Under the pieces are notes generated by a model. It saw only the letters and a list, made by a program, of their open reading frames with translations. It searched no databases and was not told where the DNA came from. Shown here piece after piece: positions 1-64,000 of a stretch of DNA of 64,000 nucleotides. The stretch lies in contig NW_027590123.1 in NCBI RefSeq assembly GCF_964213995.1, forward strand, positions 62,001 through 126,000, in the 5' to 3' direction. This DNA is from Mustelus asterias. Its lineage: Eukaryota. Position numbers and translations under genes: made by a program. Within the stretch, counting starts at the first letter, position 1, and the number at the start of each line of letters is the position of its first letter.

Positions 1-1320
1 TCCCAGGCTTTTCCCTGCAGCCCTTTTTAAACAAAGGCACAACATTTGCCACCGTCCAATCTTCAGGCACCTCACCTGCGACTATCGATGATTCAAATAT
101 CTCTGCTAGGGGACTCGCAATTTCCCCCCCTAGCCTCCCACAGTGTCCTGGGATACACTTCATCAGGTCCCAGGGATTTATCTACCTTGATGTGCTTTAA
201 GACTTCCAGCACCTCCTTCTCTGTGATAAGTACATTCCTCAAGACATCACTATTTTTTTCCCCCAAGTTCCTTAACATCCATCCCTTTCTGAACAGTGAA
301 TACTGATGAGAAATATTCATTTAGGATCTCACCCATCTCTTGTGGATCCGCACATAGATGACCTTGTTGATCCTTAAGAGGTCCTACTCTCTCCCTAGTT
401 ACTCTTTTGCCCTTTATGTATTTGTAGAACCTCTTTGGATTCTCCTTTGCCTTATCTGCCAAAACAATCTCGTGTCTTCTTTTTGCTCTCCTGATTTCTC
501 TCTTAACTCTACTCCTACACCCCCTAAACTCTTCAAGGGATACACTTGATCCCAGCTGCCTATGCATGTCATGTGCCTCCTTCTTCTTCTTGACCAGGGC
601 CTCAATATCTTGAGTCATCCAGGGTTCCTACTTCTCCCAGCCTTGCCCTTCACTCGAAGAGGACTGTGCTTACCCTGAACCCTGGTTAAAACACTTTTGA
701 AAGCCTCCCACTTACCAGACGTCCCTTTGCCTTCCCACAGACTCCCCCAGTTAACTGTCGAAAGTTCCTGCCTGATACCATCAACATTGGCCTTTCCCTA
801 ATTTAGAATTTTAACTTTTGGGCCAGACCAATCATTCTCCATAGCTATCTTAAAACTAATGGAATTATGGTCACTGGTCCCAAAGTGATCCCTCACTAAC
901 ACTTCTGTCACCTGCCCTTCCTTATTTCCCAAGAGGAGGTCAAGTTTTGCCCCCTCTCTAGTCGAGCCACCCACATACTGAATGAGAAATTCCTCCTGAA
1001 TACACTCAACAAATTTCTCTCCATCCAAGCCTCTAATACTATGGCTGTCCCAGTCAATGTTGGAAAGTTAAAATCTCCGACTATTACCACCCTATTTTTC
1101 TTGGAACTATCTGTAATCTCCTTACATATTTGCTCCTCAATTTCCCACCGACTATTTGGGGGCCTATAGTACAACTCTATCAAAGTGATTTCCCCCTTCT
1201 TATATCGACTCAATCGGCGAACCCTCGGATATATCCCCTCTCAGTACTGCCGTGATGTTTTCCTGAATCAAAAGTGCAACTCCCCCTCTTTTCTTTTCTC
1301 CTGTTCTATCTTTCCTATGG
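1..1320 (-). mobile_element. CR1-clade LINE ORF2 fragment (endonuclease to linker), frameshifted
   Basis: ORFs 908..1213 (YYRPPNS, VIVGDFN), 798..1028 (LDLLLGN, SDHN), 250..618 (KENPKRFYKYIK) and 93..320 (DKSLGPDEVYPR) match CR1 ORF2 motifs. Confidence 0.9.
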
Positions 1321-2228
1321 CAGCTTATTTTTAAATTGTTTTTAAATCGCCCAGAAACTCGTGTCTATTTTAGTTTATAATTGTGGATTTATTGGAGCCA
1401 GTTAAATGTGGAAATTTTAAGCGTAGCCTGGAGGAATTTGGAATAACTATGAGAATTTTATTGTGTTGTCACCTCAACCCAAGATAAAGAACAAAGATTT
1501 TGCAAATGGTAACGTTTGGGATTTTAAATCACCAAAGACGAGATGTTGCCTGTAAAGTCAGGCTTTGGAAGTTGGCTTAAAAAAGGTTAAGTTACGATGA
1601 AGGAGAATGAAGGATCTTGTACCTTATTTTAATCAAGGAGTTGTGAGCTTGTCGTGCTCTGTCACTTTAAGAAGCTATTGCTGCGAGAGAGAATGCTGAG
1701 GATTCATTGTTTGAAATTTACGAGCTGTGAGAATCTGTGTGTTTTGTTTGTTTTATGTGGATGTTTGTAGATGTGTTTTATCATTGTTTTGGGCTACATT
1801 TGTTAAGGTTTATCTTTCTGGGGAATTAACCTTATCTTGAATCTTTAATTAAAGGCATTTTTGGAAGTTTAAAAACAGAATCACAAGAACGCTTAAGGAA
1901 TTCATTTTGGTTATTGTTGTTGTAAAGCACATGCTATGTTTCTCTGTTTGTGTGTGGATGATATTTGTGGGTTGAACGCTTCAGGCTTTGAGGTTTTCTG
2001 TCTGTGATTTAAATCAAACATTTAAAAAAGGAAGTGTAATTAATAAAATGTTTCTTTTCAAAAGTTATGAACCTGGAGCCATATTTACTGACCAGAGACA
2101 GGATTCCAGGATATTTTACTAAACATGCAGGAATTTTAATCCAGATAAAATTCACACGTGAGAATGAGTTTTAATTTGTAATGGTTATTTAAAATTTGGT
2201 ACACATGAAACGATTCTGACCAATCCTG

Positions 2229-2296
2229 TCATAGAAATCATAGAAACCCTACAGTGCAGAAGGAGGCCATTCGGCCCATCGAGTCTGCACCGACCA
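2229..2296 (-). mobile_element. 3' tail of HE1-like SINE or partner LINE
   Basis: catagaaaccctacagtgcagaaggaggccattcggcccatcgagtctgcaccgacc matches the tail of the full copy at 17905..18246. Confidence 0.75.
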
Positions 2297-2639
2297 GCAG
2301 TGCAGCAGTGCCTCACACTGTGCCCTACAGAGAGACGTTGAGAGCTGTTGGGTTTTACAAGTTATCCATGTTTTCAGAGCCATCACTTCATGTCCTGGTT
2401 TGAGAAGGATGGAGAAGTTAAAGTTAAACTTTCCTCCTTTTGCTGTTGATCCATACTTTGCTTTTTTATCTTTCTGACTTGTTACATTTTTAATGGTTAA
2501 TAAACTTTCTGAATTCACCATTTAAAATATCCTTTCTTGCCATATGGTGAAGTCACTGGAACCTGGTGTGATTTACGATTAGGCAGGTTATTGTAAACAA
2601 GAGAACCCCCATAAATCTTCGTTCAAACAAATCAAAGTT

Positions 2640-2826
2640 CTTATAAATGGAATGCTATCCTTTATTCTGAGAGAAATTGAACATAGAAGTAAAGATGTTC
2701 TGCTTCAGTTGTGCAGGGCGTAGCTGAGATTGCACCTTGAACACCGGGTACAATTTTGTCTCCTATTAAACAAAGGATATAAATACATTGGAAGCAGTTC
2801 AGAGGAGGTTCACAAGATTGATTCCC
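2640..2826 (+). mobile_element. degenerate CR1 RT C-terminal fragment
   Basis: nucleotide similarity to the LHLE..VQF..LEAVQRRFTR region of other CR1 copies in the window. Confidence 0.6.
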
Positions 2827-2914
2827 AATCCAGTAGTGTGAAACATTAACACTGTTTCTCTCTCCACAGATGCTGCAAGAAGTGTTGTGTTTTTCCAGTT
2901 CTTTCTGTATTTAT

Positions 2915-3515
2915 TTTAGATCTACCTGTAGTGGTAGGAAAAACACTATTTACTATCCAGGATAAAATAAATGTCCTTTCAGTGGAAATGTGCTCACCCA
3001 GGCTCAAAGAGCATCAGAGAACTAGAAGCAAAGTTGTGAGACCGGCCAGTCCAGCAGAAAGAAACCCTCCGACCCTCCCACTTCATCCACCGTCAAAATG
3101 AACATGGTTCAGTCCTGGATGTGATTAATAGCAGCAATAACAACAGAACCCAACCCCTGTCATCATTTGTGAACTCACTGGTGTCTCTGCAGGCTGGATG
3201 ATTGAGTGAATCCTTTCCCACACGGAGCAGGGGAATGGTCTCTCCCCAGTGTGAACTCACTGGTGTTCCCGCAGGCTGGATGACCTTTTAAACCTCTGTG
3301 CAGTGAGAGCAGCTGAACGGTCTCTCCTCAGTGTGAATGCACTGGTGGATCATCACATCCCGAGAACTTTTGAAACCACTTCCACAATCCGAGCAGTTAA
3401 AGGGTGTCTCATTGGTGTGAGTGAGATTGTGGCTCAGCAGGCTGGATGAATGAGTGAATTCCTTCCCACACACAGAGGAGGTGAATGGTCTCTCCCTGGT
3501 GTGAACTCACGGTGT
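2915..3515 (-). pseudogene. 3' end of a ZNF paralogue (about 4 decayed fingers plus conserved 3' element)
   Basis: ORF 3288..3473 CGKEF..HTNETPF..CSHC; HK*-* end near 3160-3170; 3' element is the reverse complement of 6680..6950. Confidence 0.85.
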
Positions 3516-3715
3516 GATCACACGGGTTGGATTCTGCTGTTATTGTTTCTGCTCTCAATTACATCCAGGACTGCATTTTGTTCATTCTCACAGTTGGTCA
3601 ATGGGGAGGGTCGGAGGGTTTCTTTCTGCTGGACTGACCGGTCTCACAAAGTTTGCCTCCAGTGGGCTGATGCTCTTTGAGACTTGTTGCGAATACCTGG
3701 TTTCAGATTTCACAC

Positions 3716-3930
3716 CACATTCTGAGGTGTTGACCAATGGGAACTCTGGAGGACCGGAAGGACTCTGGTCCTCCAGCCAATCAGAGCTCCTCCATTGTCT
3801 GAATGCGGAAGTGGACAATGAGCTTGTTCAGCTGCTCATTCCTGCCCAGCAAAGCTGCTGCTGCTCTCTCTCTGAATGAAGATTGAGCTTCAGACAGACT
3901 CAACCTTCCTCCTGTCTCTAACATCTGGGA
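3716..3930 (+). promoter_or_regulatory. recurrent ZNF promoter/first-exon module (CCAAT - GGAGGACC..GGTCCTCC - CCAAT)
   Basis: homologous copies near 10190..10365(-), 20740..20890(+), 32690..32830(-) and 33055..33260(+); followed by catct|GTGAGT donor at 4061. Confidence 0.65.
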
Positions 3931-3936
3931 GAGTGT

Positions 3937-4009
3937 GGGCCAGTGGCGCAATGGATAACGCGTTTGACTACGGATCAGAAGATTCCAGGTTCGACTCCTG
4001 GCTGGCTCG
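3937..4009 (+). tRNA. tRNA-Arg(ACG)
   Basis: 73 nt GGGCCAGTGGCGCAATGGATAACGCGTTTGACTACGGATCAGAAGATTCCAGGTTCGACTCCTGGCTGGCTCG. Matches vertebrate tRNA-Arg-ACG as recalled, except one C>T giving a G.U pair in the anticodon stem. A and B boxes intact; T4 run at 4035..4038. Confidence 0.95.
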
Positions 4010-5021
4010 ATTTGAAAAATAGTTTGTGAGCTCCTTTTGACCTAAAAGAGGCCAACATCTGTGAGTAAAACACTTTCTTTGCTCCGCTTTTGCGTTTCTT
4101 TTGCATTCTGGGGGAAATTGGGGACTTGTTGAATTTTTAACTTCCAGGTCACCACTCGCTGCCTGAATAAAAATCCTCCTCACATTCTTCATGTATCTGT
4201 AACCAGGTAATACAGTGCATTACACACATCATCAATCATTAAAACTTTAAAGTGGCTGTCAGCTTGAAGATTAATCATAGATCATTTGCACTTCCACAAC
4301 CCCCTGAGGCAGCGGCTTCCAGGTAATGACCTTTCTGCACCTTTCTGCACCGAAATAAAATTCTTCCCCATACCCTTCTCCTTCTCCCAATCCAGTTATC
4401 CGGTCCCACATATGGCACAGATTTTAATTTCTAGCGTGTAGGCCGGTCATTACACGTAGATTTTCAGATCTCTGTGTCCAGTACAGGAAGTAGTCAGCAT
4501 GGATCCGTTAATCAGCCATAGACTTGGGAGGTTGTATACTCAGGAGAGCAGAGTGAGAATTGAGGGAGAATGTGTGGGATGGAGATTGACAGCTTTTGGG
4601 GAATGAGAGAGGAAAGAATGTTCCATAGAAACTAGAATTGTCTGTTCTGAATTTCTATCCTGTGCTGACAGTGATGTCTGTTGTAAATTCCTTTCATAGA
4701 TATCAGGAGATGAGGATTTATAGACAGAAATTTCAAACTAAACATCACATGAAGATTTGACCTCAATATCATCGACCTTTGAATCTAGAAAAGCAATGTT
4801 TGTCTGATCTGTTTGCTTCAGGAGATTTTAAACATCAGTGTGACTGGAACACACCCGAGTGAGAGTGTTCCAGTCCACCGATAGTGGAAAGAGCTTTAAC
4901 CAGTTACACAGGCTGAAACAACATTGCACTGTTTACAGTGAAGAGAGATCGTACACGTGTTCTGTGTGGACAAGGATTCAACTGATCATCAAACCTGGAG
5001 AGTCACAAGGACACCCGCATC

Positions 5022-6548
5022 ATGGAGAAACTGTGGAAATGTGACGATTGTGGACAAGGATTCATGTTGCCCTGTGATTTGGAAATCCATCAATGCAGTC
5101 ACACTCGGGAGAGACCCTTCACTTGCTCAGTGTGTGGGAAGGGATACATTAAGTTCTCCCACCTGCAGAGTCACAATCTCACTCACACCAATGAGAGACC
5201 CTTTAAATGCTCTGACTGTGGGAGCGGATTCAGAAGCTCTGGAGAACTGGTGTCCCACCAGCGCATTCACACTGAGGAGAGACCGTTCAGCTGCTCTCAC
5301 TGCACAATGAAATTTAAATGGTCATCCACACTGCGGAGACATCAGCGAGTTCACACCGGGGAGAGACTGTTCAGCTGCTCCATGTGTGGGAAGGGATTCT
5401 CTCGGTCCTCCGAACTGCGGGCACACCAGCGAATTCACACTGGGGAGAGACCGTTCACCTGCAATGTGTGTGGGAAGGGATTCTTTCGGTCATCCGCCCT
5501 GCTGACGCACAAAGTCACTCACACCAATGAGAGACCCTTTAAATGCTCTGACTGTGAGAGTTGCTTCAAAAGTTCTCGGGATCTGATGTCCCACCAGCGC
5601 ATTCACACTGAGGACAGACCGTTCAGCTGCTCTCACTGCACAATGAGATTTAGATCATCATCAAACCTGCGGAACCATCAGCGAGTTCACTCCGGGGAGA
5701 GACCATTCACTTGCTCTGACTGTGGGAAGGGATTCACGCAGTTATCCGCCCTGCTGACACACCAGCGAGTTCACACCGGAGAGAGGCCATTCACCTGCTC
5801 TGTGTGTGGGAAGGGATTCACTAATTTATCCAACCTGCTGAGTCATAAAGTCACTCACACCAGTGAGAGGCCCTTTAAATGCTCAGACTGTGGGAGCGAA
5901 TTCAAAATTTCTGGGGAACTGGTGTCCCACCAGCGCATTCACACTGAGGACAGACCGTTCAGCTGCTCTCTCTGCACAAAGAGGTTTAAGAGGTCATCCA
6001 CACTGCAGAGACACCAGCGAGTTCACACCAGGGAGAGACCATTCATCTGCTCTGTGTGTGGGAAGGGATTCAGTCAGTCATTCACCCTGCTGACACACCA
6101 GCGTCTTCACACCGAGGAGAGACCATTTACCTGCACCGAGTGTGGGAAGGGATTCACTCTGTCATCCACCCTGCTGACTCACCAGCAAGTTCACAGCGGG
6201 GAGAGACCGTTCACCTGCTCAGAGTGTGGGAACAGATTCACTCGGTTATCCAGCCTGCACAGACACAAAGTCACTCACTCCCAGGAAAGACCCTTTAAAT
6301 GCTTTGACTGTGGGAGTGGCTTCAAAATTTCTGAGCATCTGATAGACCACCAGCGCATTCACACTGGGGAGAGACCGTTCAGCTGCTCTCACTGCACAAA
6401 GAGGTTTGGAAGGACATGCACACTGAGGAGACACCAGCGAGTTCACACTGGGAGAGACCATTCACCTGCTCTGTGTGTGCGGAAGGATTCTCTCGATACC
6501 CCAGCTGCTGACGCACAATGTCCCTCACACCCAGGAGAGACCCTTTAA
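5022..6548 (+). CDS. C2H2 zinc-finger protein, 17 tandem fingers, frameshifted tail
   Basis: 508-aa ORF with HTGERPF linkers; a 1-nt deletion near 6450 shifts the last fingers out of frame. Confidence 0.9.
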   Translation: MEKLWKCDDCGQGFMLPCDLEIHQCSHTRERPFTCSVCGKGYIKFSHLQSHNLTHTNERPFKCSDCGSGFRSSGELVSHQRIHTEERPFSCSHCTMKFKWSSTLRRHQRVHTGERLFSCSMCGKGFSRSSELRAHQRIHTGERPFTCNVCGKGFFRSSALLTHKVTHTNERPFKCSDCESCFKSSRDLMSHQRIHTEDRPFSCSHCTMRFRSSSNLRNHQRVHSGERPFTCSDCGKGFTQLSALLTHQRVHTGERPFTCSVCGKGFTNLSNLLSHKVTHTSERPFKCSDCGSEFKISGELVSHQRIHTEDRPFSCSLCTKRFKRSSTLQRHQRVHTRERPFICSVCGKGFSQSFTLLTHQRLHTEERPFTCTECGKGFTLSSTLLTHQQVHSGERPFTCSECGNRFTRLSSLHRHKVTHSQERPFKCFDCGSGFKISEHLIDHQRIHTGERPFSCSHCTKRFGRTCTLRRHQRVHTGRDHSPALCVRKDSLDTPAADAQCPSHPGETL

Positions 6549-6679
6549 ATGCTCTGACTGTGGGAATGGTTTCAAAAGCTCTCAGGAACTGATGATCCAC
6601 CAGTCCATTCACAGCTGCTGTGTGTGGGAAGAAATTCACCAGTTCATCCCTCCTGCTGAGACACCAGCGAGTTCACAAG

Positions 6680-6950
6680 TGATGACAGGGGTTGGATTCT
6701 GCTGTTATTGCTGCTGTTAATCACATCCAGGACTGAACCATGTTCATTCTGACAGTTGGTGAAGCGGGAGGGTCGGAGGGTTTCTTTCTGCTGGACTGGC
6801 TGGTCTCACAACTTTGCTTCCAGTGGGTTGATGCTCTCTGAGCCTGGGAGAGCACATTTCCACTGAAATGACCCACACAAACTGACGAAGAACATTTATT
6901 TTATCCTGGACAGTAAATAATGTTTTTCCTACCACTACAGGTAGATCTAC
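6680..6950 (+). repeat. conserved ZNF 3' element (3'UTR), cluster-wide
   Basis: copies at 2915..3165(-), 3515..3716(+), 22419..22473(+), 29705..29928(-), 55698..55895(+) and 63015..63200(-). Confidence 0.85.
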
Positions 6951-7502
6951 AGTAAGTACATTTGTCTCTGTTCCATTGAGTCTACAGCACAGGGCCGGGC
7001 CAGTCGGCCCAATTGGTCTGTGTCAGTATTTATGCTCCACATGAGCCTCCACCCACCCCTCTTCATCTCCCCCCATCAGCATATCCTTCTATTCCTCTCT
7101 CCCTCATGTATGTATCTAGCTTCCCCTTCAATGTATTCATGATGTTCACCTCAACCACTCACTGTGGTAGTGAGTTCCACATTCTCACCACTCGCTGGTA
7201 AAGAGGTTTCTCACTGAAATCCCTATTGGATTATTGAACCCCTTCATAATCTTAAAGACTTCCATCAGGTCACCCTTCAGTCTTCTCTTTTCTAGAGAAA
7301 AGCAGCCCCAGCCTTTCCTGAGGGTTAAATGCTCTCAGTTCTGGGATTATTCTTGTGAATCTTTGTTGCTCCTTCTCCAGTGCCTCTATTTCCTTTTTCT
7401 AAATGGAGATCACAAATGTTGACAATGCTCCCAGTGTAGCCGAACCCTGATTCTAAACAAGTTGAACAGAACCTCCCTGCTGTTCAATTCTATCCCTCTA
7501 GA

Positions 7503-7645
7503 ATGGAACCCTATACATGGGCCCCACACTTTAGGAAAGATGTGAAGTCCTTAGAGAGGGTGCAGAGGAGATTTACAAGAATGACTCCAGGGATGAGGGA
7601 CTTCAGTGAGTTCGAGAGACTGGAACAGCTGAAATTTCTTTCTTT
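7503..7645 (+). mobile_element. CR1 fragment
   Basis: WAPHFRKDVKSLERVQRRFTRM. Confidence 0.75.
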
Positions 7646-8339
7646 AGATCAGACAGGCATGAGGATTGGGAATGGGGCCATTCATCCCATTGAGTCCATG
7701 CTGGCTCTCTGTAGATCAAACTGTTGCCCTGTTCTCTCTCCGTGTCCCTGTGGATTTATTTCCCTGAAATGCCCGTCCAATTTCCTTTTGGAAACATTCC
7801 ATTATCTCTGCTTCAGCCGCTCGTGGGAAGTGAGTCCCAGATATTTACCACTTCAAATGCAAACGAGGAGCAGAGAGCACAAAAGGAGGCCGTGTGACCC
7901 ATTGTGCCCCTGCTGCCTCTTCAAACATTCTCAGCAACAAGGTCAGGGAAGACATGTTAAATTCGAACATGTGACTGGAGCGTTATTTTAAAAATTAATG
8001 TTGGATTCACCTCCATGCTTGTGGAAGCTGCATAGCTGGCAGGAATTGTATAAACTAAGAATTTCTTCTTTGAATTTGATCAGTTGGAAGACATTATATT
8101 CTGTCAAATCTGGCTCAAGAATAAGGTTGATTGCTCAGTTTAAGTAGAAAGAAAGCTATTGGCTTGCAGCAAGTGTCTTTTCGAACCAGTATATCTTGTA
8201 TTAACCTGATTCAGTTGTGGGACATGGGCGTCGCTGGCTGGTCAACATTTGTTGCCCATCCCTAGATGCCCTTGTTCAGAGGGCAGTTGAGAGTCAACCA
8301 CATTCTATGAACCAAATGTGTTCATTAAATATTACTGTA

Positions 8340-9795
8340 TTTAGAACAAAGAACAAAGAAAATTACAGCACAGGAACAGGCCCTTCCGCCCTCCAAGCCT
8401 GCACCGACCATGCTGCCTGACTTAACGAATACCCCATACCCTTCCGGGGACCATATCCCTCTATTCCCATCCTATTCATGTATTTGTCAAGATGCCCCTT
8501 AAAAGTCACTACCGTATCCGCTTCCACTACCTCCCCCGGCAACGGGTTCCAGGCACCCACTACTCTCTGTAAAAAATCTGCCTCGTACATCTCCTTTAAA
8601 CCTTGCCCCTCACACCTTAAACCTGTGCCCCCTAGTAATTGACTCTTCCACCCTGGGAAAAAGCATCTGACTATCCACTCTGTCCATGCCTCTCATAATC
8701 TTGTGGACTTCGATCAGGTCACCCCTCAACCTCCGTCATTCCAGTGAGAACAAACCAAGTTTCTCCAACCTCTCCCCATAGCTAATGCCCTCCGTACCAG
8801 GCAACATCCTGGTAAATCTTTTCTGTACCCTCTCCAAAGCCTCCACATCCTTCTGGTAGTGTGGCGACCAGAATTGAACACTATATTCCAAGTGCGGCCT
8901 AACTAAGCTTCTCTGAAGCTGCAACACGACTTGCCAATTTTTAAACTCAATGCCCCAGCCAATGAAGGCAAGCATGCCGTATGCCTTCTTGACTACCTTC
9001 TCCACCTGCATTGCCACTTTCAGTGACCTGTGTATCTGTACACCCAGACCCCTTTGCCTATCAATACTCTTAAGGGTTCTGCCATTTACTGTATATTTCC
9101 TATCTGTATTAGACCTTCCAAAATGCATTACCTCACATTTGTTCAGATTAAACTCATCTGCCAGCTCTCCGCCCAAGTCTCCAACCAATCTATATCCTCT
9201 GATGGTCCTCATCACTATCTGCAAATCCAGCAACCTTTGTGTCGTCCGCAAACTTTCGAATCAAACCAGTTACATTTTCCTCCAAATCATTTATATATAT
9301 ATATAAAAAACAGCAAAGGTCCCAGCACTGATCCCCGAGGAATGCCACTTGTCACAGCCCTCCATTCAGAAGCACACCCTTCCACTGCTACCCTCTGTCT
9401 TCTTTGACCGAGCCAGTTTTGCATCCACCTTGCCAGCTCACCTCTGATCCCATGCGACTTCTCTTTCTGCACCAGTCTGCCATGAGGGACCTTGTCTAAG
9501 GCCATGTAGACACCATCCACTGCTCTACCCTTATCAATCATCTTCGTCACTTCCTCGAAAAACTCGACCAAGTCCGTGAGACACGACCTCCCCTTCACAA
9601 AACCATGTTGCCTCTCACTAATACATCCACTTAATTCCAAGTGGGAATAAATCCTGTCTCGAAGAATCCTCTCCAATAATTTCCCTATTACTGATGTAAG
9701 GCTCACCGGCCTGTAATTACCTGGATTATTCTTGCTACCTTTCTTAAACAAAGGAGCAACATTGGCTATTCTCCAATCCTCTGGGACCTCCCCTG
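8340..9795 (-). mobile_element. 5'-truncated CR1 (HER1-like) LINE, RT domain to 3' tail
   Basis: PGNYRPVSLTS, QHGFVKGRSCLT, GSVLGPLLF, RPHLEYSVQFWSP; repeat tail at 8342..8362. Confidence 0.95.
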
Positions 9796-9796
9796 T

Positions 9797-9860
9797 ATGA
9801 TGTGGAGATGCCGGTGTTGGACTGGGGTAAACACAGTAAGAAGTTTAACAACACCAGGTT
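9797..9860 (-). mobile_element. Penelope-like element terminal fragment
   Basis: gtaagaagtttaacaacaccaggtt is near-identical to the end of the 10844..11630 element. Confidence 0.6.
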
Positions 9861-9896
9861 CCTCTGGCCCCACACATAGATTCCCTCCCCTATCCT

Positions 9897-10450
9897 TAGG
9901 TCATTACCTGGAAGCTGCTGCCTCAGAGGGTTGTGGAAGTGCAAATGATCCATGATTAATCTTCAAGCCGACAGCCACGTTAAAGTTTTACATTTGGCCA
10001 TAAATGAGCAGATTGATGCTGTGTGTAATGCACTGTATTACCTGGTTACAGATACATGAAGAATGTGAGGAGGATTTTTATTTAGGCAGCGAGTGTTAAC
10101 CTGGAAGTTAAAAATTGAAGCTCAAAATGAACATGGAAAGGGGGAGAAAAGAAAGTGTTTTACTCACAGATGTTATAGACAGGAGGAAGTTTGAGTCTGT
10201 CTGAAGCTCAATCTTCATTCAGAGAGAAGCAGCAGCAGCTTTGCTGGGCAGGAATGAGCTCATTGTCCACTTCCGCAGTCAGAAAACGCGGGAGCTTTGA
10301 TTGGCTGGAGGACCAGACTCCTTCCGGTCCTCCAGGTCTTTCCATTGGTCAACACCTCAGCATGAGGATCAGGGGTTGGGCTTTCTCCCGCACATGCGCA
10401 GCTTCCTCTCGCCTTTGAACATGCGCAGTCCTGGGCCGGGGGAGCCGGGG
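9897..10450 (-). promoter_or_regulatory. orphan promoter/exon-1/intron module, inverted copy of 3716..4330; leftward arm of a divergent promoter
   Basis: direct alignment to 3716..4330 without the tRNA; NRF1-type catgcgca at about 10394 and 10420. Confidence 0.65.
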
Positions 10451-10843
10451 AGATCACGGAGCAGCTTCTCACTCTGGCCGGAGCCGCCAGCCGGTTGCCT
10501 GGAAACCTTGGCTGGAGGAGGTGGAAGGGGGAGGGGAACAATGGTTGGGGGCGGGGCTCCCGGGTCCGCGCGGCGGAGATCCCACCCCCTGACCTTGGGG
10601 GAGTGGACAGAGTAAAACTTCCTCCTGCCTTAAAAGAGGCAACATCTGTGAGTAAAACACTTTCTTTTCTCCCCCTTTCCATTTATTTTCTCATTCTGGG
10701 GGAAATTGGGGACTTGCAGCAACTGAAGGTAAAGGAAGTGAATCCAGTCTGTACATTCCACACATTGTTACTCCAGTCAGATAGACATATATCTGTCTGG
10801 CAGCCTGCATGGAGATTTCCAGCTCTCTGTGTCCAGGACAGGA

Positions 10844-11630
10844 GTAAGAAGTCTTACAACACCAGGTTAAAGTCCAACAGGTTTATTCGGTAGCAAAAGC
10901 CACGAGCTTTCGGAGCGCTCGCTGCTCCTTCATCAGGTGAGTGGGATTTCAGTTCACAAACAGGGCATATAAAGACACAAATTCAATTTACAAGATAATG
11001 GTTGGAATACGAATCTTTACAGGTAATCAAGTCTTAAAGGTCCAGACAATGTGAGTGGAGAGAGGGTTAAGCACAGGTTAAAGAGATGTGTATTGTCTCC
11101 AGCCAGGACAGTTAGTGAGATTTTGCAAGCCCAGGCAAGTCGTGGGGGTTACAGATAGTGTGACATGAACCCAAGATCCCGGTTGAGGTGGTCCTCACGT
11201 GTGTGGAACTTGGCTATCAGTTTCTGCTCAGTGACTCTGCGCTGTCGTGTGTCATGAAGGCCGCCTTGGAGAACGCTTATCCGAAGATCAGAGACTGAAT
11301 GCCTGAGACTGCTGAAGTGCTCCCCAACAGGAAGAGAACAGTCTTGCCTGGTGATTGTCGAGCGGTGTTCATTCATCCGTAGTCATAGCGTCTGCATGGT
11401 CTCCCCATTGTACCGTGCCTCGGGACATCCTTTCCTGCAGCGTATCAGGTAGACAATGTTGGCCAAGTTGCAAGTGTATGTACCGTGTCCCTGGTGGATG
11501 GTGTTCTCACGTGAGATGATGGCATCCGTGTCGATGATCTGGCACGGCTTGCAGAGGTTGCTGTGGCAGGGTTGTGTGGTGTCGTGGTCACTGTTCTCCT
11601 GAAGGCTGGGTAGTTTGCTGCGGACAAGCT
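10844..11630 (-). mobile_element. Penelope-like retroelement, 3' part (GIY-YIG endonuclease plus terminal region)
   Basis: minus-strand CKPC..NIVYLIRC..YNGETMQTLRLRMNEHRS..PVGEHF..LNRDLG; flanked by duplicated caggacagga (10834..10843 and 11632..11641). Confidence 0.9.
10901..10939 (-). ncRNA. minimal type I hammerhead ribozyme of the Penelope-like element
   Basis: CAC-CUGAUGA-A-GGAGC(AGCGAGC)GCUCC-GAAA-GC-UC-GUG: intact core, 5-bp stem II, palindromic AGCU stem III, CAC/GUG stem I. Confidence 0.75.
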
Positions 11631-11652
11631 ACAGGACAGGAAGAAAATGCAG

Positions 11653-11718
11653 GACAGGAAGCAGTGAGCATGGATCTGTCAATCAGCCTCAATCAGCACC
11701 TTCAGGAGAATTGGGAGG
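11653..11718 (+). other. putative 66-nt internal 5' exon carrying uATG (MDLSISLNQHLQENWE)
   Basis: cag|GACAGG...GGGAGG|gtgaat; same length at 21065..21130(+) and 31118..31183(-). Confidence 0.55.
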
Positions 11719-12155
11719 GTGAATATTAGATACAGCTGAGTGAGAATGGAGGGAGAGTGTGTGGGATGGAGATTCACAGCTTTTGGGGAATGAGAGAAGA
11801 AACATAGAGAAAGTAGAATTGCCGATTCTGAATTTCTATCCTGTACTGACAGTGATTATTTTTGTAAACTCCTTTCACAGGATACCAGAAGGTGGAGGAT
11901 TTACGGACAGAAATCTCAAACCAAACATTAAGTCAAGATCTGACAGAATTACTCGATTCATTGGGATCTGAATGTTATCGGCCTTTAAATCCTGATGGAG
12001 AAATGTTTCTCTCTTCTGTCTACTTCTGAAGACTTTAAACATCAGTGTGACTGGGAAGTTACTGAGACACACACACATCCGAGTGAGAGTGTTCCATTGC
12101 ACTGACTGTGGAAAAATTCAACTGATTGTTTAACCTGGAGAATCTCAAGGACACC

Positions 12156-13424
12156 ATGGAGAAACCATGGAAATGTGGGGACTGTGGGAAGGGATTCAGG
12201 TTCCCATTTCAGCTGGAAATTCATCGACGCAGTCACACTGGGGAGAGACCGTTCACCTGCTCTGTGTGTGGGAAGGGATTCACTCAGTTATCCAGGCTGC
12301 GCGCACACAATCTCACTCACACCCGGGAGAGACTCTTTAAATGCCCTGACTGTGGGAGTGGTTTCAAAAGCACTGCAGAACTTGTAACCCACCAGCGCAT
12401 TCACACTGGGGAGAGACCGTTCAACTGCTCTCACTGCTCAAAGGGATTTAAAAGGTTATACACTCTGCAGAGACACCAGCGAGTTCACACTGGGGAGAGA
12501 CCATTCACCTGCTCTGTGTGTGGGAAGGGATTTGCACAGTCATCCAGCCTGCTGAGTCACAATATAACCCACACCAATGAGAGACCCTTTAAATGCTCTG
12601 ACTGTGGGAGCAGCTTCAAACGTGCTGCGGATCTGAGGGACCACCGGCGCAATCACACTGAGGAGAGTCCGTTGAGCTGTTCTCACTGCACTAAAAAATT
12701 TAGAACATCATCCACACTGCGGAAACATGAACGAGTTCACACCGGGGAGACACCTTTCACCTGCACCATGTGTGGGAAGGGATTCACTCAGTTAAGCCAT
12801 CTCTGGAGACACCAGCGAGTTCACACGGGGGAAAGGCCATTTACCTGCACTGTGTGTGGGCAGGGGTTCACTCAGTTAAACAATCTCCTGAGACACCAGC
12901 GAGTTCACACTGGGGAGAGGCCATTCACCTGCACCATATGTGGGCAGGGATTCACTCAGTCATCCGACCTGCGAATACACCAGCGAATTCACACTGGGGA
13001 GAGACCGTTCATCTGCTCTGTGTGTGGGAAAGAATTCAATGATTCATCCACCCTGCGGGCACACCAACATATTCACACCGGGGAGAGGCCATTCAAATGC
13101 TCTCTGTGTGGGAAGGGATACGTTCACTCTTCTGACCTGCAGACACACCAGCGAATTCACACTGGGGAGAAACCGTTCAGTTGCTCTCACTGCACAAAGA
13201 GGTTTAATAGGTCATCCGACCTGCTGGCACACCAGCGAGTTCATACTGGGGAGAGACCATTCAGTTGTTCTCATTGCACAAAGAGGTTTCATCGGTCATC
13301 TGACCTGCTGAAACACCAGCCAGTTCACACTGGGGAGAAACCGTTCACCTGCTCCATGTGTGGGAAGGGATTCACTCAGTCATCCAGCCTACGGGTACAC
13401 CAGCGGGTTCACACCAGGGAGTGA
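12156..13424 (+). CDS. C2H2 zinc-finger protein, 15 fingers
   Basis: ACCATGG start, MEKPWKCGDCGKGF; ORF ends at a TGA inside a linker. Confidence 0.9.
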   Translation: MEKPWKCGDCGKGFRFPFQLEIHRRSHTGERPFTCSVCGKGFTQLSRLRAHNLTHTRERLFKCPDCGSGFKSTAELVTHQRIHTGERPFNCSHCSKGFKRLYTLQRHQRVHTGERPFTCSVCGKGFAQSSSLLSHNITHTNERPFKCSDCGSSFKRAADLRDHRRNHTEESPLSCSHCTKKFRTSSTLRKHERVHTGETPFTCTMCGKGFTQLSHLWRHQRVHTGERPFTCTVCGQGFTQLNNLLRHQRVHTGERPFTCTICGQGFTQSSDLRIHQRIHTGERPFICSVCGKEFNDSSTLRAHQHIHTGERPFKCSLCGKGYVHSSDLQTHQRIHTGEKPFSCSHCTKRFNRSSDLLAHQRVHTGERPFSCSHCTKRFHRSSDLLKHQPVHTGEKPFTCSMCGKGFTQSSSLRVHQRVHTRE

Positions 13425-13640
13425 CTGCTCACCTGCTCTCTGTGTGGGAAGGGATTCACTCAGTCATCCAGCCTACGGGTACACCAGCGGGTTCACACCA
13501 GGGAGTGACTGCTCACCTGCTCTGTGTGTGGGAAGGGATTCACTCAGTCATCCAGCCTACGGGTACACCAGCGGGTTCACACCAGGGAGTGACTGCTCAC
13601 CTGCTCTGTGTGTGGGAAGGGATTCACTCAGTCAGCAAAC
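13345..13640 (+). repeat. near-perfect 84-bp tandem triplication of one finger
   Basis: unit ...GGGAAGGGATTCACTCAGTCATCCAGCCTACGGGTACACCAGCGGGTTCACACCAGGGAGTGACTGCTCACCTGC x3. Confidence 0.9.
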
Positions 13641-14159
13641 TTGGTGAGAGACAGCAAGTTCACAAATGATTATAGTTCTGGGATTATTCTTGTGAATCTT
13701 TATTGCGCCTTTTCCGTTGTCTCTATTTCCTTTTCTAAATGGAGATTACAAATGTTGACAGTGCTCCCACTGCAGTCCTGTGATGAAAATATAGACTGGT
13801 TGGTGAAATGTAGATAACAGGTAGAATTGATATCTAATGAGGACTTTATACTTTAGAATTGAATACAGGGCTCATTGTTACTAACGGGGAAAGAAGGGTT
13901 AAAACCCTTACCCAGAACCCTTTTCACACACACGTGGACATCTCTGAATCTGACACACACCAAATGGAACGTTACACAAGGGGCTGGAATTCACTGGAAT
14001 TTCTTAACAACCTTTCAATAGAAATGTCCTGGTACAGACTGTGACAAAGGACACAACAGACAGCAAGAACCAGGAGGAACCTTTATCCCAGGGAATGTTA
14101 ATGATCTTGTTCAGGACACCAGTGCCAGGCTTGTATCTACCTTTATGAGCACATAAAAC

Positions 14160-14335
14160 AGTCCAAAGATGTGTGGGTTAGGTGGATTGGCCGTGCCAAA
14201 TTGACCCTAGTGTTAGGGGATTAGCAGAGTAAATGTGTAGGATTACGGGAATAGGGCTTTGGTGGGATTGTGGTCAGTACAGACTCGATGGACCAAATGG
14301 CCTCCTTCTGCACTGTAGGGATCCTATGATTCTGT
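14160..14335 (+). mobile_element. HE1-like SINE, 3' half
   Basis: gtccaaagatgtgtgggttagg...ccttctgcactgtaggg. Confidence 0.8.
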
Positions 14336-14619
14336 GAATACTATTCGACATGTTTCAGATGGTGATTATCTGTGTTAGTCTGCATTTATAAACCCATTAA
14401 ATTCTGTTGTGGACTGAACAATATCTGCACAGTGTCAAAATACAAACATTTCTTTCCTCTCATTGCATCCTAAACTACAACAGTTCTGATTTCCTGAAAC
14501 ATTTCAGGCTGAGGTCAGAGTGAAGATAATTTAGCTGCAACATCGAGGTTCAGATAATGTTCAGCAACAAACTGCAACCATGCAGATGTCCCTCGCCCTA
14601 AATGAGAAAGTTTGATTAA

Positions 14620-14684
14620 TGTTCCTGCCCGGTTTCAAACGTTCGCGTGTTGGGCGAGCGTGATAACCAGTACACTACAGAAAC
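14620..14684 (-). pseudogene. tRNA-Val(AAC) pseudogene
   Basis: minus strand GTTTCTGTAGTGTACTGGTTATCACGCTCGCCCAACACGCGAACGTTTGAAACCGGGCAGGAACA; variable loop and 5' T-stem deleted, U33>C. Confidence 0.85.
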
Positions 14685-14959
14685 AACTAACTGCACCCGG
14701 GAGCCAATCGGCCTGTCTGCAATGTTCAACTCTCCTGTGTTGCTGCAGGGTCTGATGGTTCGACTGAGAACCCCTGTCACTTAATACAAGAAGACAACCG
14801 TTAATTTCCACCTAATGTCTCAACCTATCGTGAACTTCAAAATTTAAAAGCGTTCATCCAACAAATGTCTAAGGGAGCAATGATTTCTGCTCAATCATTA
14901 ATGCATCATTCTCACCTTCGAATAATTTCAGCCAATTTTACCCAGTACTTGTTTCATTG

Positions 14960-15130
14960 AATCACAGAATTCCTACAGTGCAGAAAAGACCATTCTGCCC
15001 ATCGAGTCTGCACCGACCCTCTGACAGAGGCCCCTCCACCATCCTATCGCATAACACCACACTTTTCTCATGGCTAATCTTGCTCACCTGAGGGGCAATT
15101 TAGCTCGGCCAATCCACCGAACCTGTGCAT
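14960..15130 (-). mobile_element. HE1-like SINE, 3' part, diverged
   Basis: cctacagtgcag...gagtctgcaccgacc...ggggcaatttagc. Confidence 0.7.
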
Positions 15131-15327
15131 CAGTATTCAACATTTAAAATCAATACATTTATTTAACAGATATGTCCTCATTCTGAACTGAACATCTCTG
15201 AATATGCAACATTGAATTGCAAATATGACTGACCAACAAAAGAAATCACGTCATTGGGTAATACACATCCCATGGTGCTTATTTGAGATTGGTCACAGTA
15301 AGCTTTTAACCAAAGTAAAATATCTTT

Positions 15328-16445
15328 TAGAAACATAGAAAAACTACAGCACAATACTGGCCCTTCAGCCCACAAAGTTGTGCCGAACATGTCCCTACCT
15401 TAGCGATTACTAGGCTTACCTATAACCCTCTATCTTACTAAGTTCCATGTACTTATCTAAAAGTCTCTTAAAAGACCCTATCGAATCCGCCTCCACCACC
15501 GTTGCTGGCAGCCCATTCCACGCACCCACCAGCCTCTGAGTGAAAAACTTACCCCTGACATCTCCTCTGTACCTACTCCCCAGCACCTTAAACCTGTGTC
15601 CTCTTGTGGCAACCATTTCAGCCCTGGGAAAAAGCCTCTGACTATCCACTCGATCAATACCTCTCAACATCTTATACACCTCTATCAGGTCACCCCTCAT
15701 CCTTTGTCTCTCCAAGGAGAAAAGGCCGAGCTCACTCAAGCTATCCTCATAAGACATGCTCCCCAACCCAGGCAACATCCTTGTAAATCTCCTCTGCACC
15801 CTTTCTATGGCTTCCACATCCTTCCTGTAATGAGGTGACCAGAACTGAGCACAGTACTCCAAGTGTGGTCTGACCAGGGTCCTATATAGCTGCAACATTA
15901 TCTCACGACTCCTAAGCTCAATTCCTCGATTGATGAAGGCCAGTACACCATCCGCCTTCTTAACCACAGCCTCAACCTGCACAGCTGCTTTGAGCGTCCT
16001 ATGAACTCGGACCCCAAGATCCTTCTGATCTTCCTCTCTGCCAAGAGTCCTACCATTAACATTATATTCCGCCATCCTATTTGACCTGCCAAAATGAACC
16101 ACCTCACAACTTATCTGGGTTGAACTCCATCTGCCACTTCTCTGCCCAGTCTTGCATCCTATCAATGTCTCGCTGCAACTTCTGACATCCCTCCACACTA
16201 TCCACAACACCTCCAACCTTTGTGTCATCAGCAAACTTACCAACCCATCCCTCCACTTCCTCATCCAGGTCATTTATAAAAATCACAAAGAGTAAGGGTC
16301 CCAGAACCGATCCCTGGGGCACTCCACTGGTGACTGACCTCCATGCAGAATATGACCCATCTATAACCACTCTTTGCCTTCTGTGGGCAAGCCAGTTCTG
16401 GATCCACAAAACAATGTCCCCTTGGATCCCATGCCCCCTCACTTT
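15328..16445 (-). mobile_element. 5'-truncated CR1 LINE (RT C-terminus plus tail)
   Basis: SGVPQGSVLGPLLF, KFADDTK, RPHLEYCAQFWSP. Confidence 0.95.
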
Positions 16446-17064
16446 CGCACTTTTAAGGGAAGAGATTTAACAATGATCTGTTCGTTATACTTGAAATCAC
16501 TTTATTCTGGGTGTGAAACATTCTGGCGCCTAAATCCCGTTCATCTATAGGAAAGTCTAGCAGAACTGCACTGAGTCTCGATTTCCTCATCTGCCTGAAT
16601 GGTTTTTCCGATTTCCTTATTATGATGAATGATTTTAAAAAGATGGTTTTGCACATTGTGCGCCATTTCCTCCAGTTCAGTTGAATTCTGTTCCTACATC
16701 TTATTGTCTTGACCTTCAACTTCTTCAACAAAAGTTGACTATTTAACATTAAATTCTACAGAATATTTTCATTCAATGAGTTTAAGATAATTCATTGAAA
16801 AACTAACAATTTCTCATTAAATTGTACAAAACATTTTAATGGGTTTAAGTTACTTTTTAAAAGTTGGGAATTTTCCATATTAATACTATCGAAAATTTAC
16901 TTCTCAAAATGGTGAAAGTAGTTTCTAAAAAGGTGACCAATACTTGTCAAATTCTGTAGAAGAATTTCTGTTAAACATGTTGGTGGATTCTGTCCAATCG
17001 ATTATACAATGGAACCATTGGGTGTATTTCAGATTGATTGATTTCCCTGTCAAAACACTAATAT

Positions 17065-17335
17065 CAACAAGAACAAAGAAAATTACAGCACAGGAACAGG
17101 CCCTTCATCTCTCCAAGCCTGCACCGACCATGCTGACTGACTGAACTAAAACCCCCTACCCTTCCGGGGACCATATCCCTCTATTCTCATCCTATTCATA
17201 TATTTGCCAGATGCCCCTTAAAAGTCACTATTGTATCTGCTTCCACTACTTCCCCCGGCAGCAAGTTCCAGGCACTCACCACCCTCTGTGTAAAAAAACT
17301 TGCCTCGAACATCTTCAAACCTTGCCCCTCACACC
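17065..17335 (-). mobile_element. CR1 3' end
   Basis: matches 8340..8620. Confidence 0.85.
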
Positions 17336-17904
17336 TGTCAAATATCTTCTCCTGGGAACTCTGATTTGGAGCTAAGCAGACTCAATTTTAATTTCAAGCA
17401 TTTAAAATGGAAATTACCTGATGTTTAAGGGAAAGTACAAAGTTGATAATGCCTGGAATCAAACAGAAATGTTCGGTTTCTGTTTAAAGGTACTATGAGA
17501 ATATTTGATGATTTATTTGACTCGAAAGATTCTCCAGAACTCCTGAAAGTGTAGTTTAAAGCAATCCATACATTTGGGTGTTTATGAGCATTTGAGTGAA
17601 AGGGAAGTCTAGATGAGGTGAATGAGGTGGCAGTTTTCTCTTGGAGACATTTATTTCTTTGTCTATGAACAATTTGAGAGAACTGACTTTCATAATCTGG
17701 CCACCACCTGACACAGGAGGAATTAAGCAATGATACTGAGATGAAGAACCCCTTTAATCTGACTTTTGACTTTCTTCTGAAGATTCTGACAGAATTGTTG
17801 AATGGTGCATCCTTTATAAGACAGTGAAATCCAGGATGATGATTGGTAAAATACACAGCACAATCCCAAAAGACCTGATAAGCCTTCCACAAATGCAAGA
17901 CAAT

Positions 17905-18246
17905 GGGCGGCACGGTAGCACAGTGGTTAGCACTGCTGCTTCACAGCTCCAGGGTCCCGGGTTCGATTCCCGGCTCGGGTCACTGTCTGTGTGGAGTTTG
18001 CACATTCTCCTCGTGTCTGCGTGGGTTTCTCCGGGTGCTCCGGTTTCCTCCCACAGTCCAAAGATGTGCGGGTTAGGTTGATTGGCCAGGTTAAAAATTG
18101 CCCCTTCGAGTCCTGGGATGCGTAGGTTAGAGGGATTAGCGGGTAAATATGTGGGGGTAGGGCCTGGGTGGGATTGCGGTCGGTGCAGACTCGATGGGCC
18201 GAATGGCCTCCTTCTGCACTGTAGGGTTTCTATGATTTCTATGATT
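17905..18246 (+). mobile_element. full-length HE1-like (V-SINE) tRNA-derived SINE
   Basis: A box ggtagcacagtgg, B box ggttcgattcc, central ggtgctccggtttcctcccac, LINE-like tail with (tctatgatt)n. Confidence 0.9.
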
Positions 18247-18489
18247 TGTGGGAGATGGCAGAGAGATTCCAACAAGCCTGACAAAAGAACACTGTCTGGT
18301 TTAAAATAGAATGAGAGACAACATTTAACAGGGAGGGAAATGTATGAAGATGGCTTATGAATGTGAGACTCCAACAGAGGATTAAAGATGGAATTGGAAC
18401 AGTGATGTGAGATTACAGAAGTGGTTTGTAAATTGTGAATGAACTAACACCCAAGAGTACACTATGCAGCTGCACTGAAGAATGGAGTG

Positions 18490-18810
18490 TGGCATGGTGG
18501 CACAGTGGTTAGCATTGCTGCCTCACAGCGCCAAGGACCGGGTTCAATTCCGGCCTCGGGTCACTCTCTGTGTGGAGTTTACACATTTTCTCCATCTCTG
18601 TGTGGGTTTCCTCTGAATCCTCCAGTTTCCTCCCAAAGTCCAAAAATGTGTGGGTTAGTTTGATTGGCCACAGTAAATTGCCCCTTAGTGTCAGGGGGAC
18701 TAGCTGGGTAAATACTTGGGGTTATGGGGATAGGGCCTGGATGGGATTGTGGCCTGTGCAGACTCGATGGGCCACATGGCTTCCTTCTGCACTGTAATGA
18801 TTCTATGATT
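18490..18810 (+). mobile_element. HE1-like SINE, diverged
   Basis: colinear with 17905..18246. Confidence 0.85.
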
Positions 18811-20120
18811 CAAATGGGACTTGTTCAGCTACTTGACTAACAGCGCGACATAAAATGGTTAATATGGCCTGAAGAGTGAGAAATCATTTTGAAATGATAA
18901 AGGCACTGACACAGACTCCAGAGAAACTGACTGGAAGAACAGATTAAATGGAATTTTCGATTAGGTCAAATGAAGGCGAGGGAGAAATTATACTTAATCA
19001 GAATTAATTACAAGATGGATACAGGTAAAGGGACAGCTTGAGAATTTTTTCAGTCTATGAAATTTGTATGGGAATTATATGTTATCACTGCTTTTATATC
19101 CGATTATACCACTTCAATTATATCTAAACATTAGTTATGAGAAGAAGATTGTAAAGGGAAAAGAAATTGGCTACCTTGGACTAGGTCAATGAACAAAAGG
19201 GGGAAAATGCCAGAGTGAATGAATAGATTCAGTAAAAGGGGTGATAGATGTTACACCCCTACATTCGAGTAAAATCACATGTTAATCAAATGCTCTACAT
19301 CAAGGTTCTAATATCAGCAAGGTTGTTTACTTGTTTGAGGAACAAAAAGTTTCTGGATTACAGACAAGCCTTGGGTGAAGTTTTAATAATAAACCTACAT
19401 AGGAATTTTTGAACAATGTTCTGTGTTCTGACTAACAGTATAACATTGATATCTGTATTGCAGCTGAGAGCTGTGTTAGAATGCTCAGTGGGATTGGTGA
19501 GTGAACTTGGGCTTTGCAGGTTGGACTCTGGTTGTGGAGGTACTGAGTGCCCCTGGGGCAGGATTTTGGGAAATCGCCTTTGGTTCAGGACCCCGAGGAA
19601 GATTCACATTTCAACAGGGGTGGTCGCCCAATTGAGGTGATAAAAGTCACTTTTGTAGTTCATCAGTGTACCTTTTCTTAAAATAAACTTTCAAATCATT
19701 TGCTATTTCAGAGGCTTTTCTTGATAGTTAAGTCCCTTTCAAATTAATGCAGTTAGAGGGTCAATTTGGAACTGAGTAACTAGGCACTTGCAACCAAATC
19801 AAATTGAGTCTAAATATTATTAGCATGTCCTTTTAAAACTGACAGAAGAGCTCTAGAAAGTTCAAGAAAGATTCACAAGGATGTTAGCAGAGCTGAGTGC
19901 GTTTAAGTCAAAGGATAGATTGAACAGGCTGGGGATAATTTCTCCAGGAAAGAGAAGGCTGACTTGATAGAGACTTTAATGGGTATGATAGGGTTGACAT
20001 CATCAAGTCATCACTGTGATTTCAGGACAGAAATCCAGAACTGACAATTCTTGTTGTCACAGAAAATCCATCTTCATCTCAAACTATAAATCTCTGTCCC
20101 CCACAGACTCCCTCCTTCCT

Positions 20121-20285
20121 AAAGTAAAGTTTATTTATTAGTCACAAGTAAGGCTTACATTAACACTGCAATGAAGTTACTGTGAAATTCGCCCAGTCGC
20201 CACATTCCAGCGCTGTTCGGGTCAATGCACCTAACCAGCACGTCTTTCAGACTGTGGGAGGAAACTGGAGCACCTGGAGGAAACT
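20121..20285 (-). mobile_element. V-SINE variant with a different tail, partial
   Basis: shares tacattaacactgcaatgaagt..ctgtgaaa with 57823..58097. Confidence 0.7.
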
Positions 20286-20599
20286 CATGCAAGCCTATTG
20301 ATATGATTGATTGTAACACTAATTCATCCTACAATCCTCCTCCTTTTTCCCCAATTCTCCTCCCTGAAGGTGCTGACTCTCGGTTTCAGTTTCACACTCA
20401 CCTATTACCCTCCCCAATACGTCACCCAGGTGTCTAAATCTTACCACCTGAAGTTAACAAACTGTTTTGTAAAGGGGACATCGCAATCCAATCCAGTGAC
20501 TCCCCACATGTACTTTGTGTCAGGGTGGGGTCACTGCGCCCCCCACTCCCACTTTCCATCACAGTCCCAGGAGTTTAGAGACTGGGCTTCGGATGAGTA

Positions 20600-20890
20600 A
20601 TGGCGGCCGCAGCTCCCACAATCGCCCACGATGGAGAAACCACTCTATCCACCACGCGGGCGGGCCACATTGGACTGCGCATGTCCAGAGGAGAGGGGAA
20701 GCTGCGCATGTGCAAAGAGAGCGCACCCCCCCCTGACCTTCATGCTGAAGTGTTGACCAATGGAACGAGTTGGAGGACCGGAAGGACTCTGGTCCTCCAG
20801 TCAATCAGAGCGCGGGCTTTGTGTGAATGAACATCGAGATGCAGTCAGACAAAATCTTCCTTCTGTCTCTAATATCTGTGAGTAAAACAC
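20600..20890 (+). promoter_or_regulatory. promoter and first exon of the ZNF at 21663
   Basis: taatggcggc (YY1-like), two tgcgcatg (NRF1-like), CCAAT/hairpin module, donor GTGAGT at 20878. Confidence 0.65.
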
Positions 20891-21662
20891 TTTCTTTTCT
20901 CTCCCTTTCAATTTATTTTCTCATTCTGGGGGAAATTGGGGACTTGCAGCAACTGAAGGGAAAGGAAGTGAATCCAGTCTGTACATTCCACACATTGTTA
21001 GTCCAGTCAGATAGACCTATATCTGTCTGGCCGCCTGCATGGAGATTTCCAGCTCTCTGTCCAGGACAGGAAGCAGTGAGCATGGATCTGTCAATCAGCC
21101 TCAATCAGCACCTTCAGGAGAATTGGGAGGGTGAATATTAGATACAGCAGAGTGAGAATGGAGGGAGAGTGTGTGGGATGGAGATCCACAGCTTTTGGGA
21201 AATGAGGGAGGAAAGAATGTTCTATAGAAACTAGAATTGTCTGTTCTGAATTTCTATCTTGTATTGACAGTGATTACTTTAATAAATTCCTTTTACAGAT
21301 TATCAGAAGGTGAGGATTTACAGACAGAATCTCAAATCAAATGACACATCAATATCTGACAGTCATTCAATTCATCACGTCCTGAACATCATCAGCCTTT
21401 GTATCTGGAAGGAGCAATATTTCTCTGTTCTTTTTGCTTCTGGAGATTTTAAACATCAGCGTGACTGGGAATTTACCAAGTCGCACGCACACACCCGAGT
21501 GAGAGTGTTCCAGTGCACTGAGTGTGGAAAGAGCTTTAACCAGTGACACAGTCTGAAAAAAACATTGCGGCATTCACAGCGGGGAGAGACTGTACCTGTG
21601 AGAGGTTCTGTGTGAGATTTAACTGATTGTTTAACCTGGAGAGTCACAAGGACCCCCGCACC

Positions 21663-22421
21663 ATGGAGAAACCGTGGAAATGTGGGGACTGTGGGAAGGG
21701 ATTCAGGTTCCCATCTGAGCTGGAAACTCATCGACGCATTCACACTGGGGAGAGACCATTCACCTGCTGTGTGTGTGGGAAGGGATTCTATGATTCATCC
21801 AACCTGCAAACACACCAACGAATTCACACGGGGAAGAGACCATTCACCTGTTCTGATTGTGGTACCAGATTTACTCAGTTATGTCATCTGCAGACACACC
21901 AGCAAATTCACACTGCGGAGAGACCGTTTACCTGTCCTGTGTGTGGGAAGGGATTCACTGACTTATCCAGCCTGCGGATACACCAGCGAGTACATTCCGG
22001 GGAGAGGCCATTCAACTGTCCTGTGTGTGGGAAAGGATTCACTTGGTTATCCAGCATGCGCAGACACAGAGTCACTCACAGCAATGAGAGACCCTATAAA
22101 TGCTCTGAATGTGGGAGCGACTTCAAAAGCTCTCAGGTTCTGATGTCCCACCAGCGCATTCACACTGAGGAGAGACCGTTCAGTTGCTCTCACTGCGCAA
22201 AGAGATTTAGAATGTCATCCTATCTGCGGGTACACCAGCGAGTTCACACTGGGGAGAAACAATTCACTTGCTCTGCCTGTGGAAAGGGATTCACTCAGTT
22301 AACCAATCTGCAGAGACACCAGCGAGTTCATACTGGGGAGAGGCCATTCACCTGCACCGTGTGTGGGAACGGGTTCACTCAGTCATCCCACCTGCAGACA
22401 CACCAGCGAGTTCACAAGTGA
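21663..22421 (+). CDS. C2H2 zinc-finger protein, 9 fingers
   Basis: ACCATGG start, intact fingers, ends HQRVHK*. Confidence 0.9.
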   Translation: MEKPWKCGDCGKGFRFPSELETHRRIHTGERPFTCCVCGKGFYDSSNLQTHQRIHTGKRPFTCSDCGTRFTQLCHLQTHQQIHTAERPFTCPVCGKGFTDLSSLRIHQRVHSGERPFNCPVCGKGFTWLSSMRRHRVTHSNERPYKCSECGSDFKSSQVLMSHQRIHTEERPFSCSHCAKRFRMSSYLRVHQRVHTGEKQFTCSACGKGFTQLTNLQRHQRVHTGERPFTCTVCGNGFTQSSHLQTHQRVHK

Positions 22422-22974
22422 TCACAGGCGTTGAATTCTGCTGTTATTGCTGCTGTTAATCACATCCAGGACTGGGCTCATTGGCAGGCTCTTTAACAGA
22501 AAGTGAGTCCCTCTAAGGTAATTGACAAAGGAGCCAGAGGGGGAGATTAGATTTTATTTTTGACTCAGCGATGTTAGAAAATGGGGTTCAGGGAGTCAAT
22601 TAACCCTTTCTCCCCTTTTCCCAAACTCTGAAATGATTGCCAGTGATAACCCTTATTGGTGACAGTGGTTAGATTTTATTCAGTATCAATAAGAGCTGAC
22701 ACAGGCTAATGTCTGAGCAGTCGTATCAAAGTGCAGCAGCATTACCATTACACTCTGGGTAGAAGCAGCATCTCCACGGAAATGCTCCCTGCTCTGCCCC
22801 AGATGCCATGGCACCAGTCAATGCAAAATGTAAAACCTCGACAAATCTCTGTGCTCGGTGAATCCCTTCTTATACTTTTTTACATCACAAAGTCTATGGA
22901 GACTGATTTAACCCAATCATTGCCGAGCCAACATTTGAACGGACCAATTACAAAACCAAATGGTGCAAAGGGAC

Positions 22975-23370
22975 AAGAGGGACATGAGTCCCTGGAAGGT
23001 GTTGAAGATAATTTTCTGCAGCAGTGTGTTTCTGCTCCAATGAGAGGGCAGGCGCTGCTGGACCTGGTTCTGGGGAATGAGTTGGCCCAAGTGGATCAAA
23101 TATCAGTGGGAGAGCATTGAGGGAAGAGTGACCATTGTATCATAAGGTTCAGGTTGGCCATGGAAAAGGACAAGGAACGATCCAGAACGGGGATCATTAA
23201 TCGAGGGAAAGCCTCACCTTCGATAGGATGAGAATGGATCTGAGTCGAGTGAGTTGGAATCAAATGTTGGCAGAAAAGCTGATGGCTGAACAATGGGCCA
23301 CCTTCAAGGAAAATCTATTGCGGGCAATGTCAGGGTATATTCCCTTAAAGGTGAAGGTTGGAGAACTAAA
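22975..23370 (+). mobile_element. CR1 endonuclease C-terminal fragment
   Basis: FLQQCV..ALLDLVLGNE..GEH*GKSDH. Confidence 0.8.
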
Positions 23371-23384
23371 TCCAGGGAACCAAA

Positions 23385-24120
23385 TCGTCAAACCTGGAGA
23401 GTTACAAGGCCGTCCATACCCTGAAGATATGGTGGAAATGTGGGGATTGTAGGAAAGGACTCCATGCCCCCTGTGAACTGGAAACCCATCGACCCAGGCA
23501 CAGCAGAAAGAGGCGTCCATCTGCTCTGTGTGTGGGAAGGGATTCATTGATTCATCCACCCTGCAGCAACACCAGCGAGTTCACACTGGGGAGAGGCCAT
23601 TCACCTGCTCCGTGTGGGGGAAGAGATTCAGTAATTCCTCCATTCTGCTGATATACCAGCAAGTTCACACTGGGGAGAAACCGTTCACTTGTTCTGAGTG
23701 TGGGAAGGGACTCAATGACTCATCAACCCTGCTGATACACCAGCACATTCACACAGGAGAGAGGCCATTCCCCTACTCTGAGTGTAGGAAGGGATTCACT
23801 CAGTTATCCAATCTGCTGAGACACCAGCGCATTCACACCAATGAGAAAACCTTTAAATGCTCTGATTGTGGGAGTTGCTTCAGAAACTCTGCCGACCTGA
23901 AGATCCACCAGTGCATTCACACTGGGGAGAGACCGTTCTGCTGCTCTCACTGCACAAGGAGGTTTCGAACATCATCCAAGCGACTGAGCCATTGGCGAGT
24001 TCACACTGGGGAGAGGCCATTCACCCACCCTGTGTGTGGATGGGATTCACTTGGTCATCGGAGCTGCTGGGACACCAGAGCAGTCACACTGATTGGAGCC
24101 TTTCTTGATGCTCTGACTGT
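23385..24120 (+). pseudogene. decayed ZNF (lost Cys residues, first finger with stop, frameshift)
   Basis: ORF 23528..24142 with CSVW, PYSEC, THPVC; degenerate KWWKCGDC start near 23430. Confidence 0.85.
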
Positions 24121-25217
24121 GGGTGTTAATTGTATCGATTAAGGTGAACTACATGGAGGTTATTGATTGGATCTATAAAGGGACAGTTAGTGACGGTGCC
24201 TGGAGTTAGAAGGTATACACCTGTAATGTTTCACTCCATGAATAAATCTACACCAAATAAAGATTGACTCCACCCTAAGGCTGTCAGGATTATCACAGTC
24301 ATTGCAGCGCAGGTTTCTTTCCTCAACTCCAGTAGATGTTCCGACAGTTTCAGGATCCACTTCTTGTTGGAAAGCAGCATCTCAGTAAGTTTCCCTTTGG
24401 ATCATCGGTTATCCTCACCCGCTCTGTTGTGGGGTAATTTGAGATGGCCAATTATGTTTTAACTTAAACAACGTAAAACTCACAAGGCAGGTATCTCTGT
24501 ATAAAGATGTAACATTTATTTTAAAAAGACAAACAAACAAACAGCTGCCCGGAGACCATCAAAGGGTTAAGTAGCTCCAGAGCGGCAAAACCTCTCAGAC
24601 GGTTCAGACATGTACAATGAAAAACAGATCAATTATAGATTTTTTCAATAATTCCTGCCTTATATTAGCTTAAAATCAATTCCATTTAGGATACACACAT
24701 CAATATAAATCTCTATCAAGTACCCCAGCCAACCACATTCTGCCAGTCAGCATAATGATATCTCATCCATTCAATGCCAGGTGCAAACACCCATCTTGGC
24801 TGAACCCATCCCTATTGCTAAGTAACTATAACCGCTCATCATAGAGGTCAAAGTGAATGTTCCCACCGGCTCATTGCCAAACTGAATAGACATGTGTTCC
24901 TGTGTCCAGGTACATATCTATTCTATGTCTAGACAATGAATATCTCTTTTCATAAAGTTTCAATGTGTGTTCCCTCATAAGAAACTTTCTGATATAAATT
25001 CTGCTAACTAAAGGGATCCCAGGCCTTTGGCTCTGAACTTTTAGCTTATACCATCATACTTTGCAGCATCTTTGCTTTTGGGTGATGTGAGCAATACTTA
25101 GAACATTTTCAAAATACATTTCAAAATATCAGCATATGTTTTCAAATTGTAATTGTTTAATCTTCTTACTGCATACACATAGGTATAGTCTATTCCCCTG
25201 TTAGCTATCAACTAGCT

Positions 25218-25580
25218 TCAAGAATCATTCTGAGGGGCTTGGATAGAGTGGACATGGAGAGGATGTTTCCAAGAGTGGGAGAGACTAGAACTCGAGGGCA
25301 CAATCTCAGAGTGAAGGGACACTCCTTTAAAACTATGAGAAGGAATTTCTTCAGTCAGAGTAGTGAATCTGTGGAATTCATTGCCACATAGGGCTGTGGA
25401 GGCCGGGTCATTGAGTGTCTTTAAGACAGAGATAGATAGGTTCTTGATCAATAAGGAGATCAAGGGTTACAGGGAGAAGGTAGGAGAATGGGGATGAGAA
25501 TCATATCAGCCAAGATTGAATGATGGAGCAGACTCGATGGGGCAAACGACCTATTTCTGCTCCTATATCTTATGGTCTTA
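25218..25580 (+). mobile_element. CR1 3' end
   Basis: RTRGHNL..RNFFS..VVNLWNSLP plus 3'UTR. Confidence 0.85.
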
Positions 25581-26789
25581 TTTAACTCTTTATTACTATT
25601 CTGTCTGAAAATCTTATTAGCTGGTTAGGAATCCCCCCTCTACCCGCTCCCTGTGAGGAGGCCGGGTGTGGATTATTACCAAAAGTCTGATTGTCGTTGG
25701 GGGGTCTGGTGGGTGGAAGCAGAACCTGGAGTTGGGCAGTGGGTGTTACCGTACTGGTATTGAGGCTCCTGGGTGGTCACACTGTGTTCCCCTTCTCCAT
25801 GGGATGCCACCTGCGTGGGTTCATGGTGGGCACTGGAAATTTCCAGCGTACAGTTTCCCCCTCCCTACAGGGTGTGGGCGGACAACATTCCTCCCTTTCT
25901 CCCTACACCCCACAAACAAGATTCCCAGAGAGAGGGATCCACTCTGAGTTATAGTCAGTACATTTAATCAATGCAGTAGATTGTGTGGACATAAAAGATT
26001 CTCCAGCTCTCCATTCATCTGGATCCACCTTGTGGATAAATGTTATGAAGTATTATTTCTCCCGAGCCTTCAATTGTCCCAATCCAAAACTCCTTTAAGC
26101 TTTAGTCCATCTTCATTGTCTTAAAGTCCGTTTGTCTATGGAGTTTGTGTCAGTGCCTTGATCATTTCAAAATGTTTTCTTATTCTTCAGGCCATGTTTA
26201 CCATTGCACGCCGCGTATTCTGAGGGAGTCTGCATCAGTGTCCTGTACACCCTGTCCGACTGGTAACTACTGTGAGGAGGCTGAGGGACCACTCCCACCT
26301 CTTTCCTGTGCTATTTCTCATCTGTACCCAGTCTGATCCTTCGTGTTGCTATTTCAAGCTAAGGACATCTCTCACTACTGTACTAATATCATCCTTCATT
26401 AACAGAGCTACCCCACCTCCTTTTCTCAGCTTCCTATCTTTTCAAAGTGTCAAATACTCTGCAATATTTAGTTCCCAGCCTTGGTCAGTCTGTAACCATT
26501 GTTAGGATACCAGGCCGGAACTCCAAGTTATATTAGGAAGCCAGACGAGACACCAACATTTATCTCTTTGGGAAAAATGTGAGGAGAGGAGATTTTGCTC
26601 CAGGAGTGATGAGAAAATAGGGATTTTTTAATATTAAAATAAACTTTATTCACAACTGTTTAAATACAACACTAACATAAACAATTAACAGCTGAACAAT
26701 ACTTAAAATGAAAGGAAACAATTTAATTTCTAACTTAGCAACATCCATTCAGAGGTTCAAATCCCACTTTAAATACAGTTAACAAACAC

Positions 26790-27680
26790 AGATCATAGAG
26801 TCTTCGAGGTTTACAGCATGGAAACAGTGTCTTCGGCTCAACCTGTCCATGGCGCCCTTATTTTTTTAACCACCAAGCTAGTCCTAATTTCCCACGTTTG
26901 GCCCATATCTCTCTATACCCATCTTACGCATGTAACTGTCTACAACGTTTTTTAAAAGACAACATTGTGCCCGCCTCTACTACTACCTCTGGCAGCTTGT
27001 TCCTGACACTCACCACCCTCTGTGTGAAAAAATTGCCCCTCTGGACCCTTTTTATCTCCCCTCCCACCTTAAACCTATGCCCTCTAGTTTTAGACTCCCC
27101 TACTTTGGGAAAAGATGTTGACTATCTAGCTGATCCATGCCCCTCATTATTTTATAGACTTCCATAAGATCACCGCTCAGCCTCCTACGCCCCAGAGAAA
27201 GAAGTCCCAGTCTATCCAACTTCTCCTTATAACTCAAACCATCAAGTTCTGGTAGCATCCTAGTAAATCTTTTCTGCACTCTTTCTAGTTTAATAATATC
27301 CTATCTATAATAGGTTGATCTGAACTGTACACAGCATTCAAAGTGTGGTCTTACCCAATGTCTTCTACAACTTCAGTAAGATGTCCCAACTCCTGGACTT
27401 AATGTTCTGACCAATGAAACCAAGCATTCCGAATACCTTCTTCACCACCCTGTCCACCTGTGACTCCACTTTCAAGGAGCTATGAACCTGTACCTCTAGA
27501 TCTCTTTGTTCCATAACTCTCCCCAATGCCCTACCGTTAACTGAGTAAGCCCTGCCCTGGTTTGATCACCTCACCTTTATCTAAATTAAACTCCATCTGC
27601 CATTCATCAGCCCACTGGCCCATTTGATCAAGATCCCATTGCAATCCTAGAAACCTTCTTCACTGTCCATTATGCTACCA
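26790..27680 (-). mobile_element. CR1 3' part
   Basis: reverse complement closely resembles 61150..61995. Confidence 0.85.
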
Positions 27681-28109
27681 TAATACTGGCTACAATACAT
27701 GCCGAAAATCTAGGAGCTTTCAGAGAGAAAGGGAGTTTCAGAACAGCTTCCAGAAGTTCGCGTCTTCAACCAGAACTCCAGCTAAACTCCAAACCTCGCC
27801 TCACTCCTCCCATTAACCCCATCATCACAAGACCCAGCATTCCTAAACCCACATTCCAATCCTTTTAGCAAAACCCCAGGGCACCTCCTTTTAACATACA
27901 CAAGTGCATTGAGATAAACAACTGCATGGCTGAAATGAGTAATTATCCTGCTGGTGGTCCCCTGAGAAACATTCTTCCGCGAAATAGCACTGCTTGTAGA
28001 ATAAACCAGAAGTTTTAAACATTCTCCCAGAATAGATTAAAAGAAAATATATGTCAGTATATATTGAACACATTCATTGCCCACCCCTGAAAAACAATGA
28101 ACCAACAAT

Positions 28110-28480
28110 ATGAATACTCACAGAATACTGCAAGACCTGGACAGAGCGGACATGGGGAAGATGTTTCCATTAGTAAGAAAGACTAGGAACCGAGGGCACA
28201 GCCTCAGAATAAAGGGACAACCCTTTAGGACCAAGATGAGGAAGAATTTCTTCAGCCAGAGGGTGGTGAATCGATGGAATTCATTGCCATAGATGGCTGT
28301 GGAGGCCAGGTCATTGACTGGATTTAAGACGGAGATAGATAGTTCTTGATTGGTAAGGGGATCAAAGGTTACAGGGAAAAGGTGGGAGAATGGGGTTCAG
28401 ATACTTATCAGCCATGATTGAATGGTGAACAGTCCTGATGGGCCAAATGGCCTAATTCTGCTCATATATCTTATGGTATA
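28110..28480 (+). mobile_element. CR1 3' end
   Basis: KTRNRGHSLRIKG..KNFFSQRVVNRWNSLP. Confidence 0.85.
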
Positions 28481-29925
28481 AAACTTGGCCAAGTTAGTGA
28501 AGAATGATTGAAGACAAATTGCTCGACACCCAGGTCTGTTCCAATCATCAAATGGTCTTTATTTTACAGCGGGCGGGGAGCAAGTCGCTGGTCTCACCTT
28601 GCAACCTCTCCCCTGAATATGGAAAATCGCACATTCTTATTCATTTACTGCAGCCCATCCCAGATGATTACAAACTAATCACAATATGAATCGATTCCAG
28701 ACATATCCAATCAAGCTAACAATTAGGCATCATGTGGCTGTGTGGTCAGCTCATGGACAGCTCTGGACCATCTCATCATGTGGACCAGACACCTTATAAC
28801 AACTGACCTTGTGACATCACAATGACTCACTATACTCAGGACTTTCTGATCTCCACCACATCCCAGCCTATTCCGTTAGCAGTCGGTTACTCAGTGCAGC
28901 TGCCTGTGTGCTGATAAGAGGGGCCCTGCTGAGCAGCTTTAATGGTCCGTGATTGCAGAAACTGAGCAGTCACAGGAATGTGGTCAAGATAGTCCAGTCC
29001 CACAATGCCTCACATTCAATCTGCAGTCCTTCAATTATAACAGAATATGTGGCTGTATGTAGCTGCCTCGGCCATGGTCAACCCCAACACTGCCTTCCTG
29101 AACTGATACAATGCCTGAGGTGTAAGTACACCCACAGTGATGTTAGGGAGGGATTTCCAGCTACAAATCCAGACTTTAACTGAACTGTCGGTGGATACCA
29201 GATTGATATATTCCATTCAACCACACCCAAGGTGAGTTATTCCAATTCCTTTATTGTCCAGGACAATATATTCACAATATCTTTAAAACAGAAATTAAAC
29301 ATTCCCATTTGATTTCAGGCAGTAACATATTCTGTTAGTTTGTTCTTTATTGTCAATGTGAGACTGGGGTTGTTCCCCTTGGAGCAAAGGAGGTTGAGGG
29401 GAGATTTGATAGAGGTGGACAAGATTCTGACAGGTTTAGATAAGGTGGACAAAGAAAAGCTGTTCCCATTAGCTGATGGGACAAGGACGAGGGGGACACA
29501 GATTTAAGGTTTGGGTCAGAGATGCAGAGTGGGGGGGGCGGGGGGATGTGAGGAAGAATATTTTGATGCAGTGAATGGTAATGACCTGGAACTCGCTGCC
29601 TACGAGGGTGGAGGAAGTGGAGACAATAAACAATTACAAAGGAAATTGGATGGGCATTTGGGGGGTTTCAAACAGAAATGCTGACTAAATATCTCTTACC
29701 TTCCTCACACCCTGTCACTCTGTGATCCTTGTGAAATTTGAAACCAGGTATTCGCAACAAGACTCAAAGAGCACCAGCCCACTGGAGGCAAAGTCATGAG
29801 ACTGGCCAGTCCAGCAGAAAGAAACCCTCCGACCCTCCCCATTGACCAACTGTAAGAATGAACAAAATGCAGCCCTGGATGTAATTGAGAGCAGAAACAA
29901 TAACAGCAGAATCCAACCCCTGGAA

Positions 29926-30600
29926 TCACTCATGAACTTGTTGGTGTCTCAGCAGCAAGAATGAAACTCTGAATCCCTTCCCACACTGAGAGCAGGTAAA
30001 TGGCCTCTCCCCAGTGTGAACTCGCTGGTGTCTCCACCAGCTGGATGACCGAGCAAATCCCTTCCCACACTGAGAGCAGGTGAATGGTTTCTCTCCAGTG
30101 TGAATTCGCTGGTGTGTCTGCAGATCGGATAACTGAGTGAATCCCTTCCCACACAGGGAGCAGGTGAATGGCCTCTCCCCAGTGTGAACTCGCTGGTGCC
30201 TCCGCAGGTTGGATGACTCACTAAATCCCTCCCCACACACAGAGCAGCTGAATGGCTTCTCCCCAGTGTGACCTCGTTGGTGTCTCTGCAGGTTGGATGA
30301 CTGAGTGAACCCCTCCCCACACTGATAGCAGATGAATGGCCTCTCCCCAGTGTGAATGCGCTGGTGTGTCTGCAGAGTAGATAACCGAGTGAATCCCTTC
30401 CCACACTGAGAGCAGGTGAACGGCCTCTCCCCACTGTGAACTCGCCGGTGTCTCTGCAGGCTGGATGACAGAGTGAATCCCTTCCCACACTGAGAGCAGA
30501 TGAATGGCCTCTCCCCAGTGTGGCTGCGCCGATGAGCATCCAGCAGAGATGGGGATCTGTAACTCTTCCCACAGTCTGCACATTTCCATGGTTTCTCCAT
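29926..30600 (-). CDS. C2H2 zinc-finger protein, 8 fingers
   Basis: ACCATGG start at 30600, [10 protein letters not shown], ends HQQVHE*. Confidence 0.9.
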
Positions 30601-32059
30601 GGTACAGGTGTCCTTGCCTCTGTCTTGTTTGGACAATCAGTTAAAGCCTCGTCCACACACAATATGAGTATAGTCTCTCCCCACTGTGAATGGTGTGATA
30701 TTTATTCAGGCAGTGTAACTGGTTAAAGCCCTTTAGTCAGTGCACTGGAACACTCTCACTCGAGTGTGGCAGCGTGTTGCTGCTTTTCCAGTCACACATA
30801 CATTTGAAATCTATTCAAATCGACAGATCAGACAATTATTTCTCCTGCTAGATTCAAAGGCCAATGATATTCAGATCCCAAGGAACATGACTCTGTCGGA
30901 CCTAGACGAGACGGTTGAGATTTCGGTCTGTGATTCCTCTTTCAATATCCTGCAAAATGAGTTTGCAAAAGTCATCAGTGTCAGTACAGGATAGAAATTC
31001 AGAACAGACAATTCTAGTTTCTATGGAACATTCTTTCCTCTCTCATTCCCCAAAAGCTGTAAATCTCCATCCCACACACTCTCCCTCCATTCTCACTCTG
31101 CTGTATCTAATATTCACCCTCCCAATTCTCCTGAAGGTGCTGATTGAGGCTGATTGACAGATCCATGCTCACTGCTTCCTGCCCTGGACACAGAGACCAT
31201 AACAAATAGGAGCTGCAGTCGGCCATTTGGCTCATCGAGCCTTTTAAACTATTCAATGAGATAATTCGTTCATCTACCTCAGCATCATTCTCCCCACACT
31301 AAACCCATATCCGTTGATACTTTCAATATCTAGAAACCAATCAATCTCTCCCCTGAAAATACTTGATGACTGAGGCTCCACTGTCCTCAACAGTTGAGAA
31401 TTCCAAAGCTTCACCACATGCTTGAGTGAAGAAATCCCCCCACATCTGAGCTTTTGCTCCATCTTCTTGTCTGTTCCCCATAACCATTAATGCCCGTCAG
31501 TGAAAAATCAGTCCAACTCATCCTGGAATATATTCAATGATCCTCAGCCTCCACTGGTCCCTGTGGAAGACAAATCCAAAAGACTTACAACCCTCTGAGG
31601 GAAGAAATGTCTGGAAATATATAATGTAGCTACAGTTCCAAATTACAAGTCTGTGGATTCTATTTAAAAATGAAACTGGATGGGCACTTGAAGGAAACAA
31701 ACTTTCAGGAGAATGGGGATACAGAGTGGGAATGGGACTGGAACGTTATCCAGAATGTCGGCATGGACTCGAGTTACCGAATGGACTCCTTCTGTGCTGT
31801 AATGACTCGATGACTGGAAATGTATAAGATAGCTACAGCATTATATTACAAGACAAGAAATAACAGTAAATGCACTTTTTTACAGAAACATAAATAATAT
31901 ATCTAAACTGTACCATATAACAACACTAGGCATATCTCTGTCCTGTATCAATTTACTGTCCCCTTAAATGTCAGCCATCTCCTGGGGAAAGATGCCTTTT
32001 AATTGTGAACATTAGGAAAGAGACCATCCTTTTAGCCAGACAAATAAATGTGTCAAACT

Positions 32060-32555
32060 GAGGGAGCAAAGAATGTTTACCAGGCTGATTCAGGGAATGG
32101 CGGGACTGATATATGAGGAGAGACTGACGAGGTTAGGATTGTTTTCGTTGGAGTTCAGATGAATGAGGGGGGATCTCACAGAGACTTATAAAATTCTAAC
32201 AGGTCGAGACAGGATAGATGCAGGGAGGATGTTTCTGATGGTGGGGGAGTCCAGAACCAAGGGTCACAGTCTGAGGATTCAGGATAGACCATTTAGGACG
32301 GAGGTGAGGAGACATTTCTTCACCCAAAGAGTGGTGAGCCTGTGGAATTCATGACCGCAGGAAGAAATTGATGCCAAAACATTGAATGTATTCAAAAGCA
32401 GCTCGATATAGCACTTGGGGCAAATGGGATCAAAGGTTATGGGGAGAAAGCAGGATTAGACTATTGAGTTGGATGGTCATCCATGATCTTAATGAATGGC
32501 AGAGCAGGCTCGAAGGGCCAAATGGCTTCCTCCTGCTCCTATCTTCTATGTTTCT
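32060..32555 (+). mobile_element. CR1 3' end
   Basis: MRGDLTETYKIL..FFTQRVVSLWNS. Confidence 0.85.
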
Positions 32556-32689
32556 CTTAAATTTCTTTAAGAGAGAGAGAGTCCTGGGCCAACCTTTCCT
32601 GAGTCTGCACTCTCCCTGGATTCACTTCCTTTCCCTTCAGTTGCTGCAAGTCTCCAATTTCCCCCAGAAAGAGAAAAGAAAGTGTTTTA

Positions 32690-33330
32690 CTCACAGATGT
32701 TGGCCTCTTTTAGGTTGCAACAGGAGGAAGTTTGAGTCTGTCTGAAGCTCAATCTTCATTCACACAAAGCCCGCGCTCTGATTGGCTGGAGGACCAGGGT
32801 CCTTCCGGTCCTCCAAGTCTTCCCATTGGCCGGAGCTGGTGAGCGGAAGTGAATCAGATGTGCGCATGTGCGGGTTTTGGGGGCATGCGCATGTGCGGGT
32901 GCGGGTCGGGGCCCGGGACAGAGCCGGCCCACTGACCATTGTCTGTCCGGGTCTTCCAGCCTTTTCCATTGGACAACAGCTCAGCGTGGCTGGAGGGCAA
33001 AGTCCCGCCCACCTCCACGTGGGGCTCCGCCCTTCATTGTCTGTCTGCGGGGGATTGACCAATGGGAACTCTGGAGGACCGGAAGTACTCGCGTCCTCCA
33101 GCCAATCAGAGCTTCCCCATTGTCTGAATGCGGAAGTTGGACAATGAGCTTGTTCAGCTGCTCATTCCGGCCCAGCAAAGCTACTGCTCTCTCTCTGAAT
33201 GAAGATTGAGCTTCAGACAGACTCAAACTTCCTCCTGTCGTCAACATCTGTGAGTAAAACACTTTCTTTTCTCACCCTTTCCATTTCGTTTCTCATTCTG
33301 GGAGAAATTGTTCACTTGCAGCAACTGATC
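32690..33330. promoter_or_regulatory. symmetric bidirectional promoter with homologous outward-facing modules
   Basis: minus module 32690..32830 and plus module 33055..33330, each with CCAAT/hairpin and GTGAGT donor; central tgcgcatg motifs and an ETS-like cggaagt. Confidence 0.65.
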
Positions 33331-34865
33331 ACGAGAAATAGAAGCAGGAGTGGCCACCAGGCCCTTGAAGCCTGTCCCGCCATTCAATCCGATCATGGCT
33401 GACTGATGCTGGTTTCAACTCCTTTTCTGTGCCATTTCCCCATAGCCCTGTATTCCCCGATCTATCAAATATGTATCCACCCCCACTTTAAATACTTCTA
33501 ACGATCCAGCCTCCACCACCCTTTGGGGCAGAGAATTCCAGAGCTTCATCACCCTCGATGAGAAGAAATTTCTGCACACCTCAGTTTTAAATGACTGACC
33601 CTTTATTTTGTTTGAGACTCTCCCACTCGTGAAAATATCTCACCATCTCGCCTGTCAAGCCCCCTCAGGATCTTATATGTTTCAATAACTCCTTTGTCTT
33701 CAAAACCTCAAGGAACACAGACCTTGACAATTTACTCCCTCGTGATAGGACAACCCTCCTCTCCCAGGAATTAGCCTGGTGAATTTCCTTTGGACTGTGT
33801 CCAATATCACTATATCCTTGTTTAGGTAAGGAGATCAAAACTGTATGCATTATCCCAGATGAGGTATCACCAACACACGATACAGTTGCAACAAAACCTC
33901 CTTGTTTTTAAACTCCAACCCCTTTGCAATAAAAGCCAAAATGCCATTTTCCTTCTTAACTCGTGTGGGACCTGCCTGCTAGCTTTTTGTGATTCATGCA
34001 CAAGAACACCAAGATCCCTCTGTACTTCACTCACCGGCAGCCTCTCTCCATTTAGACAATCTCCCTGTTGATTCCTCCTACTGAAATACATGACCTCACA
34101 CTTCCCCACTTTAAACTCCATTTGCCAGGTTTAGAAGACAGAGGGGTGACTTTATTGCATCTTCCCCAACGCTCGACTTATCTTTCCCAGCCCTATCCCT
34201 GTAGCCCTACATTTTTACCCCACTAATCCACCTAATCTACATCTATTGGGACACAAAGGGGCAATTTAGCACGGCCAATCAGTCTAACCCGCACATCTTT
34301 GGACTGTGGGAAGAACCTGGAGAACTCAAAAATCCACACAGACATGGAGAGAATGCGCATACTCCACACAGATTGTCACCCAAGGCCGGGATTGAGCCCG
34401 GGTCCCTGGCACTGTGAGGCAGCAGTGCTAACCACTGTGCTGCCATGGCACCCTTTTAAAATAAACTACAAGTACAGATTTCTCTCGATCTACTTATATC
34501 TTCTTATATCCTCAAACAAATCAAGCAAATTTGTCAAACATAATTTATCTTTCATAGAACCATGTTGACGAGGTTTGATTATATTCAGCTTTCCGAAATG
34601 ATTAGCTATTTGCTCTTTGATTATTGACTCCAGCGTCTTGCCAATAATAGATATTAAATTAACTGGCCTATAGTTCCCTGCCTTCTGCCTTTCTCCCTTT
34701 TTGACCAAGGTAGTCACATTGGCTGATTGCCAATCTTTTGATACTCTCCCGGAATCTAGCAAGTTGCGAAAAATTTCAACAAAATTCTCCACTATCTCTT
34801 CAGCAACGTCCATTAAAAAACTAGCGTGCAGTTCATTGGGTCCTGGTGACTTGTCCACCCTTAGC
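33330..34865 (-). mobile_element. old CR1 fragments interrupted by a SINE
   Basis: ORFs 33867..34121 and 34490..34906 (AGNYRPVNL, QHGSMK). Confidence 0.85.
34195..34452 (-). mobile_element. HE1-like SINE
   Basis: ctgtgaggcagcagtgctaaccactgtg head in reverse orientation. Confidence 0.8.
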
Positions 34866-35337
34866 CACTGAAGGGAAAGGAAGTGAGTCCAGTCTATATA
34901 ATCCATACATTTTTGGTCCAGTCAGATAGACATAGACCTGTCTGGCAGCCTGCATGGAGATTTCCAGCTCTCTGTGTCCAGTTCAGGAAGCAGTGAGCAT
35001 GGATCTGCCAATCAGCGCCTTCAGGAGAATTGGGAGGGTGAATATTAGATACAGCAGAGTGAGAATGGAGGGAGAGTGTGTGGGATGGAGATTGACAGCT
35101 TTTGTGGAATGAGAGGGGAAAGAATGTTCCATAGAGAGCTGGAAACCTCCATGCAGGCTGCCAGACAGATATATGTCTATCTGACTGGACTAACTATGTG
35201 TGGAACATACCAACTGGATTCACTTCCTTTCCCTTCAGTTGCTGCAAGTCCCCAATATCCCCCAGAATGAGAAAAGAAATGGAAAGGGGGAGAAAAGAAA
35301 AAGTGTTTTACTCACAGATGTTGGCCTTTTTTAAGGT

Positions 35338-35705
35338 CAAACCAAATAAACAAACTCAAGTTAAATCAGGACAAAGTAAAAGGGGCAGCTCCCCAAAAGG
35401 AGGGGGAGCAGCCCGAACAAAAATCAAAGTACAAAGGAAACTTAAAAACATCAAATCATAATGTGATTATCAGGGTCAATAATGCACCCCAACCCCTGCA
35501 GTGCCCAACGGGGGCGAAAGGCGTCAACCGCACCCATGGACACCGCATGCTCCCTCTCCAGGGACACCTGGTCGTGAACGTAGCCACGGTAGAGGGGCAG
35601 ACAGTCAGGATAGATGGCCCCCTCGATCGCCTGCTGCCTGGACCTATAAATGGCGCGCTTTGCCAGGCCCAGGAGCAGGTTCACGAGGAGGTCGCCATCC
35701 CGACC
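35338..35705 (-). mobile_element. Tx1/L1-clade LINE 3' end
   Basis: DLLVNLLLGLAKRAIYRSR..VSLEREHA..FRPRW resembles the Tx1 ORF2 C-terminus. Confidence 0.7.
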
Positions 35706-35711
35706 TGCCCC

Positions 35712-35950
35712 TCTCTGCATGGGTTTCCTCCGGGTGCTCCGGTTTCCTCCCACAGTCCAAAGATGTGCTGGTTAGGTTGATTGGCTATGCTAAAAAAATT
35801 GCCCCTTAGTGTCCTGGGATGCGTAGATTAGAGGGATTAGTGGGTAAAATATGTAGGGATATGGGGGTAGGGCCTGGGTGGGATTGTGGTCGGTGCAGAC
35901 TCGATGGGCCGAATGGCCTCTTTCTGTGCTGTAGGGTTTCTATGATTCTA
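35712..35950 (+). mobile_element. HE1-like SINE, 5'-truncated
   Basis: colinear with the 3' two-thirds of 17905..18246. Confidence 0.85.
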
Positions 35951-36014
35951 TTGTCCCTCTGAAGACAGAGGTTCTGAACCAGCCCCTGAAACCACGCCCA
36001 TTGTGACCCGCCAC

Positions 36015-36320
36015 CGACAGCAGCGCATGCGCTCTCCTTCCCCGCTAAAACAAGATGGCGGCCGATAACCGGGGCCTGTTCCCGGGATAAAAGCCTGGGA
36101 GCTGTAAACCCGGGACCTGCAGGGTCTTATTCGGGCCGTGCGGCCTACAGAGGATGTTTGTGAAGCCATAGCTCCCTCCCTACCCCGACTCCCGGCTCCA
36201 TTTCTCCCGCAGCCCCACCGACTCACCCGTTGAAAAAAGCATCTCCCGCATTCATCGGGCTCTGGGCAAAGTGACATTGCGCACGCTCCAGATATAGCAC
36301 CGCGCCTGCGCAATAGGCTC
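36015..36320 (-). promoter_or_regulatory. second promoter/first-exon module type (donor GTGAGT, YY1, NRF1)
   Basis: gcgcatgcgc at 36022, aagatggcggcc at 36052, minus-strand donor near 36226; similar modules at 53570..53860(-) and 42580..42920(+). Confidence 0.6.
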
Positions 36321-37014
36321 CTGTGGAATGAATAGGACACTTGCACACCCGCAGGGGCACCTGGGAATTAATGGCGTCATTGTCAATCAAAGACAATAAT
36401 AGAAAATTATCTTGTGCAATTAAGATCAATTAATTTTTAAAAATGCATTCCTCGGAATTTGTGCGCTGCCATTCTCTATTTCTAAAATTAATTTAAACCA
36501 GTGCTCTCCTGTGGGAATACCCCGAATTTTAAAAACTTTTCCCTCTGGTTTCCTCTCCTCGAACCATCGAAAATTACAGCTCAGAAACAGGCCTTTTGGC
36601 CCTTCTTGTCTGTGCCGAACCATTTTATGCCTAGTCCCACTGACCTGCACTTGGAAAAATACCCGAAGCAATAATCATGCTCTTCGACCAACCAGCCTTC
36701 CTCTCTCTGCTCTCCTGAAGGTGCTCATACTGGTTGGGTAAATCCCACAGAGACTGGTTTCTTGCACTTTCTTTCTCCTGATGCTGACTATTCTGTTTTA
36801 TGGAATGATACATCAGAGATGGAAACCACTTGGCACATCCTGCCCAGTCGGGCTGTCTTTAAGATCTGTCCAATTAATCCCACAGCCCTGCTGGCAGAGT
36901 GAGAACAACATCTATTTATACTGCAGCAATGCAGGAGGTGAATGGAAAATGTTTTCCAGTTGCATTTCTCTCAGACACACTCACCCCTAGAAAGATAAAT
37001 TGGCCTGTGTACTA

Positions 37015-37975
37015 AGAACAAAGAAAATTGCAGCACAGGAACAGGCCCTTCGGCCCTCCAAGCTTGCACCGACCATACTGCCTGACTTAACTAAAACCCA
37101 CTACCCTTCCAGGGACCATATCCCTCTATTCCCATCTGATTCATGTACTTGTCAAGACGCCCCTTAAAAGTCAATACCGTATCTGCTTCCACTACCTCCC
37201 CCGGCAATGAATTCCAGGCACCCACCACTCTGTGTAAAACATCTGCCTCGTACATCTCTTTTAAACTTTACCCCTCACACCTTAAACCTATTCCCCCGAG
37301 TAATTGACTCTTCCACCCTGGGAAAAAGCTTCTGACTATCCACTCTGTCCATGCCTCTCATAATCTTGTAGACTTCTATCAGGTGTCCCCTCAACCTCCG
37401 TCGCTCAAGTGAGAACAAACCAAGTTTCTCCAACCTCTCCTCATAGCTAATGCCCTCCATACCAGGCAACATCCTGGTAAATCTTTTCTGGACCCTCTCG
37501 AAAGCCTCCACATCCTTCTGGTAGTGTGGCAACCAGAATTGAACACAATATTCCAAGTGCGGCCTAACTAAAGGTTCTATAAAGCTGCAACATGACTTGC
37601 CAATTTTTAAACTCAATGCCCCAGCCGATGAAGGCAAGCATGCCGTATGTCTTCTTGATGACCTTCTACACCTGCATTGCCACTTTCAGTGATCTGTCCA
37701 CCTGGACACCCCAATCCCTTTGCCTATCAATATTGTTAAGGGTTCTGCCATTTACTGTATATTTCCTATCTGTATTAGACCTTCCAAAATGCATTACGTC
37801 ACGTGTCTGGATTAAACTCCATCTGCCATCTCTCCACCCAAGTCTCCAACCGATTTATATCCTGCTGTATCCTCTGATAGTCCTCATCACTATCCGCAAA
37901 TCCACCAACCTCTGTGTCGTCCGCAAATTTTCTAATCAATCCAGTTACATTTTCCTCCAAATCATTTATATATAT
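37015..37975 (-). mobile_element. 5'-truncated CR1 LINE
   Basis: IYINDLEE..KFADDT, RPHLEYCVQFW; same subfamily as 8340..9795. Confidence 0.95.
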
Positions 37976-37984
37976 TATATATAT

Positions 37985-38417
37985 CCTGTGTGAATTCGCT
38001 GTTGTGTCCAAAGACTGGATGGCCTAGCAAACTCCTTCCCACACAAGGAGCAGGTGAACGATCTCTCCCCAGTGTGAACTCGCTGATGTGCACTGAGGTT
38101 GGATGAACATGAGAACCCCTTTCCACAGGTGGAGCTGCTGAACGGCCTCTCCTCAGTGTGAATTTGCTGGTGTAACAGCAGGTGGGATGAGATAGTGAAT
38201 CCTTTCCCACACACAGAACAGATGAATGGCCTCTCTCCAATGTGACTATGTCTATGGTTTTCCAGCAAGTACGGATAATTGCATCCTTTATCACAATCAT
38301 CACATTTCCATGGTTTCTCCATTTTCCCAACCCCAATGAGACCGTGTCAATGGGTTTCCAACCGGGTGGATAATTGAATCCTTTACCACAATCCTCACAT
38401 TTCCACGGTTTGTCCAT
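37985..38417 (-). pseudogene. ZNF, frameshifted after finger 1 and truncated by CR1
   Basis: MDKPWKCEDC at 38417, second MEKPWKC at 38322, fingers end abruptly at the (TA)n/CR1 junction. Confidence 0.85.
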
Positions 38418-39383
38418 GGTGCTGGTGTCCTTCTGTCTCTCCAGGTTGGATGATTAGTTGAAGCCTCATCCACATACAGACCATGGTGTGATGTTTTTCA
38501 GGCTATGTAACTGGTTAAAGCTCTATCCACAGTCAGTTCACTGGAGCACTCTCACTTGGGTGTATGTGTGTGTCTCAGTTCTTTTTCTGTCACATTGAAT
38601 TTCGAAATTTTCTTCCACTGACAAAACAGGGAATGATTTATCCCTCCACTGTCAAAAGCAATCATATTTAGGTCATGATGAATCGAATGGCTCTGTCAGA
38701 CTTTGATGTGAAGTTTAGTTTGAGTTTCCTGTCTGTGAATCTTCCTCTTCTCGTTCCCTGCACAAAGAGTTTTAAAAAACTGCTTCAGAACAGACAATTT
38801 CAGTTTCCACGAAACATTTCTCTGTCTCATTTATCTTGAGCTGTAATCCCCATCCCACACACTCTCTCTTGTCCCTGAGCTGAAATCAAACTCATTGCCC
38901 CATCTCCACTCTGAGCCCAGCTTCCTCTCCCTCCAGCTGGATTCAGTCCTGCAGGCCATGTGCAGATTGAGAGTACAATCAAGGAGTCAATTATTTTCCT
39001 TCCAAGTCAGGGGACGTGCAGCCCCACTGACTCTGTTGTTACCACAATGGGCACACGTGCTCTGCTCACCAATGAAACACCACGGTGACCATTAACATGG
39101 GCCTGTTCCTTGGAAAAGCTCCATTTTATTTGTGCCACAACAGCAGGGGAATTACCTCCTGCACAGGCACAAAGGTATCATCAGTCACAGAAAATAATTG
39201 CAGCTGGTGTCTCAAACCTCATTTTACCATTTGCTCCCAGACATTCTCAATTCAATTTTGAAATGCAAACTGAAATCTGGCAAAGTGGGGTAAATTAAAC
39301 ACATTTTAATGGTCATTTTCAGAATGACTATTCCCGAGAATTAATTCCCAAGTCAGTGAATTAAAATTCTCATCAGCAATGCA

Positions 39384-39705
39384 GGCGGCACAGTGGTTAG
39401 CACTGCTGCCTCACAGCTCCAGGGACCTGGGTTCGATTCCCAACTTGGGTCGCTGTCCGTGTGGAGTCTGCCCATTCTCCCCATGTCAGCGTGGGTTTTC
39501 TCCAGATGCTCCGGTTTCCTCCCATTGTCCAAAGATATGCCAGTTACGTGCATTGGCTATGCTAAATTGCCCCTTCGTGTCCCGGGATGAGTAGGTTAGA
39601 GGGATTAGCAGGTTACATACGTGGGGTTATGGGAATAGGGCCGAGGTGGGATTGTTGTCGGTGCAGACTCGATGGGCCGAACAACCTCCTTCAGCACTGT
39701 AGGGA
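39384..39705 (+). mobile_element. HE1-like SINE
   Basis: colinear with 17905..18246. Confidence 0.85.
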
Positions 39706-40889
39706 TATGAAATACATTGGGAGAATTGCTATTTTAATGGGTATTTTCACAAATGCTATAAAATGATTTTTCAACACAAATTAATATTTTCTTCAACAGA
39801 TGATTAATAAATAAAAAGTATTTAATAAAACAACCACCCAATGTGGGGTTCAGGATTCTAACTCAGGGTTTCTGAGCTCCAGGAACCACTAACTGAACCA
39901 ACCGAGAATTGTCTCCACAAAACTTCCCCAACTACCTCCCGGGAAAAAGCTGCAAACCCGGGAGCTGCAGCTTTTTACGGGGGTCATGGGGCCTCCAGCG
40001 GGTGTTTGTGAGTCCTCCCCGCCCACCTCCCAGGGTTTCCTTCCTTCCCAGAGATCAGAGTCCTCATTGATTTGAGGCCAAAGTGTTACCTCTTATTTAT
40101 TGTCCCCCTCCCCCATCCTCTGATGTGAACCATCCTCCAGTGGCTGAGCCAGGATGGGGCCGTTAACCTGGGCCTGTTCCCGGGAGGGAGAAGCCCCGCA
40201 GCTGCAAACCAGGGAGCTGACAATGATTCTGAAGGGTTTGCGGATCCACAAAGTGTTTCCAAATCCTCCCAGCCACCGCCTAACGCTGACTCCGCTGCTC
40301 CGGGACAAACAAGCGCCAAGGACAGCAATGACACTACGCATGCTCCACATCACAATGCCCGGGCACTCCAGACCAATAGGAAGAGGGGGCGGTGCTGGAG
40401 GACCGAGCGGGAGCGCCTGGTCCTCCAACCAATCGGAGTGAATGAGGGGCGGGGCTGGAGGATCGAGCGGGAGCGGCTGGTCCTCCAACCAATCAGAGTG
40501 AATGAGGGGCGGGACCTGAAGCATGCGCAGTGCAGTTAATGGCGACGGACAGAAGGACGGTTTTAATTTGGAAGCGAGATCAATACGAGGTAGAGGGCGG
40601 CGCGCGGGGAATGAAAAATGTGGCGGGTGGGTGGAGAGACTTTGTAAACATGTTGTTCAAACCCAAACCCCGGAAATGAACTTCCCGGTCCCCCCCTTTG
40701 TACCAAATGGAGCGGCAGCTTGTAGTGTTAGACCCGGGCTGACTGCCGCCATTGAGGCTGCATGTGGGAGGCCGGCAGGGATTGTGATCGGAGAGTGAGG
40801 CCCTGACGTCACAATGGAATGGGTGAGAGTGTGACATCACAATGGAATGGGTGAGGGTGTGATGTCACAATGGAATGGGTGAGGGTTCC

Positions 40890-41241
40890 AAATTCGCCAG
40901 ACTTCGGTCATTGCCAAGATTTTCGAGTCCATTATTAAAGCTGAGATCGCAGAGTACTTGGAAGTGCAGGATAAAGTAGGACTGAGTCAGCACGGCTTTG
41001 TCAAGGGGAGGTAATGTCTGACAAATCTGTTAGAGTTCTTTGAGGAGCTTTTGATTTGATTTGATTTATTATTGTCACATGTATTAACATACATAGAATC
41101 ATAGAAACCCTACAGTGCAGAAGGAGGCCATTCGGCCCATCGAGTCTGCACCGACCACAATCCCACCCAGGCCCTACCCCCACATATTTTACCCGCTAAT
41201 CCCTCTAACCTATGCATCGCAGGACTCTAAGGGGCAATTTT
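40890..41241. mobile_element. CR1 RT fragment (+) and HE1-like SINE tail (-) in the spacer of the inverted repeat
   Basis: SQHGFVKGR*CLTNLLEFFEE at 40985..41046; SINE tail at 41093..41241. Confidence 0.8.
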
Positions 41242-41243
41242 TA

Positions 41244-41350
41244 ATCGGGGGGAGGGGCCGAGAGGATCGGGGGGAGGGGCCGAGAGGATCGGGGGGAGGG
41301 GCCGAGAGGATCGGGGGGAGGGGCCGAGAGGATCGGGGGGAGGGGCAGAG
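41244..41350 (+). repeat. 22-bp G-rich minisatellite x5
   Basis: (atcggggggaggggccgagagg)n. Confidence 0.9.
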
Positions 41351-41659
41351 AGAGATTGGGCAGCAGGGAGGGTTAGAGGCGTTGAAGTGGAGGGATTTAG
41401 AGTGGGTTTCTGGAGTGGGGATTTAAGGAGGGGTTTGGGGGGGAGGCTGGAGGCGGGGGGGGAGGGGAATTTGGGGGTGAGAGACTGAGGGTGGCGGGTT
41501 TAAAAGGATTGGGAGTGGGTTCAGGAGAGGTGTTCGAGGGGGATTGAGCCGAGAGAGGAATCTATAGGGCATTGGCAGTAAGGGGAGGGGGGGGGGAGAT
41601 TCAGCAGCGGGTTTTGGGTCTGTTGGAAAGGAGTTGGGGGGAACAGCTGGAGACGGGAA

Positions 41660-41846
41660 GCGGGGGGGGGGGGCGCAAGTCGGGGGGGGCAAGTCGGGGG
41701 GGCGCAGGTCGGGGGGGGCGCAAGTCGGGGGGGCGCAAGTCGGGGGGGCGCAAGTCGGGGGGGGCGCAAGTCGGGGCGCACCGCAAGTCGGGGCGCACCG
41801 CAAGTCGGGGCGCATCGCAAGTCGGGGGGGGCGCAAGTCGGGGGGC
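41660..41846 (+). repeat. G-rich minisatellite, about 11 units
   Basis: (cgcaagtc-Gn) units. Confidence 0.9.
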
Positions 41847-41857
41847 TCATCTGGAAC

Positions 41858-42163
41858 TCTCACCCATTCCATTGTGACGTCACACCCTCACCCATTCCAT
41901 TGTGACGTCACACACTCACCCATTCCATTGTGATGTCACACACTCACCCATTCCATTGTGATGTCACACTCTCACCCATTCCATTGTGATGTCACACACT
42001 CACCCATTCCATTGTAATGTCACACACTCACCCATTCCATTTTGACCTCACACTCCGACCCATTCCATTGTGACGTCACACCCTCACCCATTCCATTGTG
42101 ACGTCACACCCTCACCCATTCCATTGTGACGTCACACCCTCACCCATTCCATTGTGACGTCAG
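41858..42163 (+). repeat. 28-bp tandem array x11 (mirror array x3 at 40803..40885)
   Basis: unit CACCCATTCCATTGTGACGTCACACCCT. Confidence 0.95.
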
Positions 42164-43404
42164 GGCTTCACTCTCCGATCACAATCCCTGCCGGCCTCCC
42201 ACATGCAGCCTCAATGGCGGCAGTCAGCCCGGGTCTAACACTACAAGCTGCCGCTCCATTTGGTACAAAGGGGGGGACCGGGAAGTTCATTTCCGGGGTT
42301 TGGGTTTGAACAACATGTTTACAAAGCCTCTCCACCCACCCGCCACATTTATCATTCCCCGCACGCCGCCCTCTACCTCGCATTGATCTCGCTTCCAAGT
42401 TAAAACCGTCCGTCTGTCCGTCGCCATTACCCTCACTGCGCATGCTTCAGGTCCCGCCCCTCATTCACTCCGATTGGTTGGAGGATCAGCCGCTCCCGCT
42501 CGGTCCCCCAGCCCCGCCCCCCTCTTCCTATTGGCCCGGAGCTGCCGTCAATCAATCCCCGGGCATTGTGATGTGGAGCATGCGCAGTGTGTATATGCAG
42601 CCAGTGAGTAAGTGCCGGGTGAGCGGGAAAGGTTTAGAAATCAGTGGTGTCGGCCACAAAAACCAGAACAGAGGCGGTCGTGTTAAATATCAAGCGGGTG
42701 AGTAATGTCTGAGTGCGGAAGGGTGCTGGAGCCGGTGGGTGTGTGCCGATGTTTCAGATAAACTTCGATCGACGCCTCAATCCCGGAATGAGAAGCAGCC
42801 GGTTCAACGGTTGAAAGACCCGGATACCGACCGCCATCATTGTAGGGGGCAATGTGTAGAAAAGCGCATGCGTAGCGCCATCTTTATCAGTAGCAGTGCA
42901 GCAGCGCGCGTGCGCAGTGCTCCCTTCAGCAGGCGGACTGAGTGATGGATTTTGGAAACTCTTTTACAAGGGGATGGTTTACACACAGCAAACTCAAATC
43001 AAGAGAATTATTTGTCTCTTCTGAATGGAATTAGCAGTTAGAATGTTTGTTGATCTATCTAATACTGGGAACCATGAACACACAAACTTCTTATTGTTGT
43101 GTTCTCTACCTGAAGGCTGGTCTGACCAAAGTGTCAGGATCTCTGCCATGGGCCGGGCAAAGAGACAGAACCCAAATCCACCCCAGCCAGAATGGGGATT
43201 GAACCCCGTGCTGTCGGCACCAATCTCATCCACACCGGCCAGCGAGACCCCACAAGGAACCAGGCTGCAGTGGCAACAGAAACTTTTATATCCGCTACCC
43301 GTGGAGCCATGGATAGTGATGGGAGAGGCTCCAAATTATTTCCATCATATGACTGACCAGGAATCTCTCCCGCTCTTATTGTCTATCATTGGTGTATGTT
43401 CGAA

Positions 43405-43720
43405 GGGCAGCATGGTGTCACAGTGGTTAGCACTGCTGCCTCACAGCGCCAGGGATCCAGGTTCGATTCCCGGCCCGGGTCACTGTTTGTGTGGAGTTTG
43501 CACATTCTCCCTGTGTCTGCGTGGCTTTCCTCTGGGTGCTCTGGTTTCCACCCAGTGTCCAAAGATGTGAAAGTTAGGTGCATTGGCCATGCTAAATTGC
43601 CCTTTAGTATCAGGGGGACTAGCCTGGGTCAATGCATGGGGATAGGGCAAGGGCGGGATTGTGGTCGGTGCAGACACAATGGGCCGAATGGCCTCTTTCC
43701 GCACTGTAGTGATTCTATGA
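43405..43720 (+). mobile_element. HE1-like SINE
   Basis: colinear with 17905..18246. Confidence 0.85.
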
Positions 43721-44312
43721 ATGATTTACAGTTTGGCCACATTATGAACACGCCTTCCTCGGCCATGTACTCTGAGTGGGAGTGGAAACCAGAGCTTCTG
43801 ACTCAGAAGAAGGGTCACTCCCCACTGCACCACATCTTCACAGTGCACAATCCAGACTAATAAATCCAACAGGAAAACAGGAGACATTTCTTTTCACAAA
43901 CAGTTGTTAAAATGTGGAACTCACTGGAAGTAGTTGAGACTTCGATTCTTTCAAAAGGAAACTAGATGAGAATGAGAGAAAAGAGAGGCTGAAAGGCTGA
44001 GATGAGGTTAGCAGAATAGGAGGAGACTCATGTGGAGTAGAAACTCCGTACAGACTAGATTGCCCGAATGGCCTGTTTGTGTATTATATAGTCTATGCAA
44101 TTCTTCGTGAAATTATTTTGCAGAGTAATGGAAGAGGAGAATTTGCAGTCAGGAAAAACAAACCAAACTTTGTGTCACAATTGGAAAGTCAATTCATCAG
44201 GATGTGAAGATTTGTGCATCTGAAGGGATTTAATTGACTGTCTCAGCAGGAAGCTAGTGAGAGTCTGTAAACCTGCTCTTCCTGTGGGAAGGGATTGATA
44301 CAGCTGGAAAAC

Positions 44313-45653
44313 ATGCTGACGCGACAGCGAGCTCGCAATAGTGAGAGTTCATTCACCTGCTCCGTGTGTGGGAAGAAATTCATGTGTTCGTCCAACCTTC
44401 TGGCTCACCAACTCGATCACATTGATGAGGAGCCTCTTCAAAGCTCTGACTCTGGGGACAGCGTTGAGACACCTGAGGAACAGGCCCAATACCAGCTCCT
44501 TCACACTGACGAGAGACCGTTCAGCTGCTCCCACTGCGGGAAGAGGTTCAGCCAGTCCTCCCGCCTTGCAGAGCACCAGCTCCTTCACACACACGAGAGA
44601 CCGTTCAGCTGCTCCCACTGTGGAGAGTCGTTCAGCGACTCAGTGCATCTCACTGAGCACCAACAAGTTCACACCAAGGACAGGCCATTCAGCTGCTCCC
44701 AGTGTGGGAAGAGATTCACTCAGTCCTCCCACTGCACAGAGCACCAGCTCATTCATTCTGATGAGAGAAGTTTTAAATGCTCAGAGTGTGAGAAGACCTT
44801 TAAAATGAACAATAGTCTCCTGAGACACCAATGCACTCACAGTGGGGAGAGGCCGTTCCCGTGCTCTGTGTGTGGGAGGAGATTCAATCATTCATTCCAC
44901 CTTCTGAGGCACAAACTTGTTCACACGGGGGAGAAACCATTCACCTGCTCCGAGTGTGGGAATGGATACACTCGCTCATCTGACCTTGTGATACACCAAC
45001 GAATTCACACCGGAGAAAGGCCGTTCACCTGCTCCAAGTGTGGGAGGGGATTCACTCGTTCAACGCACCTTGTGATGCACAAGCGGATTCACATTGGGGA
45101 GAGGCCATTCTCTTGCTCTGTGTGTGGGAAGAGATTCACTCAGTCATCCGCCCTGCGCACACACAAGCGAGTTCACACCGGGGAGAGGCCGTTCACCTGC
45201 TTCGTGTGTGGGAAGAGTTTCCCTCGTTTGTCCCATGTTGTGATACACGAGCGGGTTCACACCGGGGAGAGGCCGTACATTTGTCATGTGTGCGGGAGGG
45301 CCTTTACTTGTTTACACCACGTGCAGAAACACCAGCTTGTTCACACCGGGGAGAAGGCCTTCATCTGCTCCGTGTGTGGGAAGCGTTTCCCTGAGTCCTC
45401 CAGCCTCCAGAGACACGAACGCATCCACACTGGGGAGAAGCCGTTCACCTGCTGTGTGTGTGGGAAGGGATTTGTTCAGTCGTTCGACCTGGTTAAACAC
45501 CGACGAGTTCACACCAGGAAGAAGCTGCTCACCTGCTCTGTGTGTGAGAAGAGATTTACTCGGACATCCCGCCTGCTGAAACACCAGAAACTTCACATCT
45601 TACCAACAAAGCTGGACTCTGCTGTTGCTGCTGAGAATCACACCCAGGACTGA
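44313..45653 (+). CDS. C2H2 zinc-finger protein, 14 intact plus 1 degenerate finger, C-terminal LDSAVAAENHTQD
   Basis: open frame from 44295, first ATG at 44313 (start uncertain); divergent subfamily. Confidence 0.85.
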   Translation: MLTRQRARNSESSFTCSVCGKKFMCSSNLLAHQLDHIDEEPLQSSDSGDSVETPEEQAQYQLLHTDERPFSCSHCGKRFSQSSRLAEHQLLHTHERPFSCSHCGESFSDSVHLTEHQQVHTKDRPFSCSQCGKRFTQSSHCTEHQLIHSDERSFKCSECEKTFKMNNSLLRHQCTHSGERPFPCSVCGRRFNHSFHLLRHKLVHTGEKPFTCSECGNGYTRSSDLVIHQRIHTGERPFTCSKCGRGFTRSTHLVMHKRIHIGERPFSCSVCGKRFTQSSALRTHKRVHTGERPFTCFVCGKSFPRLSHVVIHERVHTGERPYICHVCGRAFTCLHHVQKHQLVHTGEKAFICSVCGKRFPESSSLQRHERIHTGEKPFTCCVCGKGFVQSFDLVKHRRVHTRKKLLTCSVCEKRFTRTSRLLKHQKLHILPTKLDSAVAAENHTQD

Positions 45654-47639
45654 ACCTTTTCTCCTTTCTAACTCGAGATTATTTCAGTCTCAAACCTTCC
45701 GTTACTCTCATGGACAAGTCCCAGCTCCCCATACCTACCAGAGTGTCTCTCCCAGCCTCGAGATCCAGGGAAGGTTTCGGTAACATTCCTGGGATCAATG
45801 AACACAAAACACAGTTTGTGAATCACTTTCAGCTACTGGGCTCAGTGTGTGTCTCACAGGATCTCACTCACCTTCTGTATGTGAATGGAATGTCATGTCT
45901 GCAAACCGGGTTTAAACTGAATTTGATTTGATTTATTATAGTCACATGTATTAGTATTGTTTCTTGCACGCTATACAGACAAAGCATACCGTACATAGAG
46001 TAAATAGGGGGAAAGGGATGATTTGATTTATTGTCACATGTATTGGGATACAGTGAAAAGTATTGTTTCTTGTGAACTATACAGACAAACATCCTGTTCA
46101 CAAAGTACAAAGGGGAGAAGGAAAGGAGAGGATGTAGAATATAGTATTATAGTCATAGCTAGTGTGTGGAGAAAGATCAGCTTAATACGTGATAGGATCA
46201 TTCAAAAGTCTGATGGCAGCAGGGAAAAAGCTGTTCTTGAGTCGGTTGGTACGTGACCTCAGACTTTTGTAAGGTGGAAGAGAGAATGTTCGAGGTGCGT
46301 GGGGTCCTTGATTATGCTGGCTGCTTTTCTGAGGCAGCGGGAAGTGTAGACAGTGTCAATGGATGGGAGGCTGGTTTGCGTGATGGACTGGGCGACATTC
46401 CCAACTGTTTGTGGTTTATGCGGTCTTGGTCAGAGCAGGAGCCATACCAAGCTGTGATATAACCAGAAAGAATGCTTTCTATGGTGCATCTGTAAAAGTT
46501 GATGAGAGTCGTAGCCTTTTAGATCACAGCTGAGGAGAAGGGCGTTCTGAATCGACTGTATTATCTCTGTTCTCCAGATCAAATGACTATTTTAAAAATG
46601 TAATGGTATTTTATTCAAGAAACACACTCACAGCCCAAAGACTTAACTGCTGTGTAACTTACGTCAAAGATTCATAAAATTAAAGATACAAACAATGGAA
46701 ATATGTGACAATCCTGTAATAACAATAAACAAATTGATCAGGTAACAGGAAAGTGGTGGACATGACATTAAAAGAAGGAACATTGAATTAAAGTTACAGA
46801 CCAATACACCATTCCTATGTTACAGGCTCTGAAATGCATATAAATTTTATCATTTCAGTACTTCGTTGAGCACTGGAACCATGTAAGGAATTACTCTGTC
46901 TGTATTATTGCAGTGCAGTTAATAAAGTCAGTAAAAGACAATCTGTTGTTGGGAATTTGATTATCTGGTGTTTGAAACCGCAAGATTCAAATATTTAGAG
47001 TCAACAAGATGAACAAGGAAACACATCAGAGCCCAAAACTCCAGCTGGATATTCACAGGAGAAAGTCTGTTATTTAACACCTCAAGTGGACAAAAGAAAG
47101 ATCTCAACTAAAAACCCTCCAATCATTTGTAAACATGTTTCAAATGCTGAGAGATTTCAACAGTGAGTTTCCATCACATTGAAGTCAATGGAAGGTGAGA
47201 GATGGTTAAAGGTTCCAGACAGAAATGTAACTTGATGTTTCCATTGCCTTACATTGGTAGATTCAGGAATTCACACTAACATTTTAAATCTCTACTTTTT
47301 TCAGACTGGAAACTTAAACCTGCCGTTTCACTCAGTCAGGAACAGATCCCAGCTTTACACCAATCTCTGATTTGACAGCACGTTTCCAGCATTCACTGTT
47401 GTTCTTCCTGACTCTAAACACAGTTGTAAAGGAGCTTTTGTTCCATGTCTAGGAGCTCTGATCCATGGAAGAGAGCAGCTGGGACACATTTCATACACAC
47501 CGTTGTTCTTCTTGACTCTAAACACAGTTGTAGAGGAGCTTTTGTTCCATGTCTCGGAGCTCTGAAACATGGAAGAGAGCGGCTGGGACACATTTCTTAC
47601 CCACCTCAGGATTTACCCACACGTCCAATCCTAACTGCA

Positions 47640-48710
47640 GCATTCGCCAAATCCAACTCTTGCACTCATTTGTGAACTCACTGGTGTCTCAGTAGGTTGG
47701 ATGATGGAGTGAGTCCCTTTCCCACACACACAGCAGGCGAATGCACCCTCCTCAGTGTGAACTTGCTAATACGCCAGCAGCTCAGATGAGTCAGCAAATT
47801 CCTTCCTTCACCTGGAGCATCTGAACAGCCTCTCTCCGGAATGAACTTGCTGGTGTGCCGACAGACTGGCAACTGAGTAAATCCATCTCCACAAATGGAG
47901 AATGTGAAAGTTCTCTCCTCAGTGTGACTGTGTTGATCATTTCCCAGTTGAAACGGGTAAATGAATCCCATCCCTCAATCCCCATATGTCCATGCTTTCT
48001 CCATGGTGCTGGTGTCCTTGTGTCTCTCCAGGTTGGATGATCAGTCAAAGCTTCATCCACACACACAACACGCATACAGTCTCTCCTCGCTGTGAATGCT
48101 GTGATGTATTTTCAGGATGTGTAACCGGTTAAAGCTCTTTCCACACTCCGTTCACTGGAACACTCTCACTCGGGTGTGTCTGTGTCTCGGTGCTTTTCCA
48201 GTCACACAGATATTTGAAATAGGGCGGCACGGTAGCACAGTGGTTAGCACTGCTGCTTCACAGCTCCAGGGACCTGGGTTCGATTCCCGGCTTGGGTCAC
48301 TGTCTGTGTGGAGTTTGCACATTCTCCTCGTGTCTGCGTGGGTTTCCTCCGGGTGCTCCGGTTTCCTCCCACAGTCCAAAGATGTGCTGGTTAGGTTGAT
48401 TGGCAATGCTAAAAATTGCCACTTAGAGTCCTGAGATGCGTAGGTTAGAGGGATTAGCGGGTAAATATGTGGGGGTAGGGCCTGGGTGGGATTGTGGTCG
48501 GTGCAGACTCGATGGGCCGAATGGCCTCCTTCTGCACTGTAGGGTTTCTATGAAATCTTTTACCACAGATAGAACAAACAAACATTTCTCCTTCCACATT
48601 GAAAGGTTAATGATATTCAGGTCCTGATGAATCGAGTGATTCTGTTAGATCTCAATGTGATGTTTGGCTATAAGTTCCCGACCTGTAAATCATCCCCTGC
48701 TAATACCCTG
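47640..48710 (-). pseudogene. decayed ZNF terminal exon interrupted by a SINE
   Basis: degenerate MEKAWTY start at 48004, broken fingers, HK* end near 47667. Confidence 0.85.
48222..48552 (+). mobile_element. young full-length HE1-like SINE
   Basis: near-identical to 17905..18246; tgaaat on both sides (possible TSD). Confidence 0.9.
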
Positions 48711-49056
48711 GGAATAATGTTCACAAGAATCATCAATAACCAGCCTCTTGTGCTGTTTGGGTTTCTGTTTCTCTTCCTGTACAATGTAACCCTGCCCTCA
48801 TGTTCTACAGACATCCATTTCCCAAACACTGATCTGCTCGAGGGGGTTCCACCAACCCAAATGTCTGCCTCTGTACCACGGTTAAATTCACGGCTGGGTG
48901 GCCTTGGAAAGGGAGCACGTGGTGTCCACTGCCACTGCCAGGCCTTCCATGACTGGTGGGCTCTTGTGGGGTCTGGGCTGCATCATCAATCCCGGCCCCC
49001 CAGTAATGACATTTTAGTCTCATTAGTTACCTTTCACCCTCATTCTGTTTCATGTC

Positions 49057-49372
49057 ACAGAATCATAGAATCCATACAGTGCATGAGGCCATTCGGCCCA
49101 TCGAGCTGCACCGACCACAATCCCACCCAAGCCCTATTCCCGTAACCCCACATATTTACTCTCCTAATCCCCCTGACACTAGGGTCAATTTAGCATAGCC
49201 AATCAACCTAACCTGCACATCTTGGGACTGTGGGAGGAAACCAGAACACGCGGAGGAAACCCACGCAGACACAGGGAGAACATGCAAACTCCACACAGAC
49301 AGTGACCCAAGGCCAGAACTGAACCCAGGTCCCTGGCGCTGTGAGGCAGCAGTGCTAACCACTGTGCTGCCC
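49057..49372 (-). mobile_element. HE1-like SINE
   Basis: full head to tail in reverse orientation. Confidence 0.85.
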
Positions 49373-49979
49373 ATTTACTTTTGGTTTATATTAAACAACA
49401 TTTTAATTAATTTTGATACATTTTCTTTGAAGTTCTGTCTTTTTGTTACAATGATGTTTTGAGGAGATTTCACTTGTTAATTAGTTTATTTGTTTTAGTG
49501 GTATAAAAAACAGAACACAGATCAGAGACCTCACTGACTTCAGCCCAAAGTGGAACCACAGGAAGAGGAGACTCCACAAACATCCCTATTCTCAATGATG
49601 GGTCCAGCACATCAAGACTGGGTTTTGTGTTTACTGAGGCCGAGTGTGTTATCACTACCTTCACTGATTCCCCAGGTGAGGAGAGATGTTGTGGAAGGTC
49701 TGGGTCCAAGGGAATAGCTGAAGGTCCGCAACTGAAATGATCCAGACAGTGAGAAAGGAGAAAAAAAATACTCACAAATGGAGCAGTCAGTAACAGGATA
49801 TCGAATAATCTCCTCTTATCCTGGAGAAATAAAGGACACGACGGTGTGTCTGAAATAATATTAGTTCATTTGACACGCATCGGAATACTAAACTGCAGCA
49901 AGTTATGGAGATTATTAACATCAGCATGAAGAAACTCCAGCTCTCAGGCTGAACATGTTTCAGGCTGGGATGTGATTAA

Positions 49980-50225
49980 TCTGGAATTAAAAGTCTACTG
50001 ATGACCATGAAACCATTGACGATTGTCGGAAAAACCCATCTGGTTCACTAATGTCCTTCAGGGAAGGAAATCTGCCGCCCTTACCTGGTCTGGCCTACAT
50101 GTGATTCCAGAGCCACTGCAATGTGGTTGACTCTGAGATGGCCTCTGAAATGGAGGGGAATTAGGGATGGGCGATAAATGCTCGGCCCAGTCAGCGACCC
50201 TCACGTCCTGTAAGATGAATTTTTA
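49980..50225 (+). mobile_element. second SINE-like family, 3' part (also 52380..52715, 59080..59340(-), 8210..8305(-), 54375..54495(-))
   Basis: shared aaaacccatctggttcact..ggaaggaaatctgcc..gggatgggc.ataaatgct. Confidence 0.75.
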
Positions 50226-50254
50226 AAGATAACAGCAGAATCCAAATCCTTCCA

Positions 50255-51178
50255 TCATTTGTGAACTTTCTGGTGTCTCAAAAGGTGGGATGAGTGGATG
50301 AAGGTCTTCCCACAGTCAGAGCAAAGGAATGGCCTCTCCCCAGTGTGAACTCGCTGGTGTGTCAGAAGATTGGCTGAATGAATGAATCCTTTTCCACACG
50401 TGGAGCAGGTGAACGACCTCTTCCCAGTGTGAACTCGCTGGTGTTTCTGGAGGCTGGATGACAGAGTGAATCCTGTCCCACACACTGTACATCTGAATGG
50501 CCTCTCCCCATTGTGAACTCGCTGGTGTGTCAGCAGGTCAGTTGTGGTTCTGTAAGTCTTCTCACACTCAGAGCATTTGAAAAGTCTTTTATCCGTGTGA
50601 ACCAGTTGGTGTTTAGCAAGGTGGGATGATCGTGCAAATGCCTTCTCACACACAGCGCAGGTGAATGGCCTCTCCCCAGTGTGAACTCGCTGGTGTATCA
50701 GCAATTCATTTGTGGTTTTATAACTCTTCTCACATTCAGTACATTTGAGAGGTCTGTTATCAGTGTGAACCAGTCGGTGTGTAGTGAGGTAGGATAATCG
50801 CGTGAATCCCTTCCCACACACAGAGCAGGTGAATGGCCTCTCCCCAGTGTGAGTGCGTTCATGTTCGATGAGGTTCTGTGATCGTATGAACCCCCTCCCA
50901 CAGTGAGAGCAACTGAACTGTCTCTCAGTGTGAACAACCTGGTGCGTGACCAGGTCCTCCGAGCTTTTAAAGTTGCTTTCACAGTCCGAGCGGTTTAACA
51001 GCCTCTCATCAAGGTGAACTTGCTGGTGTGAAAGCAGGTGGGATGACTGAATGAATCCTTTCCCACACATGGAGCAGGTGAATGGTCTCTCCCCAGTGTG
51101 ACTGCGTTGATGATTTTTAAGCTGGGAAGGGTAACTGAACCCCTTCCCACAATCCGCACATTTCCACTGTTTCTCCAT
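50255..51178 (-). CDS. C2H2 zinc-finger protein, 10 intact plus 1 degenerate finger
   Basis: ACCATGG start, MEKQWKCADC, ends HQKVHK*. Confidence 0.9.
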   Translation of the reverse strand: MEKQWKCADCGKGFSYPSQLKNHQRSHTGERPFTCSMCGKGFIQSSHLLSHQQVHLDERLLNRSDCESNFKSSEDLVTHQVVHTERQFSCSHCGRGFIRSQNLIEHERTHTGERPFTCSVCGKGFTRLSYLTTHRLVHTDNRPLKCTECEKSYKTTNELLIHQRVHTGERPFTCAVCEKAFARSSHLAKHQLVHTDKRLFKCSECEKTYRTTTDLLTHQRVHNGERPFRCTVCGTGFTLSSSLQKHQRVHTGKRSFTCSTCGKGFIHSANLLTHQRVHTGERPFLCSDCGKTFIHSSHLLRHQKVHK

Positions 51179-51929
51179 GGTGCTGGTGTCCTTGTGTATC
51201 TCCAGGTTGGATGATCAGTTAAAGCCTCATCCACACACAGAACACGTGATGATTTCTCCTGGCTGTGAATGTTGTGATGTTTTTTTCAGGCTGTGTAACT
51301 GGTTAAAGCTCTTTCCACAGTCAGTTCACTGGAACACTCTCACTTGGGTGTGTGTGTGTCTCGGTGCTTTTCCAGTCACACTGATGTTTGCAAAACAAAC
51401 AAACATTTCTGCTTCCACATTCAAAGGTCGATGATAATCAGGTTCTGATGAATGGAACAATTTTGCTGTATTTTTGTGTGATGTTGTGTTTGAGTTTCAC
51501 ATTTGCAAAACTTCCTCTTCTAATACCCTGTAAAAGGAGTTTACAAAAATTATCATTGTAACATGATAGAAATTCAGAACAGATATTTAATTTTCTATTG
51601 AATATTCTTTTCCCTTGTTTGTTTCCCCAAATATGTGGTCCAAACAAACTAAAAGAAAAAGATCAGCAACAAAGTACCAACAAGAAGAAAGGTTAGCTTC
51701 CTAACGAAACCAGAATGTTGTTTCCAGTGTCTTGAAGTTACTTTGTACCCTGCGATGCTCATCAGTTGTGGAAGGTAGCAAGTGCATCAGTGGACACCAC
51801 ATGCTCCCTCTCCAGGAGAGACTGCAAGGATATGCGACATCCACCCAATTGCTATGGACACTGCTCATTCAGCTTCAACAAATTGTTGTTTGAATCTGGC
51901 CCAAGAGCAGGTCCAGGAGAAGATACTCT

Positions 51930-52370
51930 GATCTTGGTTAAGCTGCATTTGGAGTATTGCATGCATTCCTGGCCACCATACTACCAGAAGGACCTGGAAG
52001 CTCTGGAGAGAGTGCAAAGAAGGTTCACCACGATGTTGCCTGGTCTCGAGGATGTTGGCGAGGAGGGGTTGAATGGGATTTTTCACTGGAAAGACAGAGG
52101 CTGACGGGAGACCTGATAGAGGTCTACAAAATTATGAGAGGCATAGGCAGGGTGGATAGTCAGAGGTTTTTTTCTTAGGGTGGAATTATCAATTACAAGG
52201 GGCACAGGTTCAAGATGAGAAGGGGAATGTTTAAGGGAGATGTGCAGCGGAAGTTTTTCACACAGAGTGGTAGGTGCCTGGAACATGCTGCCAAATAGGT
52301 GGTGGAAGCAGGCAGATTAGCAAAATTTAACAGGAATCTGGATGGGTACTTGAATAGGGAGGAATTAGAA
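51930..52370 (+). mobile_element. CR1 3' fragment
   Basis: LHLEYCMHSWPPYYQKDLEALERVQRRFT. Confidence 0.85.
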
Positions 52371-52379
52371 ATTATCGAA

Positions 52380-52715
52380 AGACTATTAATCCAGAAACTC
52401 AGCTAATGTTCTGGGGACCCGCGTTCAAATCCTGCCACAGCAGGTGGTGGAATTTGAATTCAACAAAAAATATCTGGAATTAAGAATCTACTGATGACCA
52501 TGAAACCATTGTCGATTGTCGGAAAAACCCATCTGGTTCACTGATGTCTTTTAGGGAAGGAAATCTGCCATCCTTTTCTGGTCAGGCCTACATGTGACTC
52601 CAGAGCCACAGCAATGTGGTTGACTCTCAACTGCCCTCTGAACAAGGGCAACTAGGGATGGGCAATAAATGCTGGACAGCCAGCGACATCCATGTCCCAT
52701 AAATTAATTTTTAAA
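52380..52715 (+). mobile_element. second SINE-like family, near full length
   Basis: B-box-like cgttcaaatcc near 52422; body shared with 49980..50225. Confidence 0.75.
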
Positions 52716-52718
52716 AAT

Positions 52719-52977
52719 CCCACCCAGGGCCAATTCCCACAACCACACACATTTATCTTACTAATTCTCCTGACACTCGGGTCAATTTAACATAGCCAAT
52801 CAACCTAACCCGCACATCTTTGGACTGTGGGAGGAAACTGGAGCACCCGGAAGAAACCCACACAGACACGGAGAGAATGTGCAAACTCCACACAGAAAGT
52901 GACCCAAGGCCAGAATTAAACCTGGGACCCTGGAGCTCCGAGGCAGCAGTGCTAACCACTGTGCCACCATGCTGCCC
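52719..52977 (-). mobile_element. HE1-like SINE
   Basis: reverse-oriented head gcagcagtgctaaccactgtgccaccatgctgccc. Confidence 0.85.
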
Positions 52978-53539
52978 AGAGGGATACAGACCGAGCAAGG
53001 GCAGAAGGTTTTTTGTAAATTAGGGTATCATGATTGGCATGGACTTGGAGGACCAAAGGGCCTGTTCCTGTGCTCTACTTTTCTTTGTTCTCCCCAACTT
53101 CCCCCCTCACAGCCAAAGATTAGGAGATTGGGGTGAAAGTGTTAACAAAGGTTGAGGAGCAGCTCCTTCAGGTAACTATACAGGACTGCAACATCTCACA
53201 CTGAATATAGAATCCCTACAATGCAGAATGTGCCATTTGACCCATTGAGTATGCAATGACTCTCCGACAGAGTATCTTAGCAGGTGTTCTTCCTCACCCT
53301 ATCCTGGTAACCTCACAATTTCCCATCTAACCTGCACATCTTGGGACACTAAGAGGCAAGTTAACATGGGCAATCCACATCTTTGGGCTATAATATAATA
53401 TTAATATCATGTAAACATGGCCCATGGACTCCTTTAGGCTGCAAACATCAGCTGCAGCCTGGGAGTGGATGAAGCTGTTTAAAATCTGTTTACTCAGTTA
53501 TGGTTCCCCGGGCACCAGTTGGGAACAGAGACCCTGAAG

Positions 53540-53930
53540 CCCCGTCCACTCTGTGACATCACCTGAACGAAGACGCATGCGCACTCCTCGGCTTTGAATC
53601 AAGATGGCGGCCAGTAACCGGGGCCTCGTTTCGGGAAAAAGACCCGGAGCGGCAAACGCGGCACCTTCAGGTTCGTTATAGGGGGTTAGAGAATTCACCC
53701 GGTGTTTACAAACTCTCCCCAACCAGAATCGCCTCCGTTACTCACTCCGGGTTTCCGCATCCTTACCGACTGCCTGTTAACCAAAGAAACGTCTTTGTCT
53801 CAGGAGACATCACTCATACTGCGCATGCTCCAACTGGATGAGCATTGAGCCTGCGCACTACTCTCCTGCAGTGAAGAAAGGGGACTTTCAGCACCGCGGG
53901 GAATGCTGGGTATAAAGCCCGCCATTGACA
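53540..53930. promoter_or_regulatory. CpG-rich promoter between head-to-head ZNFs
   Basis: cgcatgcgca at 53575, aagatggcggcc at 53601, minus-strand donor GTGAGTAA near 53745, tgcgcatg at 53820. Confidence 0.65.
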
Positions 53931-54767
53931 ATCCCAATTAGTGAATAGTGATTATTTTTGCTGTGTTGTGGAAATTGTGGCGGGTGGGGAAACCGATAAA
54001 ATTAGGAACAAAATCATAAATTACGCCAAGTGTACAGACCGTTAATTATCAACCAGAAAGAAGGAAAATAGGGATTGCTGAAAGACTGTCCTTTTAAGTA
54101 TTGAAATTATATTTATAATGAGAAGAAAATCAATCTGTGTAGCTTTAGTGAATATCGATATGCAAAGAGTAAGATGAAAGACTTTTAATCACCTCAAACA
54201 CTTGGCATAGAACTGTCTGAAACTCAAAACAGGAGCTTCAGGAAATCAATGACAAAATGAGCATTTATAAATATGTAAATATATATATATATATACATAT
54301 ATAAATTTATAAATGAGCATTTACACCGTTGACAGAAGACATTTTTAAATGTAAATTATTTACACTCAATCACTTTTGTATTCATTTGTGGGACGTGGAC
54401 GTCGCTGGTCGGCCAGCATTTATTGCCCATCTCCAGTTGCCCTTGGTGGGCACTTAAGATTCAACCACATTGCTGTGGCTTTGGTATCACATGTTTTAAT
54501 GACAATGTTACAATCCATAATTATCCATGTGGCAGAATGTATCCCATCAGTGACTGGTTGTCTGTTCTGAATTTCTGAGCTGTACTGACAGTGATGACAT
54601 TTGCAAACTTCTTTTACAGGATATTAAAAGGGAAGAACTTGCCATAAGAAATCTCAAACCAAACTTCACACCAAGATCTGACAGAGTCACTCGATTTAAT
54701 AGGATGAGGCAAACCATCGCCCATTTTACCATTCCTGTGACTGGAAAAGCACCGAGACACCGACACC

Positions 54768-55700
54768 ATGGGGAAACCGTGGAAATGTGAGGGTTGTGGA
54801 AAGGGATTCAAGTCCCCATCTGAGTTGGAAATTCATCGACGCAGTCACACCGGGGAAAGACCATTCACCTGCTCTCAGTGTGGGAAGAGATTTACTAATG
54901 CATCCGACCTGCTTACACACCAGCGAGTTCACAGCAGGGAGAGGCCATTCACCTGCTCTGTGTGTGGGAAGAAATTCAGTATTTCATCCAACCTAGTGAG
55001 ACACCATCGAGTTCACACAGGGATGAGACCATTCAGCTGCTCAGTGTGTGGGAAAAGATGCAGAGATTCATCCACCCTACTGGTACACCAACAAGTTCAC
55101 ACCAAGGAGAGGCAATTCATCTGCTCTGACTGTGGGAAGAGATTCACTCGGTCATCCAGTCTGCAGAGGCACCATCGAGTTCACACTGGGGAGAGACCAT
55201 TCACCTGCTCAGAGTGTGGGAAAGGATTCAGAGATTCATCTGACCTGCTGGCACATCAGCGAGTTCACACTGGAGAGAGGCCGTTCATCTGCTCCGTGTG
55301 TGGGAAAGGATTCGGAGATTCCTCCACCCTGCTGATACACCAGCGAGTTCACACTGGGGAGAGACCGTTCACCTGCTCCACTTGTGGGAAGGGATTCACT
55401 CAGTTAGCCAACCTGCTAAGACACCAACAAATTCACAGCGGGGACAGGGAGAGGCCTTTCATCTGCTCAGAGTGTGAGATGGGATTCTGTGAGTTATCTA
55501 CCCTGCTGACACACCAGCGGGTTCACACTGGGGAGAAGCCATTTACCTGCTCCGTGTGTGGGAAGAGATTCAATCGGTCATCGAACCTGCTGACACATCA
55601 GCGAGTCCACACTGGGGAGAGACCATTTACCTGCTCTGTGTGTGGGAAGGGATTCACTCAGTCATCCCACCTGCTGAGACACCAGCGAGTTCACAAGTGA
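54768..55700 (+). CDS. C2H2 zinc-finger protein, 11 fingers
   Basis: ACCATGG start, [10 protein letters not shown], ends HQRVHK*. Confidence 0.9.
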
Positions 55701-56407
55701 TGACAGGGGTTGGATTTTGCTGTTATTGCTGCTGTTAATCACATCCAGGACTGAACCATGTTCATTCTGACAGTTGGTGAAGTGGGAGGGTCAGAGGGTT
55801 TCTTGCTGTTGGACTGACCGGTCTCTCAATTTTCATTCCAGTGGCTGATTCCCTTTGAGCGAGGGCACATTTCCACTGAAATGATCCACAAAAGCAGATG
55901 TCAGATGAGACCGAGATGAGGAAAAAACTTAACTCAAAGTGTAGTGAACTTGTGGAATTCTCTACCACCGAAGGCTGTGGAATCCCAGTCACTGAATATA
56001 TTCAAGGAAGAGAAAGATTTTAGTTTAGATTTTAATGGCTTCAGGTGGTATGGGGAGAATATGGCATTGAGATCGAGGATCAGCCATGATCATATTGAAT
56101 GGTGGAGCAGACTCGAATGGCCTGCTCTTAGTTTCTTACAGTACAGTAATTTTATCCTGAGTAATAACGTCTTTTTCCTACCACTACAGGTCCTTTATCG
56201 CTCATCCGTCCTCATTCTCAGGGTTGGCCGCGCTCTGAACAATCTTTGTCCACTGTTTTCTCAGCTGCTCTCACTGCCTGTCCCATCGAGAGGCCGGTCC
56301 ACATTCCGATATTATCCACCCATCTCGGGCCTTCCTTGCACACATTTTCCAGGTGTTCTGTCTCACATTACCTCTTTTTCCAAACACTCCCTCCCTATTC
56401 ACAACAC

Positions 56408-56800
56408 ATCTTATAGAGACCTATAAGATAATGAAGGGGCTCGACAGGGTGGAGGCAGAGAGATTCTTTCCACTTAGAAAGGAAACAAGAACTAGAGGAC
56501 ACAGTCTCAAAATAAGGGGGAGTCAGTTTAAGACAGAGTTGGGGAGGAACTTCTTCTCTCAGAGGGTAGTGAGTCTCTGGAATTCTCTGCCCACTGAAGC
56601 AGTGGAGGCTACCTCGTTAAATATGTTTAAGTCACAGGTAGATATTTTTCTGATCAATAAGGGAATTAAGGGTGATAGGGAGCAGGCGGGTAAGTGGAAC
56701 TGATTCACTTCAGATCAGCCATGATCTTACTGAATGGCGGGGCAGGCTCGAGGGGCTAGATTGCCTACTCCTGCTCCTATTTCTTATGTTCTTATGCTCT
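56408..56800 (+). mobile_element. CR1 3' end
   Basis: LIETYKIMKGLDRV..RNFFSQRVVSLWNSLP plus (cttatg)n tail. Confidence 0.9.
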
Positions 56801-56802
56801 TA

Positions 56803-57060
56803 TGTCCAAAATAGGTGAGCTTCTGGGATGTCAGAGCCTCAAACAGGTTCCGGTGAACACCAGCTTTCTCCAGCACCCACTCATTCATCCATTTTGCCGT
56901 CCGTGACACACGGAATATCCGTCCGAGTCCTTTCATTTCAAACACTTTTATTGGAGCCTCGTCACTCTTACTGATAGTCCAGCTTTCACAGACACACATT
57001 GGCACCGGCCACACAAGGGCTTTCAGAAGGTGAATGTTCATTGTAACCGAGATTCTGTGG
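56803..57060 (-). mobile_element. RTE-clade (BovB-like) LINE fragment
   Basis: LLKALVWPV..CESWTI..IKVFEM..RIFRV..KLTYFGH matches the post-RT region of RTE elements. Confidence 0.75.
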
Positions 57061-57822
57061 CTGCTCCGCACTGTTTTCACTGAGATCACAACACCATGAT
57101 CCTTAAGACTGGCCTGAGTTTGTTTGATAGATCCTGCAGTCAGATCTCAGATAAATACATGAGTCTCAGTTCCATTGAGTCTCCAGCACAGGGCCGGGCC
57201 AGCCGGCTCAATCGGTCTGTCAGTAATTTGCTCCACATCAGCCTCCACCTCCCCCACTGCATCTCCTCCCGATCAGCATATCCTTCTGTTACTGTGTCCC
57301 TCATGTGTGGATCTAACTTTCCTTTCAATGTATTCATGCTGTTCACCTCAACCACTCACCATGGACCAAGTTCCATATCCTCTGTTATTTGGGGTCAATA
57401 ATGAATTCCCCTTTTGTACTCTTTAACATCGAAATTTGGATCAAATTAAACAATCAAATTAAATGAATGGGAAGGCGTGGGGGGGGGGGGGGGGGGGGGA
57501 GGCAGTGGGGGGAGGGGGGGGGAGAATCCTTTAAAGGGACAGCCAAAAACTAAACCCTGAATGAAAAGTTACAAACGTAAAACTATGATGTGGTTCTGGG
57601 GAGGAATGAAGCTCTCCAGCCCCCACAGTGCCCACTGAAGACCTTGTGTTGGTCGTCACCACATGCTTCCTTTCCAGGGACACCTGGTCGCAAACATGGG
57701 CTGACATGGTGGTTCGCACTGCTGTCTCACAGCTCCAGGGAGCCGAGTTCAATTCCAGCCTTGGGTGATTGTCTGCATGGAGTTTGCATGTTCTCCCCAT
57801 GTCTGCATGGGCTTCCTCCGGT

Positions 57823-58097
57823 TAGTGTCACAAGTAGGTTTACATTAACACTGCAATGAAGTCACTGTGAAAATCCCCTAGTCGCCACACTCCTGCACCT
57901 GTTCGGTGACACTGAGGGAGAATTTGGCATAGCCAATGCACCGAACCAGCACGTCTTTCAGACTGTGGGAGGTAACCGGAGCACCCGGAGGAAACCCACG
58001 CAGACAAGGGGAGAACACAGACAAGTGACCCAAGCTGGGAATCAAACTCAGGTCCCTGGCGCTGTGAGGCAGCTAACTGCTGTGCCACCGTGCCACC
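57823..58097 (-). mobile_element. V-SINE variant
   Basis: HE1-like head and core with an alternative tail. Confidence 0.75.
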
Positions 58098-59399
58098 AAT
58101 GATCCAGGTGAATGTTAAATAAGAGACAGACCAGAATTATAATCTCTCAACTATTAGAATGGTTTATTCAAAAAGAGTAAATAATACGAGAGAAATTAAA
58201 ACAATGAGTCTCACTGCCTTCTGCCTGTCGGGGACCCTTCTAACGACAGCTGGTCTGGAGCTCGAGAGGTCCCGGCAACGTTCGTGATCCCGGTCCAAGG
58301 TGAAGTCCAACGTACCCGGGTCGAAGCCCCGCCCCCCGTGTTTTACAGTGCGGCACAAACAACCTGACAGGAGATTTGGTAAATTCCCAGGCTTGGGAAA
58401 CAATATACAAACACAGCACTGGAAGGTCAGCTTGTTTCTGTAGCGCAGCTGCTTCTTTAGGTTCTCACAGCATGAATAAATGCTGAGTTGACTGGTGAAT
58501 ATCTTAACTCTTTACTTTCTATTCATTCCACCCTGAGATTCAGCAGCCAACGCAGCAATCCCATCTGTACCTGTATACGTTCCTTCACAACAATGACCTG
58601 TGTGAACAATGCACGCACGCTGTACCACAAGACAAGTAAAATGAACAACAAAAGGGTACAAAGTAGCAGTATGACAACAGGATGTAACATTAAAGTAAAA
58701 ACAGCGGATGGTTTGGGTGACCATACATTAAAAACACCCCACCAAAGGTGAAAACTGAGGCAATTAAGTTAATCCGATGTTTGGTGAAGTTTGCCTTAAG
58801 CACAGGTCATTTCCACACTCTGCCTGAGAAGATGTTGCCTGTCTTGACTTAAGTGTGCAGAAACGTGTGTATTTTGTTCAATAAACCTGCATAATTTATT
58901 CAGTTCAATTGAAGGCAGATGCACAATACCGTGGGTGTGTCTATATCAAATAATATGTTCTATTAGTATGTACATCAAATATGTCCCATGCATCTTTCCA
59001 ACATTGGTTTACAGGGGGTTCAAGCTGTCTGGCATTCAGATGCACATTGTGAGTGCTGGTCATGCAGACATAGTTTTAAAAAATTATTCATGGAGTCACA
59101 TGTGGGCCAGACCAGTTAAGGATGGCAGATTTCCTTCCCGAAAGGACATTGTGAATCAGATGGTTTTTTTTCTGACAATCGACAATGGTTTCATGGTCAT
59201 CAGGAGATTCTTATTTCCAGATCTTTTTCATTAAATGTCACCATCTGCTGTGGTGGGATTAGAACCTGGGTCCCCAGAACATTAGCTGAGTTCTGAATGA
59301 GTAATCTAGCGATAATATCACGAGGCCATCACCTCCCCACCAAACTTGCCCAATTTCATGCATAATAGTATCATTAACTGGCGATAATTCCTATTGACA

Positions 59400-60450
59400 T
59401 TGGCCATGACTCAGGTGTAAGGTACAAGCTTCATGTATGAGGAGTTATGTAGAGGACATACCATTACAAAAGGCGATTGGCTACAATCCGCCACACTGAG
59501 CACGGATGCCTGGACAGTGATGTTATACAAATAATATTTCTGTCCTTCTCCACAAGTACATTTGTTTTGAGTGCATATTTTACTGGATGCCTTCCATCCC
59601 CCATGCATCGGGAGTGAACGCAGCTTAGGAGGTACAAGCCAAGCATGTCCAGCAGCAATTATTTCCCCTTTTCTGTGGGGTTTGGTTTGAGATATGTACC
59701 CACACCTTGCCACCCTTACATACAGGTGTGTCATATTCCCTGTCTGGAGGAAGAATTGAAGGGACAGGTTGTTTTATCATCTGACTCACGGGGTTTCATA
59801 GAATCCCTACAGTGCAGAAGGAGGCCATTCGGCCCATTGAATCTGCACCGACCACAATCCCATCCAGGCCCTATCCCCATAACCATACTTATTTACCCTA
59901 TAACACCCTGACACTAAGAGGCAATTTAGCATGGCCAATCAACCTAACCCGCATCTTTGGAGTGTGGAAGGAAACCAGAGCACTTGGATGAAACCCACGC
60001 AGACACGGGGAGAATGTGCAAACTCCACACAGACGGTGACACAAGCCAGGAGTCAAACCCAGGTCCTTGGTGCTGTGAGGCTGCAGTGCTAACCACTGTG
60101 CTGCCGTGCCACCCCTCCTTTTTGTGGCCTATTATTCAAATTATATAAGGCCTGTGCCACTCTTTGAGTGTGTGGTCACTGGTCAAAAGTTTGATTTGTT
60201 GTTTCAATAGCCCATTCATGCGTTCAATCAGGCCAGGCTAGGGGATGTGCAATACCCAATGTATTCCATTCATTGACTCCTATGTGATACAAATGTCATC
60301 CCAACTTGATTTTTACACGGTGAGATCTTATTCCTTCGCACCTTATCACATTATTATTCTTGATCACTCGAGCTCTGATTTTTCACTGGCCATGCTAGGG
60401 TAGGATTATAACCATTCATTAGAATCTACTCTCGCTTTTCAGTCCAGTGT
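59400..60450 (-). mobile_element. endogenous retrovirus remnant (integrase core and C-terminus, possible env start), interrupted by a SINE
   Basis: NGIHWVLHIP*PGLIERMNGLLKQQIK at 60270..60190; AWPVKN near 60390; GGKVWVHI..RKGEIIAAG at 59715..59650. Confidence 0.7.
59796..60111 (-). mobile_element. HE1-like SINE
   Basis: full head to tail in reverse orientation. Confidence 0.85.
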
Positions 60451-60759
60451 TACTTGGAGTATACCATCACTTCAGTGACCATCTGGTCATAGTCCCTCAC
60501 AGTTCTCATCACAAATTTATGATAAAATAATTTAAACAATGCCTGAGAACGCTTCTGAACTTCTTAATCAACTACCTACCACTGTTTGTTGATTGGTCAG
60601 ACCCTCTTTTCACAGATTCGGGTATCTCAGCCACTGAACACCAGCCAGTCCTGGAATAAGTTTAATTCTAACTCAATGAGGAAATATTCTCACCAGGTCC
60701 TCTGTCAGGGCACTGCTAAGCAGCTTTAATGGTCCATGATTGCAGAAACTGAGCTGTGG

Positions 60760-61993
60760 TCAAATTTGATTGAGTTTTTTGAAGGGGTAACTAAGTAGAT
60801 GAGGGCAGTGCAGTTGATGTTGTCAACATGAACTTTAGCAAGATCTCTGACAAAGTACCGCATGGTAGGTTGTTGCATAAGGTTAAAATCTCACGGGATC
60901 CAGGGTGAGGTATCTAAATGGATACAAAATTGGCTTCTTGACAGAAGCCAGAGGGTGGCTGTAGGGGGTTGTTTTTCAAACTGGAGGACTGTGACCAGAA
61001 GTGTGCTTCAGGGATCAGTACTGGGTCCACTGTTATTTGTCATTTATATTAATGATTGGGACGAGAATATCAGAGGCATGGTTAGAAAGTTTGCAGATGA
61101 CACCAAGATTGGTGGCATAGTGGACAGTGAAGAAAGTTATCTCCGATTGCAACGGGATCTTGATCAATTGTGCCAGTGGGCTGATGAATGGCAGATGGAG
61201 TTTAATTGAGACAAACGTGAGGTGATGCATTTTGGTAGATTGAGCTAGGGCAGGACTTACTCAGTTAATGGTAGGGCGTTGGGGAGTAACAGAACAAAGA
61301 GATCGAGGGGTACATGTTCATTGCTCCTTGAAAGTGGAGTCACAGGTGGACAGAATGCTGAAGAAGGCATTCGGCATGCTTGGTTTCATCGGTCAGAACA
61401 TTGAATACAGGAGTTGGGATGTCTTGTTGAAGTTGTACAAGACATTGGTAAGGCCACACTTGGAATAGTGTGTGCAGTTCTGGTCATCCTATTATAGAAA
61501 GGGTATTATTAAACTAGAAATAGTGCAGAAAAGATTTACTAGGATGCAACTGGGACTGGATGATTTGAGTTATAAGGAGAGGCTGGATAGACTGAGACTT
61601 TTTTCTCTGGAGCGTATGAGGCTGAGGGGTGACCTTATAGAGCTCTATAAAATAATGAGGGGCATAGATCAGCTAGATAGTCAATATATTTTCCCAAAAG
61701 TAGGGGAGTCTAAAACTAGAAGGCATAGGTTTAAGGTGAGAGGGGAGAGATACAAAAGTGTCGAAAGGGGTAATTTTTTCACACAGAGGGTGGTGAGTGT
61801 CTGGAACAAGCTGCCAGAGATAGCAGTAGAGGCGGGTACAATTTTGTCTTTTAAAAAGCTTTTAGATAGTTACATGGATAAGATGGGTATAGAGGGATAT
61901 GGGCCAAATGCAGGCAATTGGGATTAGCTAAGGGATTTTTAAAAAAAGGCAGCATGGACACGTTGGGCCGATTTCCATGCTGTAAACCTCTAT
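60760..61993 (+). mobile_element. 5'-truncated CR1 LINE
   Basis: QGSVLGPLLFVIYIND, KFADDTK, LVRPHLE; absent from the paralogous flank near 28985. Confidence 0.95.
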
Positions 61994-62504
61994 GCCTCAC
62001 ATTCAAACTACAGTCCTTCAATTATAACAGAATATGTGGCTGTATGTAGCTGCCTCGGCCGTGGTCAACCCCAACACTGCCTTCTTGAACTGCTGCAATG
62101 CCTGAGGTATAGGTGACCCAAAGTGCTGTTAGGGAGGGATTTCCAGCTACACATTCCTGACTTTCATTAGAATGTAAGTGGGTTCCAGATTGATATATTC
62201 CATTCAACCACACCCAAGGTGAGTTATTCCAATTCCTTTATTGTCCAGGACAATATATTCACAATATCTTTAAAACAGAAATTAAACATTCCCATTTGAT
62301 TTCAGGTACTAACATATTCTGTTCGATTGATCTTTATTGTCAATGTCAGGCTGGGGTTGTTCCCCTTGGAGCAAAGGAGGTTGAGGGGAGATTTGATAGA
62401 GGTGGACAAGATTCTGACAGGTTTAGATAAGGTGGACAAAGAAAATCTGTTCCTATTAGCTGATGGGACAAGGATGACAAGCAAATTTAAAGTTTTGGGT
62501 GGGA

Positions 62505-62852
62505 TCACAGAATCAGAGAAACCCTACAGTGCAGAAAGAGGCCATTTGGCCCATCGGGTCTGCACCGACCACAATCCCACCCAGGCCCTACCCCCATATC
62601 CCTACACATTTACCCGCTAATCCCTCTAACCTACGCATCTCAGGACTCTAAGGGGCAATTTTTAGCATGCCCAATCAAACTAACCCGCACATCTTTGGAC
62701 TGTGGGAGGAAACCAGAGCACCCGGAGGAAACCCACGCAGACACGAGGAGAATGTGCAAACTCCACACAGACTGTGACCCAAGCCGGGAATCGAATCCAG
62801 GTCCCTGGAGCTGTGAAGCAGCAGTGCTAACCACTGTGCTACCGTGCTGCCC
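62505..62852 (-). mobile_element. full-length HE1-like SINE
   Basis: near-identical to 48222..48552; absent from the paralogous flank near 29515. Confidence 0.9.
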
Positions 62853-63189
62853 ATGTGAGGAATAATATTTTGATGCAGCGAATGGTAATGATCTGGAACT
62901 CGCTGCCTACGAGGGTGGAGGAAGTGGAGACAATAAACAATTACAAAGGAAATTGGATGGGCATTTGGGAGGTTTCAAACAGAAATGCTGACTAAATATC
63001 TCTGAACTTCCGAGCACCCTGTCACTCTGTGATCCTTGTGAAATTTGAAACCAGGTATTCGCAACAAGACAAGAGCATCAGCCATTGGAGGCAAAGTTGT
63101 GAGACCGGTCAGTCCAGCAGAAACAAACCCTCCGACCCTCCCCATTGACCAATATAATTGAAAACAGAAACAATAACAGCAGAATCGAC

Positions 63190-64000
63190 CACTGGAACCA
63201 CTCGTGAACTCGCTGGTGTACCAATAGCTGAGATGAAAGACTGAATCTCTTCTCACACACAGAACAGCTGAACGGTCTCTCCCCAGTGTGAATTCCCTGG
63301 TGTGTCTGCAGGCAGAATAACCGAGAGAACCCCTTTCCACACACAGAGCAGGTGAACGGTTTCCACCCAGTGTGAACTCGCTGGTGTGTCTGCTGGCTGG
63401 ATGAATCACTGAACCGCTTCCCACACAGAGTAGGTGAAAGGCCTCTCCCCAATGTGAACTCGCTGGTGCCTCCGCAGGTGGGATGACTGAGTGAATCCCT
63501 TCCCACACAGAGAGCAGGTGAATGGTTTCTCCCCAGTGTGAACTCGCTGGTGTGTCCGCAGGCTGGATGAAGTTATGAATGCCTTCCCACACTGAGAGCA
63601 GGTGAACGGTCTCTCCCCAGTGTGAACTTGCTGGTGTGTCCGCAGGCTGGATGACCGAGTGAATCCCTTTCCACACTGAGAGCAGGTGAACGGTCTCTCC
63701 CCAGTGTGAACTCGCTGGTGTGTCCGCAGGCTGGATGAAGCTCTGAATCCCTCCCCACACTGAGAGCAGGTGAAGGGCCTCTCCCCGGTGTGAACTCGCT
63801 GGTGTCTCCACAGGTTGGAGGACCGAGTGAATTCCTTCCCACACAGAGAGCAGGTGAACGGCCTCTCCCCAGTGTGAACTCGCTGGTGTGTCCGCAGGTT
63901 GGATGAAGCTCTGAATCCCTTCCCACACTGAGAGCAGGTGAACGGCCTCTCCCCAGTATGAACCCGCTGGTGTGTCCGCAGGCTGGAAAACTGACTGAAT
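63190..64000 (-). pseudogene. 3' part of a ZNF (about 9-10 fingers visible) with a frameshift near 63430; continues beyond the window
   Basis: 84-bp finger periodicity; true-frame tail in ORF 63078..63506 ([16 protein letters not shown]). Confidence 0.8.

What the first reader, a model, noticed from the sequence alone, without database searches (positions are those of the whole stretch)
2915..64000. Stereotyped, effector-less ZNF cassette family amplified amid transposons
Seen: about 12 units reuse the same promoter modules, donor, 66-nt exon, acceptor context, fossil 5' fingers, MEKPWKC first finger and 3' element (not every unit has every part), while the finger arrays vary in number (8-17) and contact residues. 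No KRAB, SCAN or BTB coding exon is recognisable. Established: KRAB-ZNFs in tetrapods and FiNZ-ZNFs in cyprinids are fast-evolving TE repressors. Inference: this may be an independent chondrichthyan analogue that works as naked arrays or through short unrecognised peptides (see the findings on the termini).
Basis: partly seen in the sequence, partly recalled or inferred. Interest (0 to 1): 0.7.

Follow-up and report, generated by a model that had tools for sequence, protein, structure and literature searches.

The report
Bare zinc-finger gene family in sharks
This window holds 13 copies or fragments of a gene cassette present more than 2,000 times in a likely shark genome; its predicted proteins are bare, fast-changing DNA-reading zinc-finger arrays with no silencing domain, which likely recognise mobile DNA, although that target is untested.

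Summary
Observation confirmed. The window holds 13 cassette copies or fragments; 8 carry arrays of 8-17 fingers. The exact start motif (Kozak + MEKPWKC) occurs 2,186 times in the genome. The lack of an N-terminal effector is hard-wired. A stop lies 13 codons upstream of the ATG in 84 of 125 sampled units, and the leader is closed in 96 of 96 units with a recognisable acceptor. The 66-nt exon's ATG never reaches the array (0 of 39). The leader is decayed coding sequence, and public sawshark and horn shark gene models end at the same fossil stop. In paralog pairs Cys/His have dN/dS about 0.01, while residues -1/+3/+6 reach 2.05 (1.45-2.91) in fingers 1-3, so the arrays are likely translated and diversifying. 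Short terminal effector peptides are not supported as a general feature. Binding to or repression of transposons was not tested; it rests on analogy and a published ZNF-retroelement correlation. High shark ZNF counts are already in print as numbers, and this scan reported the same family from other DNA (e1-9511618, e1-9590610). Verdict: a new variant of lineage-specific ZNF expansions.

The parts
2906..3500 (-). Unit 0 remnant: degenerate fingers plus 3' element
3514..3714 (+). Orphan 3' element, 94% identical to the one at 29919-29730
3730..4128 (+). Promoter arm (CCAAT module) and first donor of unit 1, interrupted by a tRNA gene
3936..4010 (+). tRNA-Arg(ACG) gene
4700..5021 (+). Unit 1 leader: acceptor, spacer, fossil fingers, TGA 13 codons upstream of ATG
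5022..6548 (+). Unit 1 ORF, 17 fingers, frameshifted end
6677..6960 (+). 3' element (fossil tail peptide and downstream conserved block)
9898..10352 (-). Promoter arm and donor, head-to-head with unit 2
10606..10843 (+). Unit 2 promoter arm, donor and exon-2 acceptor
11652..11717 (+). 66-nt exon with upstream ATG (unit 2)
12156..13424 (+). Unit 2 ORF, 15 fingers, followed by 2-3 dead fingers behind TGA
20753..20877 (+). Unit 3 promoter/exon 1, ending at the ATCT|GT donor
   Evidence: the equivalent donor joins the last-exon acceptor in one contig of run X1
21064..21129 (+). 66-nt exon (unit 3)
21299..21662 (+). Unit 3 leader: spacer plus three fossil fingers, broken by stops and frameshifts
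21663..22421 (+). Unit 3 ORF, 9 fingers, stop one codon after the last His
23391..24142 (+). Broken unit behind a LINE fragment
29730..29930 (-). Unit 4 3' element
29926..30600 (-). Unit 4 ORF, 8 fingers
31119..31184 (-). 66-nt exon (unit 4)
32585..33328 (.). Head-to-head promoter pair of units 4 (-) and 5 (+), with exon 2 of unit 4
34863..35336 (.). Unit 5 fragment (66-nt exon, intron) abutting an inverted promoter arm
37962..38869 (-). Unit 6, broken, with two first-finger starts
40331..42590 (.). Second promoter type, inverted pair with 28-bp repeats, between units 6 and 7
44313..45653 (+). Unit 7 ORF, divergent type, 14 canonical fingers, tail peptide in frame; start codon assumed
47650..48735 (-). 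Unit 8, dead, SINE inserted in fossil finger 1
50255..51178 (-). Unit 9 ORF, 10 fingers
54768..55700 (+). Unit 10 ORF, 11 fingers; fossil fingers 2-3 deleted from its leader
55695..55893 (+). Unit 10 3' element
63037..64000 (-). Unit 11 array and 3' element; its ATG lies outside the window

Best explanation
This is a cluster from a shark zinc-finger gene family of more than 2,000 copies whose predicted proteins are bare C2H2 arrays, which likely bind fast-changing mobile DNA and would repress it without a KRAB-type domain. Shown: the coding frame starts at MEKPWKC in a strong Kozak context, behind a fixed stop; the leader (spacer plus three fingers) and the tail are decayed coding sequence; structural residues are purified while -1/+3/+6 diversify; copies share introns, flanks and inserted repeats. 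Inferred: the ancestor was trimmed at both ends by CGA-to-TGA changes and a linker codon became the start; copies spread by DNA-level segmental duplication within and between clusters; the selective agent is transposons. Most speculative: repression works by occupancy of transposon promoters, or by a finger acting as partner surface, the stereotyped first finger being the best candidate.
For: Family size: 2,186 exact start motifs, control 0; 12 of 23 starts in a contiguous 264-kb block match that motif, so roughly 4,000 starts in all (one block, rough). Start: A at -3 in 84 of 87 and G at +4 in 84 of 87; stop exactly 13 codons upstream in 84 of 125; leader closed in 96 of 96 units with an acceptor; upstream ORF in frame with the array in 0 of 39. 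Fossil-finger-1 codon in the first 100 of 764 hits: 95 TGA, 3 TAA, 1 CGA, 1 AGA. Public sawshark and horn shark models stop at the same RFQTSV (P0122, P0123, P0131). Only 41 genomic copies keep TGEKPWKC; the 20 inspected have a stop 39-83 codons upstream. Selection, 20 disjoint pairs chosen on non-coding similarity: Cys/His 0.00-0.01, Phe/Leu 0.05-0.14, -1/+3/+6 2.05 [1.45-2.91] for fingers 1-3 and 1.69 [1.23-2.45] for all in-register fingers. One contig of run X1 joins the first donor exactly to the last-exon acceptor. ZNF and retroelement ORF counts correlate over 11 chondrichthyan assemblies, rho 0.85. A finger can itself recruit a chromatin partner: Kipferl ZnF4 (PMC11245307).
Against: No binding, expression-level or chromatin data. 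For finger 1 alone, where pairing is safest, contact dN/dS is 1.50 [0.91-2.42], which includes 1 (2.02 [1.24-3.27] with kappa 3). Synonymous divergence is also raised at contact codons (0.42 against 0.32), as expected from conversion or finger shuffling, so part of the excess may not be selection. 33 of 119 closed ORFs have fewer than 5 fingers, and only 70 of 119 have 5 or more and a clean end. A young subfamily that lost the ATG was amplified about 30-fold. The cross-species correlation is not corrected for phylogeny, genome size or assembly quality. The RNA runs are contigs of other organisms, and their RNA status is a guess. The sample is biased toward copies that match the search motifs.
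Confidence: 0.55

Rival explanations
1. Bare, selected DNA binders whose targets are not transposons: satellites, viral DNA, recombination sites, host promoters, other members of the family, or RNA.
For: All sequence results fit any fast-changing target. Fly ZAD-ZNFs expanded without a correlation to transposons (PMC10547256).
Against: Only indirect: the ZNF-retroelement correlation in chondrichthyans and the zebrafish FiNZ knock-down result.
Confidence: 0.2
2. The family does have an effector, hidden from this analysis: a cryptic acceptor just before the ATG, stop read-through into the tail peptide, or a spliced C-terminal module.
For: AG dinucleotides lie at -23, -21 and -14 from the ATG. 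The tail LQGLDSAVIAAVNHIQD-type peptide is in frame in 9 of 119 closed ORFs and in window unit 7. An earlier unchecked note (e1-8795615) reports dozens of members spliced to a Harbinger-derived tail.
Against: Those AGs have only 42-57% pyrimidines upstream, and contigs of the RNA-guess runs continue through the fossil fingers with the stops intact (loose ends). Behind the stop the tail often carries a second stop or a frameshift. Public models containing the spacer have unrelated upstream sequences; 19 were scanned and show no effector family.
Confidence: 0.12
3. Mostly neutral birth-and-death: a duplication-prone cassette in repeat-rich clusters; only folding is selected and the contact diversity comes from relaxed constraint, conversion and finger shuffling.
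For: Many broken copies; near-identical multi-kb units with their inserted repeats scattered over many contigs, one subfamily without ATG; the 5' module is more homogeneous (4-6% from consensus) than the last exon (14-17%), pointing to conversion or module swapping; raised synonymous divergence at contact codons.
Against: Contact dN/dS exceeds 1 with intervals above 1 for fingers 1-3 and for all in-register fingers. At the His-Gln-Arg CGA codon, TGA is rarer than CAA (8 against 19, p 0.026).
Confidence: 0.13

Closest known systems
FiNZ-ZNFs of cyprinid fish (PMC10547256; parts 1-2 of 9, passages and rows of Supplemental Data 1 read)
   Same: Lineage-specific, hundreds of clustered tandem C2H2 genes amid repeats and RNA genes, with positive selection at contact residues.
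   Different: FiNZ is a conserved 28-aa N-terminal domain on its own coding exon; here the upstream exons cannot be read into the array. Repression was shown for FiNZ-ZNFs and is untested here.
KRAB-ZNFs of tetrapods and lobe-finned fish
   Same: Single array exon after small upstream exons, clusters, high turnover, diversifying contact residues.
   Different: No KRAB match in the genome search (0 of 76 candidates, no positive control) or in 1.04 Mb with a validated local profile.
KRAB-like ZNFs of ray-finned fish (PMC11603059, passages read)
   Same: Proposed non-tetrapod transposon control by tandem ZNFs.
   Different: They carry an N-terminal domain proposed to bind TRIM33; the paper names only PRDM9 for cartilaginous fish.
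Drosophila Kipferl (PMC11245307, passages read)
   Same: Precedent for a C2H2 finger serving as the partner-binding surface.
   Different: A single ZAD-bearing gene; no such interaction is shown here.
Public elasmobranch gene models ('zinc finger protein 239-like' and uncharacterised; P0023, P0051, P0121, P0144)
   Same: Same first finger or spacer; P0023 begins with MEKPWKC.
   Different: Automated names only, often chimeric with LINE sequence; no family description found.

Membership tests
KRAB-ZNF | N-terminal KRAB domain in frame with the array | tested here: not met
   No profile hit; leader closed in 96 of 96
KRAB-ZNF | Tandem C2H2 array on one 3' exon, clustered genes | tested here: met
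KRAB-ZNF | TRIM28/SETDB1-dependent silencing of bound elements | not testable with these tools
   needs ChIP and knock-down
FiNZ-ZNF | 28-aa acidic N-terminal domain on an upstream coding exon | tested here: not met
   Upstream ORF in frame in 0 of 39; no FiNZ profile was run, but no N-terminal extension passes the stop via the canonical acceptor
FiNZ-ZNF | Positive selection at base-contacting residues | tested here: met
   counting method, with the caveats given
FiNZ-ZNF | Expression at genome activation and repression of young transposons | not testable with these tools
   only contig-level RNA of other organisms
SCAN-ZNF | SCAN domain upstream of the array | tested here: not met
   146 SCAN-like matches among 150 scored of 604 candidates, none listed in the window's contig or the sampled clusters; none in 1.04 Mb
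BTB-ZNF | N-terminal BTB domain | tested here: inconclusive
PRDM9-like | PR/SET domain upstream of the array | tested here: inconclusive
   No PR/SET profile search of DNA; the closed leader argues against it; the skate hit with a PR domain, P0046, lacks the MEKPWKC finger
Lineage-specific tandem ZNF expansions (broad class) | Hundreds to thousands of ORFs with 5 or more fingers and rapid turnover | tested here: met
Processed retrogenes | Intron loss | tested here: not met
   Introns and inserted repeats are kept in clustered and dispersed copies

The most novel reading that the evidence does not exclude
Sharks run one of the largest vertebrate sequence-specific transposon-recognition systems, thousands of genes, with no effector domain at all: an ancestor shed its N- and C-terminal extensions through fixed stops before the main shark lineages split, and silencing is delivered by the arrays themselves or by the invariant-framework first finger.
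Probability: 0.3. Interest if true: 0.75.

Novelty: new variant of a known kind. Interest (0 to 1): 0.5.

Why it matters
How animals without KRAB/TRIM28 turn zinc-finger binding into silencing is open. This family removes the usual answer, a dedicated domain, in thousands of genes, so it tests directly whether bare arrays suffice. Its shared start sequence allows family-wide knock-down, as was done for more than 400 FiNZ genes in zebrafish. The result also warns that automated shark ZNF models with long N-termini are often artefacts.

Tried and rejected
DNA search of the genome with the 66-nt exon returned nothing because common words are skipped; replaced by patterns.

A first dN/dS run (contact 2.29) was set aside as biased, since pairs and fingers were chosen on non-contact sites; one search is used.

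No RNA holder was listed for this exact stretch. No joint for the 66-nt exon was among those shown (lists are cut), so its use is unproven.

TGA read-through or recoding of the leader: rejected, as net frameshifts occur in 54 of 97 spacers and 71 of 110 fossil-finger-2 segments, with no codon periodicity. No SECIS or other Rfam match but the tRNA.

A conserved microprotein from exons 1-2 plus spacer: the spacer is open to the fossil stop in only 6 of 96.

Leader hairpin (lead from e1-9511618): present in the family consensus across fossil fingers 1-2, but median z is -0.73, 23% of 60 copies fall below -2 (20% on the other strand), and double-sided changes are rare among the commonest pair types; four single folds of the 3' part alone were unremarkable. 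Not supported as a selected RNA structure.

Retroposition: isolated copies keep introns or are fragments.

A single-sequence spacer search found nothing. No binding-site prediction, structure prediction or complex prediction was run.
Full report
1. What is in the window. Six-frame scanning finds tandem C2H2 fingers in ten stretches on both strands. Masked self-alignment and module searches resolve 13 units or fragments built from the same parts. Eight carry long arrays of 8, 9, 10, 11, 12, 14, 15 and 17 canonical fingers. Promoter arms stand head-to-head at 10.1-10.8 and 32.6-33.3 kb; 47 of 61 sampled promoter arms have a CCAAT box. At least 24% of the window is SINE or LINE; the names HE1, CR1 and Penelope are recalled and come from no call.

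2. Size and spread. The window lies in a 3.68-Gb genome. Exact patterns give 1,317 hits for the 66-nt exon, 2,186 for the Kozak-MEKPWKC start and 764 for fossil finger 1; reversed controls give 0. Listed hits are concentrated in clusters on a few contigs. In a contiguous 264-kb block 12 of 23 starts match the exact motif, suggesting roughly 4,000 starts; this rests on one block. Hits with the highest identity are elasmobranch proteins (57-64%), and one begins with MEKPWKC (P0023).

3. Sample. I analysed 125 distinct starts from 1.04 Mb. It is not random: 50 loci were picked on the exon pattern, 80 mostly on the start or fossil-finger patterns, plus the contiguous block. Of 119 closed ORFs, 86 have 5 or more fingers, 70 of these with a clean end; 33 have fewer than 5. 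62 stop within two residues of the last His (56 TGA). Ten were flagged as reading into the tail peptide, one of them falsely, leaving 9.

4. The protein is bare at the N-terminus. The ATG has A at -3 in 84 of 87 and G at +4 in 84 of 87. A stop stands exactly 13 codons upstream in 84 of 125. In all 96 of 124 aligned units with a recognisable acceptor, the frame from acceptor to ATG is closed, so no exon spliced there can be fused. The 66-nt exon's ATG opens a short ORF that reaches the array in 0 of 39 units. Spacer and fossil fingers show no third-position excess and many frameshifts, unlike finger 1. The diagnostic codons are mostly TGA with rare CGA or CAA, pointing to ancestral Arg codons; a horn shark model reads FNRSSKLE there (P0121). 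Sawshark and horn shark models end at the same RFQTSV, so that stop is shared across distant sharks. A sister form that keeps TGEKPWKC (41 hits) has a stop 39-83 codons upstream in 20 of 20 inspected; most of these offer an ATG one finger earlier. KRAB and SCAN tests were negative within their limits. A profile of the spacer hit 52 proteins; their upstream parts are unrelated, and 19 scanned show no effector family.

5. Transcripts. No run of record as RNA holds this exact stretch. Contigs from runs guessed to be RNA, of other organisms, cover the cassette at 80% likeness. One contig of X1 skips 423 bases from the first donor exactly to the last-exon acceptor. Three RNA-guess runs have loose ends at or within four bases of that acceptor, with none listed for the large run X19 (lists are cut). 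Loose ends also carry both fossil stops. This is weak support for a spliced, non-coding leader.

6. Selection. In 20 disjoint pairs chosen only on 5' non-coding similarity and compared in strict register, dN/dS is 0.00-0.01 for Cys/His, 0.05-0.14 for Phe/Leu and 0.21-0.35 for linkers. For -1/+3/+6 it is 1.50 [0.91-2.42] in finger 1, 2.05 [1.45-2.91] in fingers 1-3 and 1.69 [1.23-2.45] in all in-register fingers; +2 is below 1. The input was limited to ORFs with 5 or more fingers, which favours intact Cys/His. Synonymous divergence is higher at contact codons, and later fingers may not be true counterparts, so conversion inflates part of the signal. Finger 1 has a fixed framework (Pro at +1 in 81 of 86, Ser at +2 in 80, Glu at +5 in 79) with variable contact residues.

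7. Mode of spread. Young subfamilies share more than 4 kb, including introns and inserted repeats, at about 92-98% identity over many contigs, which fits DNA-level duplication. The exon-66/intron module is 4-6% from consensus against 14-17% for spacer and fossil fingers 1 and 3, also in the 30 units not picked on that exon, so 5' modules appear to be swapped or homogenised.

8. Mechanism. Shown: bare predicted arrays, purified structure, diversifying contacts, very large copy number. Inferred: translation by leaky scanning or re-initiation past weak upstream ATGs (95 of 124 last-exon leaders have none in strong context); a fast-changing DNA target; transposons as that target; repression by occupancy or by a finger-borne partner surface. 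I put the whole at 0.55.

9. Literature. Wells et al. (PMC10547256; parts 1-2 of 9, passages, rows of Supplemental Data 1) list ZNF ORF counts for sharks (catshark 3,586, white shark 1,851; human 697, zebrafish 1,710) but the main text has no occurrence of 'shark' or 'chondrichth'. Their other supplements were not read (Data 3 and 4 are too large here) and may hold shark sequences or predictions. The 11 chondrichthyan rows I retrieved by genus name give rho 0.85 with retroelement ORFs, uncorrected. The catshark genome paper notes zinc-finger clusters of recent duplicates in high-diversity regions of chromosomes 13 and 17 (PMC11979771, passages). The whale shark paper reports KRAB families as lost in cartilaginous fishes (PMC8455134, passages). 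PMC10620051 has no mention of zinc fingers. Six searches found no description of this family's architecture; subscription papers are not covered.

10. Verdict. Real, large and under selection; a new variant of known lineage-specific ZNF expansions, distinguished by a hard-wired lack of an N-terminal effector. This scan has reported the family from other DNA. The transposon role remains a hypothesis.

Noticed in passing
window 3936-4010: tRNA-Arg(ACG) gene sitting inside the promoter module of unit 1, between the CCAAT arm and the donor.
   Followed up: partly
L171-L190 (e.g. G000:C91:390486-394986): Young dispersed subfamily (28 of the first 100 of 119 tail hits) with the tail peptide in frame but the ATG lost; Cys/His still look purified in 8 open copies (1 variant, ratio 0.09), so its start is unknown.
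   Followed up: partly
L151-L170: Sister form that keeps the TGEKPWKC linker; most inspected copies offer an ATG one finger earlier (ME[GS]KST...), matching horn shark model P0121.
   Followed up: partly
window 40331-42590: Second promoter type: inverted pair with 60-bp CCAAT repeats, 28-bp TGACGTCA repeats and a 15-16-bp GC-rich repeat; similar sequence lies upstream of the ATG-less subfamily.
   Followed up: partly
window 21437-21530 and equivalents: Imperfect inverted repeat across fossil fingers 1-2; fossil finger 2 is more conserved (8-9% from consensus) than neighbouring leader (13-17%) without codon signal.
   Followed up: partly
window 20828-20877 and 32585-32644: Exon 1 and exon 2 can be read in phase with the spacer frame, a possible relic of the ancestral N-terminus; public model P0132 joins exon 2 to the spacer.
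   Followed up: partly
window 10844-11640: About 0.8-kb insertion between the promoter and the 66-nt exon; similar sequence lies upstream of L171. Penelope-like by recall only.
   Followed up: no
window 8346-9284 and 37011-37959; 29005-29794 and 61992-63097: Pairs of 90-94% identical LINE-containing blocks that mark local segmental duplications.
   Followed up: no
G000, many contigs: 146 SCAN-like matches scattered outside the sampled clusters, many with stops, probably retrotransposon gag (recalled).
   Followed up: no

Follow-up and report, generated by a model that had tools for sequence, protein, structure and literature searches.

Shared stop codons in the fossil-finger leader of a shark zinc-finger gene family are probably inherited founder mutations

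Upstream of a long C2H2 zinc-finger ORF of Mustelus asterias, the DNA reads as remnants of further fingers interrupted by two stop codons, and the same stops recur ahead of the neighbouring genes. Are they kept for some role in translation, or simply inherited? The window, i.e. the whole stretch of DNA analysed (64,000 nt, G000:C91:62001-126000, from an assembly of 3.68 Gb), holds a tandem C2H2 gene cluster on both strands, amid LINE and SINE debris. Eight of its units carry the leader under study, and are named here by the position of their start codon. The parts of the 5022 unit, followed by its paralogs, are:

4053..4066 (+): splice-donor motif conserved in the family, end of a likely non-coding exon 1; last exon base 4060
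4690..4700 (+): exon 2 acceptor site, with exon sequence from base 4700; homologous to the intact-paralog acceptor
4700..4795 (+): dead spacer, remnant of the ~40-codon stretch before finger 1 of intact paralogs, changing at the intron rate
4796..4860 (+): ex-finger 1, with old internal ATG at 4796 and TSV-site TGA at 4841-4843 (helix +3); out of frame with the main ATG
4861..4945 (+): ex-finger 2, where a slow, mosaic block begins
4946..5021 (+): ex-finger 3, with FN-site TGA at 4983-4985 (helix -1)
5022..5024 (+): start codon inside the former linker (M-E-K-x-W-K-C)
5022..6548 (+): main ORF, 508 aa, 17 C2H2 fingers, no effector domain in the first 100 aa; frameshifted tail
11881..13424 (+): paralog, leader TGA at 12048 and 12123; ORF 422 aa, 15 fingers
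21299..22421 (+): paralog, leader TGA at 21462 and 21624; ORF 252 aa, 9 fingers
29926..30949 (-): paralog, leader TGA at 30794 and 30639; ORF 224 aa, 8 fingers
37962..38757 (-): broken paralog, leader TGA at 38592 and TAA at 38456; frameshifted ORF, zero fingers in frame
47660..48707 (-): broken paralog, leader TGA at 48204 and 48043, split by a ~350-nt insertion; ORF of 9 codons
50255..51527 (-): paralog, leader TGA at 51378 and 51217; ORF 307 aa, 10 fingers
54620..55700 (+): paralog with leader mostly deleted, TSV TGA at 54738, FN site absent; intact 310-aa ORF, 11 fingers

The genes have a two-exon layout, in which exon 1 ends in a conserved donor motif and exon 2 opens 320-360 nt before the ATG. 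In the majority sequence of 202 aligned units, exon 2 comprises the acceptor, ~40 spacer codons, three fingers and the linker ATG. The donor at 4060 probably belongs to the 5022 gene, judging from its position and from the like layout at 10647/12156. No open frame into the donor was common to the first exons examined (31/38; no frame in 11, phases scattered). The finger array, with TGEKP-type linkers, lies in one exon and counts 17 fingers in 5022-6548 and 8-15 in five paralogs; the closest named proteins to the window genes are shark gene models. The donor motif also occurs in mirror-image pairs around GC-rich promoters of head-to-head genes (4060, 10647 and 33249 on the plus strand, 32695 and 35316 on the minus strand, with further partial hits). 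At 6440-6548 (+), the last fingers of the 5022 gene are frameshifted, and contigs of its relatives have one extra base after 6449. The insertion at 48221-48550 (-), SINE-like in appearance and ~350 nt long, interrupts ex-finger 1 of broken unit 48004. A tandem duplication of the first coding finger (38322-38417 -; also L046, L051, L052, L055, L158 and L167) creates a second M-E-K-P-W-K-C-like start 96 nt downstream. Another type of the family, with a divergent leader and without the M-E-K-P-W-K-C start, is found at 44100-45653 (+; 446 aa).

All stop coordinates given in the preliminary description were confirmed. The FN stop lies 39 nt 5' of the ATG in six units, as TGA at 4983+, 21624+, 30639-, 48043- and 51217- and as TAA at 38456-, and 33 nt 5' of it at 12123+. 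The TSV-site TGA is present in 8/8 leaders (4841, 12048, 21462, 30794-, 38592-, 48204-, 51378- and 54738), and that at 54738 does stand in frame, 30 nt before the ATG. Both stops fall on helix positions as described, -1 for FN and +3 for TSV. Just 3/8 units (12156, 21663, 54768) have the TSV TGA in the frame of the main ATG; in five, the 5022 unit among them, frameshifts have moved it out of that frame. An ACCATGG start context had been ascribed to the family: seven of the eight units have it, but the 5022 unit reads ATCATGG. Three ex-fingers are indeed what two intact paralogs encode, but the peptide quoted for the leader is a composite that no window unit reads in one frame. Two of the eight genes are broken, 48004 being reduced to 9 codons and 38417 having no finger in frame.

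Among genome-wide matches with exact flanks, 95 of the 100 listed (of 460) have TGA as their TSV codon; at FN, a hand count of the 100 matches listed (of 102) gave TGA 68, TAA 27, TCA 2, TGG 2 and GAA 1. In one sublineage (L159 -1708, L172 +9242, L224 +5795) the FN stop has become TCA and the linker ATG ACA, and a frame of 408 codons and 14 fingers is kept. In four other loci (L039 -894, L047 +2143, L049 -905, L054 +2141), an insertion after several coding fingers has brought in the last part of ex-finger 3, TGA included, together with the linker ATG, so that the TGA now closes the upstream array and a second array follows.

How large is the family that shares this leader? At the M-E-K-P-W-K-C start, a 32-nt pattern, matched exactly, has at least 1,826 matches in the whole genome (backwards control: 0); these are assembly copies, near-identical duplicates among them, and those listed sit mostly on few contigs. 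First-look candidates numbered 3,196 genome-wide, with 0 for the backwards-pattern controls. The classified representatives comprise 122 intact and 43 broken genes; together with the start matches, this indicates a clustered family of high copy number with birth and death. Leader likeness between copies is above chance and is homology, and the stops common to copies reflect descent, not independent events.

The ancestral state can be read from relatives. In paralogs L174 (G000:C1) and L187/L217 (G000:C857), the acceptor is followed by a spacer and three fingers that are all coding; these stop-free leaders are 2 among 150 scored of 25,793 candidates, and more may exist. L174 has a 373-aa ORF from the first exon-2 Met, and a candidate exon 1 of ~13 codons with matching phase. 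These two single-copy intact paralogs prove that the leader consists of fossil fingers. Both stops had been attributed to CGA>TGA changes. This does not apply to the TSV site: helix position +3 is Trp (TGG) in both intact paralogs, so that the stop probably arose by TGG>TGA; the remaining 15 TGG matches at this site, where translated, sit in frameshifted or fragmentary leaders. The attribution stands for the FN site, on the evidence of a sister subfamily of the same clusters, in which fingers 1-2 are deleted, an older Met serves as start and finger 3 is kept open. Its FN codon is CGA in 20 and CAA in 6 of 26 matches, the pattern having admitted these two codons only; in CpG decay both are partners of TGA, and a CGA>TGA change at a methylated CpG is thereby supported.

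The sister genes also bear out the birth of the start codon in a finger linker, since they read G/E/R-E-K-P-W-K-C there. The codon before E-K is GGG, GAG or AGG, and in 4 of the 10 loci read it is ATG with finger 3 still open, hence the linker Met is independent of the stop; it lies one step from AGG. That the family expanded after N-terminal truncation agrees with the counts, at least 1,826 exact start matches versus 2 stop-free leaders (150 scored). The front end was thus shed by two separate routes, stops plus linker start on the one hand, and deletion of fingers 1-2 on the other. A direct intact ancestor with the W-K-C finger was not found among these relatives, and for both ancestral codons the reading comes from side branches.

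Gene models of Mustelus, Scyliorhinus, Heterodontus, Chiloscyllium and Cetorhinus include linker-start proteins or leader remnants; the sister type is found in those of Cetorhinus and Scyliorhinus, and the ray Hemitrygon has a related form with a deletion. This cross-species evidence consists of protein sequences, from which the first base of the stop codons cannot be fixed. Since linker-start proteins and leader remnants span four galeomorph orders, the truncation is old, with an age of about 200 million years. Protein searches for orthologs of the intact paralogs returned mostly generic finger proteins or were swamped by long finger arrays, and a query with X at the stops returned no candidate. 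Three leader fragments were also met outside this setting. One (L173, G000:C21, ~54.469 Mb, match 5131 -) extends from the acceptor to finger 1, has CAG at the TSV site and lies antisense, just inside the first intron of another gene, the first exon of which looks like what we take to be an ADP-ribosylhydrolase. The others (L175 on G000:C68, L202 on G000:C4) are lone fragments without finger ORF, far from clusters; both stop just past the CA repeat behind finger 1, which is where the uniform block described below begins.

Are the stops maintained, as the TGA>TAA change had been taken to hint? Changes were counted on trees rather than on copies, with 187 representatives, obtained by thinning at 4% the 249 units that aligned well among 269 distinct ones, with 119 of these representatives that were not chosen by leader sequence, and with 124 having intact ORFs; in all, five analyses of 119-187 copies were made. 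Controls were three out-of-frame TGA triplets in the same block and six upstream TGAs. Stop-destroying events per triplet per 100 copies were 10.8-12.6 for the stops versus 10.4-11.6 for the same-block controls (p 0.41-1.0), and stop loss was equally frequent in intact genes. Stop-keeping versus losing changes were 15/44 for the stops and 15/53 for the controls (p 0.68; range across analyses 0.29-0.68); against all nine controls, the lowest p was 0.072, in one of the five analyses. The comparison of stop-to-stop with stop-to-sense changes, proposed in the preliminary description, thus yields no excess over controls, and the 5-9 independent TGA>TAA events at FN do not exceed those at control TGAs. 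TGA triplets in intron and spacer undergo 21-25 events per 100 copies. The stops therefore decay as their same-block neighbours do, yet at about half the rate of intron and spacer, which indicates that the block as a whole changes below the flanking rate.

Indels, too, ignore the frame. Among 117 copies not selected by leader, 34 of 120 distinct indels in ex-finger 2 and 20 of 74 in ex-finger 3 are multiples of three, and the distance from old to new ATG splits 35/44/38 modulo 3. Only 8 of these copies lack a frameshifting indel in ex-fingers 2-3, as compared to 100 for the first 166 coding bases. In the finger frame, pN/pS is 0.89 for ex-fingers 2-3, 1.08 for spacer and finger 1, and 0.56 for the ORF. 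Protein-level constraint on the ex-fingers was considered on the basis of an uncorrected pN/pS of 0.75 and rejected, this value rising to 0.89 once corrected for transitions and CpG. Across the family the leader frame is dead, and the claim that its stops are maintained does not hold.

Two readings would nevertheless give the stops a role in translation. One is that they are kept because the uORFs they close, at a fixed distance, would control reinitiation at the linker ATG. FN is indeed the first in-frame stop, 13 codons upstream, in 140/211 extracted units, TAA is its commonest variant (27/100 among the matches listed), and the old finger-1 ATG with the TSV stop would give a 15-codon uORF. 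However, that ATG changes fast and is kept in 59/107 unselected copies, TAA at FN amounts to 5-9 events, as in controls, and stop loss is no rarer in intact genes. The FN stop ends no uORF in the intact units 5022, 12156, 21663 and 30600; where one does end there (48004; near FN in 51178), it is a 3-codon product of CpG decay. The uORFs vary between units, and unit 54768 has lost the FN site with its ORF intact. Nor are uATGs avoided: new ATGs arise at 3.4% in the 3' leader versus 2.8% for control CAT triplets, and 7/124 intact genes have no uATG in the aligned leader. With no common uORF ending at the FN stop, we consider this control, which the preliminary description had favoured, very improbable. 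The other reading, given there as less likely, is that full-length proteins arise by recoding of the TGA codons, be it through readthrough, selenocysteine or A-to-I editing to Trp. It could appeal to the facts that in-frame stops of the best-kept leaders are mostly TGA, that Trp is the ancestral residue at the TSV site, and that, for both sites, gene model P0042 of Scyliorhinus implies a codon ending in G. Against this, just 8/117 copies are free of a frameshifting indel in ex-fingers 2-3, the finger frame is kept in 4/243 leaders, each with 4-5 stops, codon periodicity and a pN/pS signal are both absent, and extra TGAs stand at former Arg, Cys and Gln codons, together with TAA and TAG. Frameshifts and extra stops exclude recoding in practice. 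As to a SECIS element, an Rfam scan of 4300-5300 gave nothing near threshold.

Could the region be spliced out of mRNAs? In contigs of four runs from four studies, presumed RNA and matched at 85% likeness in a large family, summed depth is 290-2,184 at 4828-4918 versus 0-3 at 4282-4463. Single contigs of this presumed RNA span 4820-5021 and 4963-5200. Such coverage weakly suggests an unspliced leader. A role of the FN site as branch point with a late acceptor found no support, as contigs cross FN into the ORF and no such joint was seen among the 15 listed of 543.

The stops look fixed, then, because they lie in a slowly changing block and not because of selection on them. This block extends over ~200 nt, beginning at the CA repeat that follows finger 1 and ending midway through the first coding finger, with sharp edges on pairwise divergence maps; it changes at ~60% of the flanking rate, in broken genes too, and has a mosaic look. 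Changes per non-CpG site are 9.8 in the block versus 14.9 upstream, and the slowdown holds for A, G and T. In 22 sister pairs of 8-20% divergence, the block differs by 9.4-10.6%, spacer and intron by 15.9-18.2% and fourfold sites by 16.4%; the 32 youngest pairs show no clear difference between block and flank. Along branches, values for block versus flank are 2.2% versus 4.0% in broken and 3.2% versus 3.9% in intact genes, the slowdown being stronger in the former. Block distances correlate with those of either flank at 0.11-0.37, below expectation from position, and for the far upstream part the correlation is higher with the ORF, at 0.30, than with the block, at 0.12-0.17. One derived haplotype, marked by a 7-nt deletion, diverges by 9% in the block and 26% upstream, as compared to 9% and 11% in another subfamily. 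It forms one clade on the block tree; on the upstream tree it requires 9 changes (AU p 0.037, or 0.002 under looser typing), and on the downstream tree it requires 10 changes, one clade not being rejected (p 0.21). This test included 27 copies of the haplotype, with 13 ambiguous rows omitted and a sample of 45 from the 114 others. Of 11,945 pairs, 49 are close in the block yet distant on each flank, versus 45.5 expected under a uniform slowdown; since such a slowdown predicts them, this count by itself is no proof of conversion.

From these sequence comparisons, interlocus gene conversion appears the most likely cause of the uniform block, with a little better than even odds. Distinctly less probable, though to be taken seriously, is that the stops are incidental and the ~200-nt block is selected as DNA or RNA, e.g. 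as a binding site for chromatin or family proteins, as splicing enhancers or as a small-RNA target. This would fit the lower non-CpG rate (9.8 vs 14.9), the slowdown in sister pairs and its presence at A, G and T; moreover, when neighbours are picked on coding sequence only, 77/102 are closer in the block than in the upstream part, and the C1 paralog agrees with the family at 80/88 finger 2 sites. It is at odds with conservation spread across the block without any single motif, with 18 diagnostic columns that separate subfamilies, the 7-nt deletion among them, with broken genes being slowed as much as intact ones, and with unit 54768 doing without the block. A folding signal is also absent (block z +0.25 to +1.0; no consensus leader helix, no compensatory pair). 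RNA structure was rejected as a candidate, with only a hairpin of 4-6 pairs over the start codon, without compensatory change; Rfam was blank, the scan of 4300-5300 giving nothing near gathering score. Local differences in mutation rate seem the least probable of the three.

Taken together, we propose, with a probability of roughly 0.78, that the leader represents the front end, now dead, of an ancestral zinc-finger gene with two exons and that its stops are passively inherited founder mutations, not a translation switch. Both stops would have been fixed, likely once, in a founder copy, the TSV stop from TGG and the FN stop from a methylated CGA, and carried passively by many descendants. Translation would start at a Met arisen in the linker before finger 4, reached by scanning past changeable short uORFs, and the protein would be a bare finger array. 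Gene conversion between paralogs may be the main agent keeping the block from finger 2 to the first coding finger uniform. Shark sequences change slowly, which would keep the rest of the leader recognisable.

More speculatively, and at rather long odds, thousands of paralogs may exchange, in one piece, a start cassette of ~200 nt (dead fingers 2-3, linker ATG and first half of the first coding finger), or the cassette may be retained for a control function at the DNA level. If so, it would re-supply a fixed translation start to rapidly diversifying finger arrays, and the fossil fingers would be dead coding sequence put to work as a handle for recombination or chromatin. The leader is a real molecular fossil in the history of a shark gene family, and no new translation mechanism. 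It establishes where probably the main shark zinc-finger expansion came from and where its genes truly start: these are bare arrays descended from a founder that had been truncated, intact relatives survive as single copies, and there is a second route of truncation, by deletion. It can also aid annotation, as gene models often stitch leader fragments into false N-termini; it offers shared characters for dating the family across shark orders, and one region as target for knocking down or assaying the entire family.

How does this family compare with known systems? In regulatory uORFs of the ATF4/GCN4 type, reinitiation follows short upstream frames. The shark leader resembles them in its short upstream frames and main ATG in good context, but has no conserved uATG-stop pair and no fixed-start spacing constraint, and new uATGs are not avoided. 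Shark models named zinc finger protein 239-like or gastrula zinc finger (P0045, P0048, P0056, P0058, P0064, P0066; from Mustelus, Heterodontus, Chiloscyllium and Cetorhinus) share the M-E-K-P-W-K-C start, or linker and leader remnants, the latter also seen in P0042 and P0059 of Scyliorhinus; their names are automatic, and none of these records describes the fossil leader, the intact paralogs or the two truncation routes. In the literature searched, no description of this zinc-finger leader was found. Catshark clusters of recent zinc-finger duplicates are mentioned in a section of PMC11979771, and the main text of PMC10547256 has no 'shark', 'cartilag' or 'chondr', though its supplements may hold shark counts.

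According to PMC10547256 and PMC2443715, KRAB-ZNF and FiNZ-ZNF genes are clustered and duplicating, with the finger array in one last exon after a short upstream exon, and zinc-finger genes number 718 in human and about 700 in zebrafish; the latter source also describes loss of N-terminal parts as recurrent in mammalian zinc-finger genes. The shark family is like tetrapod KRAB-ZNF and cyprinid FiNZ-ZNF in its clustering, two-exon layout and many broken copies, and its at least 1,826 copies exceed both of these gene numbers. It differs from them in the effector domain: Pfam returned nothing but finger families, whether for the ORF's first 100 aa or for the N-terminal part of the two intact paralogs, with no KRAB, SCAN, BTB or FiNZ-type domain (FiNZ lying outside the models used), and exon 1 of the C1 paralog would encode ~13 residues. 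As compared to these systems, what the shark family has lost is fingers and spacer, not an effector exon; the lost parts persist as an untranslated leader, and translation probably starts in a former linker.

What the first reader, a model, noticed from the sequence alone, without database searches (positions are those of the whole stretch)
6680..6736. Cryptic in-frame C-terminal peptide behind the UGA stop, coding in one paralogue
After the last finger the frame continues HK**QGLDSAVIAAVNHIQD* (6680; 55698 with LDF), HK*SQALNSAVIAAVNHIQD (22419), HK**QGLGSVVIAAINHIQD* (3165-), HE*FQGLDSAVIVSALNYIQ (29928-), HK*WKDLDSAV (50257-) and HK*VQELDLANAAV (47669-). In the 44313 gene it is translated without a stop (HILPTKLDSAVAAENHTQD*), and near 63200 the TGA is TGG, followed by a frameshift. 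The first stop is always UGA and many changes are conservative. Inference: an amphipathic helical effector or degron motif, either an ancestral tail switched off or one expressed by read-through.
Basis: partly seen in the sequence, partly recalled or inferred. Interest (0 to 1): 0.7.

Follow-up and report, generated by a model that had tools for sequence, protein, structure and literature searches.

The report
Shifting stop in shark zinc-finger genes
Hundreds of duplicated zinc-finger genes in a probable shark genome share the same 57 bases behind their last finger; most genes stop just before them and let them decay like ordinary untranslated sequence, while several subfamilies lack that stop and would carry a short, probably tolerated extra tail, so this looks like a shifting gene end and not a hidden read-through switch.

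Summary
The translations are as described, but the segment is the start of a 3' UTR shared by a very large C2H2 zinc-finger family (108 of 144 finger arrays sampled). Read-through is not supported. Of 92 non-redundant copies 62 have TGA and 13 TAA, and none has UGA-CUAG. Only 12 of 42 intact stop-bearing genes have a tail readable after one read-through. Recent changes behind a stop are neutral (synonymous 10 of 44; 10 of 41 in a second sample), and no RNA fold is shared. The focal copy has two stops and lies behind an upstream frameshift. The tail is open in at least five subfamilies (about 270 pattern matches), not in one gene, and the 44313 class is also open in contigs from three other organisms. 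Selection on these open tails is weak or absent (8 of 23 synonymous at unbiased positions). A faint codon signal among deep lineages (p 0.02-0.10) leaves an old protein ending possible. The scan noted this before on other DNA (e1-9548137).

The parts
6680..6736 (+). Focal post-stop segment: TGA TGA, 16 open codons (QGLDSAVIAAVNHIQD), TGA; untranslated
6737..6960 (+). Continuation of the shared family 3' UTR, about as well conserved between paralogues as the segment
   Evidence: 85% over 300 nt to the 3184- copy; identity to majority 0.79-0.89 in all six 30-nt bins; covered in 4 of 4 runs
4986..6548 (+). Host C2H2 zinc-finger ORF, 17 fingers, frameshifted near 6446 so that it ends before the focal segment
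44313..45653 (+). Zinc-finger gene of the divergent ILPTK class with the tail in frame (45597-45653, ILPTKLDSAVAAENHTQD*); 16 near-identical copies in the assembly
22419..22475 (+). Copy behind an intact 9-finger gene; single TGA, homology ends right after the segment
55698..55754 (+). Copy behind an intact 11-finger gene; double TGA
3109..3165 (-). Copy behind a broken gene (stop inside the last finger); double TGA
29869..29928 (-). Copy of the VIVSAL subtype (3-nt insertion, second stop replaced by TGC) behind an 8-finger ORF
49937..50257 (-). Copy behind an intact 10-finger gene, split by a 247-bp interspersed repeat at 49982-50228
   Evidence: 60 hits of the insert in 1.26 Mb, 26 of them 150 nt or longer
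47650..47668 (-). Truncated copy behind a broken finger
63150..63200 (-). Copy with TGG at the stop position followed by a frameshift, in a frameshifted gene
3514..3684 (+). Orphan copy of the UTR joined to the reverse strand of a finger array (rearrangement junction)

Best explanation
The segment is the first 57 bases of a 3' region shared by a very large duplicated C2H2 zinc-finger family; behind a stop it collects frameshifts, extra stops and neutral substitutions like untranslated DNA, and in the subfamilies without the stop it would be translated as an 18-19 residue tail that is probably tolerated more than selected. Shown: family-wide presence, the stop and sense states, neutral recent change behind the stop, open frames in at least five subfamilies. 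Inferred: the stop was present in the ancestor of the two large gene classes and was lost several times by single-base changes (TGA to CGA, TCA, GGA, AGA; CGA then to CAA); the open proteins are made. Open: whether the founder of the whole family translated the tail (about even odds), which would make it a relic C-terminus.
For: Present after 108 of 144 arrays in 1.26 Mb. Homology continues 120 nt or more past the second stop at similar identity. Exact-pattern counts: 494 TGA/TAA among 577 well-kept sites. Of 50 intact genes (7 or more fingers in frame): 12 clean after one stop, 16 with a second stop within four codons, 14 frameshifted or truncated, 7 open, 1 other. Within 17 stop-bearing families: 10 synonymous, 32 missense, 2 nonsense, 7 indels; second sample from two other contigs: 10, 29, 2, and 7 of 15 frameshifted; neutral expectation 0.27-0.28 synonymous. 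Open subfamilies, 117 tails read: 12 synonymous, 16 missense, 1 nonsense; 8 of 23 at positions the search patterns left free, p=0.30. Open genes are scattered on a tree built from the 5' leader alone, at least 8 state changes. Most sense codons seen are one step from TGA or TAA.
Against: Codon model with stops masked: omega 0.655 in frame against 1.8 and 1.5 in the other frames and 1.03 in the UTR behind; column permutation p=0.029, and p=0.022 for stop-bearing copies alone. With stops counted the whole-tail signal falls to p=0.10 or 0.049, but the LDS..QD core of stop-bearing copies stays at p=0.016-0.019, and 8 open representatives give p=0.035. No frameshift in 117 open tails (the patterns fix the first half of most). 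The 44313 class has 3 synonymous to 1 missense change and is open in three other organisms. In-frame indels are 22 of 50 in the tail against 22 of 75 behind it.
Confidence: 0.68

Rival explanations
1. The tail is an ancestral, functional C-terminal helix (partner-binding or stability motif), still used in the open subfamilies and switched off in most genes by a stop gained once or several times.
For: The most divergent class on the leader tree holds the 44313 gene; relatives in three other organisms have TCA or TTA at the stop position, a second open member exists in this genome (L067), and the sister gene at C71:4374558 has TGA, so in this class the stop is probably derived. Residual codon signal in the core (p=0.016-0.019). 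Majority peptide amphipathic (p=0.035); AlphaFold puts a 7-residue helix there at pLDDT about 53. About 270 open pattern matches.
Against: No outgroup, so the root is not known. An open 18-codon frame survives neutral drift 51-79% of the time at 5-14% divergence. The 44313 and L067 tails are no more alike than the UTR behind them. Open families are near neutral. The 44313 tail is not amphipathic. The Mad1 and HBP1 Sin3-binding patterns given in PMC10163088 are not met. The core window was chosen after seeing the data, and the signal rests largely on three third-position C sites.
Confidence: 0.2
2. The segment is kept as a DNA or RNA element (3' UTR regulatory motif, weak 3' splice-site region, or C/D-box-like RNA) and the peptide is incidental.
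For: Slightly fewer changes per site in the tail (2.98) than in the next 60 nt (3.78) or the last finger (3.95). Retained in contigs of 4 of 4 other runs. The sequence TTCATTCT(G/C)ACAG at 6743-6755 looks like a splice acceptor, and the focal copy has TGATGA...CTGA (sequence).
Against: No consensus fold; single-copy z-scores from -1.8 to +1.9; best Rfam match 16.7 bits against a cut-off of 55, E=5.2; TGATGA in only 15 of 62 TGA copies; no 6678-6756 joint among the 15 of 34 joints shown. Retention falls with distance from the gene, as duplication alone would give.
Confidence: 0.09
3. Programmed UGA read-through (or selenocysteine insertion) makes a minor, tail-extended form of most proteins of the family.
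For: TGA is the commonest stop (62 of 75); the in-frame omega is below 1 when stops are masked; double-stop read-through has been predicted in mosquitoes (PMC5100048, passages), so a double stop alone does not exclude it.
Against: TAA in 13 of 75; UGA-CUAG in 0 of 62; only 12 of 42 intact stop-bearing genes keep a clean tail; nonsense changes not depleted; no shared structure and no SECIS match in 6500-7100; the focal gene ends before the segment.
Confidence: 0.03

Closest known systems
Birth-and-death tandem C2H2 zinc-finger gene families (KRAB-ZNF of tetrapods, FiNZ-ZNF of cyprinids; PMC10547256, listing, start of abstract and term search only)
   Same: Large clustered family of recently duplicated multi-finger genes with many broken copies; paralogues share flanking untranslated DNA by descent. 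The catshark paper mentions zinc-finger gene clusters with many recent duplicates (PMC11979771, one passage).
   Different: Pfam finds finger models and no KRAB or other effector domain in the 44313 protein. The term search of PMC10547256 found no mention of shark, chondrichthyan or C-terminal tails. Here the stop position differs between subfamilies.
Conserved stop-codon read-through genes (UGA-CUAG genes OPRL1, OPRK1, AQP4, MAPK10, PMC4132726 passages; insect candidates, PMC5100048 passages)
   Same: An open frame between a first UGA and a second stop, with some synonymous changes.
   Different: First stop not conserved, no CUAG, frequent frameshifts and nonsense changes in the second frame. 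PMC5100048 itself excludes recent nonsense changes as a source of false coding signal.
Short amphipathic co-repressor motifs (Sin3-interaction domains of Mad1 and HBP1; patterns as printed in PMC10163088, passage)
   Same: Short predicted helix with an AA pair between hydrophobic residues.
   Different: The hydrophobic spacing of neither printed pattern is met; no PDB chain matches the tail profile at E up to 10.

Membership tests
Programmed stop-codon read-through | First stop codon conserved in identity | tested here: not met
   62 TGA, 13 TAA, 17 other of 92 non-redundant copies
Programmed stop-codon read-through | Stimulating context (UGA-CUAG) or conserved downstream structure | tested here: not met
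   0 of 62 TGACTAG; no consensus fold; z -1.8 to +1.9
Programmed stop-codon read-through | Second frame free of frameshifts and stops in intact genes | tested here: not met
   12 of 42 intact stop-bearing genes clean; repeat insertion at 49982-50228
Programmed stop-codon read-through | Protein-coding substitution pattern behind the stop | tested here: inconclusive
   Neutral on recent branches; weak on deep branches, p 0.016-0.10
Programmed stop-codon read-through | Ribosomes or peptides past the stop | not testable with these tools
   Only contigs were on offer
Selenoprotein (UGA recoding) | SECIS element in the 3' UTR | tested here: not met
   No SECIS family match at E up to 10 in 6500-7100; UTR beyond 7100 and SECISearch not run
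C/D-box snoRNA | Conserved C and D boxes, Rfam match | tested here: not met
   SNORD5 16.7 bits against 55; TGATGA in 15 of 62 TGA copies
Sin3-interaction domain (Mad1 or HBP1 type) | Hydrophobic pattern around the AA pair | tested here: not met
   Compared by eye with the patterns printed in PMC10163088; no PDB hit
Functional C-terminal motif in the open genes | Purifying selection on the translated tail | tested here: inconclusive
   12 of 29 synonymous (p=0.08), 8 of 23 at unbiased positions (p=0.30); p=0.035 among 8 representatives
Tandem C2H2 zinc-finger gene family | Clustered multi-finger genes with TGEKP-type linkers, recent duplicates and broken copies | tested here: met
   98-100% copies on many contigs

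The most novel reading that the evidence does not exclude
The tail is the ancestral C-terminal co-factor-binding helix of an effector-less shark zinc-finger family, and single-base changes at one codon switch whole subfamilies between a bare DNA-binding array and a tail-bearing regulator, a gene-family-level on/off switch for an effector module.
Probability: 0.12. Interest if true: 0.6.

Novelty: new member of a known kind. Interest (0 to 1): 0.22.

Why it matters
As read here it is an ordinary case of stop-codon loss and gain in a duplicating gene family, useful mainly as a marker for annotating and classifying these genes and as a caution: masking stop codons and sampling by pattern both gave false signs of coding selection. 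If the open tails did prove functional, they would offer a candidate effector for a family of many hundreds of zinc-finger genes in a lineage reported to have lost KRAB-domain gene families (PMC8455134, passage).

Tried and rejected
Protein homologue searches: C-terminal 40 aa of the 44313 ORF, 1 candidate, none scored; tail read with TGA as Arg, 41 candidates, none scored. The first shows that the collection barely reaches these zinc fingers, so neither is evidence of absence. ESM Atlas: generic zinc-finger clusters at 0.82-0.83 only. Pfam: nothing on three tails. PDB: no hit. The profile search of 1.84 billion representatives never ran, so tail-bearing proteins in other species are untested by that route. 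No RNA holder on record; runs are RNA by guess and contigs only, so expression and read-through are untested. Tail as a decayed finger: no score against a finger DNA profile. A 77-nt intron from 6679 to 6755: no such joint among those shown. CGA as the ancestral codon with repeated CpG decay: not favoured, since TGA lineages far outnumber CAA ones; 0 TGA beside 45 CGA/CAA copies in one family and 1 beside 143 in another are too few events to show selection. An early contrast of open against stop families (9:3 against 10:34, p=0.0014) did not hold with more copies and with pattern bias removed (p=0.39). Paper searches listed no paper on this tail; only term searches or outlines of six papers were read, no supplements.

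Full report
Setting. The window is a cluster of C2H2 zinc-finger genes at G000:C91:62001-126000 in a 3.68-Gb assembly. That it is a shark is inferred from earlier scan notes and the genome size; I did not test it. The segment had 2251 first-look candidates in the assembly, and the 40 scored were 98-100% identical, on many contigs. Unplaced contigs may include haplotype duplicates, so match counts are not gene counts.

Observation. The focal copy reads TGA TGA, 16 codons, TGA at 6680-6736. Its host ORF is frameshifted near 6446 and ends at 6548, so the segment cannot be reached in frame. The copy at 50257- follows an intact 10-finger gene and is split by a 247-bp repeat with 60 hits in 1.26 Mb. 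Homology does not end at the second stop: 85% over 300 nt between two window copies, and 0.79-0.89 identity to the majority in all six 30-nt bins among alignable copies, with 50-53 of 59 alignable in the first 60 nt and 31-38 of 59 further on. Contigs from four runs of four other coded organisms cover all 30 bins of 6500-7000 at 80% likeness; the runs are RNA only by guess.

Family survey. In 1.26 Mb of contiguous tiles, 108 of 144 finger arrays have a match to the segment behind them. Of 114 anchored copies, 76 are non-redundant at 95%: TGA 47, TAA 13, other 16 (three of these have the stop deleted). A further 200 kb from two other contigs gave 16 new copies, 15 TGA and 1 TCA. Whole-assembly exact patterns gave 494 TGA/TAA, 569 with any T-starting codon and 8 with another first base. 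Subfamily patterns with a sense codon gave 68 (mostly KSLQGLDSAVAA[N/H]PMQD), 143 (K[R/G]LQGLDSTL.DAVNHIQ[V/D]), 45 (R[R/Q]QQGLDSAVIAAVNH[I/T]QD) and 16 (ILPTK) matches, plus 5 identical KQLQ matches among the 8. So the tail is open in at least five subfamilies, many with 10-15 intact fingers.

Read-through. Papers describe a conserved first stop and a clean second frame (PMC5100048, passages) and UGA-CUAG in mammals (PMC4132726, passages). Here 13 of 75 stops are TAA, 0 of 62 TGA copies have CUAG, and of 42 intact stop-bearing genes 12 are clean, 16 have a second stop within four codons and 14 are frameshifted or truncated (a stricter rule gave 15 clean of all 76 against 18 here). There is no consensus fold, five single copies give z from -1.8 to +1.9, and Rfam gives nothing near threshold.

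Codon signal, for and against. A codon model on 53 copies gave omega 0.655 in frame, 1.82 and 1.55 out of frame, 0.66 for the last finger and 1.03 for the next 20 codons (17 of 76 copies were dropped for a broken last finger or a deleted stop, and more for poor alignment). Column permutation gave p=0.029 and p=0.022 for stop-bearing copies. These fits mask stop codons, and the tail gains many. Counting them, the synonymous share is 0.325 against 0.273 (p=0.10), with 16 nonsense steps against a null mean of 8.9; the core of stop-bearing copies keeps p=0.019. On a tree from the 5' leader alone the values are p=0.049, 0.095 and 0.016. The positive control was itself weak (finger p=0.054), so power is limited. 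Recent change is neutral: 10 synonymous, 32 missense, 2 nonsense and 7 indels in 17 stop-bearing families (a few open KQLQ copies may be lumped in), and 10, 29, 2 with 7 of 15 frameshifted in the second sample, against an expectation of 0.27-0.28. In-frame indels are 22 of 50 in the tail; the commonest, -12, lies in the segment's own 12-nt repeat.

Open tails. Among 117 open-family tails there are 12 synonymous, 16 missense and 1 nonsense change, one 12-nt deletion and no frameshift. My patterns were degenerate at synonymous positions; at free positions, tallied by hand, the share is 8 of 23 (p=0.30). The 44313 class is the longest branch of the leader tree. Contigs of this class in 3 of 4 runs carry TCA or TTA at the stop position (read from the 40 of 83 rows shown), L067 is open, and the sister gene at C71:4374558 has TGA. 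The open state is therefore probably old in this class, but neutral survival of such a frame is 51-79%, and the 44313 and L067 tails are no more alike than their UTRs. The majority peptide is amphipathic (0.38, p=0.035), the 44313 tail is not (0.14, p=0.63); a single-sequence model gives a 7-residue helix at pLDDT about 53. Pfam, PDB, the ESM Atlas and two protein searches gave no relative of the tail; the protein collection seems to hold few such genes.

History. On the leader tree the state changes at least 8 times among 62 genes, open genes lie mostly in an unresolved basal radiation, and there is no outgroup. Both large classes (MEKPWKC and MEGKSTVH leaders) are mostly stopped, and most sense codons are one step from TGA or TAA, so repeated stop loss is the simpler inference for them. 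For the whole family an open founder with TCA and a stopped founder need about the same number of steps.

Verdict. A real, family-wide homologous segment; no read-through; translated in principle in several subfamilies, with little sign that its residues matter; possibly a relic protein end. Paper searches listed no description of this tail. Papers seen: passages of PMC5100048, PMC4132726, PMC8455134, PMC11979771 and PMC10163088; term search and start of abstract of PMC10547256; abstract and outline of PMC11620358; no supplements.

Noticed in passing
window 3470-3684 +; also C115 near 387900 and C71 near 6584130: A copy of the family 3' UTR is joined directly to the reverse strand of a finger array; the same inversion junction occurs in three sampled places.
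   Followed up: no
window 49982-50228: A 247-bp interspersed repeat, likely a SINE, sits inside the post-stop segment of an intact gene; a second copy lies about 2.5 kb away near 52475-52715.
   Followed up: partly
window 13350-13600 +: Three near-identical 84-nt finger units each carry the same in-frame TGA in the linker (TRE*LL): a broken finger was tandemly re-duplicated.
   Followed up: no
L098 (G000:C71:4370001-4380000): A long G+C-rich tandem repeat open for more than 440 codons in three frames, beside the sister gene of the 44313 class.
   Followed up: no
G000:C2:74024110, C2:119478545, C2:162689672, C4, C14, C16, C17, C19: Single dispersed copies of the segment on large chromosomes outside the clusters; could be retrocopies or orphan genes.
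   Followed up: no
window 6743-6755 + and 29855-29875 -: Just behind the segment lies a pyrimidine run ending in ACAG that looks like a splice acceptor, strongest in the VIVSAL subtype; no matching joint among those shown.
   Followed up: partly
L305-L334 (RRQQ/RQQQ family): The last finger is far more variable than the tail (57 alleles in 63 nt, 45 missense, against 7 in 57 nt), which fits diversifying change or finger shuffling.
   Followed up: no
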